Virus record (IMG/VR): IMGVR_UViG_3300018891_000001
Span: 62,001 to 126,000 of that record
Reading direction: 5' to 3' (one strand)
DNA: 64,000 nucleotides
Under the pieces are notes generated by a model. It made no database searches. It worked only from the letters and a program-made list of their open reading frames with translations, and had not been told where the DNA came from. Made by a program: the position numbers and the translations under genes. Below, in pieces: positions 1-64,000 of the stretch; position 1 is the first letter of the stretch, and each line of letters begins with the position of its first letter.

Positions 1-1
1 G

Positions 2-3000
2 GCTAATACAATCCCTGGTGGTCTGTTGCACTTGCGGGATATCTTAAATGTAAAAACCGCCCGAGAACAAGCAAGTTTTCGTATTTTTGAAAGAGGAACC
101 ATTCAAGCTTCTTTGAATGCCCATCGAGGATTTGAAATTACTGAACCTCTAAATGAAGAAGTTATCTTTGTGAATGGTAAATTTGTAAAGCTCTTTGACT
201 ATGATGCAATTAATAATAATGCTCCCTTAGAAATCTTGAATCCAAAGCGAGACATGTTCCTAACATCTTCTCAGTTTGGTTCAATGGGAAAAATGCATCG
301 TCATATGTCAGGACTTATGACAGATAACGAATCTCCTCGGAATATTATATCTTCTTTCTTTGATATCGGACGACAAGATAAAGATAGTGTCTTTATCCAA
401 GGTGTGAGTGTCTTTACGAAGTTTTTTAAAGACGATTGGGAACGAAATAAAATGAAATCATTCATTAAATACGGGATTAATACCCCAGAGGATTTTTTTG
501 AATTGAACACATATTTCCGATTGAATACAAAAGGGTTTAGTGCACGGTTATTAAATAATTTAAGAGGACACTTGCCTCGATCTATAGAGGAATTTATTGA
601 AAGGGAAAACGTTAATTTTTCAAGACAGGAAGATATCTTAAAACTATTTAGTCATATCGGTGAGAAGGAAATCAAGCGAAAGGGTAGCCCTTATACGGAG
701 CTTGTCACATTGTATCGACAATATCGTCGCAATCCAGATGCCGTATTAAATCGAAAAACGCCTGTTGGAGAAAGTAATCCGATTTTAGGGCACCATACTC
801 ATATTCAGACTGGATATGATGTGATTCATCAGCAAACCAGCTTATATCTCTTGCAAGAAATGTTGATGGCTCGGCCGGGAAAAGGGATTTATATAGACCT
901 TGCCAATCAGTTTCGAAGAGAACTGCAAGGATTGTATTACGACGGTAAAATTTTTAAAGATGAGTTACAAAAAGCAGAAGAACTATTAAATTACAGTATG
1001 TTTCGTTCTCAAGGGTTTGATTTTTTCGAGAATCGAAATGCAGCTTTAAATCGTGTTAGTTACTTATTCCAACATAATGAAGAATTCCAGGATGCAATGA
1101 GAAAAATGGTTCGGCGCACTAACCCAATGTGGGAACGCTTCTCGGAAATTCGTCCAATTAACCAAGTGGAAGATGAATATGTAGCTATTAGTAAATCAAA
1201 TATAGGAGGCATTTTTAATCGTATTATCGGATTAAATTCAAGTCTTAAAGAGCGAGCACAAGCAGCAGGAGAATTGTTCCGTCAATGGAGTCCATTTACA
1301 GGACGACGCAATATGGAAGATGTCACTCCATTTACCCTGTTTGGTGTGTATTATCCAGTATATCGCTTACAAGATGCACTCGGTAATGCAGGATTAGGAT
1401 TTTCCGATCAATCAATGGGAAATACCTTCCAAATGTTTTCTGCTCTTATGTGGAAGCGAATTTTCCCGGTGTATGGTACCGTAGAAGGCATAAAGTATAT
1501 GGATTGGAAAATGGATCAATGGACAGGAGAAGGTCTTGATGAGCGATGGGAAAACTATAAAGCACAATATCGTTTAGAGAAAGCATTGGAGCGAACACCG
1601 GAAGAAATCTATCAACTTAAACGGGAGCGAATGCTTCGACCAGGTATTGAACATTGGGAAGCTATGCCGGATGTTCACATTCCGGGAATCGGCCCTGTTG
1701 GAGCAGGAGATTTCTTAAATTTATTGTTTGCTCCGTTGATGGGTTATGCTCCTCTTCGAGAAGAAGATATGATGACTTACGATGAAACTCTCCATGATTT
1801 GTATTACGGAACGGAAGAAATCCGAAAATCCCGTTGGTGGCTCTTTGGTTCCAAGTCAGCATATCGTGGAGATCGGATTATTGAATTTGCTCCAAATTCG
1901 TTCCGTTTAGCACATAGCGATTATGAATGGACAAATACAAATGCAACCGGAGAAGAATACTGGAGTCATCATTTATTACCGACACTCGAAAATCCATTAG
2001 GAGGATTATCTTATCTTTTCGGACTTCGTGACCCATATTGGTGGGAGCGAAAACATTACTATGATCGTCCGTATTTATTAACAGGCGAATTGTTCAACCC
2101 GAACACGATGGTGTTAGGAGATATCGGCAATGCAACAATCGGACGACTCATTAAACCAGTGCAGGAAATGCATCCGGAATATTGGAGTGATCCAATCCTT
2201 ATTTATGAAAATGAAACACAGTATTTAGGGGATCGGCCAACAGAACCGGTTCGAACTCGAATTTCTCCCGGAGGTCGAATTGAACATGATGTTCTTGCCA
2301 CTCCTGCACAGTATGGAGTAACAGAGGGGATTCAGAAAATCGAAGTCGTAGATGAGGATGGAGAAGAAATCAGAGTAATGAATCCTGAAATTCTAACAAG
2401 AGGATCAAACGCAAGATATGTGATGACTCTTGAACTGGACGATGAAGGAAAAACAACAGGAGGATATGTGGCCACTGATTTGGAAGCCAATGAAAGTATT
2501 TATGTCCCTGCTAATATTGCACAAGAATTGACACTGGAAGAAGCATTCCGATATGCCGAAACAGAAAACCCACAGGGAACTCAAGTCAAAGCGGTGACGA
2601 TTTCTACTCATAATCCAAGCTATCAAACATTAGTTAGCACTCAGCCACGAGCCATGATGGATGAAGAATTTGCCTATCATCAAGACATTTTGTATCGAAA
2701 AATGGTGAACATTCAAGATCCACGAGATGGATCATGGAGATTGAGAGAAGGTTTTGAAAACTGGACAGAACCATTAGGTGTGTATAAATGGATTTTAGGA
2801 GACGAGTTGATTGGATACGACCCATATAAAGGTCAATCGGTTATTCAGCGAGCCGATGTAGCCTACAATGCATCCAATCGTTTCTGGGAATCCGAATTAG
2901 GTTCTCTTGGTTCTCAGTTGTCTGAGATTGGTCGTCGTTTTATTCGGCGGGATAGCTCACAATTAGAGAAATATAATCCTATTCGGAACACTATGCCAGA

Positions 3001-3133
3001 CTGGTTGCCAGGAGATAACTATTTTATTAATTTCCAAGTAGGAGATCCATACTCAAAGATTCCAAATGGAGAACGACGTTTACCGGGAGAGGCATATGAA
3101 GCTTTGCATGAACTTCATCCAGATGAGACTGGT
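2..3133 (+). CDS. Exon 1 (5'-partial) of a giant virion-associated protein, possibly tape-measure-like or ejected; joined to 4340-6184 after intron removal
   Basis: The frame is open from base 2 (ANTIPGGLLHLRD...), so the track start at 26 is not the true start. It ends ...ELHPDETG at GGT 3131-3133, followed directly by group I intron structure. The tape-measure-like call rests only on size and position upstream of the hub/baseplate genes. Confidence 0.7.
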
Positions 3134-4339
3134 AAAATATTTGCCTGTCTATAAACATGGCACGAATTGCTGGAAACCCCTTAGAGCCTTGCGAGCTACA
3201 ACGGAACCGGTAACGGTAAACGTGAATGCTTGAAAATCGCAAGGATTGGGCAATCAGCAGCCAAGCATCTCTGGAAACGGAGATGAAGGTTCAGAGACTA
3301 TCGAAAGCTCCTACTATATCTCACCCTGACGAAACATGATATAATGGAGCAAGTAGAGTTATTTTACAGTGATGTAAAATAACGGCGTGCCATTAATTGC
3401 AAGGAGGATGTGTATAATGAAGTCATTGCATCAAAATAAAGAATGGTTAGAAGAACAGTATTCAAAGTATGGGACATCAACAATAGCAAAAATGGTCGGA
3501 AGAAATGATAAAACAATACAATATTGGTTGAAAAAGTTTAATATACCAATGCGAACAAGAAGTGAATCAATGAAAATAACCGAAAATCGCATTCATACTG
3601 TTGATGTCGATTATTTTAAAGAAATTGATACGGAAGAGAAAGCATACTTTTTAGGTTTTCTTATGGCTGATGCGAATTTATCAATCAGAACTGATAATAA
3701 ACATGTAGAAACAAAAAGCATAGATTTGACCATTCATAAAAGTGATGTTGAAATATTGATCAAATTAAAAAATGCAATTAAATGTAGCAATGAAATTAAA
3801 CCAAAAGGAAACAATATGAGATTAGCAATATATAATACACACTTTGCTGATAACTTGATTCATTGGGGTATTGCTGCAAATAAAACAGGGCATGAAGTTT
3901 TTCCAAATATATCCGAACATTTAAAGCACCATTTTTTAAGAGGATACTTTGATGGTGATGGATGTATTACTTGGAGTAAAAACGGGAGACTTCGAGGTAA
4001 AGTTCATTTTGTTAGCGGATATGAAATGATGAAAGGTATTAAAGATTTTATTGAGAGCAAAGGTGTACAGTATACAGATAAATCATTGCATCCTAAAAAG
4101 GGAGCAAATGCTTTTGAATTAGAAACAGCTACATTGCCAAATATAGCAAGAATATATGACATAATCTATAAAGATGCTACTGTTTTTTTAACCAGAAAGA
4201 AAAAACATTTTGATGCATTTATGGAGCAATATATTAATTCTCCTATTGCAATTAAAAGATATAGTCCGACCTTATACCGAAAGGTATAAGAGGCAAGCAG
4301 AAATGACTTGCCCCTCCTTTATTGGAGAGTAACAATGTG
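3134..4339 (+). mobile_element. Group I self-splicing intron (probably subgroup IA) with endonuclease ORF in loop L8
   Basis: P1: exon ACTGGT pairs with intron GCCTGT, with U.G at the splice site. P3 is ATGGCACG 3157-3164 / CGTGCCAT 3386-3393. Core elements: P AATTGCTGGAAA 3165-3176, Q AATCAGCAGCC 3252-3262, R TTCAGAGACTA 3290-3300, S AAGATATAGTCC 4256-4267. P7 is GACTA/TAGTC with bulged A3295. P8 is TAATTGCAA 3394-3402 / TTGCAATTA 4246-4254. P9 is CTTATACC-GAAA-GGTATAAG 4271-4290. Terminal G at 4339; P10 is exon-2 AAATA with intron TATTT. Splicing restores the frame (ETG|KYG). Confidence 0.93.
3417..4289 (+). CDS. Intron-encoded LAGLIDADG homing endonuclease with N-terminal HTH-like region
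   Basis: Two LAGLIDADG-like motifs (YFLGFLMADAN and HFLRGYFDGDG) and an N-terminal HTH-like segment (TSTIAKMVGRNDKTIQYWLKKFNIP). AAGGAGG at 3401-3407 favours ATG 3417 over the track GTG 3387. Confidence 0.88.
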   Translation: MKSLHQNKEWLEEQYSKYGTSTIAKMVGRNDKTIQYWLKKFNIPMRTRSESMKITENRIHTVDVDYFKEIDTEEKAYFLGFLMADANLSIRTDNKHVETKSIDLTIHKSDVEILIKLKNAIKCSNEIKPKGNNMRLAIYNTHFADNLIHWGIAANKTGHEVFPNISEHLKHHFLRGYFDGDGCITWSKNGRLRGKVHFVSGYEMMKGIKDFIESKGVQYTDKSLHPKKGANAFELETATLPNIARIYDIIYKDATVFLTRKKKHFDAFMEQYINSPIAIKRYSPTLYRKV

Positions 4340-6184
4340 AAATACGGAGCTTTTGATAAATTTAAAATTTTGGCAGATGTGGCTCCGTGGAGTGATGAAT
4401 ATAAATTCTGGAGTCAATATCTCCTAGATAACTTAGAAGATCCGGAATTGCGACAAGAAGCAGCCGAAATCCGCAGACAAGTCTCCATGCGGAAACAAAA
4501 ATATGATTTTCAACCATACCGATTTAAAGGACAAAATCTCGTATATGAAGAAGTAACTGTAAAAAAGTTTTTAGATGATTACACGTTTTTAACTGAAGAA
4601 TTCGGAGATCAGCCAATCCGAATTGCCGGAGTAGAATATCGCAAAAAAGCATCAGGAGTACTGCAAAATTACTTCCAAGAAGGAGACAAAGTGGTTATTG
4701 GAGTTGCCGCTGATCCAACGCAACGAATTGCTAATGACACTTACGGAACGATGCGAGCCGTTATTTTTAATGAATTAGGAAATATCAATCAAGATATTAT
4801 TCGTCGTGGTCGCATGGTCGAAAACCTGAATGATTTCTCTCCTGCGGGCGTGCATGCTCGTTTTACTCCGGAGGAAATTCGAAGAGGGGCACGATGGGAA
4901 ACAGTAGCTCATGCAAGTACACCATTGAATACCAAGTTCTTGCAAGTGCGAACCGCTTTAGAGGAATACGAACGAGATCAGATTTATGGAAAAGACTGGG
5001 CAACATGGGAAAACTTCATGCTAAGTGACTATGTTATCCCAACCTTGCAAGGATTAGGACGTTTTGATAGTCCATTGTGGTCCATGGCAGCAGGAGCCGT
5101 AACCGGACTTGTTCTTGGTCGCTTCTTTTTACGAGGAGGCCGACCAACCAAAATTGCTGCAATATTAGGAGGATTGTATGGTTTAGGCTCTAATTTCTTC
5201 TTTAAATACTATGAAAATAAGCATGGTGAAGCGTGGATTCCAGAGCGTCGAAGAATTGAACATGAAATCAATGAGTATTTCGATATCTTAAAATACCTCA
5301 AATACGAGGGACTCTATCAAAAAGCAAGAGAAGAAATTGCTCATGCCACGGGATATGATATTGAAGATTTGGCTCAATTGATTCAAAACCAAAAAGAATT
5401 AAACAAGCAACGAAAAGAGGAACTGGAGGCAGAAAAGAAACGGCTTTATATTGAGCAGCCAAAAGGATGGGAAAAGCGCAGAGAAGAGATCAATCAAGAA
5501 CTAGAAACAATTTCTTTAGATTGGGAAAATCTCTATTTGCCAGAAGCCTTCTTGCAAGCATTACAGTATCGACAAGAGCGTGATACCACATTATATGCGA
5601 TAGATCCATATGGTGATCGTTTGCAAGTCATGAGAGCTTTTCCGTACAAAGACAAATGGTTCTTTAATGCGTTTGTTGAAGCGAATCAAGAAGAACGAGA
5701 ACGTATTTTGGAACTAGTTCCTGAAAACCAACGCCGGATTTATAAGGCTATTTGGGGAATGGGGCTTGAACCTCAAAAGCCTCTAGAGTATTACATGCAA
5801 AAATACCGAATCCCTGATTGGACTTGGGAAGGCTGGCGACCGGAATATAATTTGGAAGACATTAAAGTCAAAGTAGTTCAAGAATATGGATTAGATTTGT
5901 CTGATTTCAATTTCTGGGAGGATGATGTAGAAGCCTCTCAATACGTTCCAGACTTGCATCCAGATGGAAATGAGTTTAAAGGTGAACCGGCTTCCAACTT
6001 TACTGGCTTTCAAGCATTGCGACAAAATCTGATTCATATTCTACAAGGATATGGCTTGCAAGATGTTCGTGTTACCGTATATCCATCCACTGGCTCTGAA
6101 ACCAATGTTCATTTCACCTATACTGAAGACCGAAGTGAAGAGATTGAAGAACATCTCCGCAAGTATGGAAGCCGATATGTGTAA
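4340..6184 (+). CDS. Exon 2 of the giant virion-associated protein; contains a degenerate SNase-like region and a Gly/Ala-rich hydrophobic hairpin
   Basis: In frame with exon 1 after splicing (KYGAFDKFKILADVAPWS...). SNase-like pattern at ~4547-4815; hydrophobic WSMAAGAVTGLVLGRFF...IAAILGGLYGLGSNFFF at ~5078-5205. Confidence 0.75.
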   Translation, partial: KYGAFDKFKILADVAPWSDEYKFWSQYLLDNLEDPELRQEAAEIRRQVSMRKQKYDFQPYRFKGQNLVYEEVTVKKFLDDYTFLTEEFGDQPIRIAGVEYRKKASGVLQNYFQEGDKVVIGVAADPTQRIANDTYGTMRAVIFNELGNINQDIIRRGRMVENLNDFSPAGVHARFTPEEIRRGARWETVAHASTPLNTKFLQVRTALEEYERDQIYGKDWATWENFMLSDYVIPTLQGLGRFDSPLWSMAAGAVTGLVLGRFFLRGGRPTKIAAILGGLYGLGSNFFFKYYENKHGEAWIPERRRIEHEINEYFDILKYLKYEGLYQKAREEIAHATGYDIEDLAQLIQNQKELNKQRKEELEAEKKRLYIEQPKGWEKRREEINQELETISLDWENLYLPEAFLQALQYRQERDTTLYAIDPYGDRLQVMRAFPYKDKWFFNAFVEANQEERERILELVPENQRRIYKAIWGMGLEPQKPLEYYMQKYRIPDWTWEGWRPEYNLEDIKVKVVQEYGLDLSDFNFWEDDVEASQYVPDLHPDGNEFKGEPASNFTGFQALRQNLIHILQGYGLQDVRVTVYPSTGSETNVHFTYTEDRSEEIEEHLRKYGSRYV

Positions 6185-6199
6185 AAGGGAGTGGATTAC

Positions 6200-9100
6200 A
6201 TGAATGAACCATGGAACCAAACACCAGAAGATATCCGAGTGAATATTGTATTACCTAAATCAAAAGATTTAAAAGTCGTTGCCGTTTCCGATCCGGTCTA
6301 TTATCAAGACCGGACGGATCCCGAATATGAAAAACGAATTACTCGTCATATTGATTTTCTGAATCGGCAATCGGCAATTTTAGAACGGGATAAAAACTCG
6401 TTGGCTCTTGAAATGCAAGAACTCATGCGTAAAAAAGAGACGATAATTTATGATGGACAACGAGTATATCGCTTGTTTCATTCCTTAAATCAACGACACA
6501 ATCAACAAACTTTAGAGCTATTTGAAGAGTTTTATCGTAGCCTAAAAAATAATCAAAATCATTATATTTTTGATATCGAAACATTTGGAGATGTTCATGA
6601 TCGACAAAAACCATACAGCATTTCCGAGATTTCAATTAATGAATTTGACCGACAAGGCAATTTGGTTCGCAAAGGCTATAACACCGTTTTGCGACAAGAT
6701 CAAAAAACAGTAGATTATTTGCAGCAACTTATTGATGATATTCGAAAAGACAAATATGCTTACAATCGTTTAGAAGATTGGGAAAAACGGAGTCTAGTGG
6801 ATTTAATGCGTTATGCAAGCTATATGAGTGAGTATGATGAACATGCGTTTTCTCATAACCTTAAAACTCAAGAAATCCAACATCATTCCATTATTAAATC
6901 GGTGTTTGACCACCAAGACCAAGTGCATCATGGAAAGGTATTACGTAATATTGACCAATATCTTTTGTATATGCAATCAGGACTTGATTATCTAAAAAAA
7001 CATGGTACACCAGTGCAAACAGCATTAAAACAGATCGAAAAATTATTTCAAGAGAATGCGGATCGTTTTTTCCTTACTTATAACGGGTTAGTCTTTGACT
7101 GGCCAGTGTTAAAAGCTTTTGCAGAAAAACATGGGGTCACTTTGTCATCTATTAAACATCTTGACTACTTAAATGCCATTCGAACCGTATTTTCGGACTC
7201 TGATGTATTAAAACGAAGAATCAATCCAGATTTTCAGCGGAGTGCATACAGTAAAGATAAACTAGCTGCTATGCGTCAAGCATTAAATTTAGAAACACAA
7301 GATGAAGCGCACAACGCACAAATTGATACACATGACACAGCAAAAGTGATAGCTGCTACCTATGAACATCTTCATCAAGAAATCCAAAATTCGAAATTTC
7401 CGATTCGAGAAGGATTCAACTATCATCCTACGTATTTAACATGGAATGATGAGCCTCTTCGTCACGGACAAAAACTATTTGCCATTGGAGGAGCAATGGC
7501 CGTACAAGATGGAGACGAATCTTTCCGAGTGACCTTAGATGAAAATGGAAAATGGGTGCCTGTCACTAATGATTTCAATAAAACCGTCATTAATAGTAAA
7601 ACCTTCTATGAATTTGCTGGTATGCAGAAATTAGAAGAAGGACAGCTGGCATTTCGATTTTTTGATCCAGACCGAAATGAATATGCCTATATTGTTCGTA
7701 GCGGAGAACATGCATTTCAGGAACTGCAAGACTTTGTACAAAGTCGTTTTTACAATTGGGATGGATTAGACCCTCAATATCAACGAGATATCTTGCACGC
7801 TGCTGAAGCAGACCGAGCCCGTCGTCGTTATCAGCGTTTCTTTAGTATGGATGGAGCCGGCAAAGGATTGGCAATTATAGATGGGGAAATCGTCGAAAAA
7901 GGGACAGCAGGTTTTTCTGGCTTAAAACGAATGATTGCCAATGCCGAAATCATGAAAACTCATTTAGAAAGTAAAGGAGCCCAGTATCGTGCCAAAGTAG
8001 AAGAACTCATAGCACAAGGAATGAGTCGAAATCAAGCCAAAAGAGAAGCACGAAAAATACGGGCACATCAATTGCCAAATCACCTAGATTTTGAAAGTTT
8101 ATGGGATGAAAGTCGGCAGAAATACGTTATTAATGAAGCAGAAAGAAAGCAATTCTTTAAAATGTATAAGCGTTTAATCGATGAACTTCCATATCTAAAA
8201 GAGGTAGTAGAAACCATTGATCAAGAATTTGCAGAAGAAATTCAACAAGCAGCTGCTATCAAAGATAACCGAAAACGACGCAGGGCTCTTATGGAGATTA
8301 ATCAAAAACGAGATCAAGCCCTTATGAATTACTATCGATACATGACAGATGCCGTGGGAGAACCTGAACAAGAAAGGACATTAAAAGAATTTGAAAATCG
8401 GCGTTTGGCTTTTTATGACCCGGAAGTAGACGATTATCGCACCTTGGATTTTACCACTGTCAAAAGTGCAAGAGATAGTTTATATCAATATGCTCGACGT
8501 GGCACAAAAGAAAGCCGTAATCAGCAAAAAGTGATGAAAGAGCGGTTAGATTTCCTTTTTCGTAATTTACAAACTCAGCATATCATTACTCCAGGTCAAT
8601 ACTCTTATTACTCCGATGTATTATGGAACACCGATTCGGTATGGCATGCAGCAGGAGAGATTGCTATCAATATGAGACAACGAAATAACGGAAAATATGA
8701 AACTACCTTAACAGAGCCATCCATGATTCAAAATCAAAATATTCAGCAGCTTACCAAAGAACAAAATCGACAGTTTATTCAAAGAGCTATCGAGGACACT
8801 CGTAATGCTCAATTGATTATCAATATGGACTCAGCAACAGGTAAGAAACTGATATTAGGTGAAGAAATAAGAAAAACATTAGAGATTTTGGATCAACAGC
8901 GTTTCTCACGACTAGAACCAAAAAACTATGAAGCATTAGAAGAATTGATTGCAAGTATTCGTAAAACTGATCGTACGAAACAAATTGCATTAGTAATGGA
9001 TACTCATTCTAATGATGGATTAATGAAAGCCTATGTCTATAACGGAAAAGATAGTATAACAGTTCGCAATCAATTAGCTCGAGGAACAACTCCTACACAA

Positions 9101-12100
9101 GCGTTAGAAATCGTCATGCCTTTGATTAATCAGGCCGGCACACATAAAGTAGGAGGCTTGGTATTAAATGCACATAATATAGCTGTTCGAGAAGGAAAAA
9201 ATATCGAGTTAATTTCAAGTGCCCAACATATTGCACGAGGATATGCTGATAGAATGGGATCTATTATGAAGGTATTCAATGAAGGAGATATAGAATGGGC
9301 CAATACACTCGCACGACGTACTCTTCGTAATCAAATTGAAAGCATGTCAGGAATCCAGAGAAATATGGAATTCGGAGAAAACGACACATATGTATGGGCG
9401 CAAAATCAGTCCGACATGTTAAAACAAGCACACGTCAAGCTAGGTAATGCTATGGTAGAAGATTTGTTTTACAACGGCTTTGAAGGTGTGCGACTAACAG
9501 AAAAAGATTTCTACGATCCGGATGATGTGTTTATAGATGACGGACATGGAAACCGAATCTTGCGCAAGGGTGTAACTTTAGAAGATGTAAAAATGGAAAC
9601 CAGCCACAAGATGCTGATGCTCATGCCTAAATGGGCAGAGGAACGGTTAAAGATTCCTTTATTTACATCTTCTGTGAAAGCTGAGCACGTATCCAAAGCG
9701 ATTTTATCAATGGAGGACATTCGCCAACTGATTCCTTATGGTACATTTTACAATCACGGCCGTGATAACGCTGTACAATATATGAATGCTTATCTAATTA
9801 ACTCTCAAACAGAAGAACGTTTAAGAAATATTAAAGGAGTCAGTCGGGATAGTTTATTGAAAACTCCTCGCCAACTAGAATATGAGTCTATTCAGCCTAA
9901 CAAAGTCAGCATGAATATGAGAATTGCTTATATGACGCAAGATGAACTACGTAAACGTGTAGAACAAATGATAAAAGATTCAAGAGGGCAACAACTTCTT
10001 TCCGAATTAGGATTTTTAGATGAGACAGGAAAACTTCAGTATGAAAAACTACCACGACTGTATGAGCAGCAGGGCATTATTGCTAAAGATTTAATGGATG
10101 CGTTAGAAGTCAATAATGAAAAGCGATATGACAAAGGAAAACGATTTGAATTAGAAAAAGGGTTGCAAATAGGTAGCACTATTCAACCAGGTCAGTTATT
10201 AGGATACCGAATCCATGATAATGGATACCGAGAAGCTATACGTTATGAAGGCACCAAAGTAGCCCAGCTTATTGATGGTGTGGAAGAAGGACGAGATTTA
10301 ATTGTACGTTGGCAAACCCAACCATTTAAATTTATGCTTGACGGCGAAAAAATGACCGATTCCCCCGTAGATCGTCGATTTATTGAATATCTTACTGGTC
10401 GAAATGACATTGTAGGGATTATTAACCCAGATGTGGCGAAACACCACGACTTTGGAATGTTAATGTCGGGGGAAGCTAGATTGCTAGCTGAAGAAATTAA
10501 AAAACTAAGCCCATCCAAACAAAAAACCGCTAGAAAAATTATTGAAAATGGTGGTATTGGGCTCAAGTGGAATCAAGAAATGGGCGGGTTCATTGATCAT
10601 AGTTTTGATTTGCAAATTGCTCGGGAACAATTTGATAAAGTATTTGAGCAACTCAACAAAGCCAAAATTCGTATTTCTCCAATAACTCCAACAGGATTGC
10701 GTATGGGTATTTTAGAAGGCCGTATGTCCAAAGTAGCCAATTATAGTAAAGTGATCGACCACAACGGAAGGCAAGTGATTGGCTATGAAGAAGGATATAA
10801 TGCTGAAACTGGCGAATACGAAGTTCGTAAAGTATATGCAGATGGCAGAGATGGAGTACAATGGGGACACCGAGAGATGGGGGTACTAAAGAGCTATGGG
10901 TTAGAGAAAACCTATCAACATGTTCATCAAATTATGTTGGAACAAGCTCAGCAAACTCATCGTCTCCAAGAAACTAGAGCCGTTGCTGAATCATTGCGAT
11001 ATCTGACACATGAGGATCGTATTCAAACAGAGGCATTGAACATAGAAGACTTTGACTCTCTTCCAGAAATGTATCGTAGTGAGAATACGTACAAAGGAAC
11101 GATTTTTGATCGTGAAAAAGTAAAAAGTTTAGTAAGCCAGTATAAAAATCATAATGCCATGAATGAGCATGGTTTCTGGCTAGAATTGCCTTCAGTAAAA
11201 CGTCCTGATGGTAAGCTCGATAAAGTTACGATCCGCATGGACGAGACAGGGACATTAAAAGAAATTGATAAAATCTTTATTCCATTTACGAAACTGGAAG
11301 GGGCACATGGCGATATCCATTTGCGGGATTTGCAAAAACAAATTGCTCGTATTTATGAAAAAGCGGAAGAAGTGCAACGAGCAACCAGTCTTCAAGATGC
11401 ACGAATGGCCCATCAAGAATTGCAGCAAGCGGTTCGAGGATATGTCAAACAATCATTTAAAGAACTCACCTCTTCTAAAGGTATGCTATTTGGAGATGTC
11501 TTTAAAACCCATATGAATAATTCGGCTTCAGGACTTTTTAAACTCATGGATTATCATACGTCTCAAAAAGTGATGGAAAAATGGGGAGAAGGAGAGTACA
11601 CGATTATTTCTGAAGATACTGCCAAGAAGATGGGCATTTACGATCGATTAAAAGCCGGAAACGAATTGTATGTAGCAAATGTCCGTTACCCAACATTCCA
11701 TGATGGAGCCATGCAGTTTACAAAACTCAAAATGGCCGACTGGGTAAAAGAGGGAGAGTTTCATACTACATCCTTTGCATCCATGCTTCAAAATGCAGAC
11801 TCTGACGGAGACTACTCGCATATTGTCTTTGTTGATGATAAAGACATTCAAGAAGAATGGAGAAGGGCACATGATCAAACACGACAAAAATTTGAAGAAC
11901 GATGGAGAGCACATTTAGAAAAAACGGACCCAACACACCCATCATATCAAGAAGCAAAACCGGTAAGTATTCGAGATACGGAAGCAAAGGGAGTAGCTGA
12001 TGAGCAATGGAAACAGTTTGTTTTGAAGCGAATCGGAAACAATGATCAAGAAACAGCATCTAAAATCGGTAAGATGACCATCGGACGAGCTTCCAACTTA

Positions 12101-13105
12101 AACTTATTTATTCGTCAAGTGGCAGACCGGTACTATGCCGATAACCCGGAAATTAACAATAAAATAAAAGAATTTGGTCGGGGACTCGAACAAAAGCTCA
12201 TCGACGCAAAGCACGGAGCTGAACCAGCGGGCTTAAAAATGATTGATGCCATTTATGCAGGAAATTGGGAGAAAGCCTTTGAAATTGATAAGCAATATTT
12301 TGATGGCATGTTCCAAAAGGACTATTATATGAACGTGGTTGCTCAGGAAATGCCAATGGCACTTACTCGAATGAGAGAGGGACTTCGCACAGCAGGCTTT
12401 AAATTTGGAACAAGTACCGGAATCAATGCCAACTATGGAGTTCAGAAGTTAATCGATTTATTATACGGACAAGCAGATCCACAAGAGTATGGGGGAGATA
12501 ATAAAGCATTAGCCATGTGGCATAAATATCTTCAAAGCGAAGGCATGAACATAGATCTTCATGGAGAACAACAAGCTCCTATGCCTATTCAACGATTAAC
12601 AACAACTCCAATGAAAGAGCGAATAGATGAAGGAAAAGGAATATTAAATCGAGCTCGCAATACGTTGAGTGATGCTATTGGAGGAAGTATTTCGGGTGTC
12701 AAAGGGAAGATTAGTCAACTCTTTGATAGTATCCAAAACATGAATCCAAAAACCGCTGCCCTCTTGGGAGCAGGTCTTGCAGTAACGGGTATTGCAGGGT
12801 ACAATATTCTTAACAGTGATAAACCTGTAATGCATTACAATAATGAAAGTCAAGAAAGAAAACGAGAACCTCGTCCGGCTTTGCAAGTAGATATGAATGA
12901 TTACCATTCAACACAAAATGCATCCATTCATATTGAGGCTTCCGGAAGGAAAGTAGGTTCTGATCAAATGTCTCATATGGTGGCTCAAGGAATGAGAGAG
13001 TCCGGCATGAATGCAGGACCAACCCGCATTTCTGTGACCCATCGGGATAATACTCAACAATTAAACCGAGTTTGGTATCGGGATAAAGTACGAGAGAATA
13101 TTTAG
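6200..13105 (+). CDS. Putative virion single-subunit two-barrel RNA polymerase fused to an N-terminal DEDDh 3'-5' exonuclease, with a C-terminal hydrophobic segment
   Basis: Beta-prime-like NVRYPTFH (11678-11701) and NADSDGD (11792-11812). Beta-like YEQQGII, IQPGQLLG, FKFMLDGEK (Lys codons 10328 and 10349) and DIVGIINP (10406-10429). Exo I FDIET (D 6572, E 6578), Exo II YNGLVFD (D 7097), Exo III HNAQID (H 7310, D 7325). C-terminal AALLGAGLAVTGIAGYNIL. RBS AAGGGAG 6185-6191 favours ATG 6200 over GTG 6191. Confidence 0.75.
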   Translation: MNEPWNQTPEDIRVNIVLPKSKDLKVVAVSDPVYYQDRTDPEYEKRITRHIDFLNRQSAILERDKNSLALEMQELMRKKETIIYDGQRVYRLFHSLNQRHNQQTLELFEEFYRSLKNNQNHYIFDIETFGDVHDRQKPYSISEISINEFDRQGNLVRKGYNTVLRQDQKTVDYLQQLIDDIRKDKYAYNRLEDWEKRSLVDLMRYASYMSEYDEHAFSHNLKTQEIQHHSIIKSVFDHQDQVHHGKVLRNIDQYLLYMQSGLDYLKKHGTPVQTALKQIEKLFQENADRFFLTYNGLVFDWPVLKAFAEKHGVTLSSIKHLDYLNAIRTVFSDSDVLKRRINPDFQRSAYSKDKLAAMRQALNLETQDEAHNAQIDTHDTAKVIAATYEHLHQEIQNSKFPIREGFNYHPTYLTWNDEPLRHGQKLFAIGGAMAVQDGDESFRVTLDENGKWVPVTNDFNKTVINSKTFYEFAGMQKLEEGQLAFRFFDPDRNEYAYIVRSGEHAFQELQDFVQSRFYNWDGLDPQYQRDILHAAEADRARRRYQRFFSMDGAGKGLAIIDGEIVEKGTAGFSGLKRMIANAEIMKTHLESKGAQYRAKVEELIAQGMSRNQAKREARKIRAHQLPNHLDFESLWDESRQKYVINEAERKQFFKMYKRLIDELPYLKEVVETIDQEFAEEIQQAAAIKDNRKRRRALMEINQKRDQALMNYYRYMTDAVGEPEQERTLKEFENRRLAFYDPEVDDYRTLDFTTVKSARDSLYQYARRGTKESRNQQKVMKERLDFLFRNLQTQHIITPGQYSYYSDVLWNTDSVWHAAGEIAINMRQRNNGKYETTLTEPSMIQNQNIQQLTKEQNRQFIQRAIEDTRNAQLIINMDSATGKKLILGEEIRKTLEILDQQRFSRLEPKNYEALEELIASIRKTDRTKQIALVMDTHSNDGLMKAYVYNGKDSITVRNQLARGTTPTQALEIVMPLINQAGTHKVGGLVLNAHNIAVREGKNIELISSAQHIARGYADRMGSIMKVFNEGDIEWANTLARRTLRNQIESMSGIQRNMEFGENDTYVWAQNQSDMLKQAHVKLGNAMVEDLFYNGFEGVRLTEKDFYDPDDVFIDDGHGNRILRKGVTLEDVKMETSHKMLMLMPKWAEERLKIPLFTSSVKAEHVSKAILSMEDIRQLIPYGTFYNHGRDNAVQYMNAYLINSQTEERLRNIKGVSRDSLLKTPRQLEYESIQPNKVSMNMRIAYMTQDELRKRVEQMIKDSRGQQLLSELGFLDETGKLQYEKLPRLYEQQGIIAKDLMDALEVNNEKRYDKGKRFELEKGLQIGSTIQPGQLLGYRIHDNGYREAIRYEGTKVAQLIDGVEEGRDLIVRWQTQPFKFMLDGEKMTDSPVDRRFIEYLTGRNDIVGIINPDVAKHHDFGMLMSGEARLLAEEIKKLSPSKQKTARKIIENGGIGLKWNQEMGGFIDHSFDLQIAREQFDKVFEQLNKAKIRISPITPTGLRMGILEGRMSKVANYSKVIDHNGRQVIGYEEGYNAETGEYEVRKVYADGRDGVQWGHREMGVLKSYGLEKTYQHVHQIMLEQAQQTHRLQETRAVAESLRYLTHEDRIQTEALNIEDFDSLPEMYRSENTYKGTIFDREKVKSLVSQYKNHNAMNEHGFWLELPSVKRPDGKLDKVTIRMDETGTLKEIDKIFIPFTKLEGAHGDIHLRDLQKQIARIYEKAEEVQRATSLQDARMAHQELQQAVRGYVKQSFKELTSSKGMLFGDVFKTHMNNSASGLFKLMDYHTSQKVMEKWGEGEYTIISEDTAKKMGIYDRLKAGNELYVANVRYPTFHDGAMQFTKLKMADWVKEGEFHTTSFASMLQNADSDGDYSHIVFVDDKDIQEEWRRAHDQTRQKFEERWRAHLEKTDPTHPSYQEAKPVSIRDTEAKGVADEQWKQFVLKRIGNNDQETASKIGKMTIGRASNLNLFIRQVADRYYADNPEINNKIKEFGRGLEQKLIDAKHGAEPAGLKMIDAIYAGNWEKAFEIDKQYFDGMFQKDYYMNVVAQEMPMALTRMREGLRTAGFKFGTSTGINANYGVQKLIDLLYGQADPQEYGGDNKALAMWHKYLQSEGMNIDLHGEQQAPMPIQRLTTTPMKERIDEGKGILNRARNTLSDAIGGSISGVKGKISQLFDSIQNMNPKTAALLGAGLAVTGIAGYNILNSDKPVMHYNNESQERKREPRPALQVDMNDYHSTQNASIHIEASGRKVGSDQMSHMVAQGMRESGMNAGPTRISVTHRDNTQQLNRVWYRDKVRENI

Positions 13106-13110
13106 GGGGT

Positions 13111-16100
13111 ATGCTCATGTCATTCCAGCAATATATTCCCTATGGGGGATTGCTTGAGCATCACTTACGCATAGGGGACACGATTTTTTACGTGCCCCCT
13201 ACTGCTATTAGTGTGCATCGTCAAATGAAAAATCAACGAATATCTATTTTACGGGCACGCAATAGTTTGCCAGTAGAATCCGGTTATTTTGACCGGGTCA
13301 TTGAATTTACTTTGTTCTTTCCGGATATTGAATCCATTAATAACGAGCTCCGTCCTTTATTGGCTCAGGTAAAGAAATGCCCGTTTCTTCCGATTGAAAA
13401 TACGTATTTGAATGATATTCATAAAATTGAAGCCGTTACGATTGTAGGAGTTACTGTACAAACCACTCCAGGATTCCCTAATACGCTTCAAGCTCAAATT
13501 CAATGTTATGCCTTTGAGCCGGCAAGTTATATTGCGGATGAGGATGACCGAACGTTTGACGAAATGTTTGACTGGCCACTATTCCGTTGGTATTACAGTC
13601 GAAATTTAGATCCTCAAATCGGAAATATGTTTCACACGTATTTTGAACCTTTGTATGGAGAGTTGGATCATTCTTTTAAATTTCGGATTGCCGCTATGGA
13701 TGATTTAGATGCGATTGCCGCATGGAGAAAAGAAAAGAAAAAACTCATTCGAGATTTTCTAAGAGAAACCCGGGAAAACTTTTGGGGAAATGAAAAACGA
13801 GAAGAAGAATTTCATCAAAAATATGACAAGCTATATCAAAAAGCCATGTTTGAGTACCAGCTTCATTATGAAGATTGGAATCTTCCGGGACTTGTTTTAA
13901 CAGACCTATCTATTGGTTTTGAAAATAATATCGCATCCTTACAACTGCAAGAAGATGCTTCTCCAACTCATCAATACTTAGGTTCACAAGATACGATTTT
14001 AGTAGCCCGTTTTCAAACCGATAACATAGAAACCATTGCCGAATTAGAAGCTCTTGTCAATCGAGCCACGTATATGACTCGCACTTATCATAAAGAGGTA
14101 TCGAATGGATTTTTAGAGTTTGATCACCCGTTGGCTCGATTATTTGGTGTGCGAAATGTTACGATCGAGGATATGCAAACTAATACGATTGAAGGGTATC
14201 CCGGAGCACATGAAGTTGTTTTAACGATGATTGCCTATAACCGAGCAGAACGAAAATTAAATGAGGTACAATGGCTGTCAGAAACGGCTCAATGGGATAT
14301 TAGCAAATATGAGGAGCTTTCTTTATTAGGGATTTTTACAGATTTTGACCTTGGAATTTCAGAAGATTATCAAGGTTCGGATATCATCATGGACATGCCT
14401 CTTATTAGTCCATTTGCACGTTTTGTACGGTTTATGTGGGATCGCCCAATGTTTGAACAGATGTTTTTAGGTTTGAAAAACTTTTTAGCCGGGCATCACA
14501 AAACACCTGCTGATTTAGATCAAGAAGGAGTTAAACGTATCATTTATGATGAATCCATTAAACAATTTTTCCGAGCAGCTGAAGTGTATCCCGATTTAGA
14601 GCTTCCGACATATGCAGAAGTAGCTATGGCAGGATTTCATGTGGAAAACACAAACGATGGCGTGTTTGTTGATCCAGACTTTTTCATTAAATATAAAAAA
14701 GGAACTCTATTTTGGGAAAATTTATTAAAATCCATTGAGCAAAATTATCAGGTTGTGTTACGAGATGCTTTAGGCGGAGAAGCAGTCGTTCATGGTGGTG
14801 AAATTAAAAATATCAATAAAGTAACCAGTGAGCAAATTCAAAAAGGAAAAAAGGACTTCCAAGAAGCTTCTGGTCAACAGCAAATGGATGCTTCTCCAAT
14901 TGCAAAAGATCTCATCGATACGGGCAATTTAAAAAAGGAACAAATGGAAGCTTTGATTCGTCAGAAAGCTCAACAGTTTGGTTTAAATCAGAACTTCCCT
15001 TTGGCTTTTGCTCGTGCTATGGATGAGGAATTAAAGCAGTTTTATGATAAAGGAATGAATGCGAAACAAGGAAAAGTTGTTAATCGTAACAGTAGTGCAC
15101 CTGTTATGATGAACAATCACTTTGAGTTTTACACGAATCCTGATGGAACCATTGACGGTGAGTATATTGGAGTGATGAAAGTTCGACGTTTATATGGCTC
15201 CAATGTGAATTTGCTAGGAAAAAACATCGAGTACAATGTGGAAACTGGTATCCGAAAAATGGCCGACTTTTATGCTGAATTAGCTCGTATTCATGCGAAT
15301 TCTGCCAATGGAGGCAAGAAAATTTATAACGAACAATACGTTTACGATTTGTTTGGTCTAAAAAATAAAAGAGGCACATTTGATGTAGAAAAAGCACGGT
15401 TTGCCGGAGTTGTCATGTTGTATCTTGGATTTGACCGAGAATATATGGCACTTGTTAAAGATAATAAACGACCACCACGGCAAATTGTGCAATTGGTGCA
15501 AAAAGTTTTGGATAACGTAAAAAATGAAGAACAATGGACTAATCAGCAAATTCACAATCGGGTAAAGAATTTACCAATCAAAGATTTTAAATCTGTAGGA
15601 ACTCAGGCAAGTGCAGTTACTTCTACCACGAGTGCTTCTTATGTAGATGATAATAATCAAATTTATAAAGGCATGCTTCATGATATGCTGCGTTATGATA
15701 AACGAGGTCGATTGGTTCGAGCATTCCCAACATTTTTCCTTACTTTTATTGATGAGGGTCAATATATCGGAACTATCAAACTGTCCGATCAATTTTTTCA
15801 GTATAAAGCAGTCATGGATATCATGTACACCAATAATCGAAAAGAAGCATCAAGTACATTAGTCTTAGAAATGTCTAATATTTATGGGACTTTAGATGAT
15901 GCCGAAAAAGGAATGGATTTAACTCACACAGGTTACTCAGAAGTCTTTAAAGCCATGACACTTCCGGGAGCTGTAACACGGGAAGCAGAGCGTTCCCGTC
16001 ACCGAAATCCAAATTACTATAAATCGATTATGCTTCGCACTGGGACTCGTATTCATTTTCGAATGGGATATGGCTCTAATCCAATGGAAATGCCAACAAT

Positions 16101-19100
16101 TATGAATGGTACCATTACCTCAATTACAAATAATAAAGAATCCATTACGGTCATTGCACAGGATGACGGAATCGAATTAACGAATAAAATCCGGGCTGAT
16201 GTGAACGAAACAACAGACGGAGGATTTCTTTTTTCTAAGAAAGAGCCTACCGAAATTGTTGATGAATTATTGACGGATTCCCAGGGATTCTTTAGGAACT
16301 TGTGGGCCGGATTATCAAACAAAGAATTTGAGAATCACAGTCTTGGAATTATGCATTTTGGTAGTCAACAGCAGCCACAAGGATGGGCACAATTACAATC
16401 CTTCTTGGGTGGTATCCCGGTAGGAGCTGCAGCTGGGATTATGGGAGGAGTGATCGGTGCTATTGCTGGATCTCTTTCCGGAGGACTCTTTGGTGGTGTA
16501 CTCGCTGGAAAAGATAGTCGTACCATTGGGGAAATCAATATGAATGTCTATCAAACGACAGGGCTTACTAATGAAGAACATGATCAGTGGTGGACGAAAA
16601 TCAAAGATGCTTTTGGTATTGGGAAAGCGGATGAACCCGGCATTAATATCAATCTATTTGATAAAAGTGTATGGGATGTCTTAAATATTTGTGCTTCTGT
16701 TGGAGATGATCATATCGTAGCGGTGCATCCATTTGGATTCCGTAACACTATCTTTTCTGGAAAACCTTATTTTCCGCTTCATTATGACTATATCGTGGAT
16801 GCTAAACAAGAAAAAGTGCTAGGAACAGCGGTCAAACCGTTTCGACAGTTTCATGTGTATGATAGTGCTACCTCGATTTTAGATAACAGTATTGAAGCAA
16901 CAGAAGAATATATACGAACAGTAGCTGTAGGTGTATACATGAATGAAGGGGAAATGGATACCACCTCTCCTATTTTCGTGGACACAAACATTTGGCCAGA
17001 AAAACAACGAGTTGTTAATATTGATACGACAATGAATGCGCAAGGAGTGCGGTTGATTCAGCATATTCCTCTCATTGGAGGACTATTAAATAAGCCATTG
17101 AAATGGTACTTCGATGAAGGAGTAGCAATTAAAATAGCAGCCGCTGGTTTACGAGATTATGTCAAAGACATGTATGATGGATACTTAACCGTTATGGGGG
17201 ATCCAAGTGTTAAGCCTTATGATCAAATGTGGGTTTTTGATACGTATAACGATATCGTCGGTCTTGCAGAAGTAAAAGAAGTTACCCAAATCATGAATCA
17301 CCAAATGGGATACATCACAATGATCAAACCGGATGCAGTGGTTGTTAATAGTGACCGGCGAGCTATGGGATTTGCCATGACACTCCAAGCCATTGCCGGA
17401 AGTGCCCTAATCACATATGCTCTGCGTAAAAAATTGAAAACATCTAAATATGCAGGACATCTTCCTATTTTAAATGCAGCGTGGGCAGCGACTCAGAATC
17501 AATTTGATCGATTGAAAGAGCGTTTTCAAACCAATCGGGTAACTAAAAAGTTGTATGATACTCTAACAGGAAAACGACCATCTAATGAGAACGATATTTT
17601 ACAAAAGGAATCTAAACGAAAAAGTGTGCGAGCAAAAGCAGAAGATGTAGCTCGATGGGCCAAAAACGGAATGTTGAATCAACTAGAAAAATGGACCGGA
17701 GAAAAAGCTCGCAACAATCTTGAGGAAATTTTGAGAAACAGTCGGGAATTTGGCTATAACACCTTTAATCATCTTCGATTAAAAGAAAAAATCACTCCTC
17801 TTTTAACAAGTGGAAGTCGAAAGCTTCGAAAACTCAAAGGAGTCGGGGAATATGCACGTATGGCGTGGGCAGGAACTCATGCTGCAGCAGGACCAATTGG
17901 ATGGATTGCTTTTGCCATTGAAGCTTTAGTGATTCATTTAATTACTGCCACTGTAGCAGAATTTATTGAGCGATGGCTCTTTACAAGGCAAGCTGTCATG
18001 ATTGCTCCTCTTATCAAAGGAGGATTGGAGTTCACCGCAGGAATTAATGGTCATAAAGGATCAGTGATTGGAGATCCCCCGGACTTTTGGCAAAGATTTA
18101 TGACCAACGAATTTTCCGCTGTTTTACTAGGATTTTTTGGAGTGGATGCATGGAAGTATCGCCAAGATTATGTAATGGAAAATGATCTTCAAATGCAAAC
18201 AAATTCCTCTGTTTCTCGTATCAATGTCAATAGTATGGCACAAGATTTATTGCAGCATTTTCGGAAACAACCACGGAACGTACCAGAATTGCAACACTTG
18301 TATGAAGAGGATCGCAAAGCAGCATTAGAACAAGTCAACCGGCGTTTGGCATTACTAAATTCTCGATACACCAAAGCTGTTCACCCAGAAGAAGAAAAGA
18401 GTTGGGAGGAATGGAAAAAACAAATCGGGGATTGGTTTTCAGACCTTTGGGAGCAAATCAAATTACTTTTTGGTGGAAAAGATGATGGACAAGTTTGTAT
18501 TCCAAAGGGAGATGTGCCAACCAACGGAAAAGCCGTGAATCTATCCAAATACTTTAGTGTGATCGGACCAAAAATTGAAGAAGAATGTAAACGTCAGGGA
18601 TTAAGTCCTTACGCAGAAATTCTAAAAGCAAAATGTATGCAAGAATCAGGAGGAAACTACCTCAAATATCCGGATGTTATGCAAGCATCAGAATCATTAG
18701 GAAAACCAATCGGATGGATTAAAGATGTAGATTTATCCATTCGTCAAGGTGTGAAATATTTTGGTGAGATTATTAAGAAATGTAATGGAGATATTAAACT
18801 TGCCCTGCAATCATACAACTACGGAAAAGGCTTTATTGATTACGCCATGAAACGAGGAGGCAAATATACACCGGAATTGGCATGGTCGTTTGCTGAAGAA
18901 ATGGTGAAGAAATATGGAAGAATTTCACGTATTCCTCCGGGATATGGAGACTCAAAATATGTTGAACGAGTACTTCGTTATTATCAAGGGGATCTTCCAA
19001 GTGGGGAATGTGAAAATGCAGTAGGCAATGGTCCGGGTGGAGCAAGTTCATGTCCATCTGTAACCGGAAGAGAGGGAAAGAGAAAATATCAAACAAGTGG

Positions 19101-19554
19101 AGAAGGATTAACAGATTTGCGCACAATTCCGCAGCGACCATTTGGCCTTGCTATTGTAGGTGGAACAAGTAAAGTACGACCTGGAACCGCAGAAGCTTTA
19201 GTTAATATGGCTCTTCTTTACAAGAAAGCAACAGGCAAAACGTTTAAAGTTACCAGTGGAAATCGACCAGGAGATCCTAATTGGCATGGAACCGGATGGG
19301 CGGTGGATATTGATACACCTAATACCATGCGAATTATTAATGGCAAAATGCGATTCCCAAATGGAACGGATAAAAACGATGCCCGTGCTTTATGTCAAGC
19401 TGCTATTGAAGCAGGTTTTCGTGGTCTATATTTTGGTGATTGGGATATCGTGCAAGAGATGAATCAGAAATACGGGGCAGGAACAATGACATATGATCCG
19501 GGTGGTCACTGGAATCATCTCCATTGCTCTTATCCAATTTGTAAGAAAAAATAG
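13111..19554 (+). CDS. Tail hub / tail-associated peptidoglycan hydrolase (lysozyme-like domain plus M15-type Zn peptidase at the C-terminus)
   Basis: CwlT-like lysozyme motifs MQESGG (Glu 18643), DVMQASES, SIRQGVKYF and ALQSYNYG at ~18550-18985. M15 motifs SGNR...WHGTGWAVD (His 19285, Asp 19306) and WNHLH (19510-19524). Located directly before the gpV/gp25/gpJ-like genes. Confidence 0.8.
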   Translation: MLMSFQQYIPYGGLLEHHLRIGDTIFYVPPTAISVHRQMKNQRISILRARNSLPVESGYFDRVIEFTLFFPDIESINNELRPLLAQVKKCPFLPIENTYLNDIHKIEAVTIVGVTVQTTPGFPNTLQAQIQCYAFEPASYIADEDDRTFDEMFDWPLFRWYYSRNLDPQIGNMFHTYFEPLYGELDHSFKFRIAAMDDLDAIAAWRKEKKKLIRDFLRETRENFWGNEKREEEFHQKYDKLYQKAMFEYQLHYEDWNLPGLVLTDLSIGFENNIASLQLQEDASPTHQYLGSQDTILVARFQTDNIETIAELEALVNRATYMTRTYHKEVSNGFLEFDHPLARLFGVRNVTIEDMQTNTIEGYPGAHEVVLTMIAYNRAERKLNEVQWLSETAQWDISKYEELSLLGIFTDFDLGISEDYQGSDIIMDMPLISPFARFVRFMWDRPMFEQMFLGLKNFLAGHHKTPADLDQEGVKRIIYDESIKQFFRAAEVYPDLELPTYAEVAMAGFHVENTNDGVFVDPDFFIKYKKGTLFWENLLKSIEQNYQVVLRDALGGEAVVHGGEIKNINKVTSEQIQKGKKDFQEASGQQQMDASPIAKDLIDTGNLKKEQMEALIRQKAQQFGLNQNFPLAFARAMDEELKQFYDKGMNAKQGKVVNRNSSAPVMMNNHFEFYTNPDGTIDGEYIGVMKVRRLYGSNVNLLGKNIEYNVETGIRKMADFYAELARIHANSANGGKKIYNEQYVYDLFGLKNKRGTFDVEKARFAGVVMLYLGFDREYMALVKDNKRPPRQIVQLVQKVLDNVKNEEQWTNQQIHNRVKNLPIKDFKSVGTQASAVTSTTSASYVDDNNQIYKGMLHDMLRYDKRGRLVRAFPTFFLTFIDEGQYIGTIKLSDQFFQYKAVMDIMYTNNRKEASSTLVLEMSNIYGTLDDAEKGMDLTHTGYSEVFKAMTLPGAVTREAERSRHRNPNYYKSIMLRTGTRIHFRMGYGSNPMEMPTIMNGTITSITNNKESITVIAQDDGIELTNKIRADVNETTDGGFLFSKKEPTEIVDELLTDSQGFFRNLWAGLSNKEFENHSLGIMHFGSQQQPQGWAQLQSFLGGIPVGAAAGIMGGVIGAIAGSLSGGLFGGVLAGKDSRTIGEINMNVYQTTGLTNEEHDQWWTKIKDAFGIGKADEPGININLFDKSVWDVLNICASVGDDHIVAVHPFGFRNTIFSGKPYFPLHYDYIVDAKQEKVLGTAVKPFRQFHVYDSATSILDNSIEATEEYIRTVAVGVYMNEGEMDTTSPIFVDTNIWPEKQRVVNIDTTMNAQGVRLIQHIPLIGGLLNKPLKWYFDEGVAIKIAAAGLRDYVKDMYDGYLTVMGDPSVKPYDQMWVFDTYNDIVGLAEVKEVTQIMNHQMGYITMIKPDAVVVNSDRRAMGFAMTLQAIAGSALITYALRKKLKTSKYAGHLPILNAAWAATQNQFDRLKERFQTNRVTKKLYDTLTGKRPSNENDILQKESKRKSVRAKAEDVARWAKNGMLNQLEKWTGEKARNNLEEILRNSREFGYNTFNHLRLKEKITPLLTSGSRKLRKLKGVGEYARMAWAGTHAAAGPIGWIAFAIEALVIHLITATVAEFIERWLFTRQAVMIAPLIKGGLEFTAGINGHKGSVIGDPPDFWQRFMTNEFSAVLLGFFGVDAWKYRQDYVMENDLQMQTNSSVSRINVNSMAQDLLQHFRKQPRNVPELQHLYEEDRKAALEQVNRRLALLNSRYTKAVHPEEEKSWEEWKKQIGDWFSDLWEQIKLLFGGKDDGQVCIPKGDVPTNGKAVNLSKYFSVIGPKIEEECKRQGLSPYAEILKAKCMQESGGNYLKYPDVMQASESLGKPIGWIKDVDLSIRQGVKYFGEIIKKCNGDIKLALQSYNYGKGFIDYAMKRGGKYTPELAWSFAEEMVKKYGRISRIPPGYGDSKYVERVLRYYQGDLPSGECENAVGNGPGGASSCPSVTGREGKRKYQTSGEGLTDLRTIPQRPFGLAIVGGTSKVRPGTAEALVNMALLYKKATGKTFKVTSGNRPGDPNWHGTGWAVDIDTPNTMRIINGKMRFPNGTDKNDARALCQAAIEAGFRGLYFGDWDIVQEMNQKYGAGTMTYDPGGHWNHLHCSYPICKKK

Positions 19555-19566
19555 GGAGGAATATAA

Positions 19567-20025
19567 ATGACTGTTGAACAAAGCAGCTTTAAGAAAGGGT
19601 TGTATGAGCAAAGTGCCGATAGAGCGTCTGAGCGACGCTCTTATGGCCTTATTGGAAAAGTGGCGTATTATCATCCCAATACCACATATTGTTCTTGTGG
19701 AGCAACTGACCAATTTGGAAATGAACGTCACCCAAAAGGCAGAAAAACACCACTTGCCAAACACGAACGACATACCATAGATGTGGATGTTCTATTAGGA
19801 AATAAAATTCAGCGATTATACTCTGTCCCATGCTTTGTTTATTCGCAGGGTTTGATTGATAAAGGTTTTCAAAAAAATGATCGGGTATGGATTGAATTTG
19901 TCAATGGAGATCCGAATATGCCTGTGGCCACTGCTTATTATCGAGAGCCCGATCAATTAGATTTATTCTTTAATAATCTTAAATACCGGGTAGCGGAATT
20001 CTTCGATGAATTGCTTCCGGGATAA
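19567..20025 (+). CDS. Baseplate spike / gpV-gp5 N-terminal OB-fold-like protein
   Basis: KNDRVWIEFVNGDPNMPVATAYY resembles the gpV/gp5 OB-fold end motif; RBS GGGAGGA; position between hub and gp25. Confidence 0.6.
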   Translation: MTVEQSSFKKGLYEQSADRASERRSYGLIGKVAYYHPNTTYCSCGATDQFGNERHPKGRKTPLAKHERHTIDVDVLLGNKIQRLYSVPCFVYSQGLIDKGFQKNDRVWIEFVNGDPNMPVATAYYREPDQLDLFFNNLKYRVAEFFDELLPG

Positions 20026-20036
20026 GAGGTGATAAG

Positions 20037-20408
20037 ATGAGCTGGAAAGAGGATTTATATGAATTAGACTTATATGAATCACTAGATTTAGATGTAATCG
20101 CAGACCAGAGTACAGAAGCCAAAGAAAATGATATTGGAATGATTAATCCCATCAGCGGAGCCGGTATCCTTGCGAGAGAGAATGGAACTCTAGAAGGATT
20201 TGCTGATTACGGGTTAGGATTTCGGTTTAGTCGAGATAGTCAAAGTCTTTTAATTTTTGCACCAAATATTCATGTATTTTCACTTCATATTGAAAAGCAT
20301 GACAAAATCATACGAAATACGTATTTAAAAGATGAATACGGGGATATCGAAAACTTGTTAAATGAAATCAAACTCGTTGAAGGAGATCATAACCATGAGA
20401 AACTATAA
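20037..20408 (+). CDS. Hypothetical baseplate-region protein
   Basis: 123-aa ORF with RBS GAGGTG, packed between the gpV-like and gp25-like genes. Confidence 0.6.
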   Translation: MSWKEDLYELDLYESLDLDVIADQSTEAKENDIGMINPISGAGILARENGTLEGFADYGLGFRFSRDSQSLLIFAPNIHVFSLHIEKHDKIIRNTYLKDEYGDIENLLNEIKLVEGDHNHEKL

Positions 20409-20796
20409 CGAAAAAGATTTGGCATTTTATAATTTAGATAGCCATATTGAAGGAGATTTGATTGTCGATGAAACTGGGGATCTTGCTTTAACAGTAAATT
20501 ATGATTCAGCCCGGCAAGATATCACCAATCGACTTCGCACACAAAAAGGAGATTGGCGTTCTCATCCGCAATTAGGAGCGGATTTAGAATTATTAGAGGG
20601 AGAACCAAATACTCGAGAAACCGGAATGAAAGGTGTAGCTCAAATTTATGAAGCTCTCACATATGACCATCGTTTTCACTTAGAAGATCTTCATGTACGG
20701 GCTGTGCCTACTAGTATTGAGGAAATTCAGTTCTTCGTATTATTAGATTCCGATTCTAATGAACCCGTTGTGGTACAACAATCCCTAGAATTATAA
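20395..20796 (+). CDS. Baseplate wedge gp25/gpW-like protein
   Basis: ARQDITNRLRTQKGDWRSHPQLGADL matches the gp25-family pattern. RBS GAAGGAGA 20379-20386 favours ATG 20395 (track start 20362). Confidence 0.75.
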   Translation: MRNYNEKDLAFYNLDSHIEGDLIVDETGDLALTVNYDSARQDITNRLRTQKGDWRSHPQLGADLELLEGEPNTRETGMKGVAQIYEALTYDHRFHLEDLHVRAVPTSIEEIQFFVLLDSDSNEPVVVQQSLEL

Positions 20797-20809
20797 AGCA
20801 GGTGATATC

Positions 20810-21679
20810 ATGTTTTTAAAACGCAGTAAGCAGGAAATTTTACGAGATGCGGCTATCATACTTGCTCGAAATACGCCTATTACCAACTTTTCAGCAGGAA
20901 GTATTGCCCGCTCTATTGTAGAAGCAATAGCTTCAGAAATTGGAACTAGTGAGGATCCCAATCGTGTATCTTTATATGAATTTGCTCAGCAGGTATTGGA
21001 TCTCGGTTTTTTAAGTCGTGCGAAAAAGACAGAACTTGATTTAATCGGAGGATTATTTAGTTATCCACGACGCAAAGAACAGATCCGAAAAGAAGATGGA
21101 AGTCTAGTAGAAGAGCCCATTAGTGATGATATGTATCGCTATGAAATATCACAAGTGGTTCCATCTATGGCTACAGCAAATTATACCTCCCTGCGTTTGG
21201 CACTCCTTACGATACAAGGCATCAAAGATATTATTGGGAAAGAGTATAGTCATGGAACAGGTAGCTTTTCTTTTATTATTATCCCCCAATATGGATTTGA
21301 TGAAAAAGAGATAAGGGCGAAAGTACAAGAAGCGGTTGAAAAGGTTAAAGGTTTTGGGATTCGCCCTCATATTCTATTTCCGGTATCTGTGCCAGTAGAT
21401 ATTACGGTAAAACTTCTTTTTCATGAAACAACAAGTGAACCTCAAAAAGCACATATCCGTCTGGAAACCGAACAAAAATTAAAGTCTTATATTGGTCAAC
21501 ACGAAATGGGAAAAGGAATTATTTACAATGATTTAGTACAGGAAATCATGAATACTCATGAAAAAATTGTAGATTTTGAGATACTGAAATTTTACATGAA
21601 CAATGAGCCTGTACTCTTAACGAATCAGTCAATATTAGAAGATGAGCGTCTTACACCGCAGTATATTCAGGCTATTTAA
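20810..21679 (+). CDS. Baseplate J-like (gp6/XkdT-like) protein
   Basis: N-terminal ITNFSAGSIARSIVEAIASEI, then LDLIGGLFSYPR and SDDMYRYEI; follows the gp25-like gene. Confidence 0.75.
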   Translation: MFLKRSKQEILRDAAIILARNTPITNFSAGSIARSIVEAIASEIGTSEDPNRVSLYEFAQQVLDLGFLSRAKKTELDLIGGLFSYPRRKEQIRKEDGSLVEEPISDDMYRYEISQVVPSMATANYTSLRLALLTIQGIKDIIGKEYSHGTGSFSFIIIPQYGFDEKEIRAKVQEAVEKVKGFGIRPHILFPVSVPVDITVKLLFHETTSEPQKAHIRLETEQKLKSYIGQHEMGKGIIYNDLVQEIMNTHEKIVDFEILKFYMNNEPVLLTNQSILEDERLTPQYIQAI

Positions 21680-21697
21680 TGCAGAGCGAAAAAGACT

Positions 21698-21711
21698 TGT
21701 AATGCATGACA
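21698..21711 (+). promoter_or_regulatory. Copy of the recurrent palindromic motif (TGTAATGCATGACA), followed by an extended -10-like TGnTATTAT
   Basis: 13/14 match to TGTAATGCATTACA in the 21680-21803 intergenic gap. Confidence 0.55.
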
Positions 21712-21803
21712 TGTTATTATAAAGAAAGATGAACTGAGCGAAAAAAGGAGAAAGGGTCATATTATACTTCTTTGTATGACATAAATAAGGAGGAATCAGT
21801 AAT

Positions 21804-22382
21804 ATGGCCATTAACCGAATACGACTGAGTCAAATTAAGGCGCAAAGTCCGGATCTCAATCATTTTGAGGAGCAATTAAATGGACAAGGACAACCCTACT
21901 ATGAGAAAATCGTGGCTTCTGAAGGGCAGCAACGATTTACATTAGCGGTCCCATACCAAGCAGGAAATGGAGATTTATTGGTCTTTTTGAATGGACAGAA
22001 AGTGACAGCTACTTCAGATCCATCTCAAGCCGATGGGGAATATCGGGAAATCGATCCAACCACTATCGAATTTGTAAATCCTTTATTCCAAGATGATATT
22101 GTAGAGTTCTTTATGAGTGGAAAAGGCCAAGGGGTGGCTATGGTCGTAGACCACTTTCATGTGTATCGAGAAAAGCCAAGTGGAACGATTGATGGGATCA
22201 ATCGAGTCTTTTTTCTAGCACGCACTCCAAAGGTCAATTCGGAAATGGTGTTCCGAAATGGAATACTATTGAACATGGGAGTAGAAGAAGATTATGTCAT
22301 GGATGGCAATAAAATCATTTTTAATGAGGCTCCACCTATAGGTTCGAAAATTCTTGTTAATTATGATGTATCCTATGTCTAA
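21804..22382 (+). CDS. Virion protein with two tandem beta-rich repeats (F-x-L...V-x-x-NG)
   Basis: Two similar units (QRFTLAVP...LLVFLNGQ...EFVNPL...DIVEF and RVFFLARTP...EMVFRNGI...IFNEAP...KILVNY); strong RBS AAGGAGG. Confidence 0.6.
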   Translation: MAINRIRLSQIKAQSPDLNHFEEQLNGQGQPYYEKIVASEGQQRFTLAVPYQAGNGDLLVFLNGQKVTATSDPSQADGEYREIDPTTIEFVNPLFQDDIVEFFMSGKGQGVAMVVDHFHVYREKPSGTIDGINRVFFLARTPKVNSEMVFRNGILLNMGVEEDYVMDGNKIIFNEAPPIGSKILVNYDVSYV

Positions 22383-22397
22383 TAAGGAGGAATAGGC

Positions 22398-22976
22398 ATG
22401 TCAAATCCTACAAAAATCTTAATGTATGATTTAGAATCTTCTATTCGAAAACTTCTTGAAGATTTAAACACCTTTCAAGGAAGCTATTCGTCTTTATATG
22501 AGCGTTTAAACAAACTTGATGTCAGTGTGTTTGATGGAGATACCAAATCTGTAATCCAAGATTTGATTGATGCATATCGAAACGATAATAAAGGATTGAC
22601 TAGGGAACGGATAAACAGCTTGGAATCCCAATTAGCAAGTACCCAAGACGATGTGGTCATTCTTGAAAATAAATTAAACAGCACTGAGAAGCAGATCCTT
22701 TTAAGCTCCATTATCGAAACATCAAAGTACGAAGAATATCAATATGACTCTGGAGGCAATGTCATTCATCATCGTGTTTATGCAGACAATACCAAAGCCA
22801 AAAAGATATATGAAATCTCTTTCACGTATGATTCGCCAGAAAGTGGAGTATTGCAAAGTTCTCAAAAGAAAGTATACGAAGAAGATGGTGTTACCTTAAA
22901 ACAAACCGTAAATAAGGTATACAATTATGATTCTCAAACAGGGGATATTATCTCCATTGCAACTACAGTAGTGTAG
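22398..22976 (+). CDS. Hypothetical tail/fibre-region protein (coiled-coil N-terminus, Tyr/Asp-rich beta C-terminus)
   Basis: 192-aa ORF with RBS AAGGAGG. Confidence 0.65.
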   Translation: MSNPTKILMYDLESSIRKLLEDLNTFQGSYSSLYERLNKLDVSVFDGDTKSVIQDLIDAYRNDNKGLTRERINSLESQLASTQDDVVILENKLNSTEKQILLSSIIETSKYEEYQYDSGGNVIHHRVYADNTKAKKIYEISFTYDSPESGVLQSSQKKVYEEDGVTLKQTVNKVYNYDSQTGDIISIATTVV

Positions 22977-22994
22977 CGGGGGGAGGGGAGCTGT

Positions 22995-23714
22995 ATGGAT
23001 ATTGTTTCATTTTCTAAAGCCAGTAAAACACTCAAAAAGATTCAAGAACTTGATCAATCTGTAGTGTCTCCTTTAGCCGAAGACCGGTTTTCAACTGTCG
23101 ATGCACGGTTGGATTGGCTAGAGGGGCAAGCTAATAAGGCCATCACCGAAAATAGCAAACAGTTGGATTTAAGTCAAGGTGTATTTGATAATACCGAGTT
23201 TGTGAATGGAAAGTTGAAGTTGAAGGCAGTAAGACAAATAGAAACAATGGAGTCAAATGTGCAAATCCACTACTACCCTTCCGGCACTTATGAATCTCCG
23301 GTTATTGATTTAGGAGAGGAATGGAAAGAAACAAAATTAGTGGATATTATCAAGCAAATTAAAACAGGAACAACAGATTGTATTTTAGAAATATCCACTT
23401 CTTCAGATGGAGTCACATTTTCATCTTATTTGACACTCGATTTATCCTCTTTACCTCAAGGTCGATATATAAAAATACGTGCTACTTTATCGGCTCTAGT
23501 ACAACCGGGAGAAGTTAAAACCCTGCAATATAGTCAGTCTCCTGAAAATCACGTCACGTTAAATGAATTTACAGAAGCCAATGGGGATCTCAAATTAAAA
23601 AATCAATACACATATGCGATGAATATGGACGGAACACTGGGACAGGGAAATCAATTTAGTGTTTCCATTCCAAAAACATCTTTTAAATCGATTCAATCGA
23701 TAGAGGTGAAATAA
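22995..23714 (+). CDS. Fibre adapter-like protein, paralog family MD(I/V)xS
   Basis: Shares the N-terminus (MDIVSFSKA) and the NTExVNGK.../YxPSGxYESPVxDxGE motifs with the genes at 26033 and 29846. Confidence 0.6.
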   Translation: MDIVSFSKASKTLKKIQELDQSVVSPLAEDRFSTVDARLDWLEGQANKAITENSKQLDLSQGVFDNTEFVNGKLKLKAVRQIETMESNVQIHYYPSGTYESPVIDLGEEWKETKLVDIIKQIKTGTTDCILEISTSSDGVTFSSYLTLDLSSLPQGRYIKIRATLSALVQPGEVKTLQYSQSPENHVTLNEFTEANGDLKLKNQYTYAMNMDGTLGQGNQFSVSIPKTSFKSIQSIEVK

Positions 23715-23715
23715 C

Positions 23716-24639
23716 ATGCAGTCCACAATAAAATATTTAGTTGAAGATAATGGAGAAGTAAAGAAATTTAATGGAACCTCTTGGGTTTCAGTTGGTTCGA
23801 TGCCTGCCACGGAATCCATGTTCTTAACGGATGGCATGACTGATTTAAGTGTGATTGATAATGCTGCCATTCAAGCATTGGTGTCAGATACACCGAAACT
23901 ATTAATGTATCATGATAATCCATCTAAGACTTCAGCTTTGGCTACCTTAATAGCCGTACCACATGGACAGTTAATCCTTCAAGAAGGGGATATGGATGTA
24001 AGCGGAGGAGTGCAAAGTCTTTCTATTGCGGCAACCTCTACAGGTGTAAGTATGTTAAAAATAATCATTAGTACAGATAGCGGAGTGACATGGAAAACTT
24101 TTGACGGGAATGCATGGAGCGCCATTGTTCCAAATGCATCATCGGTAAAATCCAATGGCATGACACCATCTGTTATCAATGGTCTTACGAAAGACCAAAT
24201 TGATGTACTCTTAAATGGAAGTAACACTTTGCGATTTGCCTATTATTTAGAGCAAGATCAAATAGTCGATGTTGTAAATGTCGATTCTATTACGATTACA
24301 GCCAATCCTGTAGCAACAGAAACTCCATCCCTTGACAGTATTAAAATCACATATGACGAATTAACCATTGAAGGGCGCATGCAAGATCTAGAAAGAGTGA
24401 ATGCAATCAATATGCAAAAACTTCAATTTAAAGCAAATACCATTATGAAATCACATGCTTATAAACTTCATGATTTGGTAATAGACACATTTGAGGTAGA
24501 CAGTATGGAAACATTAGATTCGTCAATAAATGACACACAAATTAAAGACATGTCTACACCTGAGATACTGGGAAATGGATATATTTCAAAAGTAAGTCTA
24601 TCTGAGTTTAAGAGTATCAATGGAGTCACTCTTTCTTAG
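23716..24639 (+). CDS. Tail fibre-associated protein, paralogous to part of 28019-29833
   Basis: Shares WVSVG..PATE.MF..DGMTDLS.ID, IIIS.DSG.TWK and RFA(Y/F)YLEQ motifs with the 28019 product. Confidence 0.6.
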   Translation: MQSTIKYLVEDNGEVKKFNGTSWVSVGSMPATESMFLTDGMTDLSVIDNAAIQALVSDTPKLLMYHDNPSKTSALATLIAVPHGQLILQEGDMDVSGGVQSLSIAATSTGVSMLKIIISTDSGVTWKTFDGNAWSAIVPNASSVKSNGMTPSVINGLTKDQIDVLLNGSNTLRFAYYLEQDQIVDVVNVDSITITANPVATETPSLDSIKITYDELTIEGRMQDLERVNAINMQKLQFKANTIMKSHAYKLHDLVIDTFEVDSMETLDSSINDTQIKDMSTPEILGNGYISKVSLSEFKSINGVTLS

Positions 24640-24663
24640 TGACTCCTTCAAGGAGGGAAATAA

Positions 24664-25896
24664 ATGGGACAACCAATTAGAAATTTGCCAGTTGGATCAT
24701 GGGTAAAAGATACTGCTACTCTAATTAACGGGAAAATAGTTAAATGGAAAATTCTAGATCATAATCATTCTGGTTATCCAACCAATACCACTACTTTAAT
24801 GGGTGTTCCCGATCAAACTGATCCTGTCCTAGTGTCTCCACAACCATCTTGGAACAACAGTGCCAAAAGCACATTTCGTGATTTTTCTACTACTTATAAA
24901 GGGATGACCAAAACCATCGGTGAAATCCTGGATGAATTATACCAAGGATTCAGTCAAGGATTAAAAAATAAAATTGTGGATACGCCATTGGATATTGGTT
25001 ATTCAGGAAGCTATACAGGATCTAGTGCACGGACAAGAAAAGAAACTCATCGTATCTTTTTATTTGGTGCAAAAGAAATGAATCATGGAAGTTCTACTTA
25101 TTTAAATGGAGCCAATAGTCAAGTGTACTTTCCACAATTAAGTGCATTTAATAATTCTGGTATTAATATTTATATGAACATTGATTCTTCAATAAAAGTC
25201 ATGAGTCGTGATATCGCAATTAGTTCATCTGACTATTATACTATGTTTCCAGGATACCTAAATATTCAACAAGGATATAGCGCTAGTTCTACAATTCAAA
25301 TGCAGATTCTTCCAATGATTAATATATCATCTGATACAATGGTTAAAGACCAACAGGATGGTGATACTTATATTTTAGATCTTAGTCAACGTTTAGGTTT
25401 AATAGAAAAAGATGGAGAAATTCTTAAATGGGATGCAAGTATCTCTAATTGGGTGAGTGTGGGCAATAGTCCGGCAACAGAAGATATGTTTTTAAATCAT
25501 GGAATAGCTGATTTTTCTGTTATTCCAAAAGAAAAATGGAAGAAGCTAAATAATCAATTTGATATCCTTTGTTATAGTGATGTATCAGATTTGCAAAAAA
25601 TTATTATTAAAAAACCCAAAAGTGTGTATAATCCTACGGAGTTTTGTTATAAGGGATATGGTGTAATTGCAACAAAAACAGAAATCTTGCCAAAATCAAG
25701 AAGAAAATTGCTGATTAGTGCAGAGCATGCAAATTGTCTATTTGAATATTCCTTAGATGACGGTATAACATGGCATAGTTGCAATGTAGAAGAATTGATA
25801 GATGTTACAGCCATTTCTGGAAATCAATTAAAAATAAAAATTACTCTTCCTGATGTAACAGCAACTATTAGTTCATTATCATTTTCGTGGATATAA
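24664..25896 (+). CDS. Putative tail fibre / receptor-binding protein
   Basis: The N-terminus (IRNLPVGSWVKD...KWKILDHNHSGYP) resembles DUF6273-type prophage tail proteins. The C-terminal YSLDDGITW...SFSWI end is shared with neighbouring fibre genes. Confidence 0.5.
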   Translation: MGQPIRNLPVGSWVKDTATLINGKIVKWKILDHNHSGYPTNTTTLMGVPDQTDPVLVSPQPSWNNSAKSTFRDFSTTYKGMTKTIGEILDELYQGFSQGLKNKIVDTPLDIGYSGSYTGSSARTRKETHRIFLFGAKEMNHGSSTYLNGANSQVYFPQLSAFNNSGINIYMNIDSSIKVMSRDIAISSSDYYTMFPGYLNIQQGYSASSTIQMQILPMINISSDTMVKDQQDGDTYILDLSQRLGLIEKDGEILKWDASISNWVSVGNSPATEDMFLNHGIADFSVIPKEKWKKLNNQFDILCYSDVSDLQKIIIKKPKSVYNPTEFCYKGYGVIATKTEILPKSRRKLLISAEHANCLFEYSLDDGITWHSCNVEELIDVTAISGNQLKIKITLPDVTATISSLSFSWI

Positions 25897-26000
25897 ATAA
25901 CAGGAAATATGGGTATATAAATTGAGGTGAAGTTAAAAATTAAAGATTTTAACAGACAGAGAATAGTTTTCCTCTTATACTTCCCCTTATAATAAAATCA

Positions 26001-26014
26001 TGTAATGCTTTTCA
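26001..26014 (+). promoter_or_regulatory. Degenerate copy of the palindromic motif (TGTAATGCTTTTCA) 7 bp downstream of TATAAT
   Basis: 12/14 match; TATAAT at 25988-25993; RBS GAGGTG at 26021-26026 follows. Confidence 0.5.
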
Positions 26015-26032
26015 TGACAAGAGGTGAAATAC

Positions 26033-28015
26033 ATGGATGTTCTTTCGTTAGCAAAAGCCATGAAAGCAAAACGAAGCATTCAACAATTGCAACATCGATT
26101 AGGAATGAATGGAACCGAACAAGGAGAAGATGTGCGAGGCACTTATGCAAATGTCAAAAGCAGATTAGAAGAATTGGAAAAGAAAAATCCCAAAGTGACT
26201 TTGTATAATCGAGTCAGCGATTTGGAGCAGCATACAGTTATCAACTTAAACAAACACAATTTGCATATCAACTCGATTTTAAATCAATCCAAATTTAATT
26301 TAGCTGAATTGGCCTTTGATGATTTTGGTGACGATAGCGGCATTGATGCCTCAAAGTCAATCGGTCATGTATTTGATGCAGCCGGCCGCCGAGTAAAAAT
26401 TGCAAATGGACAAACGCAAGCAGAAATTGTCACTACTGCTGAAAATACAAATACGATCCCACAAATGATCACAGTTTCCCAATCCTTTAATGGACAGTTA
26501 ACATCAAACAAATTAGTGGATATGACTAATGGAACATTGATGAATACTGAAATCGTGAATGGGAAAATTCAACTAAAAACAATAGGCACTATAAAAGCAG
26601 GAATATATAAATCCAATGCCATACCAATTATGAATAGTAATATGAGTAAAGGAATTACAGTATCTGCTTCTTCTGAATATAGTGCAACTTATCAAGCCTG
26701 GAAAGCTTTTAATGGTACTACATTAGACAGCACTGATGCATGGATTACTGCCAATGGTCAAACAGTGGGATGGTTAAAACTTGATTTGGGTGCAGGAAAT
26801 GAAAAAGCGATTGCCAAATACACGATTACACCTAGAAATCATACGAGCTCACTAGATGCTTCTCCTAAAAACTGGACATTTGAAGCTTCTCATACAGGGG
26901 CTTTCGCTGGAGAGCAAATTATTTTGGATCAGCAAACCGATATCACGGGATGGTCAATAAACACTAAAAAAGAGTTTACTTTTACTAATACAATGCCTTA
27001 TCGTTATTATCGCATTCATATTACAGCAAACAATGGAAATGGATCTTATACAGCTATTGGTGAAATGGAATTAATGGAAGAAGATATTCAAAATCTCTAT
27101 GTGCCAAGTGGATCCTATGAATCTCCTGTATTAGATTTAGGAGAAAACTTCAAATCATTGAGAAAAATTGAGAAAAATGGATCTGTTTTAGTGGAATATG
27201 TAAGTCTAATTCCAGCCATGACATCCAACGATAACGGTAATATACAAATATCTGCTTCCACTCAATATAGTAGCACTTATGCACCATTTAAGGCTTTTGA
27301 TGGGATTATATCAGGAAGTGCAAATCGTTGGGTTACGGCTTACAACTATAGGACAGGATGGCTTCAAGTGCAATTTAAGTCAGGTGCGAAGGTTGTAAAA
27401 AAGTATTCGATTCGATGTATAGATGGTAGCAATATAGGTCAAGCACCTAAAGATTGGACCTTTGAGGGGTCACACGACAGAATAAATTGGACCATTTTAG
27501 ATCAACAAGCCAATCAAATCAATTGGTCGTCGGCTGAAAAAAGAGAATTTGAAATTAGCAATACAAATGCTTATCCATATTATCGCATCAATATTACTGC
27601 AAATAATGGAGAAACGGCCGTATCAATTACAGAAATGGAGTTGTTTGAGAAAATTGAATATGGAGATGTGAAAGTTTATACTGCCACGTCCTCTGATAAC
27701 CTCACGTTTTCTGACTGGCAATCTATTAATCCAGATGGAACGATTGCCTCTCCATCGGCTCGGTATATAAAAATAAAAGTGGAGCTAATCGGTGGTGCAG
27801 AAGTGCAAGAAAAAACAGTATATGATTTTACTTTAACGGATGCAGTTAATTTTGAGGCAAATAAGCAGATAGTGTTTGATGGTTCATTAAGACTGAAAGT
27901 AAACCATACTGAAAGCATGGATCTTGACCCCTCATTCTCAGAATCAGGAACATTATTAAGAAAAGTTATTAATAAGAATCAATTTAAAACAATCGAAAAG
28001 CTAGAGGTGAAATAA
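26033..28015 (+). CDS. Fibre adapter-like protein with two inserted discoidin (F5/8 type C-like) domains
   Basis: Two domains with SASSxYS...AxKAFxG...W...GWL...PKxWTFExS...YxYYRIxITANNG...IxEMEL (~26618-27082 and ~27203-27652). RBS GAGGTG favours ATG 26033. Confidence 0.75.
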   Translation: MDVLSLAKAMKAKRSIQQLQHRLGMNGTEQGEDVRGTYANVKSRLEELEKKNPKVTLYNRVSDLEQHTVINLNKHNLHINSILNQSKFNLAELAFDDFGDDSGIDASKSIGHVFDAAGRRVKIANGQTQAEIVTTAENTNTIPQMITVSQSFNGQLTSNKLVDMTNGTLMNTEIVNGKIQLKTIGTIKAGIYKSNAIPIMNSNMSKGITVSASSEYSATYQAWKAFNGTTLDSTDAWITANGQTVGWLKLDLGAGNEKAIAKYTITPRNHTSSLDASPKNWTFEASHTGAFAGEQIILDQQTDITGWSINTKKEFTFTNTMPYRYYRIHITANNGNGSYTAIGEMELMEEDIQNLYVPSGSYESPVLDLGENFKSLRKIEKNGSVLVEYVSLIPAMTSNDNGNIQISASTQYSSTYAPFKAFDGIISGSANRWVTAYNYRTGWLQVQFKSGAKVVKKYSIRCIDGSNIGQAPKDWTFEGSHDRINWTILDQQANQINWSSAEKREFEISNTNAYPYYRINITANNGETAVSITEMELFEKIEYGDVKVYTATSSDNLTFSDWQSINPDGTIASPSARYIKIKVELIGGAEVQEKTVYDFTLTDAVNFEANKQIVFDGSLRLKVNHTESMDLDPSFSESGTLLRKVINKNQFKTIEKLEVK

Positions 28016-28018
28016 GAA

Positions 28019-29833
28019 GTGCCTGTTGTTGTTTTGCATCCTAGTAAAGACACTTATATATTGAGTTACAATAGCAACAATAACTATGGAACTAATACAA
28101 CCCTACAGATAGGAGTCAACGGAACCTTATCAAACGCACAAGGGAACATCTTAATTCAATTTGATCTCAGTTCAATTCCTCAAGGAGCCATCATTATTAG
28201 TGCAGTTTTAGAATTGTATTGCTACTCAAGATATACTACTAATAACGATGCTATTATCTCTGCCCCTTTAAATACCATAAAAACAGATTGGAGTGAAACA
28301 GAAGTCAATTGGTCAACCAGGCCTTCTGTTAATAGTGAGAATATTGAACCTTACACGGGGCTATGGACAGTGAATGCATGGTGGAAATGGAATGTTACAG
28401 ACTTGATTAGAAAGTTTGTTTCAGGTACTCAAACGAATTATGGGTTTGAAGTTAGTCGAATATCTAGTGGAACTTATAAATATAGTGGAGCTCAGTTTTA
28501 TTCTTCAAACTATACAACCAATCCATCGCTACGTCCAAGACTTGTTGTTGAGTACTTAAACGAAAAGTATCTCTTCCAAGATGGAACAGATATAAAGAAG
28601 TATGTAAAAAAAATAAATGACACAGTTCCATTAATGTCTTCTGGAATAAATGGAAATATAGTTATTTCATGTTCAAGTGTTTACAATAGTAATTATGCAG
28701 ATTGGAAAATGTTTAATAAAACATTACAAGGTGCGTATGATGCATGGTTAACAGGAAGCGGGAAAACAGTGGGAGAATGGATTCAAGTGGATTTTGGCGA
28801 AGGAAATGAAAAGAAAATTACTAAGTATACATTAACCACAAGAAATCATTCATCTCCGAATCCAGCATATGGCTGGGTGATAGAAGCTAGTAATAATGCA
28901 TCATCATGGATTCAAATCGATTCACAAAATAATCAAAATACACCATCTTGGCCTGGAAATACAAAAAAAGAATATACTTGTGCTACACCTCCAACGGTTC
29001 CATATCGCTATTATAGATTACGAATCACAAATGCAGGTTCACAGAGCTACTGTGGCTTTGGTGAAATGGAATTATTGGAGGAGGAAAAAGGGTGGAGAGT
29101 TGTAGGAGCTGCTCCAGTAACCAAAACCATGTTTGATCAGGATGGCATGACTGATCTCTCCATTATAGACCACGTGGTAATTCAAGATTTAACTTCCGAT
29201 AATCCTGAAATATTATGCTGGACTGATGAAACAGGATCTTCTGTTGCTCGTACCATTCATTTAGTGGCTGTTCCAAAGCCTCAACTTCTCTTACCTGTAG
29301 AAGATTTAACTATAGGAGAAGTAGAGAGCATGAATCTCGCAACTACTTTATCCGAAGTAGGAGATATCAAGGTGATTATTAGCGGAGATAGTGGGGCAAC
29401 ATGGAAAGGGAAAAATGGAACAGTAGAAATATCTGATTTAACACAAGTAAAAACAAATGGATATACACCAAGTGAATTTAACACTCTAACTAAACAGGAA
29501 TTGACTTATTTGTTCCCAAACAGAAAAGCACGATTTGCTTTCTATTTAGAACAAACAGCATCAGCTGATGTTGTTACAATCAATAAACTGACTATTAATG
29601 AAAATGTTTATAAATTTACACCGGATTTGAATTCTTTAAAAGTCATCTATGATTTATTAAAAAATGAAAATCCTAAACTCTATGTCTCCCGAGATGATGG
29701 AATCACTTGGAAAGAAGTCCAACCAGATACTCTTACTCGATTGGATGATCTACCAGAGGGAACTAGGCTACGTGTTAAAGCCGTTCTTTCCAACGGACAA
29801 GAATTACACGGACTTTCGTATTCATGGATTTAA
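28019..29833 (+). CDS. Putative receptor-binding fibre protein: DNRLRE-like N-domain plus discoidin domain plus shared C-terminal module
   Basis: KDTYILSYNSNNNYG...LIQFDLSSIP...SAVLELY...RPRLVVEY is a DNRLRE-type pattern. Discoidin motif at ~28622-29082. C-terminal [10 protein letters not shown]...[12 protein letters not shown]. Confidence 0.72.
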   Translation: MPVVVLHPSKDTYILSYNSNNNYGTNTTLQIGVNGTLSNAQGNILIQFDLSSIPQGAIIISAVLELYCYSRYTTNNDAIISAPLNTIKTDWSETEVNWSTRPSVNSENIEPYTGLWTVNAWWKWNVTDLIRKFVSGTQTNYGFEVSRISSGTYKYSGAQFYSSNYTTNPSLRPRLVVEYLNEKYLFQDGTDIKKYVKKINDTVPLMSSGINGNIVISCSSVYNSNYADWKMFNKTLQGAYDAWLTGSGKTVGEWIQVDFGEGNEKKITKYTLTTRNHSSPNPAYGWVIEASNNASSWIQIDSQNNQNTPSWPGNTKKEYTCATPPTVPYRYYRLRITNAGSQSYCGFGEMELLEEEKGWRVVGAAPVTKTMFDQDGMTDLSIIDHVVIQDLTSDNPEILCWTDETGSSVARTIHLVAVPKPQLLLPVEDLTIGEVESMNLATTLSEVGDIKVIISGDSGATWKGKNGTVEISDLTQVKTNGYTPSEFNTLTKQELTYLFPNRKARFAFYLEQTASADVVTINKLTINENVYKFTPDLNSLKVIYDLLKNENPKLYVSRDDGITWKEVQPDTLTRLDDLPEGTRLRVKAVLSNGQELHGLSYSWI

Positions 29834-29845
29834 GGGGTGTGACAG

Positions 29846-30871
29846 ATGGATGTGGTATCCTATGCTAAATCAATTAAAGCAAAAAAACGTATTCAACAAT
29901 TGCAAAATCGGCTAGGAATGAATGGCACTGAACAAGGAAATGATGTGCGAGATGTATATGAGAGTGTAAAGCAACGCTTAGAGACTCTTGAACAAAAGAG
30001 TCCTAAGATGGCTTTATACAACCGTGTTTCAGAATTAGAAACAAATACTATTATTAACTTAAACAAACATAATTTGCATGTAAACTCTGTTCTAAATCAA
30101 AATAAATATCAATTCATGGAGTTAATGTTTGATGATTTTGCCGATGATAGCGGCATTGATGCTACGAAATCTATTTCTTATGTTTTTGATTCTGTAAATC
30201 GTCGAATTCAAATTGCCAATGGTCAAACCCAGGCGATTGTTGTAACAACTGCTGAAAATACAGTAAATATTCCACGCATGATTACGGTATCTCAAGTCTT
30301 TAATAAACAGGCAGTAGTGCAAAAACCTATTGATCTAAACAATGGAACACATGTTAATACTGAAATAATCAATGGGAAAATTCAATTGCAATTTCGTCAC
30401 ACAGAAGATCAATATGTTCCGTCAGGAATTTATGAAACTCCCGTCATTGATTTTGGAGAAAACACAAAACAAATTTTAAAGCTTCAAACTTCTATTTATA
30501 TCCCAACAGCATCAGCTAATCAAAACAAAGCGGAAGTATATATTTACACATCTACTTCTCCTGATAACCAAACTTTTTCTGATTGGCAATTACTGAATCC
30601 AGATGGAACCATCGCATCACCTGCAGGAAGATATCTTAGAATCAAAATTGAATTGAAAGCAGAAAGAGAACAAGAACTTAATCAAGTCAATACATCTGTA
30701 GAATACGATCCCTCCAAGGTCATTGTGGTCACTGATAACTATACTTTAAAGGATCAAGATCGACTATTAAAATTGGTATATAACATTCTTGATACCATGC
30801 CAATCGAATATGATGCTACTAAAATTCAAAAAGGTCTGGATTACTATGTATTGCAAGGTAATGTTCAATAA
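29846..30871 (+). CDS. Fibre adapter-like protein, paralog of 26033-28015 without the discoidin inserts
   Basis: The N-terminal ~165 aa are highly similar to the 26033 product (MDVVSYAKSIKAKKRIQQLQNRLGMNGTEQG... versus MDVLSLAKAMKAKRSIQQLQHRLGMNGTEQG...). Confidence 0.75.
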   Translation: MDVVSYAKSIKAKKRIQQLQNRLGMNGTEQGNDVRDVYESVKQRLETLEQKSPKMALYNRVSELETNTIINLNKHNLHVNSVLNQNKYQFMELMFDDFADDSGIDATKSISYVFDSVNRRIQIANGQTQAIVVTTAENTVNIPRMITVSQVFNKQAVVQKPIDLNNGTHVNTEIINGKIQLQFRHTEDQYVPSGIYETPVIDFGENTKQILKLQTSIYIPTASANQNKAEVYIYTSTSPDNQTFSDWQLLNPDGTIASPAGRYLRIKIELKAEREQELNQVNTSVEYDPSKVIVVTDNYTLKDQDRLLKLVYNILDTMPIEYDATKIQKGLDYYVLQGNVQ

Positions 30872-30884
30872 GGAGTGATGAAAA

Positions 30885-32510
30885 ATGATAGCACAACATA
30901 TTTTATTTATTAATAAGTATCAAGAGTTATGGGGGATGGGGCGAAACGCCAGTGGACAATTAGGGGATGGAACGACTACTAATAAACTTATCCCTACTCG
31001 AATTGGAACAGATACAGATTGGAAACAGGTAGCAGTAGGAGAGTTTCATACAGTTGCTATCAAAAATGATGGAAGTCTGTGGGCATGGGGGCATAACGCC
31101 AATGGACAAGTAGGGGATGGAACGACTACTAGTAGAACCACTCCTACTCGAATTGGAGCAGATACAGATTGGAAACAAGTAGCAGCAGGAAACCATCATA
31201 CAGTTGCTATTAAAAATGATGGAAGTCTGTGGGCATGGGGGTATAACGCCAATGGACAAGTAGGGGATGGAACGACTGCTAATAAAAACACCCCTACTCG
31301 AATTGGAACAGATACAGATTGGAAACAGGTAGCAGCAGGAAGCAATCATACAGTTGCTATCAAAAATAATGGAAGTCTGTGGGCATGGGGGCATAATAAC
31401 TATGGACAAGTAGGGGATGGAACGACTGCTAATAAAAACACCCCTACTCGAATTGGAGCAGATACAGATTGGAAACAAGTAGCAGCAGGAAACCATCATA
31501 CAGTTGCTATTAAAAATGATGGAAGTCTGTGGGCATGGGGGTATAACGCCCAAGGACAATTAGGGGATGGAACGATTACTAGTAGAACCACTCCTACTCG
31601 AATTGGAGCAGATACAGATTGGAAACAAGTAGAGGTAGGATACCAACATGCAGTTGCTATTAAAAATAATGGAAGTCTGTGGGCATGGGGGTATAACAAC
31701 GTTGGACAATTAGGGGATGGAACGACTGCTACTAGAACCACTCCTACTCGAATTGGAGCAGATACAGATTGGAAACAAGTGATAATAGCGGGATCTACCT
31801 CTTACGGAATCAAATTAACACTCGATTTATATGGTTGGGGGTATAACAACGTTGGACAATTAGGGGATGGAACGACTAACAATAGGCTAACTCCAATCAA
31901 AATTTCCATTACAGATCCTATCGGAGTGTCTATCCAAAAAATTTTCCCAACAAATGTTCCTACAAATTTGATTGTAGCTTGTCGTTCTCTTGATCTATAT
32001 AAGTTAATTTTAAAGGTTCAAATTCCTTCTCAAACCGGTATGAGATTTTTATTCTCAACCGATAAAACCAACTGGAAATCTTATAACTTGACTACACGTT
32101 CATGGGAAGTGGTTTCTCTTGAAAATATTCGTAATCAAGGAATGACCAAAGAACAAGTCGAGTCGTTAAATGAAATCGATCTAGCTCCATATCGCAATGT
32201 TCCATTTTATATTGCTGTATGTATGTGGACTGAAAATCAAAATGAAACTCCTGTATTTAGGGGAATCGATGGGTATATTGATGCCTATACTAATACTCCA
32301 AGTATTCAATCGATTTCTGCTGAATGTGAATTGCTAAAAAGCGAACAACCAAAACTCTATGTTTCTCGAGATGATGGAGCCACTTGGAAAGAAATCCGGC
32401 CAGATACTCTCACTCAATTAGATGACTTACCAGAAGGAACCAAATTACGTGTAAAAGCAGTTCTTTCAAATGGTCAAGAACTGCATGGACTGTCATATTC
32501 TTGGGTTTAA
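30885..32510 (+). CDS. RCC1-repeat (beta-propeller) putative receptor-binding fibre protein
   Basis: About 6.5 repeats of GQLGDGTT...[31 protein letters not shown]; C-terminal module almost identical to that of the 28019 product. Confidence 0.85.
30951..31895 (+). repeat. Tandem 150-bp coding repeat array (6 full units plus 1 partial)
   Basis: Units start at 30951, 31101, 31251, 31401, 31551, 31701 and 31851, with long identical blocks such as GATACAGATTGGAAACA and GGAAGTCTGTGGGCATGGGGG. Confidence 0.95.
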
Positions 32511-32522
32511 GAGGTGAGACAA

Positions 32523-33512
32523 ATGGATATCATTTCATACGGTATAGCATCCAAAGCCGCTAAACAAGAATCTTACACCCGAAAAGAGGTATTAGGATTG
32601 GGTGTACAAGGTACTTCGTCACATCTTAAAGGACGTATCGATCATATCGAAAAAGAGATTCAATCGGTTGTTGCACAAGCTGATAAACTTATTATCAATA
32701 ACACTATTAATATCATGAAAGCTCATGCAAAACTTAATGCCGTAGCCAAAAGTATGAAGTATAAAATGCATAATATGATGTTTGATGATTTGTTAGATTT
32801 AAGCGGTATTGACACGGCCAAAAGCTCTGGATATACACATGATGCAATCAACGGGTTATTAAAAGCTAGTAAAGCTAGTTCCTATATGATTACGACAAAA
32901 ATAGAACCAACCGATACTGTGCCTAACAAAGTGGTATTAACTGTTGAAGAAAGAAGTGAAGGAGCAAATATTGCCAATCAAGCTGTCATCACCGGAATTG
33001 GAGGAACATTTGTATCCGGTCGTTCCTTGGTAGACGGGGATAAAACCAACTATGCTTGGGATGATGGTTCCCAAACTAATCAAGGAGTAGTGTTTACCTA
33101 TGCATCTCCTAGGAAAATACAAAAAGTAGTAGTATACAGCAATAACACTTACTATTTAAGGGGAGCCGAATTATGGGTAAATGGGACAAAAATAGCTTCA
33201 ACAACTAATAACATTAGTTCAAGTAATCCGTGGATAATTGATCTGACACCTATGGATGCCACAGAAATTAAAATTATTCGACCTTCTGGGGCATATGATC
33301 AAGCCATTAGTGAAATTGAAATTTATGAATCTGTGACAGACATTAAAGGCTCTTATTTTTTGTCCCGGGATGGCGGGAATACGTTTGAACCCATTCAGCC
33401 GGAAACGCTCTTTTATTTCACGGCAAAGTCACCGGCTGATAAACAACTAGTATTAAAAGCAGAACTTCCTGCGAACGTTCAGCTATTAAACTATGGATTG
33501 ACATGGTCATAA
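32523..33512 (+). CDS. Fibre protein fusing an MDIxS-type N-terminus, a discoidin-like domain and the shared SRDGG C-terminal module
   Basis: MDIISYGIASKA start (RBS GAGGTG); MFDDLLDLSGID is shared with the adapter paralogs; SLVDGDKTNYAW...AISEIEIY is discoidin-like; FLSRDGGNTF...YGLTWS end. Confidence 0.6.
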   Translation: MDIISYGIASKAAKQESYTRKEVLGLGVQGTSSHLKGRIDHIEKEIQSVVAQADKLIINNTINIMKAHAKLNAVAKSMKYKMHNMMFDDLLDLSGIDTAKSSGYTHDAINGLLKASKASSYMITTKIEPTDTVPNKVVLTVEERSEGANIANQAVITGIGGTFVSGRSLVDGDKTNYAWDDGSQTNQGVVFTYASPRKIQKVVVYSNNTYYLRGAELWVNGTKIASTTNNISSSNPWIIDLTPMDATEIKIIRPSGAYDQAISEIEIYESVTDIKGSYFLSRDGGNTFEPIQPETLFYFTAKSPADKQLVLKAELPANVQLLNYGLTWS

Positions 33513-33526
33513 GGAGGAAAAAGAAA

Positions 33527-33973
33527 ATGGCAAGACAACGTATTAACTTAGTATCTGATGAAGTAAAACAAGAATGGATATTGGAGTCCCAAATTCGCTT
33601 TGGTGAAATTAATGCAGAAAACTTTCATGAATTGTCTCCAGAAGAACAAGCCAAAGTCAATGCCATTTTATTTAGAATGGCTTCTGATAAAGTGAATCCA
33701 AATCAGGGAGCTTCCGTGTTAGAGTTTATTCTACTTGGTCATCTTCGTTTAATGGAGAAAAAGCTCAATGGACTTGCACTATCAGAGGACGAAAAAGCCA
33801 TTGAAGCAAGCATCAAACGGATTATGGACATGCATGAGCTTGCAAATCCATCTATTCCAAAAGAAGAATGGATGTTTAATTATATGGAATACGCAGAAGC
33901 AAAGGCAAGTGAAATCTTGCAAAATCGAAAGGAACATATTGAAAGAAAGAAAAAAGTCATGGGACAAGTGTAA
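33527..33973 (+). CDS. Hypothetical helical protein (possible fibre assembly chaperone)
   Basis: RBS AAGGAGG 33511-33517 favours ATG 33527. The chaperone role is inferred only from its position after the fibre genes. Confidence 0.55.
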   Translation: MARQRINLVSDEVKQEWILESQIRFGEINAENFHELSPEEQAKVNAILFRMASDKVNPNQGASVLEFILLGHLRLMEKKLNGLALSEDEKAIEASIKRIMDMHELANPSIPKEEWMFNYMEYAEAKASEILQNRKEHIERKKKVMGQV

Positions 33974-34065
33974 TGTCCTTCTAGAATCATAGTTGAAAAA
34001 TTTAAAAATCATCCATAAGATAAAAAAATAGAAAGGAGAATGTCATACGAAGGGAGTCTTTTAGA

Positions 34066-34560
34066 GTGATTCAACTTGGTGATATTCTTCTATTCAAAGG
34101 AAATACTCCTGTGATTTCTTCTTTGATTCGATGGTTCACAAATTCGGAATATACACATGTCGCTATGGCTATGAATCATCAAGAAATGATCGAAATTGAT
34201 ATTCATCGACGTTTAGCCATTCGTCCAATCCGGAGTGAAACGTTTGATGTATTTCGATATAAACGGGGCTTAACGTTACAGCAACAATTGGATTTAAAGA
34301 ATTATATAGAGAACCGTATTCACACTAATCAAGGATATGATTGGCTTCGAATTCTTTCATTTGTTACACAAAAATTCATTCGATTTGCACCTATATGGGA
34401 GCAAGCAAATCGAGTGATTTGCTCAGAAATTATTGATCATATTTACACACATATAGGAATTGACTTGGTTCCTGAACGAGAAGATGGGCATATTGCTCCG
34501 TCTCATTTGGCTTCATCTCCCTATTTAGTAAAAGTACAAAGCCATTTGGCTTGTATATAA
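34066..34560 (+). CDS. Permuted papain-like (YiiX/YebB-type NlpC/P60) amidase
   Basis: GDILLFKG...IRWFTNSEYTHVAM (His first), then YDW and VICSEII (Cys last): the circularly permuted catalytic order. Confidence 0.8.
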   Translation: MIQLGDILLFKGNTPVISSLIRWFTNSEYTHVAMAMNHQEMIEIDIHRRLAIRPIRSETFDVFRYKRGLTLQQQLDLKNYIENRIHTNQGYDWLRILSFVTQKFIRFAPIWEQANRVICSEIIDHIYTHIGIDLVPEREDGHIAPSHLASSPYLVKVQSHLACI

Positions 34561-34587
34561 AATATTCTTTTCATAAGGGGTGAAAAT

Positions 34588-35211
34588 ATGGCACGATTAG
34601 AATCTATGTATTCTACACAGGTATCTGCTATGGCTAGTGATGTCCTAGTTCCTGCACAAGTGCAAAACTTGCAGTATACCTTAGCACAAGGACAAGTTCT
34701 TTTAACATGGGATGCAGTGACAACCAATAGTGATGGTTCTACGCTCACAGATCTTGGTGGCTACAGAATCTATCGCAAGAAAAATGCAGGAGATACCTTT
34801 GTGCAAATTGGTGAAGTAAATGCCAATACAACATCATTTACTGATAATACTATGAAAGACGGGGCTTCTTATATCTATGCCGTATCTGCCTTTGATGATG
34901 AAGAAACAGCCAATGAAGGAGTCAAATCGAATGAATTGGCTGTTAAAACGATTCCATCTATTCCTCAAGGATTGGTTGCAGCCGCATTTGACAGAAAGAT
35001 TGTTCTTTCTTGGAGCTCCGTACAAAATGAGCTGGATCCGGAGTTAAACGAAAACTTAGCCGGATATAACATTTATCGTTCTGAAGTTGATGGAGGTCCA
35101 TACACATTGATTGGTGCAGCTGCTGCAACAGAAACTTCCTTTGAAGATACCACTGTAGCTAATGGAGTCACATACTACTATGTAATTACAGCTTATGATA
35201 ATTCTCTGTAA
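34588..35211 (+). CDS. Tandem fibronectin type III domain protein
   Basis: Two FN3 patterns: PAQVQNL...LTWD...GYRIYR...SFTD...YIYAVSAFD and PQGL...LSWS...GYNIYRS...SFED...YYYVITAYD. Confidence 0.85.
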   Translation: MARLESMYSTQVSAMASDVLVPAQVQNLQYTLAQGQVLLTWDAVTTNSDGSTLTDLGGYRIYRKKNAGDTFVQIGEVNANTTSFTDNTMKDGASYIYAVSAFDDEETANEGVKSNELAVKTIPSIPQGLVAAAFDRKIVLSWSSVQNELDPELNENLAGYNIYRSEVDGGPYTLIGAAAATETSFEDTTVANGVTYYYVITAYDNSL

Positions 35212-35220
35212 TTTTTAAAA

Positions 35221-35260
35221 AAGAAGCACTTAGAGAAATGATACTCTAGGTGCTTCTTTT
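35221..35260 (+). terminator. Rho-independent terminator
   Basis: 15-bp stem AAGAAGCACTTAGAG / CTCTAGGTGCTTCTT with an 8-nt loop and a T-rich tail, just after the FN3 gene stop. Confidence 0.8.
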
Positions 35261-35285
35261 ATGTTATACTGTTGATATATAAATT

Positions 35286-35299
35286 GGTAATGCATTACA
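35286..35299 (+). promoter_or_regulatory. Copy of the palindromic motif (GGTAATGCATTACA) downstream of TGnTATACT
   Basis: Perfect 12-bp core GTAATGCATTAC at 35287-35298; extended -10-like TGTTATACT at 35262-35270. Confidence 0.6.
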
Positions 35300-35317
35300 T
35301 GATAAGGGGCGAGTAAG

Positions 35318-36778
35318 ATGGCCTATGTCATTCAACATGAAGATATATGGATTGAAAGTACAGAGCCGTTAAGTTGGAGACAATTTTTCGATGAATCTTT
35401 AAATTACGAGAATCTATCTATTAATATTCAAGACTATGCAGATTATCAGCCAACTCGATTGCAGTTTCATTTGTCTTCTGTTGCAACGAATCAAAACATT
35501 CGGATACGGATTCCCTATGCCAATCGGTTAACACGAACTCATGCTAAACATGCAATGGTTTGTCGATATCACGAAACACAAAAACAATGGACGAAAGTGT
35601 CTCATATATTAAATGAAAAGGACAAAACCATCGAGTTTACCGTAAACAGCACGGGGATTTACTGTGTATTTGTAAATCATTATTGGTATACATCGTTTAC
35701 GCAACGAATGGCTCATGAGTATCCAAATTGGACATTGATTCGGCAATCTGCTCAAAGTATCGGTCAACAATTTTTAAACTATTTTGGAATAGAATTAGAA
35801 ACAGTTCAAGATTATTTAGAATGGATTTCGGAACAAAAGTACATTAGTACAGTTGATATCCATGTGTATGATTGGATTTATATGTATACATTACCGGATC
35901 TGCAAATGTCCGATCATATAGAAGTGTATCGAGTGCTTAGTGGAGGAACAACGATTCCTGTTATAGTGTTAGACACCATTAAAGAATTTTTCTATAATGA
36001 CCGAAATGAAGGCGGTATTTTTGATTACGAGGAAAAACGATTTTACACCTCTCGACGTTATGGTACACTTCGATTTGATATTATACGAAACGGAGTTCGT
36101 ATCTCATATACCGTTGAGCCTGTCGATTATCATGTGTGGAATGCGTTAGACGAATTTGGTCTTTTGGTAGGATTGCAGCGACTGCATTTAGAGAAAAATG
36201 CCACATTCAAAGAACGAATTCTTGATGTCTTTCGTTATCCATCTGGAACTCATGATATTGGATTGACACACGGAATTGCGAGAGATTTAAATTTAATTCA
36301 GCGAAAAGATCGATTCGGAAAACCTTTAATCTGGAAAGATGACACCAAAGATTTTTATTTAAAAAATGTCACAGGGAAGCGGATCGATGTTCGTACACTT
36401 CGTGTGGATCATCAGCCGCTTGAAGAACATGAATATGAAATTGATGAGATCGGAAATATTCGGATTTTTGCTACAGGAACAGGAGAATCACACGAAATCA
36501 GTTTTATTTATGGAATTGAAAAATATCAGCTGTATGATAAGGCTCATCCTTCTTTATATAAAATGATGTTTACCTCTGATGGGCAGGCGACTCCTACACT
36601 AATCAATTGGGTGGAATACATTAATACCATCGCTCCGGTGATGTGGGACCACTTCAACTGGGATGAAGGGTTTTGGGATACGATTGATCAACAATTAACC
36701 GGATTGGGGTATGTGCCAAATATTTGGGATTCCAATATTGATGTATGGAGAGAGTATGTATTTGAGTCTGAAAGATAG
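35318..36778 (+). CDS. Hypothetical virion structural protein
   Basis: 486-aa ORF. VWNALDEFGLLVGLQRLHLEKNATFKERIL resembles baseplate wedge 'G...R...E.D..YR.RI' segments. Confidence 0.6.
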   Translation: MAYVIQHEDIWIESTEPLSWRQFFDESLNYENLSINIQDYADYQPTRLQFHLSSVATNQNIRIRIPYANRLTRTHAKHAMVCRYHETQKQWTKVSHILNEKDKTIEFTVNSTGIYCVFVNHYWYTSFTQRMAHEYPNWTLIRQSAQSIGQQFLNYFGIELETVQDYLEWISEQKYISTVDIHVYDWIYMYTLPDLQMSDHIEVYRVLSGGTTIPVIVLDTIKEFFYNDRNEGGIFDYEEKRFYTSRRYGTLRFDIIRNGVRISYTVEPVDYHVWNALDEFGLLVGLQRLHLEKNATFKERILDVFRYPSGTHDIGLTHGIARDLNLIQRKDRFGKPLIWKDDTKDFYLKNVTGKRIDVRTLRVDHQPLEEHEYEIDEIGNIRIFATGTGESHEISFIYGIEKYQLYDKAHPSLYKMMFTSDGQATPTLINWVEYINTIAPVMWDHFNWDEGFWDTIDQQLTGLGYVPNIWDSNIDVWREYVFESER

Positions 36779-36789
36779 GAGGCCAATGA

Positions 36790-39700
36790 ATGAGCAAGAA
36801 ACGAAAGCGAAATGCCATTCATTCAGGGATTGGCGATAATGATGACCTACTAGTTAAACGTCCTAAAGAAGAAAACGGAGAAGAAACGTTTCAATACGCT
36901 GTGCGTCTTCGAGGAAAAAAACGTCATGAAACCATGATTTATCCTGAAATCCCTTTTGAATATGGCATTCACTACACAGGACAAACGTTAGAAACCTATA
37001 ATGAAAAACCATATAAATTTGGAATTCATGCTCATCCAGAGAAAACCATCGCTTATCGAATTCAAGAAGATAAGGAGCTTCCTGTAAAACGTATGTGGGA
37101 GGCACGTGCTTGTTTTGAAGCTACAGTCTGGCGAATGAACATGAAATATGCATTAAAATGGTCAGGTAAAAAAGCCTACCAAGCAAGAAATACAGTAGAA
37201 TATGCGGTTTCATGGAAAGCCTCAGTAGTAAGTAAATCTATTTCTGATGCTCGAAGTTTTTTTACCTCGCAAAATGGTCAATTTATTGGTTATGGGGATA
37301 GTACTACATGGAAACGGCATAGCAGCGGATATGTTTATGATTATTCCAATGTCGGCCGCTTCTCAGGTATTATCGCTAAGCATTATTATGATTTGACTGA
37401 TTATGAAGCTGAATTCGATTTCAAAACAGTTCTTGCAACCAATGACCAACATGTAGGTGGAAATGATGACGATATTGTGGGATTGATTTTCAAAGCGAAA
37501 GATAATAAAAATTTCTATATGATGTTATGGGAACGACATAATCGTGTAAAAGGATCATGGCGAGCACCGGATAATCTAGAAGGATTTAATATGTTGACTA
37601 GTGGAGAAAGTGCATGGGAAAACCGAGTAGAAGCCGATAACTGTAAATCTTCTATTTATATGAGTGATTCTCAATGGGATGATTATGTCAATAATCGTGG
37701 ATGGCGATTAAAGCATCGCCGAATTTATAAAGTGACAAATGGTGTCATGAGGCGAGTAGACACAACTCCAAGCTCAGGAACACCAGGGTATGATTCCAGT
37801 GTTAAAGATTTAGGAAACGGAAAAGGATGGGACCTAAATGAACTTCATACCATTAAAGTTAACTCGATAGGAAAACGGGTGCAAATTTTTATTCGTGATA
37901 ATGGGGTTTGGAGTAAAATTTTTGATTTTGAAACCGATTGGGAAAAAGGATCATTTGGGATGGTCAATGTATCTCAAGCGGTGCAATTCCATCGTATTGA
38001 AGTAAAGGAGAAAAAGATTATCCAAGGTAGAATTCCGGAAACCGGATGGCATACATCTAATCAAGCAACCAAAACACTTGGAACAGGATATAACTACTGT
38101 ATCACGCAGGCCAAACAAAAGGCCAATGCCTTAAAAGCTAGTATTCCAACAGTGGATACTAACACCATTGATTTTATTTGGATTGCTGGGTCTTTAAAAG
38201 ATTCCACTAAAGGATCAATAACGAATCCGATTGGAGAAAGTACCAATATCGTAGTCACAGCTGGAACACATACGGCATATGAAAATATAAGCGGTCGAGT
38301 TCCGCAAACAGGATGGTTTGAATTTGATGGAATTGGTAGTCGTATTCATGCTCAAAATGCTATGGAATATATTAAAAGCAAAGACTCGGTGGCTGCTCAG
38401 TCTAATGTTACGATTACATCGATTGTTGGAGAAGTATGGGATGATCCGCAATATCCTGTGCCTACAGGTACTGTCATTGTGACTTCATTAGCCGGTCAAA
38501 TTATTGCTAAAAATAATAATCCGACTGATGCTGGAAAAACCTATAGCAAATGTTACGTACGATGTGGAATTGTAGAAGTCACCCCAGATCATCGCAATTA
38601 TGAAACAGGTCTAATGGTGTGGTCAGATATTGCCAATGTATTTAAAAAAGATTATGCGGAATTTTTTAATCGAATTGAATACATCAATAAAAAAGCTACT
38701 TATGAATTGTTAAAACCTATCAAAAAGGACCCGCCTAAGCCGCCACCAAAAGAAGAATCAGAGGCTGGATGCGTAATTGAAGAACCAAAACCTCCTGCTC
38801 CTGATGAACCAATCATTGAGTGTTGGGATGACTTTCATTTTGATGGAAAAAAGCTGATTATGTGGTCTTGTGAATTTCCCGTAGAAACTACAACGAAGTT
38901 ATTCGAAGACCAGGTGTATGCCTATCGGGGATGGATGACCTTTAATCCTTTGGCTTCTTTTACGCCGAATAAATGGACCAAATATACACTTATTCCGATT
39001 GAGGCAGCCATTGATCCGACATATGATGAAATCAAATGGGCTGGATGGGAGACTTACAAAAATGCACCTCCCGGAACCAAAGTCTTAATACGTACAAAAG
39101 AATGGTATAAAGCCATTTTTCCGGCAGATATCATTAATAGTGGTATTGTGAATAGCGAGGAAAATATAATAGCTAATATTCCACCAGCTCCTGAGCATTA
39201 TGTGCATCCGGAAAAGACAGATGAAAGAATGCCAGATCGATATGAAGTCATTCATTATTTGTTATATGCTTGGGACAATCATCCAGATGTGGTGATGTGG
39301 TTTGCTGCTAATCCTAACTTGACAACAGAGAATGTTCATCGAAATCCAGAATCTCTAGCAAAGGAAGGTCTTATGGGGATGCCAATCATCTTGACTTCCA
39401 ATCATAATGATCAGATTGTCATCCATTGTAAAGAAGACCCTCGCTATATACCATGGTCATCAGGAAAATATATTGGATACGGAAAAGTCAATGGAAAACG
39501 GCCGTTTTTTGGCGATGGTGCCGGAAAAGCGGATATGGTGAATGTTTCTACAGAGGTAGTCTTTTTCCCTAATAATCTTGTAAGGGAAACTTTGCAAGGG
39601 CCATTTATTGATATTTATGATCCTGAGTTTCCGGAGGAGCCACGGGTGAAATATCGACTGCATAGTGATAATAAGCTAGTTGATTTTTATTCTGATTATA

Positions 39701-41754
39701 TGGATGCCTATATATGGTATACCGATTGGTATTCCAAGTGGGTAGAAGATATAACCACATATACCGCTACGATGAAAGAAATTATTCATATTGCAAATCC
39801 ATTGGAACTAGATCCAACGGATCCAACCGTTAGTGAGGATTATCAGCCGGATAACACGATGATCGAAAAAATAGAAGTTACTAGCAGTAACCCATTTGTA
39901 AAGCTGTGGATTGAAGAAGATCGAGGAAAAATGCGAGGTCTTCTTGGAACCTATTATCATCGTGACAAATATGACCCTACACAAAAATACTATTTAGGAG
40001 AGAAAAAATATTCACAATTGGATTTCCAAGAAGATACACCAAGCCAATCTTCCAATCCAAACTACAATGATCCTTATTATGAAGGCTCTCTTTGCTTTAA
40101 TTGGGGATACAATAGTCCAAAAGATTTGCCTTCTTCCAACGATTTTGCTGTTTCATGGAACGGTTATTTGTATGCACCAGAATCCGGAATTTACCGGTTT
40201 AAAGCAACAGTCAATGATGGATTTCGATTATGGGTGCGTGATAAGCAAATCATTGATAAGTGGCATGTAACTGGAAACCCTGATTACTTCCCAGACTATG
40301 AAGCTAGTATTTATTTGGAAGGAGGAAAATGGCATCCAATTCGTATTCATTATTTTGATCATATTGGTCAAGCCCTTATGCGGTTGCATTGGTCGATTCC
40401 AGGAAAAGGGTATCAACGTATTTCACCACATTACTTAACTCCATATTTGGGGTATCGTCTGTTTGCACAAGTCAAACAAGCTCGGCCGCTACCGTGGAAT
40501 CCAATGATTCATAATGGTTACTATTATCACGAAGACCGAGAATATTATCTGTATGCGCAAAAAGTGGTTCATAAAAAGACCCCGGATGTCTTTCATGAAA
40601 TTCAGATTAGCCCTCGTCCTCAACAGGGAAGTGCAATTATTGTAAGAGATAACGAAGGAAATAATCTTCGCAAAGTGACGTTTTATGATGAAAACTGGAA
40701 TCTGACATTAGAAAATAAAGAAGAATTTCATGGAAACGGGTATGCAAAATATTATCTTCAGTATAAGGGTGTTGACAAGCAAACCCTAAAAGTCAAAGTC
40801 AATGGAAAAACACTGATGAATCATGATTATATTTTCCATGAAGAGGAATCAGCCATTGAATTCATGGAAGAATTGCATATGACCGACCAAATCGAGATTC
40901 GTTATAAGCTCTTATACAGTTATTGCATTGATATGAATGCTGATATCGTTGATGGTTTTGTTAATAAAGATGTTGCTAAGATTAGGCTGCATAATAATTA
41001 TGATCCAAAGAAAATGGTGAATATGGAGATTATTTATGAAGCTGCCAAGGATACTCCATTTTATCGAGCTACTGAAGTGGTATTTAATCCGCTTTTAAAT
41101 CATAACCATTCAGGGTTTTTGTATATTACGGAACAACAAGAGCAGGCAGTAAAAGAAATCATGGTTCATCTTTCAGATAAAACCTTATCCAATTCTGGGC
41201 TGGAAAAGGTGCTTGTAACGGTAAAAGTGATTGACTCATATGGTAATCCTTGTCCAAATAAACGAGTTCAAATTTTCCGTGATGATGTCCTAGTATTTGA
41301 AGGAAACACGAACATGGCAGGAGAGGTATATCTATATGACCAACCTGTTCCAACAGATGAATTGGTCAGCGTTTACCGAATCCATTGTGAGGATATCATC
41401 CAAGAAGTTCTATTAAATTACTATGTAGACCAACAATTAAAACGGTATTACCTAGATATTATGGCCGAAAAACTTACTGTCATGGCTGGAGTAGAAGATG
41501 ATGCTACCATTCAAGTCACACTCAGAGATCATCATTGGAATCCAGTAGGAACTGGGTATACAGTAAAAGTCGAGTATCGAAATACACATGGAGAAAAGAA
41601 AACAGAAACTTTGGTCACAGATGCGTATGGTCAAGTTCACTTGCGGATTTCTGGTTTAGAAGAACGTCACGGAAATATCATGGTGAAAGTTTCCTATGAT
41701 ATGGGATTTGAAGAAACAGCTAACTATGTATATATCAAAGTCATTGGGGGTTAA
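36790..41754 (+). CDS. Large virion adhesin-like protein with thrombospondin-C-like, PA14 and C-terminal Ig-like domains
   Basis: DDDIVGLIFK...NFYMMLW (DDD at 37465-37473). PA14 pattern GLLGTYY...FNWG..SP...DFAVSWNGYL..PESG.YRF...NDGFRLWV...YLEGGKWHPIRIHY (~39935-40440). Big-1-like VTVKVIDSYGNP and IQVTLRDHHWNPV at the C-terminus. Confidence 0.75.
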   Translation: MSKKRKRNAIHSGIGDNDDLLVKRPKEENGEETFQYAVRLRGKKRHETMIYPEIPFEYGIHYTGQTLETYNEKPYKFGIHAHPEKTIAYRIQEDKELPVKRMWEARACFEATVWRMNMKYALKWSGKKAYQARNTVEYAVSWKASVVSKSISDARSFFTSQNGQFIGYGDSTTWKRHSSGYVYDYSNVGRFSGIIAKHYYDLTDYEAEFDFKTVLATNDQHVGGNDDDIVGLIFKAKDNKNFYMMLWERHNRVKGSWRAPDNLEGFNMLTSGESAWENRVEADNCKSSIYMSDSQWDDYVNNRGWRLKHRRIYKVTNGVMRRVDTTPSSGTPGYDSSVKDLGNGKGWDLNELHTIKVNSIGKRVQIFIRDNGVWSKIFDFETDWEKGSFGMVNVSQAVQFHRIEVKEKKIIQGRIPETGWHTSNQATKTLGTGYNYCITQAKQKANALKASIPTVDTNTIDFIWIAGSLKDSTKGSITNPIGESTNIVVTAGTHTAYENISGRVPQTGWFEFDGIGSRIHAQNAMEYIKSKDSVAAQSNVTITSIVGEVWDDPQYPVPTGTVIVTSLAGQIIAKNNNPTDAGKTYSKCYVRCGIVEVTPDHRNYETGLMVWSDIANVFKKDYAEFFNRIEYINKKATYELLKPIKKDPPKPPPKEESEAGCVIEEPKPPAPDEPIIECWDDFHFDGKKLIMWSCEFPVETTTKLFEDQVYAYRGWMTFNPLASFTPNKWTKYTLIPIEAAIDPTYDEIKWAGWETYKNAPPGTKVLIRTKEWYKAIFPADIINSGIVNSEENIIANIPPAPEHYVHPEKTDERMPDRYEVIHYLLYAWDNHPDVVMWFAANPNLTTENVHRNPESLAKEGLMGMPIILTSNHNDQIVIHCKEDPRYIPWSSGKYIGYGKVNGKRPFFGDGAGKADMVNVSTEVVFFPNNLVRETLQGPFIDIYDPEFPEEPRVKYRLHSDNKLVDFYSDYMDAYIWYTDWYSKWVEDITTYTATMKEIIHIANPLELDPTDPTVSEDYQPDNTMIEKIEVTSSNPFVKLWIEEDRGKMRGLLGTYYHRDKYDPTQKYYLGEKKYSQLDFQEDTPSQSSNPNYNDPYYEGSLCFNWGYNSPKDLPSSNDFAVSWNGYLYAPESGIYRFKATVNDGFRLWVRDKQIIDKWHVTGNPDYFPDYEASIYLEGGKWHPIRIHYFDHIGQALMRLHWSIPGKGYQRISPHYLTPYLGYRLFAQVKQARPLPWNPMIHNGYYYHEDREYYLYAQKVVHKKTPDVFHEIQISPRPQQGSAIIVRDNEGNNLRKVTFYDENWNLTLENKEEFHGNGYAKYYLQYKGVDKQTLKVKVNGKTLMNHDYIFHEEESAIEFMEELHMTDQIEIRYKLLYSYCIDMNADIVDGFVNKDVAKIRLHNNYDPKKMVNMEIIYEAAKDTPFYRATEVVFNPLLNHNHSGFLYITEQQEQAVKEIMVHLSDKTLSNSGLEKVLVTVKVIDSYGNPCPNKRVQIFRDDVLVFEGNTNMAGEVYLYDQPVPTDELVSVYRIHCEDIIQEVLLNYYVDQQLKRYYLDIMAEKLTVMAGVEDDATIQVTLRDHHWNPVGTGYTVKVEYRNTHGEKKTETLVTDAYGQVHLRISGLEERHGNIMVKVSYDMGFEETANYVYIKVIGG

Positions 41755-41797
41755 TTCCCCTTTGACTTTTTCATCAATATGAAAAGGAGGTCATCTT

Positions 41798-44700
41798 ATG
41801 CCTCTTGAAAGAGAAAAACAGGGGCTAAAAATACAAGAATATAAGTCAACATTACCCAATCAAACCTTTGCTCTCCGAGTAGGAAAAGAGGTTCCAGAAG
41901 GCGGCGTAAATCTCGCCTATATCCATACTCCACGAGTTCAATCAGATGAAAATATTTCACTTATTGATACTTCCTATGTATCGGATAATGTCATTCCTCA
42001 AGACCAGTTGGAATCCATTGTCGTTGCTAACAGTCAAGGGGAATTAGAATATGTTGATATGATTGGAAATGGTGAAGTGCGTCCTCGACCGCCGAAGAAT
42101 ACATTTCCAAGTAATAAGGTCAGCGTGACACGGAAATTTAAAAAGAATGAAATCCGAACAGAAAATGCGCTCTATTATAAATTTGAAATTGATTATCACT
42201 ATGATAGTAAAATGGCAATTCCGAATGAAAAAGGTGAATATGTCGTTGAAAAATACAATGGCCAACAAATTGAATTAACTGATGAAAACGGAAATGCCTT
42301 AGATGATTCCTATAAGTATGATATCTATGTTCAAGCTCATGCATTAAATCCTCGCATTTATTCGGTTCGCATCTATTTGCATAAAACCACTAACAAAACC
42401 GACACAATTAAAGTAAGATACAATCATATTGACAGGGTGGTAAAAGATGAGCATGTGCAAAGCGTGAAACGAAGTATTGAACTGTACACCAATAAAGACA
42501 ATACTATTGTTGTTGATCAACAAAGCAAACAAATGCTTGAAGGTGGAAAGCTTCGTATTATTAACGGAGTGAGTGCCTTTGAAAAACGACCAGAAGAAGA
42601 AGTTCGACAAGCCATGATAGAACACCATGAAAAAGAGATTTTTGCGGTGGTACCTAAAGAAAATGGGGAAGGGTATAAGCTCATTGTTCCGCAACGTTCC
42701 GAACATGATCCACGGATTCCACGTATTTTTTCACACCGAGTAGTAGCTGAATATAAGGGAGTCGATAATCAGACTGTAAAAGTCACAGTAGGTCATATCA
42801 CAGATTGGTGCATTAATCCAGAGGCTCTTTTAAAGAATGAACGAGAAGAATATTCGGGAGAATGGAAAAATATCGGTATCCCCATAGGAGGAGCTAAGCT
42901 GAATGCAAAAGAAATGATTGAACTATCTCTTCCATTTGGGACACCAAGTATTCCATCAGAGGCGAAATTCTATATTGAAGATGACCAGGGAAATCTCATG
43001 TATCACATTACTGCTTTAACGGATAATTCAAATGTAGATACAAAGGTCAATGAAATTATGTCTTATACGATTGAAGCAAAGGCTAACGGACTTAATCAAA
43101 CTCCATGGATAAATGCCTTACAAGAAAATACAGTTATCAAGAATAATCCTATTCTGCATCGCTGTTCGATTATTCCAGAGCGTCAAAAAACAAAATGGTC
43201 ATTTACATGGGAGGCAAATGGACAAGGATATACAGAGCGCACTACTACTTATACAACCAATTGGCAAGTGTGTGCCAATGTAGGATTTAAGAAAAGCCTT
43301 CATCCTAATACTCTTGATGTACTTGATAAAACCAAATGGGCGACTATTGGCAATGATGCAGATGTAAGCAAATGGCGGTATTCTTATGTTGCAGAAATGG
43401 GAAAAAACGTCATAGAGTATTTAGAAAATGCCGATGATGTCATTGGATTCTACCAAAGAAAAGAAATGATTAATGGAACACTAACAGATTTAATGGGGAA
43501 ACAAGATTACCAGTTTAGTGTGAAGGTTCGCTTAACAGATCCTATTGACGATGATGCTATCGGTCTTTTGTTCCGGGTAAAAGATGCTCAGAATTATTAC
43601 ATGTTTATTTGGGAGAAAGATGAGATTTCAACGGTCAATAAAACGTATACCTTTGACCATGGGGAAGGGATTGTTGGTACTGTTCATGGTTGCGGGCGAG
43701 TGTATTTGGATCAATACGGGTATACCACGCATCGTTATAGTCCTGATGGGGCAGCAACAGAATCTTGGAGATGGACCAATAATAAAGACCGTTATCTCTA
43801 TAATATGGGATTTGGGACAAGGCATAAACGAATTTTGCGAGCAACGCCAAGTACTAAATCACCTCATCCAAACCCAAATTCACAAAGCAATGTATGGGAT
43901 GGAACAACACGTTATCCACAAGATAAAACCAATTGCCAATTCACAGACATCACGGACTTTTCTATAAACTACAATGCAAAAGGTTGGGAATACGGAAAAG
44001 ACTATAAAATTACCGTGGTTGTAACCGGAAATCTGTTTCGAATTTACATTAGTGAAAATGTCCATTCTGATGATTTAGGAGAGCTGGTATGTCAGGCTAT
44101 TGATAATACACACACTCAAGGGACATACGGTATCTTCTGTATTTCACAGCGTTGGACATATTGGTATGATTTAAAAATGACAGAAATTCAAATGGATACC
44201 GTATGCACGGAAAAGAAAGAAATTGTGTTAATGGACACAAATGAGAAAAAATTATCAAATTATACTGCCCCCGATTTATTGGAGCCTTTAATCAAAGAAA
44301 GAGCCAATACCGTGTTCAATGGGGCTCCTTATGAAATCTTTGGCTATTATGGTCGTTCAGATGGAGACTTTACCGTTCGAATCGATTCACGAACTAACTT
44401 TATCTATGGTAAGACTAATAACTCCGCTGCAGGAGGAGTTGTCCGAACACCGTGGACAACAGATGCTAATGGATTAAGTGTAAAAGGCACCGGCACCGTA
44501 GAGTATCATTCGGATGGACACTTTACAATATTGTTTTCTCCGAGTATATTGCCAACAGAACAGATACCAAGTAATGTATTAGGGTTTACATGGAATACTC
44601 CACGAATTACATCAGGAGAAAATGTTAGTATCTCCTTAGTTCCACCTAATCGAATTCAAGTTACAGCTACGGTTCCATCTATTCACATTGTTGGACAACC

Positions 44701-46807
44701 GTATGTTCTTGATGACGATGCAATTGTTAAATCTGATGGCATTAAGCATTTGGCTTACGTGTTTGATACAGATGGGGTGGAAGGATTTTACAAAAAACTC
44801 AACATCCCAAATAATATTCCTCCAGAAGAAATTATGCTTCGAATCGAAAGAGGAAAAGTGAAAGCCATTCATGCTAATGGTGTGGCAACAGTCGAAAATG
44901 CTGAACATCGAGTAAATTACCGATTCCGTTGTCAAAAGGAAGGGTATGTTCGTTTACCGGTAGACCAATTCCAAGATCAGTTAGGAGTTAATCGTTTGCG
45001 GTTGAAAAGTCTTTTGCAATCCGATGGCACATTAGATCCTGCAATTAAAGTAGATGTAGTGGCATGGACAACCTTCCAAGAACTTGAAGCTGTTCCGTTG
45101 TTTGCAATTAAAATTGAAGAAGAGCGAAAAATCGAAATTGAAAAACCGAAAGTCGAACACCGACATATGGAATATGAAAATTGGTATCTACGAGTGAAGA
45201 ACGGACGATTCTTAAAACGGATTCAGTTACCATATCACGAAGTGGGTTCGGGGGAAAAGCCACCTGAGATTTATATAGCGTATCCGCAATTGCTGGGAAT
45301 GGTTCAACACCCGAATCAAGTAGTAGAAGTGGATCTAGAATATAGCTTGCCAGAATATACAAATCAAGAATTCCATAACCGACCTTATGTATTGATTGAT
45401 AAAGAATTGCCAATCATTTTAAACGAATATGCCATTCAAACACGATATGCACCAATAGTATTAAAATCTGAGCATGGTCATAGTTTTCTTGATGTTTATT
45501 CGATTCGTAACAACCAGCGAAGAATACTTCGAGTATCCGATGTCGATGCAGTAAAAGGGATTATTTATCTCCATGATCGAATCAGGGAGCAGGATGAAGT
45601 GTATGTAAGATATGCCTATCAAGAAGACTGGTATACGTACCGGGGATTTGAAAAAGATCAGACCTTCTTTCATCTAGATTTAAATCCAACACCGGGACAT
45701 CGACATACCATTGCCACAAACGGATTTCATAGATGGATTCCTATAGACCGAGATCAAGAAACCTATACATCTAAAGATGTAGACAATACAGAATTGTTGG
45801 TTAAGCCAATTCATCTTTATTTACGACCGTCTTGTATACGATATGTGAACTATAATCAAGAGTCAAATCAGAGTATAGGGGATATTATACCGGGAACCGC
45901 TCGAAACCGAGTCTTGTTGCACACGGATGAAGAATGGTGGTTTAATCCGAAAGATTATCGATATGATCCGACTATGCTGCGTTTAGGAAAAGTAGTGTTG
46001 CAGGCTAACTCCATCATATCCGACCATATGACCATCCTGGATACTCGAACGAGGGGTGGAGGACTGGATGAATCTTTATCAAAAGAGATTATCCGACAAG
46101 TCAATAAGGAATCCTTATATCATTGGGATATTGGATACTTTGACGGTGAAGCGTATCAAGAAAATGGAGTCATCATCGTTCGTTTGCCACGGAGTATTTT
46201 AAAGTCAGATACTAATCCAAATGGATTCCATGAATCAATGATTCAACAAGCCATTGCTAAGCACAAGGCTTATGGTATCTTGCCAATTATAGAATATTAT
46301 GATGAAGTCACTGATGAATCCCGATTCAATCTTCTTCCCAACCCAGAATTTCTACACGGTCATCACATTGGATATTATGATCCTGCACGCAGTAAAGGAA
46401 ATTATGAAATTCGCTATATCATGCTAGGCTCAGGAGATAATCACGTTCTGCAAATTACAGACGATGCTGAATATGCCATCACTGTGCCAGGATATAAGTT
46501 TAAAAATGGGGGCTATCAGTTAGATATCAAAGCCTTAAAAGAGCAAACAGCTTCCATTCGAAGTGCCGGAACTGTCAATATTTATTACAAAAATGGAGAA
46601 AGTAAACAAATCCAACTTCCTCCTGTCAATCGGGATCAATGGATGGTTTATAAGGCTGATGTAGAAATTACGTCTTCTGTGCATCATGTAACCATCACAT
46701 TAAACAAAACCACAGAAGAACGAAAAGGGCGCATCATTTATGATTATGTAATGTTGCGACCTAATCCACGTGTTTCAGAAGAAAATACAGAAATTCACGA
46801 AATTTAG
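41798..46807 (+). CDS. Large virion protein with a thrombospondin-C-like domain
   Basis: DDDAIGLLFRVKDAQNYYMFIWEK (DDD at 43547-43555) and THTQGTYGIFCISQRWTYWYDLK; RBS AAGGAGG. Confidence 0.7.
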   Translation: MPLEREKQGLKIQEYKSTLPNQTFALRVGKEVPEGGVNLAYIHTPRVQSDENISLIDTSYVSDNVIPQDQLESIVVANSQGELEYVDMIGNGEVRPRPPKNTFPSNKVSVTRKFKKNEIRTENALYYKFEIDYHYDSKMAIPNEKGEYVVEKYNGQQIELTDENGNALDDSYKYDIYVQAHALNPRIYSVRIYLHKTTNKTDTIKVRYNHIDRVVKDEHVQSVKRSIELYTNKDNTIVVDQQSKQMLEGGKLRIINGVSAFEKRPEEEVRQAMIEHHEKEIFAVVPKENGEGYKLIVPQRSEHDPRIPRIFSHRVVAEYKGVDNQTVKVTVGHITDWCINPEALLKNEREEYSGEWKNIGIPIGGAKLNAKEMIELSLPFGTPSIPSEAKFYIEDDQGNLMYHITALTDNSNVDTKVNEIMSYTIEAKANGLNQTPWINALQENTVIKNNPILHRCSIIPERQKTKWSFTWEANGQGYTERTTTYTTNWQVCANVGFKKSLHPNTLDVLDKTKWATIGNDADVSKWRYSYVAEMGKNVIEYLENADDVIGFYQRKEMINGTLTDLMGKQDYQFSVKVRLTDPIDDDAIGLLFRVKDAQNYYMFIWEKDEISTVNKTYTFDHGEGIVGTVHGCGRVYLDQYGYTTHRYSPDGAATESWRWTNNKDRYLYNMGFGTRHKRILRATPSTKSPHPNPNSQSNVWDGTTRYPQDKTNCQFTDITDFSINYNAKGWEYGKDYKITVVVTGNLFRIYISENVHSDDLGELVCQAIDNTHTQGTYGIFCISQRWTYWYDLKMTEIQMDTVCTEKKEIVLMDTNEKKLSNYTAPDLLEPLIKERANTVFNGAPYEIFGYYGRSDGDFTVRIDSRTNFIYGKTNNSAAGGVVRTPWTTDANGLSVKGTGTVEYHSDGHFTILFSPSILPTEQIPSNVLGFTWNTPRITSGENVSISLVPPNRIQVTATVPSIHIVGQPYVLDDDAIVKSDGIKHLAYVFDTDGVEGFYKKLNIPNNIPPEEIMLRIERGKVKAIHANGVATVENAEHRVNYRFRCQKEGYVRLPVDQFQDQLGVNRLRLKSLLQSDGTLDPAIKVDVVAWTTFQELEAVPLFAIKIEEERKIEIEKPKVEHRHMEYENWYLRVKNGRFLKRIQLPYHEVGSGEKPPEIYIAYPQLLGMVQHPNQVVEVDLEYSLPEYTNQEFHNRPYVLIDKELPIILNEYAIQTRYAPIVLKSEHGHSFLDVYSIRNNQRRILRVSDVDAVKGIIYLHDRIREQDEVYVRYAYQEDWYTYRGFEKDQTFFHLDLNPTPGHRHTIATNGFHRWIPIDRDQETYTSKDVDNTELLVKPIHLYLRPSCIRYVNYNQESNQSIGDIIPGTARNRVLLHTDEEWWFNPKDYRYDPTMLRLGKVVLQANSIISDHMTILDTRTRGGGLDESLSKEIIRQVNKESLYHWDIGYFDGEAYQENGVIIVRLPRSILKSDTNPNGFHESMIQQAIAKHKAYGILPIIEYYDEVTDESRFNLLPNPEFLHGHHIGYYDPARSKGNYEIRYIMLGSGDNHVLQITDDAEYAITVPGYKFKNGGYQLDIKALKEQTASIRSAGTVNIYYKNGESKQIQLPPVNRDQWMVYKADVEITSSVHHVTITLNKTTEERKGRIIYDYVMLRPNPRVSEENTEIHEI

Positions 46808-46814
46808 TAGTTTA

Positions 46815-46828
46815 TGTAATGCATTTCA
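46815..46828 (+). promoter_or_regulatory. Copy of the palindromic motif (TGTAATGCATTTCA), followed by an extended -10-like TGnTAAAAT
   Basis: 13/14 match in the short gap between 46807 and the GAGGAGG RBS at 46844-46850. Confidence 0.55.
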
Positions 46829-46857
46829 TGATAAAATAAACCAGAGGAGGAATGTTT

Positions 46858-47916
46858 ATGCCTGTTTATTCGACACGGGATTTGATTCCTTTTGTTAACC
46901 AGCTAGAGCAAAAAATTTTGGAAATGAATGAAGCATTTAAAGATTGGGATCTTAATAAATACCGAGTCCTGCAATCTGTTAACCGAATAGATGCTACCTT
47001 CACTACAGCAATGACGGCTTTAGTACGTGCTGACGAGGCGTTAGCAGAGATTGGGACAGCCACTTTCCGAAGCGCAGCTAGCCGTGGTAAACGCTTAGAA
47101 GATACATTAAACAAACTGAAAAACGAAATCTATGAAATTGCTGCTACCGTTCCTGCAAACGGTGGCGGCGCTTTAACCGAAGGAATTTTTTATGATGAAC
47201 TCAATAATGCCATTGCTTCTGTTGATGCCACGATTGAGGATGGATTAAAACTGGATTATCGATTAAGAGAAATCCAGGAAATGGCGGCTTATGGAAATGT
47301 GGCGATACAAAAAGAACTGTATATGCCTTATAAATACAGTGTGACAAATCCATCCTCTTTAACAATTGAGATTCCTTCACAAGATGAGATCGTTTTTGTG
47401 GACGGGGAAGTAACGGTATTAAATCAAGAAGGAACCCCTTTTTTAGATGAGAATCAACAACTGATTACAGGAACGATTAACACAAATGGAATAGTTACGT
47501 TAACAGCGATTCCTTCAGATATGTGTTATTTATATTTTCCGGTTCAAATGAAATTTAAAGACATTCCAAAAGAATTTCTGTATTTATTTATGCAGCAAAT
47601 GATTCAGAAAAACAGTCGTATTATGGAATTTATATTGACTTTTGAAAAGCAACTTCTTGATATTTTACAAGATATCGATTATATGAAAGGAACTCAATGG
47701 ACTCCCGATTTTTCAATTATGAGAAATCATCAGGAGATTGTAAAAGAAGGTATTACTCCAAAAGGACTGAATGTAGAAGTCGTCGATGGAAAGGCTCATG
47801 TGACATTTAGCTATAATGACCATCCTCATTTAAGTCATTTCATACTAGAAATATGGGATGAAGCTCAACAGCGGTTTGTTCCTTATGATGGGGTTAACGG
47901 TATTGTTCAGAAATAA
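46858..47916 (+). CDS. Hypothetical virion protein with coiled-coil N-terminus
   Basis: ORF of ~352 aa; RBS spacing favours ATG 46858 over 46852. Confidence 0.65.
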   Translation: MPVYSTRDLIPFVNQLEQKILEMNEAFKDWDLNKYRVLQSVNRIDATFTTAMTALVRADEALAEIGTATFRSAASRGKRLEDTLNKLKNEIYEIAATVPANGGGALTEGIFYDELNNAIASVDATIEDGLKLDYRLREIQEMAAYGNVAIQKELYMPYKYSVTNPSSLTIEIPSQDEIVFVDGEVTVLNQEGTPFLDENQQLITGTINTNGIVTLTAIPSDMCYLYFPVQMKFKDIPKEFLYLFMQQMIQKNSRIMEFILTFEKQLLDILQDIDYMKGTQWTPDFSIMRNHQEIVKEGITPKGLNVEVVDGKAHVTFSYNDHPHLSHFILEIWDEAQQRFVPYDGVNGIVQK

Positions 47917-47940
47917 GACAGCTTCGGCTGTCTTGTTTTA
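47915..47940 (+). terminator. Rho-independent terminator
   Basis: AAGACAGC-TTCG-GCTGTCTT hairpin (UUCG loop) followed by GTTTTA. Confidence 0.75.
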
Positions 47941-47969
47941 CATCTTACAGAAAGGAGTAGCCCTATAAA

Positions 47970-50468
47970 ATGAGTAAGTTCCTAGAAGATTTCCTAATTA
48001 CCATGCCCACTACTCAACGAAAAAAACTCATGGAACTTTTAGAGTTAAAAAGACAAAAAGGTTATATTCGCTCAAATCATGAATTGCAAGCTGAACTAGA
48101 ACGATTATTAGCTGATATTGAAAGTCGTCAAGGTGGTCCAACTTTTCAAGCTCGACCACAATCCCATAAAATCAATTCCCAGTCCTATAATGCCAATATG
48201 GAAGAAATTGCTTTCGATTTGGCAACCTTATTTGAAGCATCTACTACTGTTGATCGATTGATGACTGATAATCAGCAGTTGTCACGATCTCTTTTATCCG
48301 GTATTAAAAAACAAATTTATGCTCTCCGCTCAAAGTTAGAGCGATATAAGATGCTCATGAAAAACACGGATGGATTTATTGATGGAATTTATGAACAATT
48401 TACATCTCCAGAGTTAACAGAAACCGATGAAAAAATTTTGCAATCTCTTCGAAAAGATCGGTTTGATAAATACCTAGATACTTCCTATAATGCTGAACAT
48501 GTTGGAGATGCTTTACAGCTGTCCGGTATTGAAACCATAGATCAGTTAAAAACGAACTACGGCCGACGACTAGCACGGATTGAAATACTGAATCGAACAG
48601 GACATGCTAGTGAAAATCCGGATCATGGTATTGATAAAGCGGTAGATGGTTCTCTTCACACTTATTGGGCAGAAAGTATTTTGGTCGATCAGCCTATTGT
48701 GCAAAATATTCACGATCTTTGGAGTAATGACTATAAGGATATTCCAAAAGACGGGGCCATCTGTGAAATTCAAATTACATTGAACGGTATTACAACGGTA
48801 TCTGATATTCATTTCGATCCTTTTTGTGCCTATCCGCTTGAAGTGGTATCCATCTATGGATACGAGACAGAAGATATGGGCGGAAAAGTTTATGAATTGA
48901 TTTCACCGAATCATCGAAATCCGCACCAACGAAGCAAAAAATCAGTTAATCTAATGACATTTCAGTTTCCATCCGTAGCGGTATCTAAACTGCGTATTTT
49001 AATTCGGCAAGAAAATTATGTAAAAGAAAACTATATTGTCAATCATAATGAGGCGCAAAATATGGAGCTGTGGCGTAAGCTTTCTTCTTCTCCGGAACTT
49101 ATTGAGGATTACAAACAACCTAATGAAACCATTGCCGAGTTTGATAAGAAAAATGAAATCACAGGATGGTCGGTGTATTTAGAAAAATTAAAAGAATGGG
49201 CTTCTTCCCTTAATCAAGTTGGTGTACTTGAAGCAGCCAAGCGAGCGATGGAGACTATTCGGATGGGAGATTATAAAAATCCACTTCTATTAAAATTACG
49301 GGCTTTATCGACAGATAAACAAAAAGAAATCGATAAACATTCTATATTGTCTCAAGAATGGAAAGCGGTTAATAAGTTATCTTACTTGTATGGTGCTTAT
49401 AATATTTCCGTATTTGGACGCAAATATCGAAATCAATCCATTTACATTTCTAAACCGCTTCCTTTATCCAGTAATGCTACCCGTATCAGCTTAGATACAA
49501 TCGAGAAGCATCATGATATGGAAATTGGCCCTGAAGTTGTTGATCCGTTGACAGGCCAAGCCCAACAGCAAGATGTCGCACGGATTACCGATATTGAATT
49601 TTATATTACCCATAAGAAAAACCCGACTGCAAAAGACTGGCAACCAATTTTACCTATTCATAAGAAATATGTGCAAGGAGAATTATTATTTGGAGACTTA
49701 ATAGAAGGGTATTATCCTGAGTTTGAAGAACATGAGAGAAGTGGGAATCCGCTTGTCGTGTACAGTTTTCGTTTTCCAGTTGTCTCAGACAAAACAGTGG
49801 TATTAAGGCGTAATGGAATCCCAATGAACCCTAATACGTATGTAATCTCGCATGATGGAAAAAAGATTGGGATTTTTGCAAAGTTCTATACGGCTTCCAG
49901 TATTTATACAGTTGATTATAAGCCAGCAGATAGCGCATACTTTGTCCATTTAGATGAATCAGTGGGAGTTACGCCTACTCAGTACATCAATAAAAATGGT
50001 GAAACAGGAGAATTCTTTTCTGAAGTTGATCAAGATAACTCCGTGACTTTAAAACATAAACCATATGTCTTTCGAAAGGATTTATTTTCTTATCACGAAA
50101 AAGAAAACGTCTATGAACAAAACTCAGAAAAATTGACTTCCGTTTCACCGGAGTTTCCGATTATTGTCCGAGTTGGAGGAGTAGAATTTAAAAATATTAC
50201 TAATTATGCCAATAACACTTATGATGTAGAACGACTGCTTGAAAACGATGGAAAGACCTTTGCTCAAATTGGAAACCGTATTGTTTTCGGCAGACCGACT
50301 GATGGAACAAAACTTGAAAACATTAATATTGATTATTACTATATTGCCACTGATATTCGCCTAAAAGCCATTTTGCGAAGAAATAGTGTAGAAGATGAAT
50401 CGGTAACTCCTGCATTATATAGCTACAGTATTCGATGTCAGTCTTACGATCAGGAGGTAGGAGCATGA
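47970..50468 (+). CDS. Virion structural protein, paralog family (S..YN helix plus degenerate discoidin-like domain)
   Basis: GPTFQ...SQSYNANMEEIAFDLATLF and KAVDGSLHTYW motifs recur in the genes at 50606, 56185 and 59593. Confidence 0.65.
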   Translation: MSKFLEDFLITMPTTQRKKLMELLELKRQKGYIRSNHELQAELERLLADIESRQGGPTFQARPQSHKINSQSYNANMEEIAFDLATLFEASTTVDRLMTDNQQLSRSLLSGIKKQIYALRSKLERYKMLMKNTDGFIDGIYEQFTSPELTETDEKILQSLRKDRFDKYLDTSYNAEHVGDALQLSGIETIDQLKTNYGRRLARIEILNRTGHASENPDHGIDKAVDGSLHTYWAESILVDQPIVQNIHDLWSNDYKDIPKDGAICEIQITLNGITTVSDIHFDPFCAYPLEVVSIYGYETEDMGGKVYELISPNHRNPHQRSKKSVNLMTFQFPSVAVSKLRILIRQENYVKENYIVNHNEAQNMELWRKLSSSPELIEDYKQPNETIAEFDKKNEITGWSVYLEKLKEWASSLNQVGVLEAAKRAMETIRMGDYKNPLLLKLRALSTDKQKEIDKHSILSQEWKAVNKLSYLYGAYNISVFGRKYRNQSIYISKPLPLSSNATRISLDTIEKHHDMEIGPEVVDPLTGQAQQQDVARITDIEFYITHKKNPTAKDWQPILPIHKKYVQGELLFGDLIEGYYPEFEEHERSGNPLVVYSFRFPVVSDKTVVLRRNGIPMNPNTYVISHDGKKIGIFAKFYTASSIYTVDYKPADSAYFVHLDESVGVTPTQYINKNGETGEFFSEVDQDNSVTLKHKPYVFRKDLFSYHEKENVYEQNSEKLTSVSPEFPIIVRVGGVEFKNITNYANNTYDVERLLENDGKTFAQIGNRIVFGRPTDGTKLENINIDYYYIATDIRLKAILRRNSVEDESVTPALYSYSIRCQSYDQEVGA

Positions 50469-50593
50469 GCCAAGAAGAATTGAAAAAGCGAGAAAAGAGA
50501 ATCCTCTATAACTTTACTTCTATTTTTCTGCTAATTACTGCTATTACAATTGGAGCAATCACTGGAATTATCTATATCGCAAAGCTATTAATA
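50465..50593 (+). CDS. Small 42-aa membrane peptide (not in the ORF track)
   Basis: MSQEELKKREKRILYNFTSIFLLITAITIGAITGIIYIAKLL. RBS AGGAGG at ~50452-50457; ATGA overlap with the upstream stop; fills the gap to the next RBS. Confidence 0.7.
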
Positions 50594-50605
50594 TAGGAGG
50601 GTATT

Positions 50606-53600
50606 ATGAGTAAACCGATCAAAAATCATTCCAAGTTGCTATATTTGCAAGCTCGTCAATTATTCGAACGTGCCAAAGCCAAATTTGAAAATGGCACTAT
50701 ACAATCCGAACCTAGATTGATTGAAGCGGTCTTTCAGGCCTTCCAAGAATTTTTTACCACAATGGGAAAGCCAAATATGATTCCCCGCTATGCTCCCGAA
50801 GAGGGTCCACCCTGGAGCGAAGATTACAATCAAATGATGCAAGAAATTCGTCAAGATTTAGAGTTGCTATTCCAGGAAATAGACATTCTAGGAAAAACAC
50901 TTTATACAGATTTTAATCACAACATGATTCAACACGAAATGATCCAGAAACAATTTGAGCAAGTGTTGGATAAAATGAGGGATTTAGAACTCTACTCAGG
51001 TTTGCATCAAAGTGGAATCGAACTAGGCCGTGATGATTTTCTTAATAAAGATAAAATTGATTACTCTCGAATTTCCGGCAATCCACTAGAAATCATTGAC
51101 GGTGCTGTTACACTGCCTCAAATCAATCGTGTTAATGTAGCAAAAGATGCTCAAATTACAATTATTACAGGGAATCAACAACAAAATAAATTTATTTTGG
51201 GTACAGAATCGAACGGATTTCCGGGAAACAATACAGAGATTCATAGTGTTACCGATGAAGTGTTAACAAGTCGAAATTATATTCCTACTTTTTTAGGAAT
51301 TGAGAATAACCACGGGGATTATTCTGTTGTGCTTGATGGCTCTCCTCATACATGGTTTGAATATGAAAAGGTCAATGTACGAGAACATGATAAAGTACGT
51401 GTAGCCAAAAATCTCGGATGGGATTATCAAGTCTATAAAAATCAAACCATCACATGGGCAGAGGATCCGGATGGTGGAATACTAAAATTACATTTGCAAA
51501 TCACGTTACCGAAAGAAACGATCATCAATCAAATTAATTGCAATATGTATACACCACCTAATTACGGTGCTAAAACAGCGATTGTTAAAAATATTCTGGT
51601 ATCGGATGGAAAGGAAGCTCCTCGCTCGATTATGCCAAAAAATCGAAAAGATGACCAATATCAATTTCATTTTCCACCAGTAAAAGCAAAGGTCATTTCG
51701 ATACTGTTTGAACAACCGCACAAATATATTACAGATATTGGTCACATTTTCTATGAAAAGAAAATGCAAGTAGAAGATCATTCGGAATATGCAATGGATA
51801 TGGCAACCAAGAAGTATAAGTATGCGCCTCGTATAGAAGGTCCTTTGATTTCATTAGAAGATCTAGGAATACAAGTAAAGGTGAGTGAAAATAACGTAGA
51901 GGCCTCTTATCCATTATTAAGAACAAGTAGGAATAATCACACTACAAATATTGCCGAAATCATTGATCGACTAATGAATCAAATAGACATGGATACTGCA
52001 GAAATGGGAATTGAGAAATTTGAGGGGTTTCGTTGGTGTATTGGTATACGGGATATTGAAATCTGGTCATGTGAATATGCAACAGAAGGGGAACTAGTAA
52101 CACACCCATTTTACTTTGACAAGCCATTGGATAAAATCATGTTAAATGTCAATGAGAATATCCCGCCTATTTTTGCTGCTAATCCCGCTTTAAAATATGA
52201 CTGGTTGAAATATTATATTTCCATCGATGATGGAGCTACATGGTATCCAATTACACCAATGAGTCATGAGCATGTAACAAAGGATCAGCCACCTAAAATT
52301 TATACCATTCGTATGATTGAAAGTGCGGAACAGCAACTAAATCATAAAGAGGCATATATTGAATCCGAATATCCCGTGTACAGTTTACGTCTTAAAATTG
52401 TAGCAAGACGACCAGACGATTATACGGCTGAAGGATTCATGATAAAAGATCAAACCGGTTCAACCAATGCGTCATTTGCGCAAACCAGTCCGATTATTAA
52501 CCACTATTCTTTTGAAGTAGTTACTATGGATGAAATTACAAATAGTGAAGAAAGTGACCGAATGGTTGCTGATTTATCAGAATTGATTGAAGCACAAAAA
52601 CCAAATACCGGATTCCCAGATCATTCAACTCCTCAGCCACCTTATACGGGAAGGGACCCGTGGGGGGATGATGACGGAGACGGAATTCCCAACTGGGATG
52701 ATCCTGATCACCCAGATTATATTCCACCACATACTCGGCCACCAGGATGGGAACCACCAGGGCGACCACCGGAAAGTACATACCCACCGGGAGGAAATCC
52801 ACCATCCATCGGAGGCCCAAATGAAGACGATGACAGAGATGGAATTCCAAACGAGCGTGATCCCGATTGGAAGCCACCTCTTACGATTCAAATCAATCGC
52901 AAAACAGAATGGTGTGTTGATAAAGATCTTACAATAGCGGGAATCTTATATAGTTATCACGAACTCCGAAAAGTAGAGCTCTATCTGAATGGAGAGAAAA
53001 AGGAAACCAAAACCATCACTGGAAAATATCAATCCTTTTCTTTCACAATACCGACTTCTGATCTTAAAGAGGGTGTATTAACTGTTCTGGTTAAAGGGTA
53101 TGACACAAAGTATGAAGTGATGACCACAGATGTAATCACTATTATAAATTGCGAAGGTCTTCCACCAGAAGATCGCCCAGATGAAAATTATGTAGACGAA
53201 TTAAAAGTCATCATTGATAAAAAAGTTTCTAAACTTTGTGAATGTGATCAACTTGTATTCTATGGAAGTGTGCAAGGACCTAACCCTATTCAAGAAGTTG
53301 TATTTCGTGTTAATGGAACTGTAATCGATCCAAATGATTTGGGAGCTTCCCCTGTTTATCATCCTTGCGCAAACAGTAAAGGGATTTCCATGCAAGAAGT
53401 CAAAGCAGCATCTCTTAAAACTGAAGAAGAAATTTTAAAAATCAAGGACTTTGGTGAGTGGTTAGATGCTTTTGAAGAGCTTCATGATTGTGGATGCAAA
53501 AACAAAAATAAAAGTCAGAAGCCAGTGCTTCATTCACAAAGTCATCCATTTCATATTATGAACTTAAATGAACAATCGTTTTATGTAGAAATTCCTTATT

Positions 53601-56170
53601 GGAAACTGTACGCAATGGGGATCAATGCAGGACAAACTATAACAGTTTCCGTGACAGCGTATGATTCAACAAATCAAGAAAGAACGGAAAGCTTTCAGGT
53701 TCTCATTGAGAATTGTAAAAAGCCGCCTACAGATGAAAATGGAAATCCACGAGTTCGAGAATGTTATTTGCTAGAAAGTATTGAAGTGCATTACTATAGT
53801 CATGAAACCCAACAAATCGAATCAACAACTATTCCTGCTAATGCTCTGCCATATAGCAGCATCACCAATGGAGCCGGTTCTGGTATTACAGTTGGATGGA
53901 GAAAAGAAGAAAAAGCTCCTATCCTGATGATGACATCGGGATACGATGATTCAGGATATGCTTTCCAAATTCATGCAGTAGGAGTTCATTATCTGAACGA
54001 ATACGATCAACCTCAAACGGTATGGGCTACTTCTATTGGAGGAAAAACAGAAGGGGTTAAAAATAGTGAAAAAATGCTCGGAGCGGCAAACCGCACTGCA
54101 GAATGGATGCAAGATATTGCCAATGGAGATTATTCTGCAACACCAAGTTTGGGTGGTATTAACGATTATGCTATCTTCATTATGAATAACGATTGGATCA
54201 TTAAAGCATGTGATGTTAATCTACCAAACTTTCTGCCAAGCGAACATGAACAGCCAACGGAATCGCAACCAGATCCTAACCGTCCGAAGCTTTATGACTG
54301 TAATCTATTAACACACGTTGTCTTTCAGGTTTATGATGAACTGGCTCGTGAACTAAAAATGTACAAAATTGATGTTCGCTCCACAGGGAAGGATACTTAT
54401 CAATTAACAACCAAAAATGGAGTTATTACCATTTCTGTGGGATGGGTCAATTATTTTAAAGGTCCTGCTATTCAGATTAAATCAGGTAATGGCACCGATA
54501 ATATTCTGTTAACAGCTATAGGGGCTTCCTATCGAGATATGTATGGGGATTCTCAAACTGCCTGGTCTACACGATTGCGTTACAAAACCAATGGAGTTCG
54601 TTACCCGGAATTTGTTGTAGGAGAAAAGAAAACATTATCAGATATTTATTGGGTCAACAACGGAGTAGTGAATTATACTCAAGCTACATATATCGGAAAA
54701 CAAGGCGATATGGTAGCGTATGTAATTGACGAACTAATTACAGATCACTTGTGTCAACCCGAAAAGCCAATTGACAACGAAATCGGCATTGACCCAAGCA
54801 ATCCACCAGATTTACCAACAGTCGAATTTATTAACCCGTCTTCAAGCATATGCCTAGAAGATAAAAGTGTAACAATTTCTGCTACAGTCAAAGACCCAGT
54901 AGAATTAAAATCCGTAACATATGGAATTTTGTTAAATGGTATAGAGATTTATGGACCATATACGGATTCTCTCAGCCGTCCTGAGCACAGAATTGATTAC
55001 TTTATTGATGTTGAACGATTGCAAGCCGGCGATACTATTCAGCTTCATATAACAGCTGTAAATGCTTTTAATGTGTCTGTAACCCAAACTATTGATCTCC
55101 TTGTAGAAAGTTGCGCACCAATAGCAAGGGCAACAGGCTCCATTTCTACTGAAGCAACTATTACGTACTCAATAGGAGCAGATATTAATTTAGGCAACTT
55201 TATGACCGAGTGGACACAATGGCATCATGATCAGGCTGGAAACTGGATGACGGTTAATAATGCCGGACGAATAGAATTAACCAACACCATTAACCAAAAT
55301 GGTTATTCTGGTTGGTATAATGTCAATCACATGAATGAATCAGATTATTACTTTGAATTTAAATGTCAAGCACGGGGAGCCGATAATGATACGCTTGGTG
55401 CTTTCTTCCGAATTCAACGGGATAGTACAGGAAAAGTGACTGGATTTTATTCAGTAGAGCATGATGGATATGGGTCATGGGTAAATCCGGGAGGTTTCCG
55501 TATTATTCGTCATGTAGTCAACGGAGCAGTAACAACAAAAACAGTTCTTGCGGAAGACGTAAATGCTGGATGGACAGAAGGAAATCACCGAGCCTATCGC
55601 ATTGTAGTAACAGTAGAAGGAAGTCGAATTACAGCAGAATTATATGGTGAACAAACATTAACTCGGCCGGCCAATCAACCAGCTGTTGAACCTTACGGAT
55701 GGCAACATATCACTACGCTTGTAGCAGAAGATAGCACCTTTACAAAAGGGGCTTGGGGCCCAATGACTAACTCGAATCCAGATTCTTTCTTCTGGGATTT
55801 AAAAATGAAAAATGTACAACAAATTTCTCATCAGGAAGAACCGACATTATCGCAAACATTCTCTGTCAATGTGCTTGAAAAATATGAGCCTAGCGATGCA
55901 GGGACCTATAAAGAGGTATTGTTGGTTGAAACACCAATTGGGCAACATTACAGTAATATCGTTTCACAGATTCTGAATAAACGTGGAATCACATCAGAGC
56001 AATTGCTAAAGGTGGGATATAAAATCTCATCAAGCAATGTAACAGATATAAAAAATAATCTTGTTCCTGTAAGTCAACTAAAATTTGTTCCTTCGAATGG
56101 ATTCACCCCTCAAGATACTTATGATGAAAACGCCGTAATTTGGGGGAATATTTTGGTTGACAGGCCGTAG
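50606..56170 (+). CDS. Giant virion protein: paralog-family N-terminus, Pro-rich linker with TSP3-like Asp-rich repeats, Ig-like domains and a C-terminal thrombospondin-C-like domain
   Basis: DDDGDGIPNWDDPD (52667-52708) and DDDRDGIPNERDPD (52826-52867); DNDTLGAFFR (from 55382) and TFTKGAWGPMTNSNPDSFFWDLK. Confidence 0.7.
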   Translation: MSKPIKNHSKLLYLQARQLFERAKAKFENGTIQSEPRLIEAVFQAFQEFFTTMGKPNMIPRYAPEEGPPWSEDYNQMMQEIRQDLELLFQEIDILGKTLYTDFNHNMIQHEMIQKQFEQVLDKMRDLELYSGLHQSGIELGRDDFLNKDKIDYSRISGNPLEIIDGAVTLPQINRVNVAKDAQITIITGNQQQNKFILGTESNGFPGNNTEIHSVTDEVLTSRNYIPTFLGIENNHGDYSVVLDGSPHTWFEYEKVNVREHDKVRVAKNLGWDYQVYKNQTITWAEDPDGGILKLHLQITLPKETIINQINCNMYTPPNYGAKTAIVKNILVSDGKEAPRSIMPKNRKDDQYQFHFPPVKAKVISILFEQPHKYITDIGHIFYEKKMQVEDHSEYAMDMATKKYKYAPRIEGPLISLEDLGIQVKVSENNVEASYPLLRTSRNNHTTNIAEIIDRLMNQIDMDTAEMGIEKFEGFRWCIGIRDIEIWSCEYATEGELVTHPFYFDKPLDKIMLNVNENIPPIFAANPALKYDWLKYYISIDDGATWYPITPMSHEHVTKDQPPKIYTIRMIESAEQQLNHKEAYIESEYPVYSLRLKIVARRPDDYTAEGFMIKDQTGSTNASFAQTSPIINHYSFEVVTMDEITNSEESDRMVADLSELIEAQKPNTGFPDHSTPQPPYTGRDPWGDDDGDGIPNWDDPDHPDYIPPHTRPPGWEPPGRPPESTYPPGGNPPSIGGPNEDDDRDGIPNERDPDWKPPLTIQINRKTEWCVDKDLTIAGILYSYHELRKVELYLNGEKKETKTITGKYQSFSFTIPTSDLKEGVLTVLVKGYDTKYEVMTTDVITIINCEGLPPEDRPDENYVDELKVIIDKKVSKLCECDQLVFYGSVQGPNPIQEVVFRVNGTVIDPNDLGASPVYHPCANSKGISMQEVKAASLKTEEEILKIKDFGEWLDAFEELHDCGCKNKNKSQKPVLHSQSHPFHIMNLNEQSFYVEIPYWKLYAMGINAGQTITVSVTAYDSTNQERTESFQVLIENCKKPPTDENGNPRVRECYLLESIEVHYYSHETQQIESTTIPANALPYSSITNGAGSGITVGWRKEEKAPILMMTSGYDDSGYAFQIHAVGVHYLNEYDQPQTVWATSIGGKTEGVKNSEKMLGAANRTAEWMQDIANGDYSATPSLGGINDYAIFIMNNDWIIKACDVNLPNFLPSEHEQPTESQPDPNRPKLYDCNLLTHVVFQVYDELARELKMYKIDVRSTGKDTYQLTTKNGVITISVGWVNYFKGPAIQIKSGNGTDNILLTAIGASYRDMYGDSQTAWSTRLRYKTNGVRYPEFVVGEKKTLSDIYWVNNGVVNYTQATYIGKQGDMVAYVIDELITDHLCQPEKPIDNEIGIDPSNPPDLPTVEFINPSSSICLEDKSVTISATVKDPVELKSVTYGILLNGIEIYGPYTDSLSRPEHRIDYFIDVERLQAGDTIQLHITAVNAFNVSVTQTIDLLVESCAPIARATGSISTEATITYSIGADINLGNFMTEWTQWHHDQAGNWMTVNNAGRIELTNTINQNGYSGWYNVNHMNESDYYFEFKCQARGADNDTLGAFFRIQRDSTGKVTGFYSVEHDGYGSWVNPGGFRIIRHVVNGAVTTKTVLAEDVNAGWTEGNHRAYRIVVTVEGSRITAELYGEQTLTRPANQPAVEPYGWQHITTLVAEDSTFTKGAWGPMTNSNPDSFFWDLKMKNVQQISHQEEPTLSQTFSVNVLEKYEPSDAGTYKEVLLVETPIGQHYSNIVSQILNKRGITSEQLLKVGYKISSSNVTDIKNNLVPVSQLKFVPSNGFTPQDTYDENAVIWGNILVDRP

Positions 56171-56184
56171 AAAGGAGCTTCTTT

Positions 56185-58299
56185 ATGAGTATTCGTAAAA
56201 TGCAAGTCACTAGAAAGATTGAAGAAATCATAAAAAGTTACCTCTTTCGTGGAAGATATCCAACGTTTCAAACCATTACACATCACTTAGGACAGTGGCT
56301 TCGGGATCATCGTCCCGGAGCACCTTCCTTTCAACCATTAAAGGTCTTTCGTAAAGAAAAGTCTAGTTCGGAAAAATATAATCAGCACATTCACGCTATC
56401 TACCAAGATATTTCGGATGCATATACAGCCACCATTCAACAAACCACACAAATCATGAATGATTTTCAGTTTATTGAAACAGAGCGGCAAAAAATTCTCC
56501 ATGAACTTGCTAATATTTCAAAATCAATTGATGAAATGCTATTAATCTCTCACCACGGGGAATACCGATATTTTGATGGATATACGATCAGTTTTGAAAA
56601 TGCTTCAGACGTAAATAAAGAAAAAAGTACCGCTTTTGTAGATGTGAAAAATCGGGAAGTGACGCTTGCAGAAAACCTTAATCAGAGCAACCGAATTGTT
56701 GTCGATCCTAACAAAGTTGCGTTCCAGCCATTACAACCAATTCATAAGCACGCAGCATTAGAAAGTATTCGTCATGCATTTGATGACAATATTAATACAG
56801 CTTGGTGGCATGTCGTAAAAACCAAAGAACTAGGTGCTAATAATATTATGCGAGCAGAATTAATCGTTATGTTTGATCAATCAGAAGAAATCAACCATAT
56901 TGAGTATCTGCCACATCATGTTAAACCTGTTAATATAAAAATTGAATACACTCAAGATGGAATTGTTTTTACACCTATTCATCAGCAAGCAGAAACTGAT
57001 AAAGTAACGGGTATGAAAATTTGGAGTTTTCCACGTACTAACGCAAGAGGAGTTAAGTTCATCTTTGAAAAATCAGATTATGATGAGCGTTCCGGGGAAT
57101 GGTATCAATATTATTTTGGAGCGAAAAACATTGGATTTTTTAAGAAAAATTATCTCAGTGAAGGAGTTATGTACACGAACGTCATCGAGTTTCGGGAAAA
57201 CGTACAACAAGTGTCTTTGTTAGCGAAACATGATATTCCTTTTAATACCGAAGTGCATTACGAAATCGCTTTATACGAGCCGGAAAAGAATTTAGAAGAA
57301 CTTATCTGGCATCCGATTTCATCTTTTGATGAAACAAAACCGAAATATGCTAAAATTGTCAATTTAAATGTTAAAGAACATAAAAAGATTGAAGCCAGCA
57401 AAGCAGAAGCAACAGGTCAAATCATTAACGGCATGCAAGTATTTCGCCTCATGAAAGATAATGGGGATGGGATTATGTCAGAAATCATTTTGGATACTCA
57501 AACAGGGGAAACAAAAGAAACATTTGACATATTTCAAAATCCCAAACTTTTTCGAGGCATTAACCAGTGGAAAAGAGAAAGAACCTATGTCCCGTTTGAT
57601 GGAAGTGTGCCTTTAAATAATAAATGGGATGAGCAATATCAAAATCGTCCGGAAACCGTTCGAATAGACTATCTCCCAAAAGGAAACGAATTAAGCCTTA
57701 AACGGGAACATGGCGGTTTTGACGACAACTTTTATCGTTTCACCATATGTATTTATTCAGACGAACCACGCAGCGAACCTTTGAGTTTGTCTGTAATGAC
57801 TACTCTTCCTTCAGGAGTGCGAAAACGATTAGGTGCTTATTCTGTATATGTCAACCGACAACGATTAGCTCCCGTTAATGATGAAGTTACTATGAATTTT
57901 GTAAAGGGATGGAATGAGATTCAAATCTTATACCATTGGGGAGATATGCAAGAACGAAAAGATACTGCACGGGAAAACCTCCCCAATAAAACGATTGTAG
58001 GGAAATTCAATTTCTTAAAAGAGAAACGAGTACGTGGCGATTTAGAACACATGAAATTTGTTAATGTGCATAGTTTGTTTCATAATATCTCTCCTAATAA
58101 TCGAAACTATTTTTCTATTCATGAGCGTCAAGTGGTTCTTAATTATTTGCCGAAGAACTGTATATTTCAACTCATGTACGAAACAAGCAAACAAATTAAA
58201 CAACACCATCAAGTAATCGTTCGTGCTCATATGAAACGGGACATGAATGTCCCTCACATCACTCCGAAAATTTATCAAATTCGATTACGGGCGAAGTAG
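56185..58299 (+). CDS. Virion structural protein, same paralog family
   Basis: GAPSFQP...SSSEKYNQHIHAIYQDISDAY and HAFDDNINTAWW motifs. Confidence 0.65.
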   Translation: MSIRKMQVTRKIEEIIKSYLFRGRYPTFQTITHHLGQWLRDHRPGAPSFQPLKVFRKEKSSSEKYNQHIHAIYQDISDAYTATIQQTTQIMNDFQFIETERQKILHELANISKSIDEMLLISHHGEYRYFDGYTISFENASDVNKEKSTAFVDVKNREVTLAENLNQSNRIVVDPNKVAFQPLQPIHKHAALESIRHAFDDNINTAWWHVVKTKELGANNIMRAELIVMFDQSEEINHIEYLPHHVKPVNIKIEYTQDGIVFTPIHQQAETDKVTGMKIWSFPRTNARGVKFIFEKSDYDERSGEWYQYYFGAKNIGFFKKNYLSEGVMYTNVIEFRENVQQVSLLAKHDIPFNTEVHYEIALYEPEKNLEELIWHPISSFDETKPKYAKIVNLNVKEHKKIEASKAEATGQIINGMQVFRLMKDNGDGIMSEIILDTQTGETKETFDIFQNPKLFRGINQWKRERTYVPFDGSVPLNNKWDEQYQNRPETVRIDYLPKGNELSLKREHGGFDDNFYRFTICIYSDEPRSEPLSLSVMTTLPSGVRKRLGAYSVYVNRQRLAPVNDEVTMNFVKGWNEIQILYHWGDMQERKDTARENLPNKTIVGKFNFLKEKRVRGDLEHMKFVNVHSLFHNISPNNRNYFSIHERQVVLNYLPKNCIFQLMYETSKQIKQHHQVIVRAHMKRDMNVPHITPKIYQIRLRAK

Positions 58300-58307
58300 G
58301 TGAATAC

Positions 58308-59612
58308 ATGTTAAACATTACGAATGTTACATTTTATTTTGCCAATCCAAAGCAAGATGCCAATGGAAATCCCTTAATGAATCAACCTCCAGAATCTCAT
58401 ACTCTTTCATGGGAAGAAGTCGCCAATAATGCAGGTTTTTCTTTATCAACAGGTGAATCGATGTTTACAGAATTGCCAGAGCCTAACAATAAGCATGTCA
58501 TTCGAATCATTAACGGATTTTATTTTGGTACGGGCTTATGCGGGAGTCTACTGGCCATTCAATATCATTATGAAGACGGCTCAGAAGGTTGGATTGCGTC
58601 TATACGATCTCAATCTTCACACGCTCAACATTTAAACACAATTATCGGCAACTGGATAAAGGGGCTGACCTATGAGCAAATTACACAGCATCCAAACTGG
58701 AGTGGAAAGCCCTATATTGGGCATGAAAATGATTTTGTAGAAGTCGAGGTAGTACGAATTACCCCTTCTCCAGAACCAGAGCCGGATCCTGATCCTAACC
58801 CAGAACCGGAGCCAGAACCTTGTGATTTATTGCTAACACCATTGTCATTAACCATTCCTTTAGGAAGTGCAGCTACATTTGAAGTGACCCATTCTTTCAC
58901 TGAGTCCGGACAATGGATATATGATCTGACTCTACTAGTCATAGAGAAAAACAGTCAACGCCTTGTTGTCCAGCCTCAAGCATTAGGCTCTTATTCAATT
59001 CAATACACTGTAAAACATTGCAATGCCTCGGCACTTTTAACGGTAATAGAACCGGATTCGAATCCAGGAAATGAAACAGACCCTGTAGAGCCGCCTCCAC
59101 CGCCATTGCCAAATACGCCACCTGATCCTATTGAAACATCGGATTGGGTGATTAAACTGGTGGATGCGTCCAAACCGATTCCACCTCTTTATAAACTTCC
59201 GAATATCATGAAGAGGAATGCCCGGTATCGGGGACATCGTGAATCTGAAAAATTTCTCAGCGACCACCAAGAACAAATCTATGAAATCCGACAAATCTAT
59301 AAAGATTTATCATCTCTTGAGCAAATGAAAGACGTTACAGTCCGTTCTTGGTTTTACGGCGTAGAAACCGGGAGTATTTCTATGAAATTAGAAGAAAATG
59401 ACAAGGAAACGAAAAAAAGACAGGAAGACTTTACCGACAAGGGCATTGACAGTATAAGAGCTTTTACTAACGATGTGATACAATTAAGTGGGAACTCTTT
59501 TGAAGAACGTATTGTAGGTATCTATGGATTAAGACAAAAAATGCGGGAATTAGATGAAAGAATTGCAGAAGCCGAAAGGAGATACAGGGAATATGAGAAT
59601 GCCTACAAGTAA
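58308..59612 (+). CDS. Virion protein with Pro/Glu-rich linkers and an Ig-like middle domain
   Basis: PSPEPEPDPDPNPEPEPEP and PVEPPPPPLPNTPPDP linkers. C-terminal ARYRGHRESEK resembles ARFRGPTSSHEY of the next gene. Confidence 0.65.
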   Translation: MLNITNVTFYFANPKQDANGNPLMNQPPESHTLSWEEVANNAGFSLSTGESMFTELPEPNNKHVIRIINGFYFGTGLCGSLLAIQYHYEDGSEGWIASIRSQSSHAQHLNTIIGNWIKGLTYEQITQHPNWSGKPYIGHENDFVEVEVVRITPSPEPEPDPDPNPEPEPEPCDLLLTPLSLTIPLGSAATFEVTHSFTESGQWIYDLTLLVIEKNSQRLVVQPQALGSYSIQYTVKHCNASALLTVIEPDSNPGNETDPVEPPPPPLPNTPPDPIETSDWVIKLVDASKPIPPLYKLPNIMKRNARYRGHRESEKFLSDHQEQIYEIRQIYKDLSSLEQMKDVTVRSWFYGVETGSISMKLEENDKETKKRQEDFTDKGIDSIRAFTNDVIQLSGNSFEERIVGIYGLRQKMRELDERIAEAERRYREYENAYK

Positions 59613-60843
59613 AGGTGGTGGGGCACGATTTCGTGGTCCCACTTCTTCGCATGAATATAACATGAATGAAGATCAAAAATATCTGGAACTTATAGAATTG
59701 TATCAACAAGCTAATGCTACACAACTCAATCTAAAAGAGGCACATCAAATTGTACTTATTGAAAATGCTGCTTTACATGATTACGTTAAAATGTTAGAAG
59801 ACCGAGTAGCACATCTAGAATCTCAACTCGACTCTTTAGGAGGAGCTTCTTGGATGAACGGTCATTTTTTTAAAACATCCTTTGTACAAGATATGACAAC
59901 CCGATATCCAAAAGATTTTCAAGATCAGCAAGTATCTATTCCTCGATGCCAAGTTGATTTGCAGCATCGTTACGTAACTATTCCTCAAATCCATCAGATA
60001 CCAAAAACACATATCGTGGATGATAAAGGAAATCACATTATCCCCTCGCAGCTAAAAATCAAAGTAGGACGAAGCAACACTAAAGGAACGGTTTCTGAAA
60101 ATGATATTCTAAATGCTTTTAATGGGGATCCTTTATCATTCTGGCGAAGAAGTGTTACATACGATTCTTTATCTGATGTTCCTAAAGATGGCGAAGATGT
60201 CATAATCGAAATCGAACTCCCAAGCCATCTTGTAAATAATTTAAATGTCAATACAATCGTGATACATCCACATCCAGAACGAGGAATCCAGATTAAGAAT
60301 ATTGAAATCCATTACAATAATGGGTGGCAAACAATCAAGGGATTTAAGCAAGAGGACATTACAAGTGTTCGTGGTGATGACCATTCGCCAAGAAGAAAGT
60401 GGTACTTTCCAAGCGTTCCAGTTCAGAAGGTGCGAATCACATTGATTCAAAAGCATCCGGTGAACATTGGGGGTAAAACTGTATTCATTTTAGGAGCCCA
60501 GGAAATAGGAATTTATTTATCAATGTTTGAGCCGAGTGGAGGAATGATTCTCACTCCATTTGAGATGGATGGTATCTACAATATTGAATCTGTAGAACAT
60601 GTATTTTTAAACCGAAAAGCGTTGAGTTATCCAGAGAATATGGACTACATGTTAAATGGAAATATCTTTGAATATGAATTATACGCAGAGGAACCTGATC
60701 TTACTTTGCGTCCGATTACTCGTTCTGAATGGACAAGTCAAACAGCTCGACGCATATGGGTAAAAACACATTTATATCCAGATCCTCACAATGGAGTAAA
60801 TCCTTGCCTTCATGCCGTGCGATTACACTACACCAAGGAATAA
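59593..60843 (+). CDS. Virion structural protein, same paralog family
   Basis: GARFRGPTSSHEYN and NAFNGDPLSFWRR motifs. ATG 59593 (or 59599) overlaps the upstream gene end; the track start 59554 lacks an obvious RBS. Confidence 0.65.
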   Translation: MRMPTSKGGGARFRGPTSSHEYNMNEDQKYLELIELYQQANATQLNLKEAHQIVLIENAALHDYVKMLEDRVAHLESQLDSLGGASWMNGHFFKTSFVQDMTTRYPKDFQDQQVSIPRCQVDLQHRYVTIPQIHQIPKTHIVDDKGNHIIPSQLKIKVGRSNTKGTVSENDILNAFNGDPLSFWRRSVTYDSLSDVPKDGEDVIIEIELPSHLVNNLNVNTIVIHPHPERGIQIKNIEIHYNNGWQTIKGFKQEDITSVRGDDHSPRRKWYFPSVPVQKVRITLIQKHPVNIGGKTVFILGAQEIGIYLSMFEPSGGMILTPFEMDGIYNIESVEHVFLNRKALSYPENMDYMLNGNIFEYELYAEEPDLTLRPITRSEWTSQTARRIWVKTHLYPDPHNGVNPCLHAVRLHYTKE

Positions 60844-60861
60844 TGTAAGGAGGCAAGCAAT

Positions 60862-61251
60862 ATGGCAAACTTTTATCAAAAAGAAATTGATATCGACTCC
60901 CTTATTCGTCGTCAAGATGAACTAGAACGTGAGATTAGTAAACTCAAAGAAATGTACAAAGACATGAAAGAACATAATGACCAATCGATCGGGCGAATCA
61001 ACCAGCGAATTGATGAATTAGAAGAAGAAGTCGCTGAAGTTCGTCAAACACTAAATGAATTAAAAGTATCACTTGATGTGATTCAAACAGGAGTCAATAC
61101 CGTACAACAACATGTCAGCGATATTAATGCCAAACAAGATGTGGCCATCACCGCTCAAGATAAATTTATTGAGCAACTGTGGAAAGCATTCTTTGCTTTA
61201 CTTGGTGTCATTACTGCCGCAGGAGCAGGTATCGTAACATTACTAAAGTAA
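60862..61251 (+). CDS. Coiled-coil protein with a C-terminal transmembrane segment (holin/XhlA-like candidate)
   Basis: Heptad-rich body, then LWKAFFALLGVITAAGAGIVTLLK; last gene of the structural block; RBS AAGGAGG. Confidence 0.5.
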   Translation: MANFYQKEIDIDSLIRRQDELEREISKLKEMYKDMKEHNDQSIGRINQRIDELEEEVAEVRQTLNELKVSLDVIQTGVNTVQQHVSDINAKQDVAITAQDKFIEQLWKAFFALLGVITAAGAGIVTLLK

Positions 61252-61260
61252 AAAATTAAG

Positions 61261-61306
61261 AAAAATGCAGAATTCTTGCGTAAATACAAGAAATTCTGCA
61301 TTTTTT
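61261..61306 (+). terminator. Rho-independent terminator (possibly bidirectional) ending the structural block
   Basis: AAAAATGCAGAATTCTTG / CAAG(A)AATTCTGCATTTTTT inverted repeat with an 8-nt loop. Confidence 0.85.
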
Positions 61307-61318
61307 CATTGACAATAC

Positions 61319-61352
61319 TTGTGCATAGAAATATATCATGTTAGAATATAAT
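61319..61352 (+). promoter_or_regulatory. SigmaA-type promoter for the recombination/replication genes
   Basis: TTGTGC (61319-61324), 17-bp spacer, TGnTAGAAT (61339-61347). TTGACA at 61309-61314 and TATAAT at 61347-61352 suggest overlapping alternative promoters. Confidence 0.65.
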
Positions 61353-61368
61353 TGTAATGCATTACAAT
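61351..61368. promoter_or_regulatory. Perfect 18-bp palindrome ATTGTAATGCATTACAAT (candidate operator)
   Basis: Perfect inverted repeat over the predicted +1 region; an extra half-site CATTACAA lies at 61376-61383. Confidence 0.7.
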
Positions 61369-61415
61369 AGATATACATTACAACTTATGCAATCAAAAAA
61401 AGGAGGTATAAAACG

Positions 61416-62639
61416 ATGCATAAATTGACAGCCGAAGAAATGAAAACGGTCAAAGAGCGTTTAAAAGAATGTAAGCCAGAATGGTTAGAGAAAAATGCAA
61501 AAGGACAAGATTCATTAGGCGTGTGGACAGTTCAACAAATCTTAGACCATGCCACAGAAGGAATTACAACATGGGATTTTAAACCTATAAAAGAATGGCG
61601 AGAAGAAGTACATAAATTTGATAAACAACGAAATCAATGGGTGTTTGATGGATATGTTTATCATGTTCGAGGAACACTGACCATTCACGGGATCGGTAGC
61701 CGTTCGCAATACGGAAGTAAGGTTGCCGTAGGGGGAAAAGATAATCAAAATTCATCTTATAAATCTGCAGCGAGTGATTGTTTAAAGAAATGCGCTTCTT
61801 TGTTTGGTGTAGGTTCAAGTATTTATTCAAGGATTAAAATTGATTTTGATGATCAGGATCAATACCATTACTTGCAAAACCACTCAAATTATCATGTTGG
61901 CTCCATGCAAGCAAATATGTCAGGAATGCAACAAGCAATGCATACAGACACCCTTGTTCAGCAAGGAGAATGGATCTGGGACTCACAAAGAAATCAGTGG
62001 GTGCATCAAAATGAATACTATGCGTCTTCTCCTACAACACTCAATGGAGGTTATCCCAGTCAATCCAACGTAGCATCACAGCAAAATTGGTATGAGCAAA
62101 CTATGAAGCAATTTGACCCGCAAGGGTATCAGCAAATAAGGCAAGAAGAACAAAAAATGCAAGAAGCAATGCAATTTGCCGACCAAAACTTTCAAAATTC
62201 TCAAATAGATTTTCCGTTTGAAAATACACCAAATACAGAAACACCTAAGTCATCACAAGAATTTCAAGCTATCCCACAGGGAAATATAGAGGCACAACCA
62301 CAACCAGAAGCACAGCAACAAAACTTTCAAGCGATTCAATACGGTGTACCTGTAGATTCGAAAGAGCAAATTCAAGAACCATCCAAAGAATCTGCTTCGT
62401 CTGCTAGAAATGAAAACCCATTAGAACATGTAGTACCTAATAATCCGTGGGATACACCTGAAAATCGGGAGCAAATCGAAATCTTTCGTCAGCATAAAGA
62501 ACGATTAGGCATTAAACAAGATAGTCAATTGCTACCGTATGTGCGAGATTATTTTAAAGATGAAAAAGCAACAATTGCAAGCATTACTCCTGAAACATTG
62601 AAAGGATTTAACACATATTTAGAAAACATTCATGTATAA
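61416..62639 (+). CDS. Rad52/Rad22-like (Sak-type) single-strand annealing protein with a long Gln/Asn/Pro-rich tail
   Basis: VWTVQQILDHA...YHVRGTLTIHG...YGS...YKSAASDCLKKCASLFGVGSSIY matches the Rad52-family K.A.TD.LKRAA..FGIG pattern; RBS AAGGAGG. Confidence 0.75.
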   Translation: MHKLTAEEMKTVKERLKECKPEWLEKNAKGQDSLGVWTVQQILDHATEGITTWDFKPIKEWREEVHKFDKQRNQWVFDGYVYHVRGTLTIHGIGSRSQYGSKVAVGGKDNQNSSYKSAASDCLKKCASLFGVGSSIYSRIKIDFDDQDQYHYLQNHSNYHVGSMQANMSGMQQAMHTDTLVQQGEWIWDSQRNQWVHQNEYYASSPTTLNGGYPSQSNVASQQNWYEQTMKQFDPQGYQQIRQEEQKMQEAMQFADQNFQNSQIDFPFENTPNTETPKSSQEFQAIPQGNIEAQPQPEAQQQNFQAIQYGVPVDSKEQIQEPSKESASSARNENPLEHVVPNNPWDTPENREQIEIFRQHKERLGIKQDSQLLPYVRDYFKDEKATIASITPETLKGFNTYLENIHV

Positions 62640-62651
62640 GGGTGAGGAAAC

Positions 62652-63335
62652 ATGGGAAGTGTGGAAGAATTAGCCCACTACTTTGTTTACGAAATTACAA
62701 AAGCCAGAATCGGAATTGAAGGCCGATTGCAAAGTGCCTATCATGCCATTACGAAATTATTGGAAAAAGGATGGACACTACAAGAAATTAAAGAAGAGCT
62801 TGATCAATTTGCACGAGATTATCCGCAAATTATCCTTAATGTCTATCACGTAGAAGAAATCATGGCGAAGAAAGAACCACCCAACAATTTACTTCAAGCA
62901 GATATCTTTTATTATCACAATATATTAAGGGAAGTATCGCCTCCTGTAAAAATTGCAAAGGATCCAAAAACCGGTCAATTAATTCGCCAATCGCATCCGT
63001 TCTTTCTTGAAATGAAGAGACGGTTTACTATGAAGGATTTGCTGAATTATTGGTATGAGCAAATGGATATTGCACCAAGCGAGCATCTAATTCGTCAAGA
63101 TGAAGGAAAATTCAAGTATATGCTTTCCAATTATACACTTGATGAAATTTTATTTGCCATCGATGTTGCTAAAACCATCCGGAAAGAACAGCAATTACGA
63201 CCGCTTCGTAATGCTTTCGATCTTGAAAAATATATAGAAGACGCACGTGAGTTTATTCGTGCCAAAGAAAATATTCATCGGCTGCAGGGGATCAATCGTG
63301 AATTCAAACGACATGACACAAACTGCTACCACTAA
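62652..63335 (+). CDS. Hypothetical protein in the replication module
   Basis: 227-aa ORF with RBS GGTGAGG between the annealing protein and the primase; no motif recognised with confidence. Confidence 0.6.
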   Translation: MGSVEELAHYFVYEITKARIGIEGRLQSAYHAITKLLEKGWTLQEIKEELDQFARDYPQIILNVYHVEEIMAKKEPPNNLLQADIFYYHNILREVSPPVKIAKDPKTGQLIRQSHPFFLEMKRRFTMKDLLNYWYEQMDIAPSEHLIRQDEGKFKYMLSNYTLDEILFAIDVAKTIRKEQQLRPLRNAFDLEKYIEDAREFIRAKENIHRLQGINREFKRHDTNCYH

Positions 63336-64000
63336 TGCTGTGTGGGTAGAATGTGGAGCTGACTTAATCGGTCAGAAAATCCCCTTTACTCGAAAGCATT
63401 ATATGTTTCCGGAATATACGTGGCAATTTCGACAGGCTTACAACAATCAAGGGGTTTATCAAACAGCCATGCAATACATTAACCCTATATGGTATCAAGA
63501 TCATAAAGGAAAATGGCTGATTAATGCTGCCGAGAGTTTAAAGTGGGGCGACTTTTACTTAGACTTTGATACAGTTATTGAAAGTGAAACAGACTATCAG
63601 AAATTAAAAGAAGATGTTCGTATTGCTTTACGATACATTACAGTCATTATGAGTATTGACATTAATCAAGTTCGTTTCTTTTATTCGGGGGGCAAGGGAA
63701 TCCACCTTACCATTCCAGCAATCACTTTAGGACTAGAACCTCATGTGGCTTTAAATCAAATCTATAAAATGATTGCCGAAGATATCAAAACATACTGCAA
63801 ACACAACACATTGGATACTAAAGTATACGATGATAAACGAATGTTTCGGATGGTCAACTCATGGCATATAAAAGGAAAAGCATATAAAATTCCGATTACT
63901 TACGAGGAATTTATTCGTTTGTCATATGCAGAAATTCATCAACTAGCCCAACAACCAAGAACTATTACGGTTGCTGATCCCATTCCCTCAAACCGGGCTC
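63313..64000 (+). CDS. Archaeo-eukaryotic primase (AEP / Prim-Pol) family protein, 3'-partial (not in the ORF track)
   Basis: Open frame from ATG 63313 to the window end. Motif I FYLDFD (DFD 63562-63570), motif II YSGGKGIH (SGGKGIH 63685-63705), motif III DTKVYDDKRMFRMVNSWH. Confidence 0.85.
   Translation, partial: MTQTATTNAVWVECGADLIGQKIPFTRKHYMFPEYTWQFRQAYNNQGVYQTAMQYINPIWYQDHKGKWLINAAESLKWGDFYLDFDTVIESETDYQKLKEDVRIALRYITVIMSIDINQVRFFYSGGKGIHLTIPAITLGLEPHVALNQIYKMIAEDIKTYCKHNTLDTKVYDDKRMFRMVNSWHIKGKAYKIPITYEEFIRLSYAEIHQLAQQPRTITVADPIPSNRA

What the first reader, a model, noticed from the sequence alone, without database searches (positions are those of the whole stretch)
21698..61368. A 14-bp palindrome TGTAATGCATTACA marks five intergenic promoter regions
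Seen: copies at 21698 (TGTAATGCATGACA), 26001 (TGTAATGCTTTTCA), 35286 (GGTAATGCATTACA), 46815 (TGTAATGCATTTCA) and 61353 (perfect, extending to 18 bp). All five are in rare intergenic gaps next to -10-like hexamers. Two lie just upstream of TGn(-10) and three lie downstream of a -10; four are followed by TG. It differs from the CcpA cre consensus (central CG) by having central GC. Inference: the operator of a phage-encoded dimeric regulator co-ordinating structural sub-operons and the replication operon. A more speculative alternative is a recognition element for a phage sigma factor or the phage RNAP.
Basis: partly seen in the sequence, partly recalled or inferred. Interest (0 to 1): 0.6.

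Follow-up and report, generated by a model that had tools for sequence, protein, structure and literature searches.

The report
Jumbo-phage operator palindrome at many promoters
A 14-base palindrome sits on about 25 promoters of a 216-kb soil Bacillales phage and its relatives but is almost absent from host chromosomes, so it is most likely the binding site of a phage-encoded dimeric regulator that controls most of the phage's structural, replication and nucleotide-metabolism operons.

Summary
The window holds 7 matches with up to 2 mismatches (0.37 expected) and the 215,870-bp phage genome holds 31 (1.7 expected). Of those 31, 24 lie in the 8% of the genome that is non-coding.

The motif overlaps host-type extended -10 promoters (TGnTATAAT, no -35) at variable offsets, upstream of ribosome-binding sites. 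It is conserved at orthologous promoters in relatives whose proteins are only 27-66% identical and whose GC ranges from 29 to 53%. In three bacterial genomes that carry such an element, 32 of 35 near-perfect copies lie on the element contig, so it is not a host regulon.

It is palindromic, not fixed in spacing, too weak to be an RNA hairpin, and present in an element without the phage RNA polymerase. This fits an operator, not a sigma or polymerase promoter.

The best candidate binder lies outside the window: a 172-aa winged-helix plus coiled-coil protein. It has a modelled homodimer and an invariant recognition helix. Two motif copies sit in its own strong sigma-A promoter region, and this is conserved in most relatives examined. 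A neighbouring MerR-like protein is the main rival. Binding and the sign of regulation are inferred, not shown. No description was found in the literature searched.

The parts
21698..21711 (.). Motif copy TGTAATGCATGACA (1 mismatch), abutting an extended -10-like TGTTATTAT at 21712-21720. It lies 93 nt upstream of the 192-aa gene at 21804-22382.
26001..26014 (.). Motif copy TGTAATGCTTTTCA (2 mismatches), 7 nt downstream of TATAAT (25988-25993), so it spans the expected start site. It lies upstream of the 663-aa F5/8 type C domain structural gene (26024-28015). The orthologous gene in the Oceanobacillus element has a 2-mismatch copy 32 nt upstream.
35286..35299 (.). Motif copy GGTAATGCATTACA (1 mismatch), 15 nt downstream of TGTTATACT (35262-35270) and 19 nt upstream of the 486-aa gene (35318-36778). 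Orthologous genes carry a perfect copy 14 nt upstream (Oceanobacillus element) and a 1-mismatch copy 11 nt upstream (Alicyclobacillus element).
46815..46828 (.). Motif copy TGTAATGCATTTCA (1 mismatch), abutting the extended -10 TGATAAAAT (46829-46837), so it occupies the spacer and -35 zone. It lies upstream of the 354-aa gene (46852-47916). The same arrangement occurs at the orthologous promoters: TGTAATGCATTTCAtgttaaaat in the Oceanobacillus element and TGTAATGCTTTTCAtgatagaat in the Alicyclobacillus element.
61351..61368 (.). Perfect 14-bp motif (61353-61366) inside an 18-bp palindrome, directly after TGTTAGAAT/TATAAT (61339-61352). It lies 50 nt upstream of the Rad52-like 407-aa gene (61416-62639). 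Orthologous genes have 1-mismatch copies 29 nt and 67 nt upstream.
12826..12839 (.). It lies inside the 3' end of the 2304-aa ORF (6191-13105), preceded by TGATAAAC (12817-12824), 272 nt before the 2147-aa tail/baseplate lysin gene (13111-19554). It is a candidate internal promoter with operator. The Oceanobacillus orthologue has a 1-mismatch copy 261 nt upstream of the same gene.
60303..60316 (.). Copy TGAAATCCATTACA with 2 mismatches, inside the 429-aa ORF (59554-60843). Its function is doubtful. A similar sequence occurs at what looks like the matching place in coding DNA of the Oceanobacillus element, so protein-coding constraint may explain it.

Best explanation
TGTAATGCATTACA is the operator of a DNA-binding protein encoded by the phage itself, bound as a symmetric dimer.

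About 25 copies per genome overlap the core of host-type sigma-A promoters of the extended -10 class (TGnTATAAT, no -35). A copy lies either 0-8 nt downstream of the -10, across the start site, or abutting the -10 from upstream, in the spacer and -35 zone. Occupancy should therefore exclude or trap host RNA polymerase, so the site most likely acts negatively.

This places the structural, DNA-replication/recombination and nucleotide-metabolism operons under one switch. The small-gene arms, presumably early, are left out.

The most likely binder is the 172-aa winged-helix plus parallel coiled-coil protein at genome 203729-204247, minus strand (L014:8732-9247). Its gene has the only two strong -35/-10 sigma-A promoters found in the phage's intergenic DNA, followed by two operator copies, which looks like early expression with negative autoregulation.

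Shown here: the sites, their enrichment, their positions, their conservation, their restriction to the element, and the domains of the candidate protein with its modelled dimer.

Inferred: that this protein (rather than a neighbour) binds, that binding represses, and the biological purpose. The purpose could be temporal gating of middle and late genes, or silencing in a carrier or dormant state.
For: 1. Enrichment. There are 31 sites with up to 2 mismatches against 1.7 expected. 24 of 31 lie in the 8.3% of the genome that is non-coding, P = 2e-20. GCATTACA is the most intergenic-enriched 8-mer, ahead of the Shine-Dalgarno words.

2. Promoter overlap. In three genomes, 26 of 60 oriented sites have a -10-like hexamer ending 0-9 nt upstream, against 9% of control intergenic positions (odds ratio 7.4, P = 1e-11). 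The spacing is spread over 0-8 nt. A further 14 have the -10 just downstream. Of the associated boxes, 11 of 26 carry TGn against 5.8% background (odds ratio 12, P = 9e-8), and -35 elements are not enriched.

3. Symmetry. Both halves are near-invariant at G2, A4, A5, T6, G7 / T10, T11, C13. Mismatches are 9 against 19 between the halves, which is not significant.

4. Conservation at orthologous promoters. This holds in the 195-kb Oceanobacillus profundus and 198-kb Alicyclobacillus shizuokensis elements, whose proteins are 27-66% identical and whose GC is 35% and 52%.

5. Element specificity. Of the copies with up to 1 mismatch, 10 of 11, 13 of 15 and 9 of 9 in three whole bacterial genomes lie on the one element contig. 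Four more IMG/VR records carry 18-33 copies against 0-2 for the control pattern.

6. Candidate protein.
- HTH_24 hit at 31.4 bits, above the 21.9 cut-off.
- AlphaFold2 model with a winged helix (1-80), a 60-residue helix (86-146) and a small beta domain, pLDDT 82.
- Homodimer model score 0.40 against best control 0.00. That mark was reached by 21 of 30 solved homo-pairs and 0 of 23 solved single chains. The runs agree in at least 71% of contacts, partner pLDDT is at least 74, and the coiled coil is in register and parallel.
- Recognition helix S-E-A-T-V-H-R-A invariant or near-invariant in 24 homologues that are 49-72% identical overall.
- Two operator copies in its upstream gap are islands of conservation in most relatives examined.
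- The only two strong TTGACA-17-TATATT promoters in intergenic DNA drive this gene.
Against: - No binding or expression data exist. The source is a biocrust metagenome and no RNA run holds the sequence.
- Four other conserved helix-turn-helix proteins co-occur with the motif in every complete relative: the MerR-like 93-aa protein next door, an ECF-like sigma, an ArsR-like 354-aa protein and the 215-aa protein with two helix-turn-helix motifs.
- The MerR-like protein has a weak TnrA-like hit, and the TnrA box shares the half-sites TGTNA/TNACA (the box is from my own knowledge).
- Phage 0305phi8-36 has a distant homologue of the winged-helix protein with a nearly identical recognition helix (SNATVHRA), yet it has no motif enrichment and no MerR homologue was found with this query.
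- One repressor over both replication and structural genes is unusual for a purely lytic programme. No integrase, ParA or TubZ was found to support a prophage or plasmid state.
Confidence: 0.6

Rival explanations
1. It is an operator with the same logic, but the binder is the conserved 93-aa MerR/TnrA-like protein (genome 204661-204942, minus strand; L014:9664-9942), not the winged-helix coiled-coil protein.
For: - The gene pair MerR-like then winged-helix is conserved in every relative.
- Its helix-turn-helix and wing are near-invariant.
- It has a weak hit to the TnrA equivalog NF053740 (E = 3.5e-5), and TnrA/GlnR boxes are TGTNA-N7-TNACA (own knowledge).
- Its operon starts with a conserved double site (209652/209679).
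- 0305phi8-36 lacks both the motif and a detectable MerR homologue, but keeps a winged-helix homologue.
Against: - The C-terminal helix that MerR-family proteins use to dimerise is absent or truncated in several relatives that keep the palindrome. The open frame is 61 aa in G005, and the protein ends just after the wing in L029 and is short in L028 and L030.
- The half-site spacing is N4, not the N7 typical of TnrA, GlnR and HspR (own knowledge).
- The sites are not in 19-20 bp spacers between a -35 and a -10, as in classic MerR activation.
Confidence: 0.2
2. The motif is a promoter element read by the phage's own transcription machinery: the ECF-like sigma (genome 139857-140627) or the YonO/QDE-1-like single-chain RNA polymerase (genome 14188-17667).
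For: - Both proteins exist.
- The motif sits 10-90 nt upstream of start codons at the heads of operons.
- It is phage-specific.
- The sigma co-occurs with the motif in all relatives tested.
- The promoter of YonO-type polymerases is still undefined (PMC5467207).
- A phage-specific motif was proposed as the polymerase target in 0305phi8-36 (PMC2147016).
Against: - A perfect palindrome carries no direction.
- The distance to the nearest -10 and to the start codon varies, and the motif lies on either side of the -10.
- It is tightly associated with host-type TGnTATAAT boxes, which a self-sufficient phage promoter would not need.
- The B. thuringiensis plasmid p1 has 10 near-perfect copies, but no YonO-like polymerase was found there by family or by protein query.
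Confidence: 0.07
3. The motif acts positively or after initiation. It could be an activator site for -35-less promoters. Or its TGTAAT half, a -10-like hexamer in the initially transcribed region, could pause sigma-bound polymerase so that a phage factor can load, in the manner of Q-type antitermination.
For: - The promoters lack a -35.
- In most sites the motif begins within 0-8 nt of the -10, inside the initially transcribed region.
- TGTAAT differs from TATAAT at one base (sequence).
- One switch that turns on the middle and late classes together would fit a lytic programme better than one repressor over both.
Against: - In a conserved subset (portal promoter, window 46815, window 21698) the motif lies upstream of the -10 and would not be transcribed from it.
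- Extended -10 promoters generally work without an activator (own knowledge).
- G at the second position of a -10 hexamer is strongly disfavoured for sigma recognition (own knowledge).
Confidence: 0.08
4. The motif is a binding site for a host regulator, such as a CcpA/LacI-type or other global factor, that the phage exploits.
For: The motif resembles the cre consensus TGWAANCGNTNWCA except at the centre (sequence; own knowledge).
Against: - Host chromosomes of 3.6-5.4 Mb contain 0-2 near-perfect copies, while the resident 145-198 kb element carries 9-13.
- The central dinucleotide is GC, not CG.
- The motif is the same in elements from hosts as different as Bacillus, Oceanobacillus and Alicyclobacillus.
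Confidence: 0.02
5. The motif works as RNA, as a hairpin at the 5' end of the mRNAs that stabilises them or binds a translational regulator.
For: Many copies fall in the predicted 5' untranslated region.
Against: - The predicted hairpin is worth only -0.5 kcal/mol.
- The central four bases, which would form the loop, are as conserved and as palindromic as the stem.
- Variants are mostly not compensatory.
- A conserved subset lies upstream of the -10.
Confidence: 0.02

Closest known systems
Dispersed operators of the phage P1 C1 repressor, and the stoperators of mycobacteriophage L5 repressor gp71 (recalled from my own knowledge, not tested here)
   Same: There are one to three dozen copies of one short site across a phage genome, at or near promoters of many operons. 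They are bound by one phage-encoded regulator whose own gene is also controlled.
   Different: - P1 and L5 sites are asymmetric and bound by monomers. L5 sites depend on orientation and act on elongation.
- Here the site is a 14-bp palindrome on extended -10 promoters.
- P1 and L5 are proven temperate phages. Here no integrase or partition gene was found.
- The candidate protein family is unrelated to C1 or gp71.
CcpA cre and LacI-family operators (TGWAANCGNTNWCA)
   Same: Both are 14-bp palindromes with TGTAA/TTACA-type arms that overlap promoters.
   Different: The centre is GC, not CG. The sites are confined to the phage element and missing from host chromosomes. No LacI-type protein was seen among the candidates.
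TnrA/GlnR box of Bacillus (TGTNA-N7-TNACA), bound by small MerR-family proteins
   Same: The half-sites are identical. A small MerR-family protein with a weak TnrA-like hit is encoded beside the candidate regulator.
   Different: The spacer is 4 bp instead of 7 bp. The phage protein lacks a dimerisation helix in several relatives. The sites are phage-specific.
The 21-bp phage-specific promoter candidates of Bacillus phage 0305phi8-36 (Hardies et al. 2007, PMC2147016)
   Same: This is the same broad phage lineage, with a YonO-like polymerase and about 30% identity in the tail lysin. It also has a phage-specific motif in many promoter-sized gaps that is absent from the host.
   Different: 0305phi8-36 shows no enrichment of TGTAATGCATTACA: 1 site against 3 for the control pattern. 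Its most enriched intergenic element is a hairpin with the conserved loop cgTGCGAACg. That may be the published motif, but I could not confirm it because the logo is not in the text.
Phage phi29 transcriptional regulator p4 (own knowledge)
   Same: It is a phage-encoded dimeric regulator acting on host sigma-A promoters of a Bacillus phage, some of which lack a -35, to switch temporal classes.
   Different: p4 binds upstream inverted repeats at a handful of promoters and both activates and represses. Here there are about 25 sites on the core promoter or start site, and the protein fold is different.

Membership tests
CcpA cre / LacI-family operator | Central CG step in the 14-bp palindrome | tested here: not met
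   Position 7 is G in 26 of 26 oriented sites and position 8 is C in 21 of 26, so the centre is GC.
CcpA cre / LacI-family operator | Sites form a host chromosomal regulon | tested here: not met
   Only 1 of 11, 2 of 15 and 0 of 9 near-perfect copies lie outside the element contig in three whole genomes.
Promoter element of a sigma factor or phage RNA polymerase | Fixed position relative to the start site and other promoter elements | tested here: not met
   The spacer to the upstream -10 is spread over 0-8 nt and more, and 14 sites have the -10 downstream instead.
Promoter element of a sigma factor or phage RNA polymerase | Asymmetric, directional sequence | tested here: not met
   The consensus is a full 14-bp palindrome, and the difference in conservation between halves is not significant.
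Promoter element of a sigma factor or phage RNA polymerase | Co-occurrence with the polymerase that reads it | tested here: inconclusive
   No YonO-like polymerase was found in G001, whose plasmid has 10 copies. The ECF-like sigma is present in every relative tested.
Dispersed operator network of an element-encoded regulator (P1 C1 / L5 gp71 type) | Many copies, confined to the element, concentrated in promoter-bearing gaps | tested here: met
Dispersed operator network of an element-encoded regulator (P1 C1 / L5 gp71 type) | The regulator gene itself carries the site (autoregulation) | tested here: met
   Two copies lie between the strong promoters and the start codon of the winged-helix gene, conserved in most relatives examined. 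This holds only if that protein is the binder.
Dispersed operator network of an element-encoded regulator (P1 C1 / L5 gp71 type) | Demonstrated protein-DNA binding and repression or immunity | not testable with these tools
   No protein-DNA modelling or expression data were available, and no RNA run holds the phage.
MerR-family operator | Palindrome inside an over-long (19-20 bp) spacer between a -35 and a -10 | tested here: not met
   Most sites are downstream of the -10, and -35 elements are not enriched.
TnrA/GlnR box | TGTNA-N7-TNACA, 17 bp | tested here: not met
   The half-sites match but the spacer is 4 bp in every copy.
Structured RNA element (5' hairpin) | Stable stem with compensatory variation | tested here: not met
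   Predicted energy is -0.5 kcal/mol, and the variants break pairing.
Winged helix-turn-helix regulators (Pfam HTH_24, PF13412), for the candidate binder | Score above the Pfam gathering cut-off and a winged-helix fold | tested here: met
   31.4 bits against the 21.9 cut-off and 32.2 bits in the genome scan. The model shows a three-helix bundle with a beta wing. Foldseek finds only generic winged-helix matches such as CodY and MarR, with E of 2e-3 or weaker.

The most novel reading that the evidence does not exclude
The palindrome and the winged-helix coiled-coil protein form a master silencing switch shared by a whole family of 145-230 kb Bacillales jumbo phages and at least one large plasmid. 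One early-made dimer would sit on nearly every host-type promoter of the replication, nucleotide and virion modules and hold the genome quiet in a carrier, spore-trapped or episomal state.

Observations that point this way:
- Relatives turn up as whole contigs in isolate assemblies.
- Two relatives are classed as proviruses by IMG/VR.
- One relative is filed as a complete plasmid.
- Repeats resembling Spo0A boxes sit upstream of the regulator's promoters.

If so, expression of the silenced modules would presumably follow release of the switch, or pass to the phage's own sigma or YonO-like polymerase.
Probability: 0.2. Interest if true: 0.75.

Novelty: new member of a known kind. Interest (0 to 1): 0.5.

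Why it matters
Transcriptional control in the 0305phi8-36 lineage of Gram-positive jumbo phages is essentially unknown, and so are the promoters used alongside YonO-type single-chain RNA polymerases.

This motif gives a concrete and testable handle:
- a defined 14-bp site;
- about 25 target promoters per genome;
- a short list of candidate binders;
- culturable hosts that already carry relatives, namely Oceanobacillus profundus DSM 18246, Alicyclobacillus shizuokensis NBRC 103103, and Bacillus subtilis-group and B. velezensis isolates.

It also marks the family well. The motif is conserved from 29% to 53% GC and is nearly absent from host chromosomes, so it can flag such elements in assemblies. 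If the regulator is a global repressor, it would explain how such large phages persist in isolates. It would also provide a compact, orthogonal repressor-operator pair for Bacillus.

Tried and rejected
- Nucleotide search of GenBank phages found nothing.
- Known relatives by protein (0305phi8-36, vB_BceM_WH1, KLEB27-3, Moorella MTATph1) do not share the motif. WH1 has 6 sites against 1 for the control pattern, which I did not follow up.
- The close-relative search for the regulator in IMG/VR found nothing.
- One protein look-up failed.
- I spent one protein search on an RCC1-repeat tail protein. It returned thousands of unrelated repeat proteins, plus one useful hit in Parageobacillus.
- No RNA run holds the phage, so read laying was not used and no transcript start could be mapped.
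- ATGCAT is not depleted or enriched overall (116 observed against 101 expected), so a link to restriction or methylation was dropped.
- The profile search of solved structures and Foldseek gave only generic winged-helix matches.
- HTH_3/XRE-type repressors are absent from the genome.
- No integrase, ParA (AAA_31), tubulin/TubZ or multisubunit polymerase beta domain was found with the families tried. Divergent versions could have been missed.
- Pfam and PHROGs gave no polymerase domain in the window's large ORFs, which look structural.
- Literature searches for the motif returned only unrelated primers.
- The large representative-protein search was not used.

Full report
**Observation**

A search for TGTAATGCATTACA with up to two mismatches finds seven copies in the window. 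Shuffles expect 0.37 (largest 2). The copy at 61353 extends to the 18-bp palindrome at 61351-61368.

All genes in the window are on the + strand, and the five copies lie in gaps between ORFs. Each is next to a -10-like box:
- TGTTATTAT and TGATAAAAT directly follow the copies at 21698 and 46815.
- TATAAT, TGTTATACT and TGTTAGAAT/TATAAT precede those at 26001, 35286 and 61353.

**Context**

The window is bases 62001-126000 of a 215,870-bp virus record with terminal repeats, 37% GC and strong AGGAGG ribosome-binding sites. The record comes from biocrust metagenomes, and no RNA run holds it.

The 2147-aa protein at window 13111-19554 is about 30% identical to the baseplate/tail lysin of the Bacillus phage 0305phi8-36 group and Moorella phage MTATph1. 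The window's large ORFs show only structural-type domains or none.

Like 0305phi8-36, the phage encodes a YonO/QDE-1-like single-chain RNA polymerase (PF05183, 35.7 bits; genome 14188-17667; PMC2147016). It also encodes an ECF-like sigma.

**Genome-wide picture**

- The genome holds 31 copies with up to two mismatches. Second-order Markov simulations expect 1.7, and the reversed pattern gives none.
- Of these, 24 lie in the 8.3% of the genome that is non-coding (P = 2e-20). Several of the "coding" ones are in fact just upstream of a better start codon, for example the dUTPase gene.
- GCATTACA is the most intergenic-enriched 8-mer, ahead of the Shine-Dalgarno words.
- The genes that follow the sites include a portal-like protein, virion and tail proteins, a Rad52-like protein, the ribonucleotide reductase large subunit, dUTPase, a DnaN-type clamp, a Cas4-like nuclease, a subtilase, a radical SAM protein, a DHH phosphoesterase and two LAGLIDADG endonucleases.
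- The roughly 26 kb of small minus-strand genes that wrap around the genome ends have almost none.

**Position relative to promoters**

I pooled three genomes and oriented the sites by the downstream gene. Of 60 sites, 26 have a -10-like hexamer ending 0-9 nt upstream, against 9% of control intergenic positions (odds ratio 7.4, P = 1e-11). The spacing is spread evenly over 0-8 nt. Another 14 have the -10 starting 0-20 nt downstream.

Of the associated -10 boxes, 11 of 26 carry the TGn extension against a 5.8% background (odds ratio 12, P = 9e-8). A -35 is not significantly enriched.

So the motif overlaps host-type extended -10 promoters. It lies either across the expected start site or in the spacer and -35 zone. 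Which arrangement is used is conserved at orthologous promoters, as at the portal gene and window 46815.

The consensus is symmetric, and the half-to-half difference in mismatches (9 against 19) is not significant. As RNA it would fold with only -0.5 kcal/mol. ATGCAT is not unusual in frequency.

**Relatives**

The known phages of the 0305phi8-36 group do not share the motif. Homologues of a phage regulator (described below) led to closer kin:
- contigs of 140-225 kb from Bacillus subtilis-group, B. velezensis and Priestia isolates and from metagenomes;
- a 145-kb Bacillus thuringiensis record filed as complete plasmid p1;
- a 195-kb contig of Oceanobacillus profundus DSM 18246;
- a 198-kb contig of Alicyclobacillus shizuokensis NBRC 103103.

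Whole-genome scans of the last three bacteria are the key control. Copies with up to one mismatch lie on the element contig in 10 of 11, 13 of 15 and 9 of 9 cases, and the 3.6-5.4 Mb of host DNA has next to none. This rules out a host regulon.

The Oceanobacillus and Alicyclobacillus contigs carry portal homologues (52-58% identical). They have 43 and 22 copies respectively.

Among the motif-bearing genes that have a reciprocal best hit, a motif copy lies upstream of the orthologue in 8 of 11 cases in the Oceanobacillus element. In the Alicyclobacillus element the figure is 7 of 13 at up to two mismatches, or 8 of 13 counting one three-mismatch copy. These include the orthologues of the window sites at 26001, 35286, 46815 and 61353, although the proteins are only 27-66% identical.

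An exact-match scan of IMG/VR found further large records. Four of them carry 18-33 copies against 0-2 for the control pattern, and IMG/VR classes two of them as proviruses.

**Who binds it**

The genome has no XRE-type repressor. Its helix-turn-helix proteins are:
- a 172-aa winged-helix protein;
- the 93-aa MerR-like protein encoded just upstream of it;
- the ECF-like sigma;
- an ArsR-like 354-aa protein;
- a 215-aa protein with two helix-turn-helix motifs;
- an HTH_36 protein.

The 172-aa protein stands out for several reasons.
- Its upstream gap contains the only two strong TTGACA-17-TATATT promoters in the phage's intergenic DNA. These are followed by two motif copies, a distal TGTAATGCATTATG and a proximal one just after a -10.
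- That layout is an island of conservation in most relatives examined. It holds even in the 53%-GC Alicyclobacillus element.
- Its recognition helix (SEATVHRA) is invariant or nearly so in 24 homologues of 49-72% identity.
- The AlphaFold2 model (pLDDT 82) shows a winged helix, a 60-residue helix and a small beta domain.
- The homodimer test passed. The score was 0.40 against a best control of 0.00. That mark was reached by 21 of 30 solved homo-pairs and 0 of 23 solved single chains. The runs agree in at least 71% of contacts, partner pLDDT is at least 74, and the contacts are in register along residues 100-146. This supports a dimer but does not prove one.
- No specific solved relative was found.

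The MerR-like neighbour is a real rival. It is equally conserved and has a weak TnrA-like hit, and TnrA boxes share the half-sites TGTNA/TNACA (my own knowledge). Also, 0305phi8-36 has no motif and no detectable MerR homologue, yet keeps a distant winged-helix homologue with helix SNATVHRA.

Against the MerR-like protein: its dimerisation helix is missing or truncated in several relatives that keep the palindrome. The spacer is N4, not N7. The sites are not in MerR-type over-long spacers.

**Sigma or polymerase promoter?**

The phage's YonO-like polymerase makes this worth weighing, and the promoter of such enzymes is still undefined (PMC5467207). But the motif is a palindrome, it is not fixed in position, and it is coupled to host-type -10 boxes.

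It also persists in the B. thuringiensis plasmid, where no such polymerase was found by family or by protein query. The polymerase is present in the other complete relatives tested. The sigma co-occurs everywhere, so co-occurrence cannot exclude it. The symmetry and variable spacing argue against it.

**Mechanism and purpose**

The best-supported reading is this. The phage makes a dimeric regulator early, from strong host-type promoters. That regulator occupies about 25 operators on the core of extended -10 promoters. It thereby blocks host polymerase at the replication, nucleotide-metabolism and virion operons, and it limits its own synthesis.

Everything beyond site position, conservation and protein architecture is inference.

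What the switch is for is open. It could gate the middle and late genes in time, or silence the genome in a carried state. Four observations point to a carried state:
- whole-contig relatives in isolate assemblies;
- the plasmid record;
- the provirus calls;
- a syntenic tail module inside a 1.77-Mb Parageobacillus contig.

Against a carried state, I found no integrase, ParA or TubZ.

**Novelty**

Neither the motif nor the regulator is described in the literature I could search. The kind of system, one phage regulator with dispersed operators, is known from P1 and L5 (my own knowledge). I therefore file it as a new member of a known kind, with a moderately interesting family-wide reach.

Noticed in passing
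L005:14191-17667 (genome 14188-17667, minus strand; outside the window): A 1159-aa ORF matches the RdRP/QDE-1 family PF05183 (35.7 bits, above the cut-off). It is a YonO-like single-chain RNA polymerase like orf99 of 0305phi8-36. Homologues 33-36% identical are in four relatives tested with this protein (G002, G004, G005, G006). A family hit and a reciprocal best hit show one in the Alicyclobacillus element too. None was found in the B. thuringiensis plasmid.
   Followed up: partly
L010:4857-5624 (genome 139857-140627, + strand): A 256-aa ECF-like sigma factor (TIGR02937, 39.8 bits, just under the 42.9 cut-off; Sigma70_r4), conserved at 38-54% identity in all six relatives tested (G001-G006). 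In the genomes I looked at, a motif copy follows the gene.
   Followed up: partly
L014:9248-9660 (genome 204248-204660, minus strand): The regulatory gap of the winged-helix gene holds a duplicated module. Repeats that look like Spo0A boxes (TGTCGAA, GTCGAAAT) sit just upstream of each of two TTGACA-17-TATATT promoters. Similar TGTCGA(A) pairs occur in relatives L019, L021, L024 and L025. This suggests a link to host sporulation control, as in phi29-type phages (the phi29 comparison is from my own knowledge).
   Followed up: partly
L005:4537, L005:9143, L013:12492, L014:17489, L014:17957 and others (genome 4537, 9143, 169111, 181140, 192492, 196453, 208057, 212489, 212957): A second recurring element, CCCCTCCGGGG-NN-TTTGGTGAAA, has about nine copies. 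All are in the minus-strand transcription sense, 15-40 nt before the ribosome-binding sites of small genes. It is also seen in relative L019. Its function is unknown. It could be a terminator, a processing site, or the target of the phage polymerase.
   Followed up: no
L182-L184 (0305phi8-36, record 164702-211782): The most intergenic-enriched words in 0305phi8-36 belong to about 15 hairpins with variable, compensating stems and a conserved loop, cgTGCGAACg, preceded by TACAAAA. This may be the published 21-bp phage-specific promoter candidate (PMC2147016). The logo is not in the text, so I could not confirm it.
   Followed up: partly
window 30885-32510; L027:10001-11641: The 541-aa RCC1-repeat virion-region protein is 71% identical over its full length to a protein of Parageobacillus galactosidasius. 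That protein lies inside a 1.77-Mb contig, flanked by syntenic tail-module genes and an IS605 insertion. A degenerate motif copy (GTAATGTGTTAC after TGTTATAAT) lies upstream of that insertion, ahead of the 487-aa gene that matches the window's 486-aa gene in size and order. This may be an integrated or mis-assembled relative.
   Followed up: partly
L010:8779-9717 and L012:8967-9776: Two LAGLIDADG homing-endonuclease genes each carry their own motif copy upstream, so mobile genes appear wired into the same regulon.
   Followed up: no
L014:14620-14651 (genome about 209620-209651, minus strand): Downstream of the variant site TGTAATGCCTTGCA lies a conserved inverted repeat, CCCCAAG-TTTTATGATAAA-CTTGGGG, that encloses a -10-like TGATAAACT. 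The site plus the repeat recur in L019, L021, L023, L025, L029 and L030.
   Followed up: no
L028 (B. thuringiensis lyx16 plasmid p1, 145,187 bp; G001:C2): A record filed as a complete plasmid (29% GC) shares the MerR-like/winged-helix pair, the ArsR-like protein, the ECF-like sigma and 10 near-perfect motif copies. No portal or YonO-like polymerase was found there with my queries. The regulatory module therefore seems to exist outside recognisable jumbo phages.
   Followed up: partly
genome 20391, 23892, 166217, 177912, 194553 (L006, L011, L012, L013): A TTTCCCYA element lies about 9 nt upstream of some -10 boxes (for example TTTTCCCTAACTTTTATGATATAAT). It is a possible alternative upstream promoter element, perhaps for the phage sigma.
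   Followed up: no
window 3387-4289: A 300-aa HNH-type endonuclease (phrog_4645, E = 8e-44) sits between large structural genes. It is preceded by a 232-bp gap with TGATATAAT but no motif.
   Followed up: no
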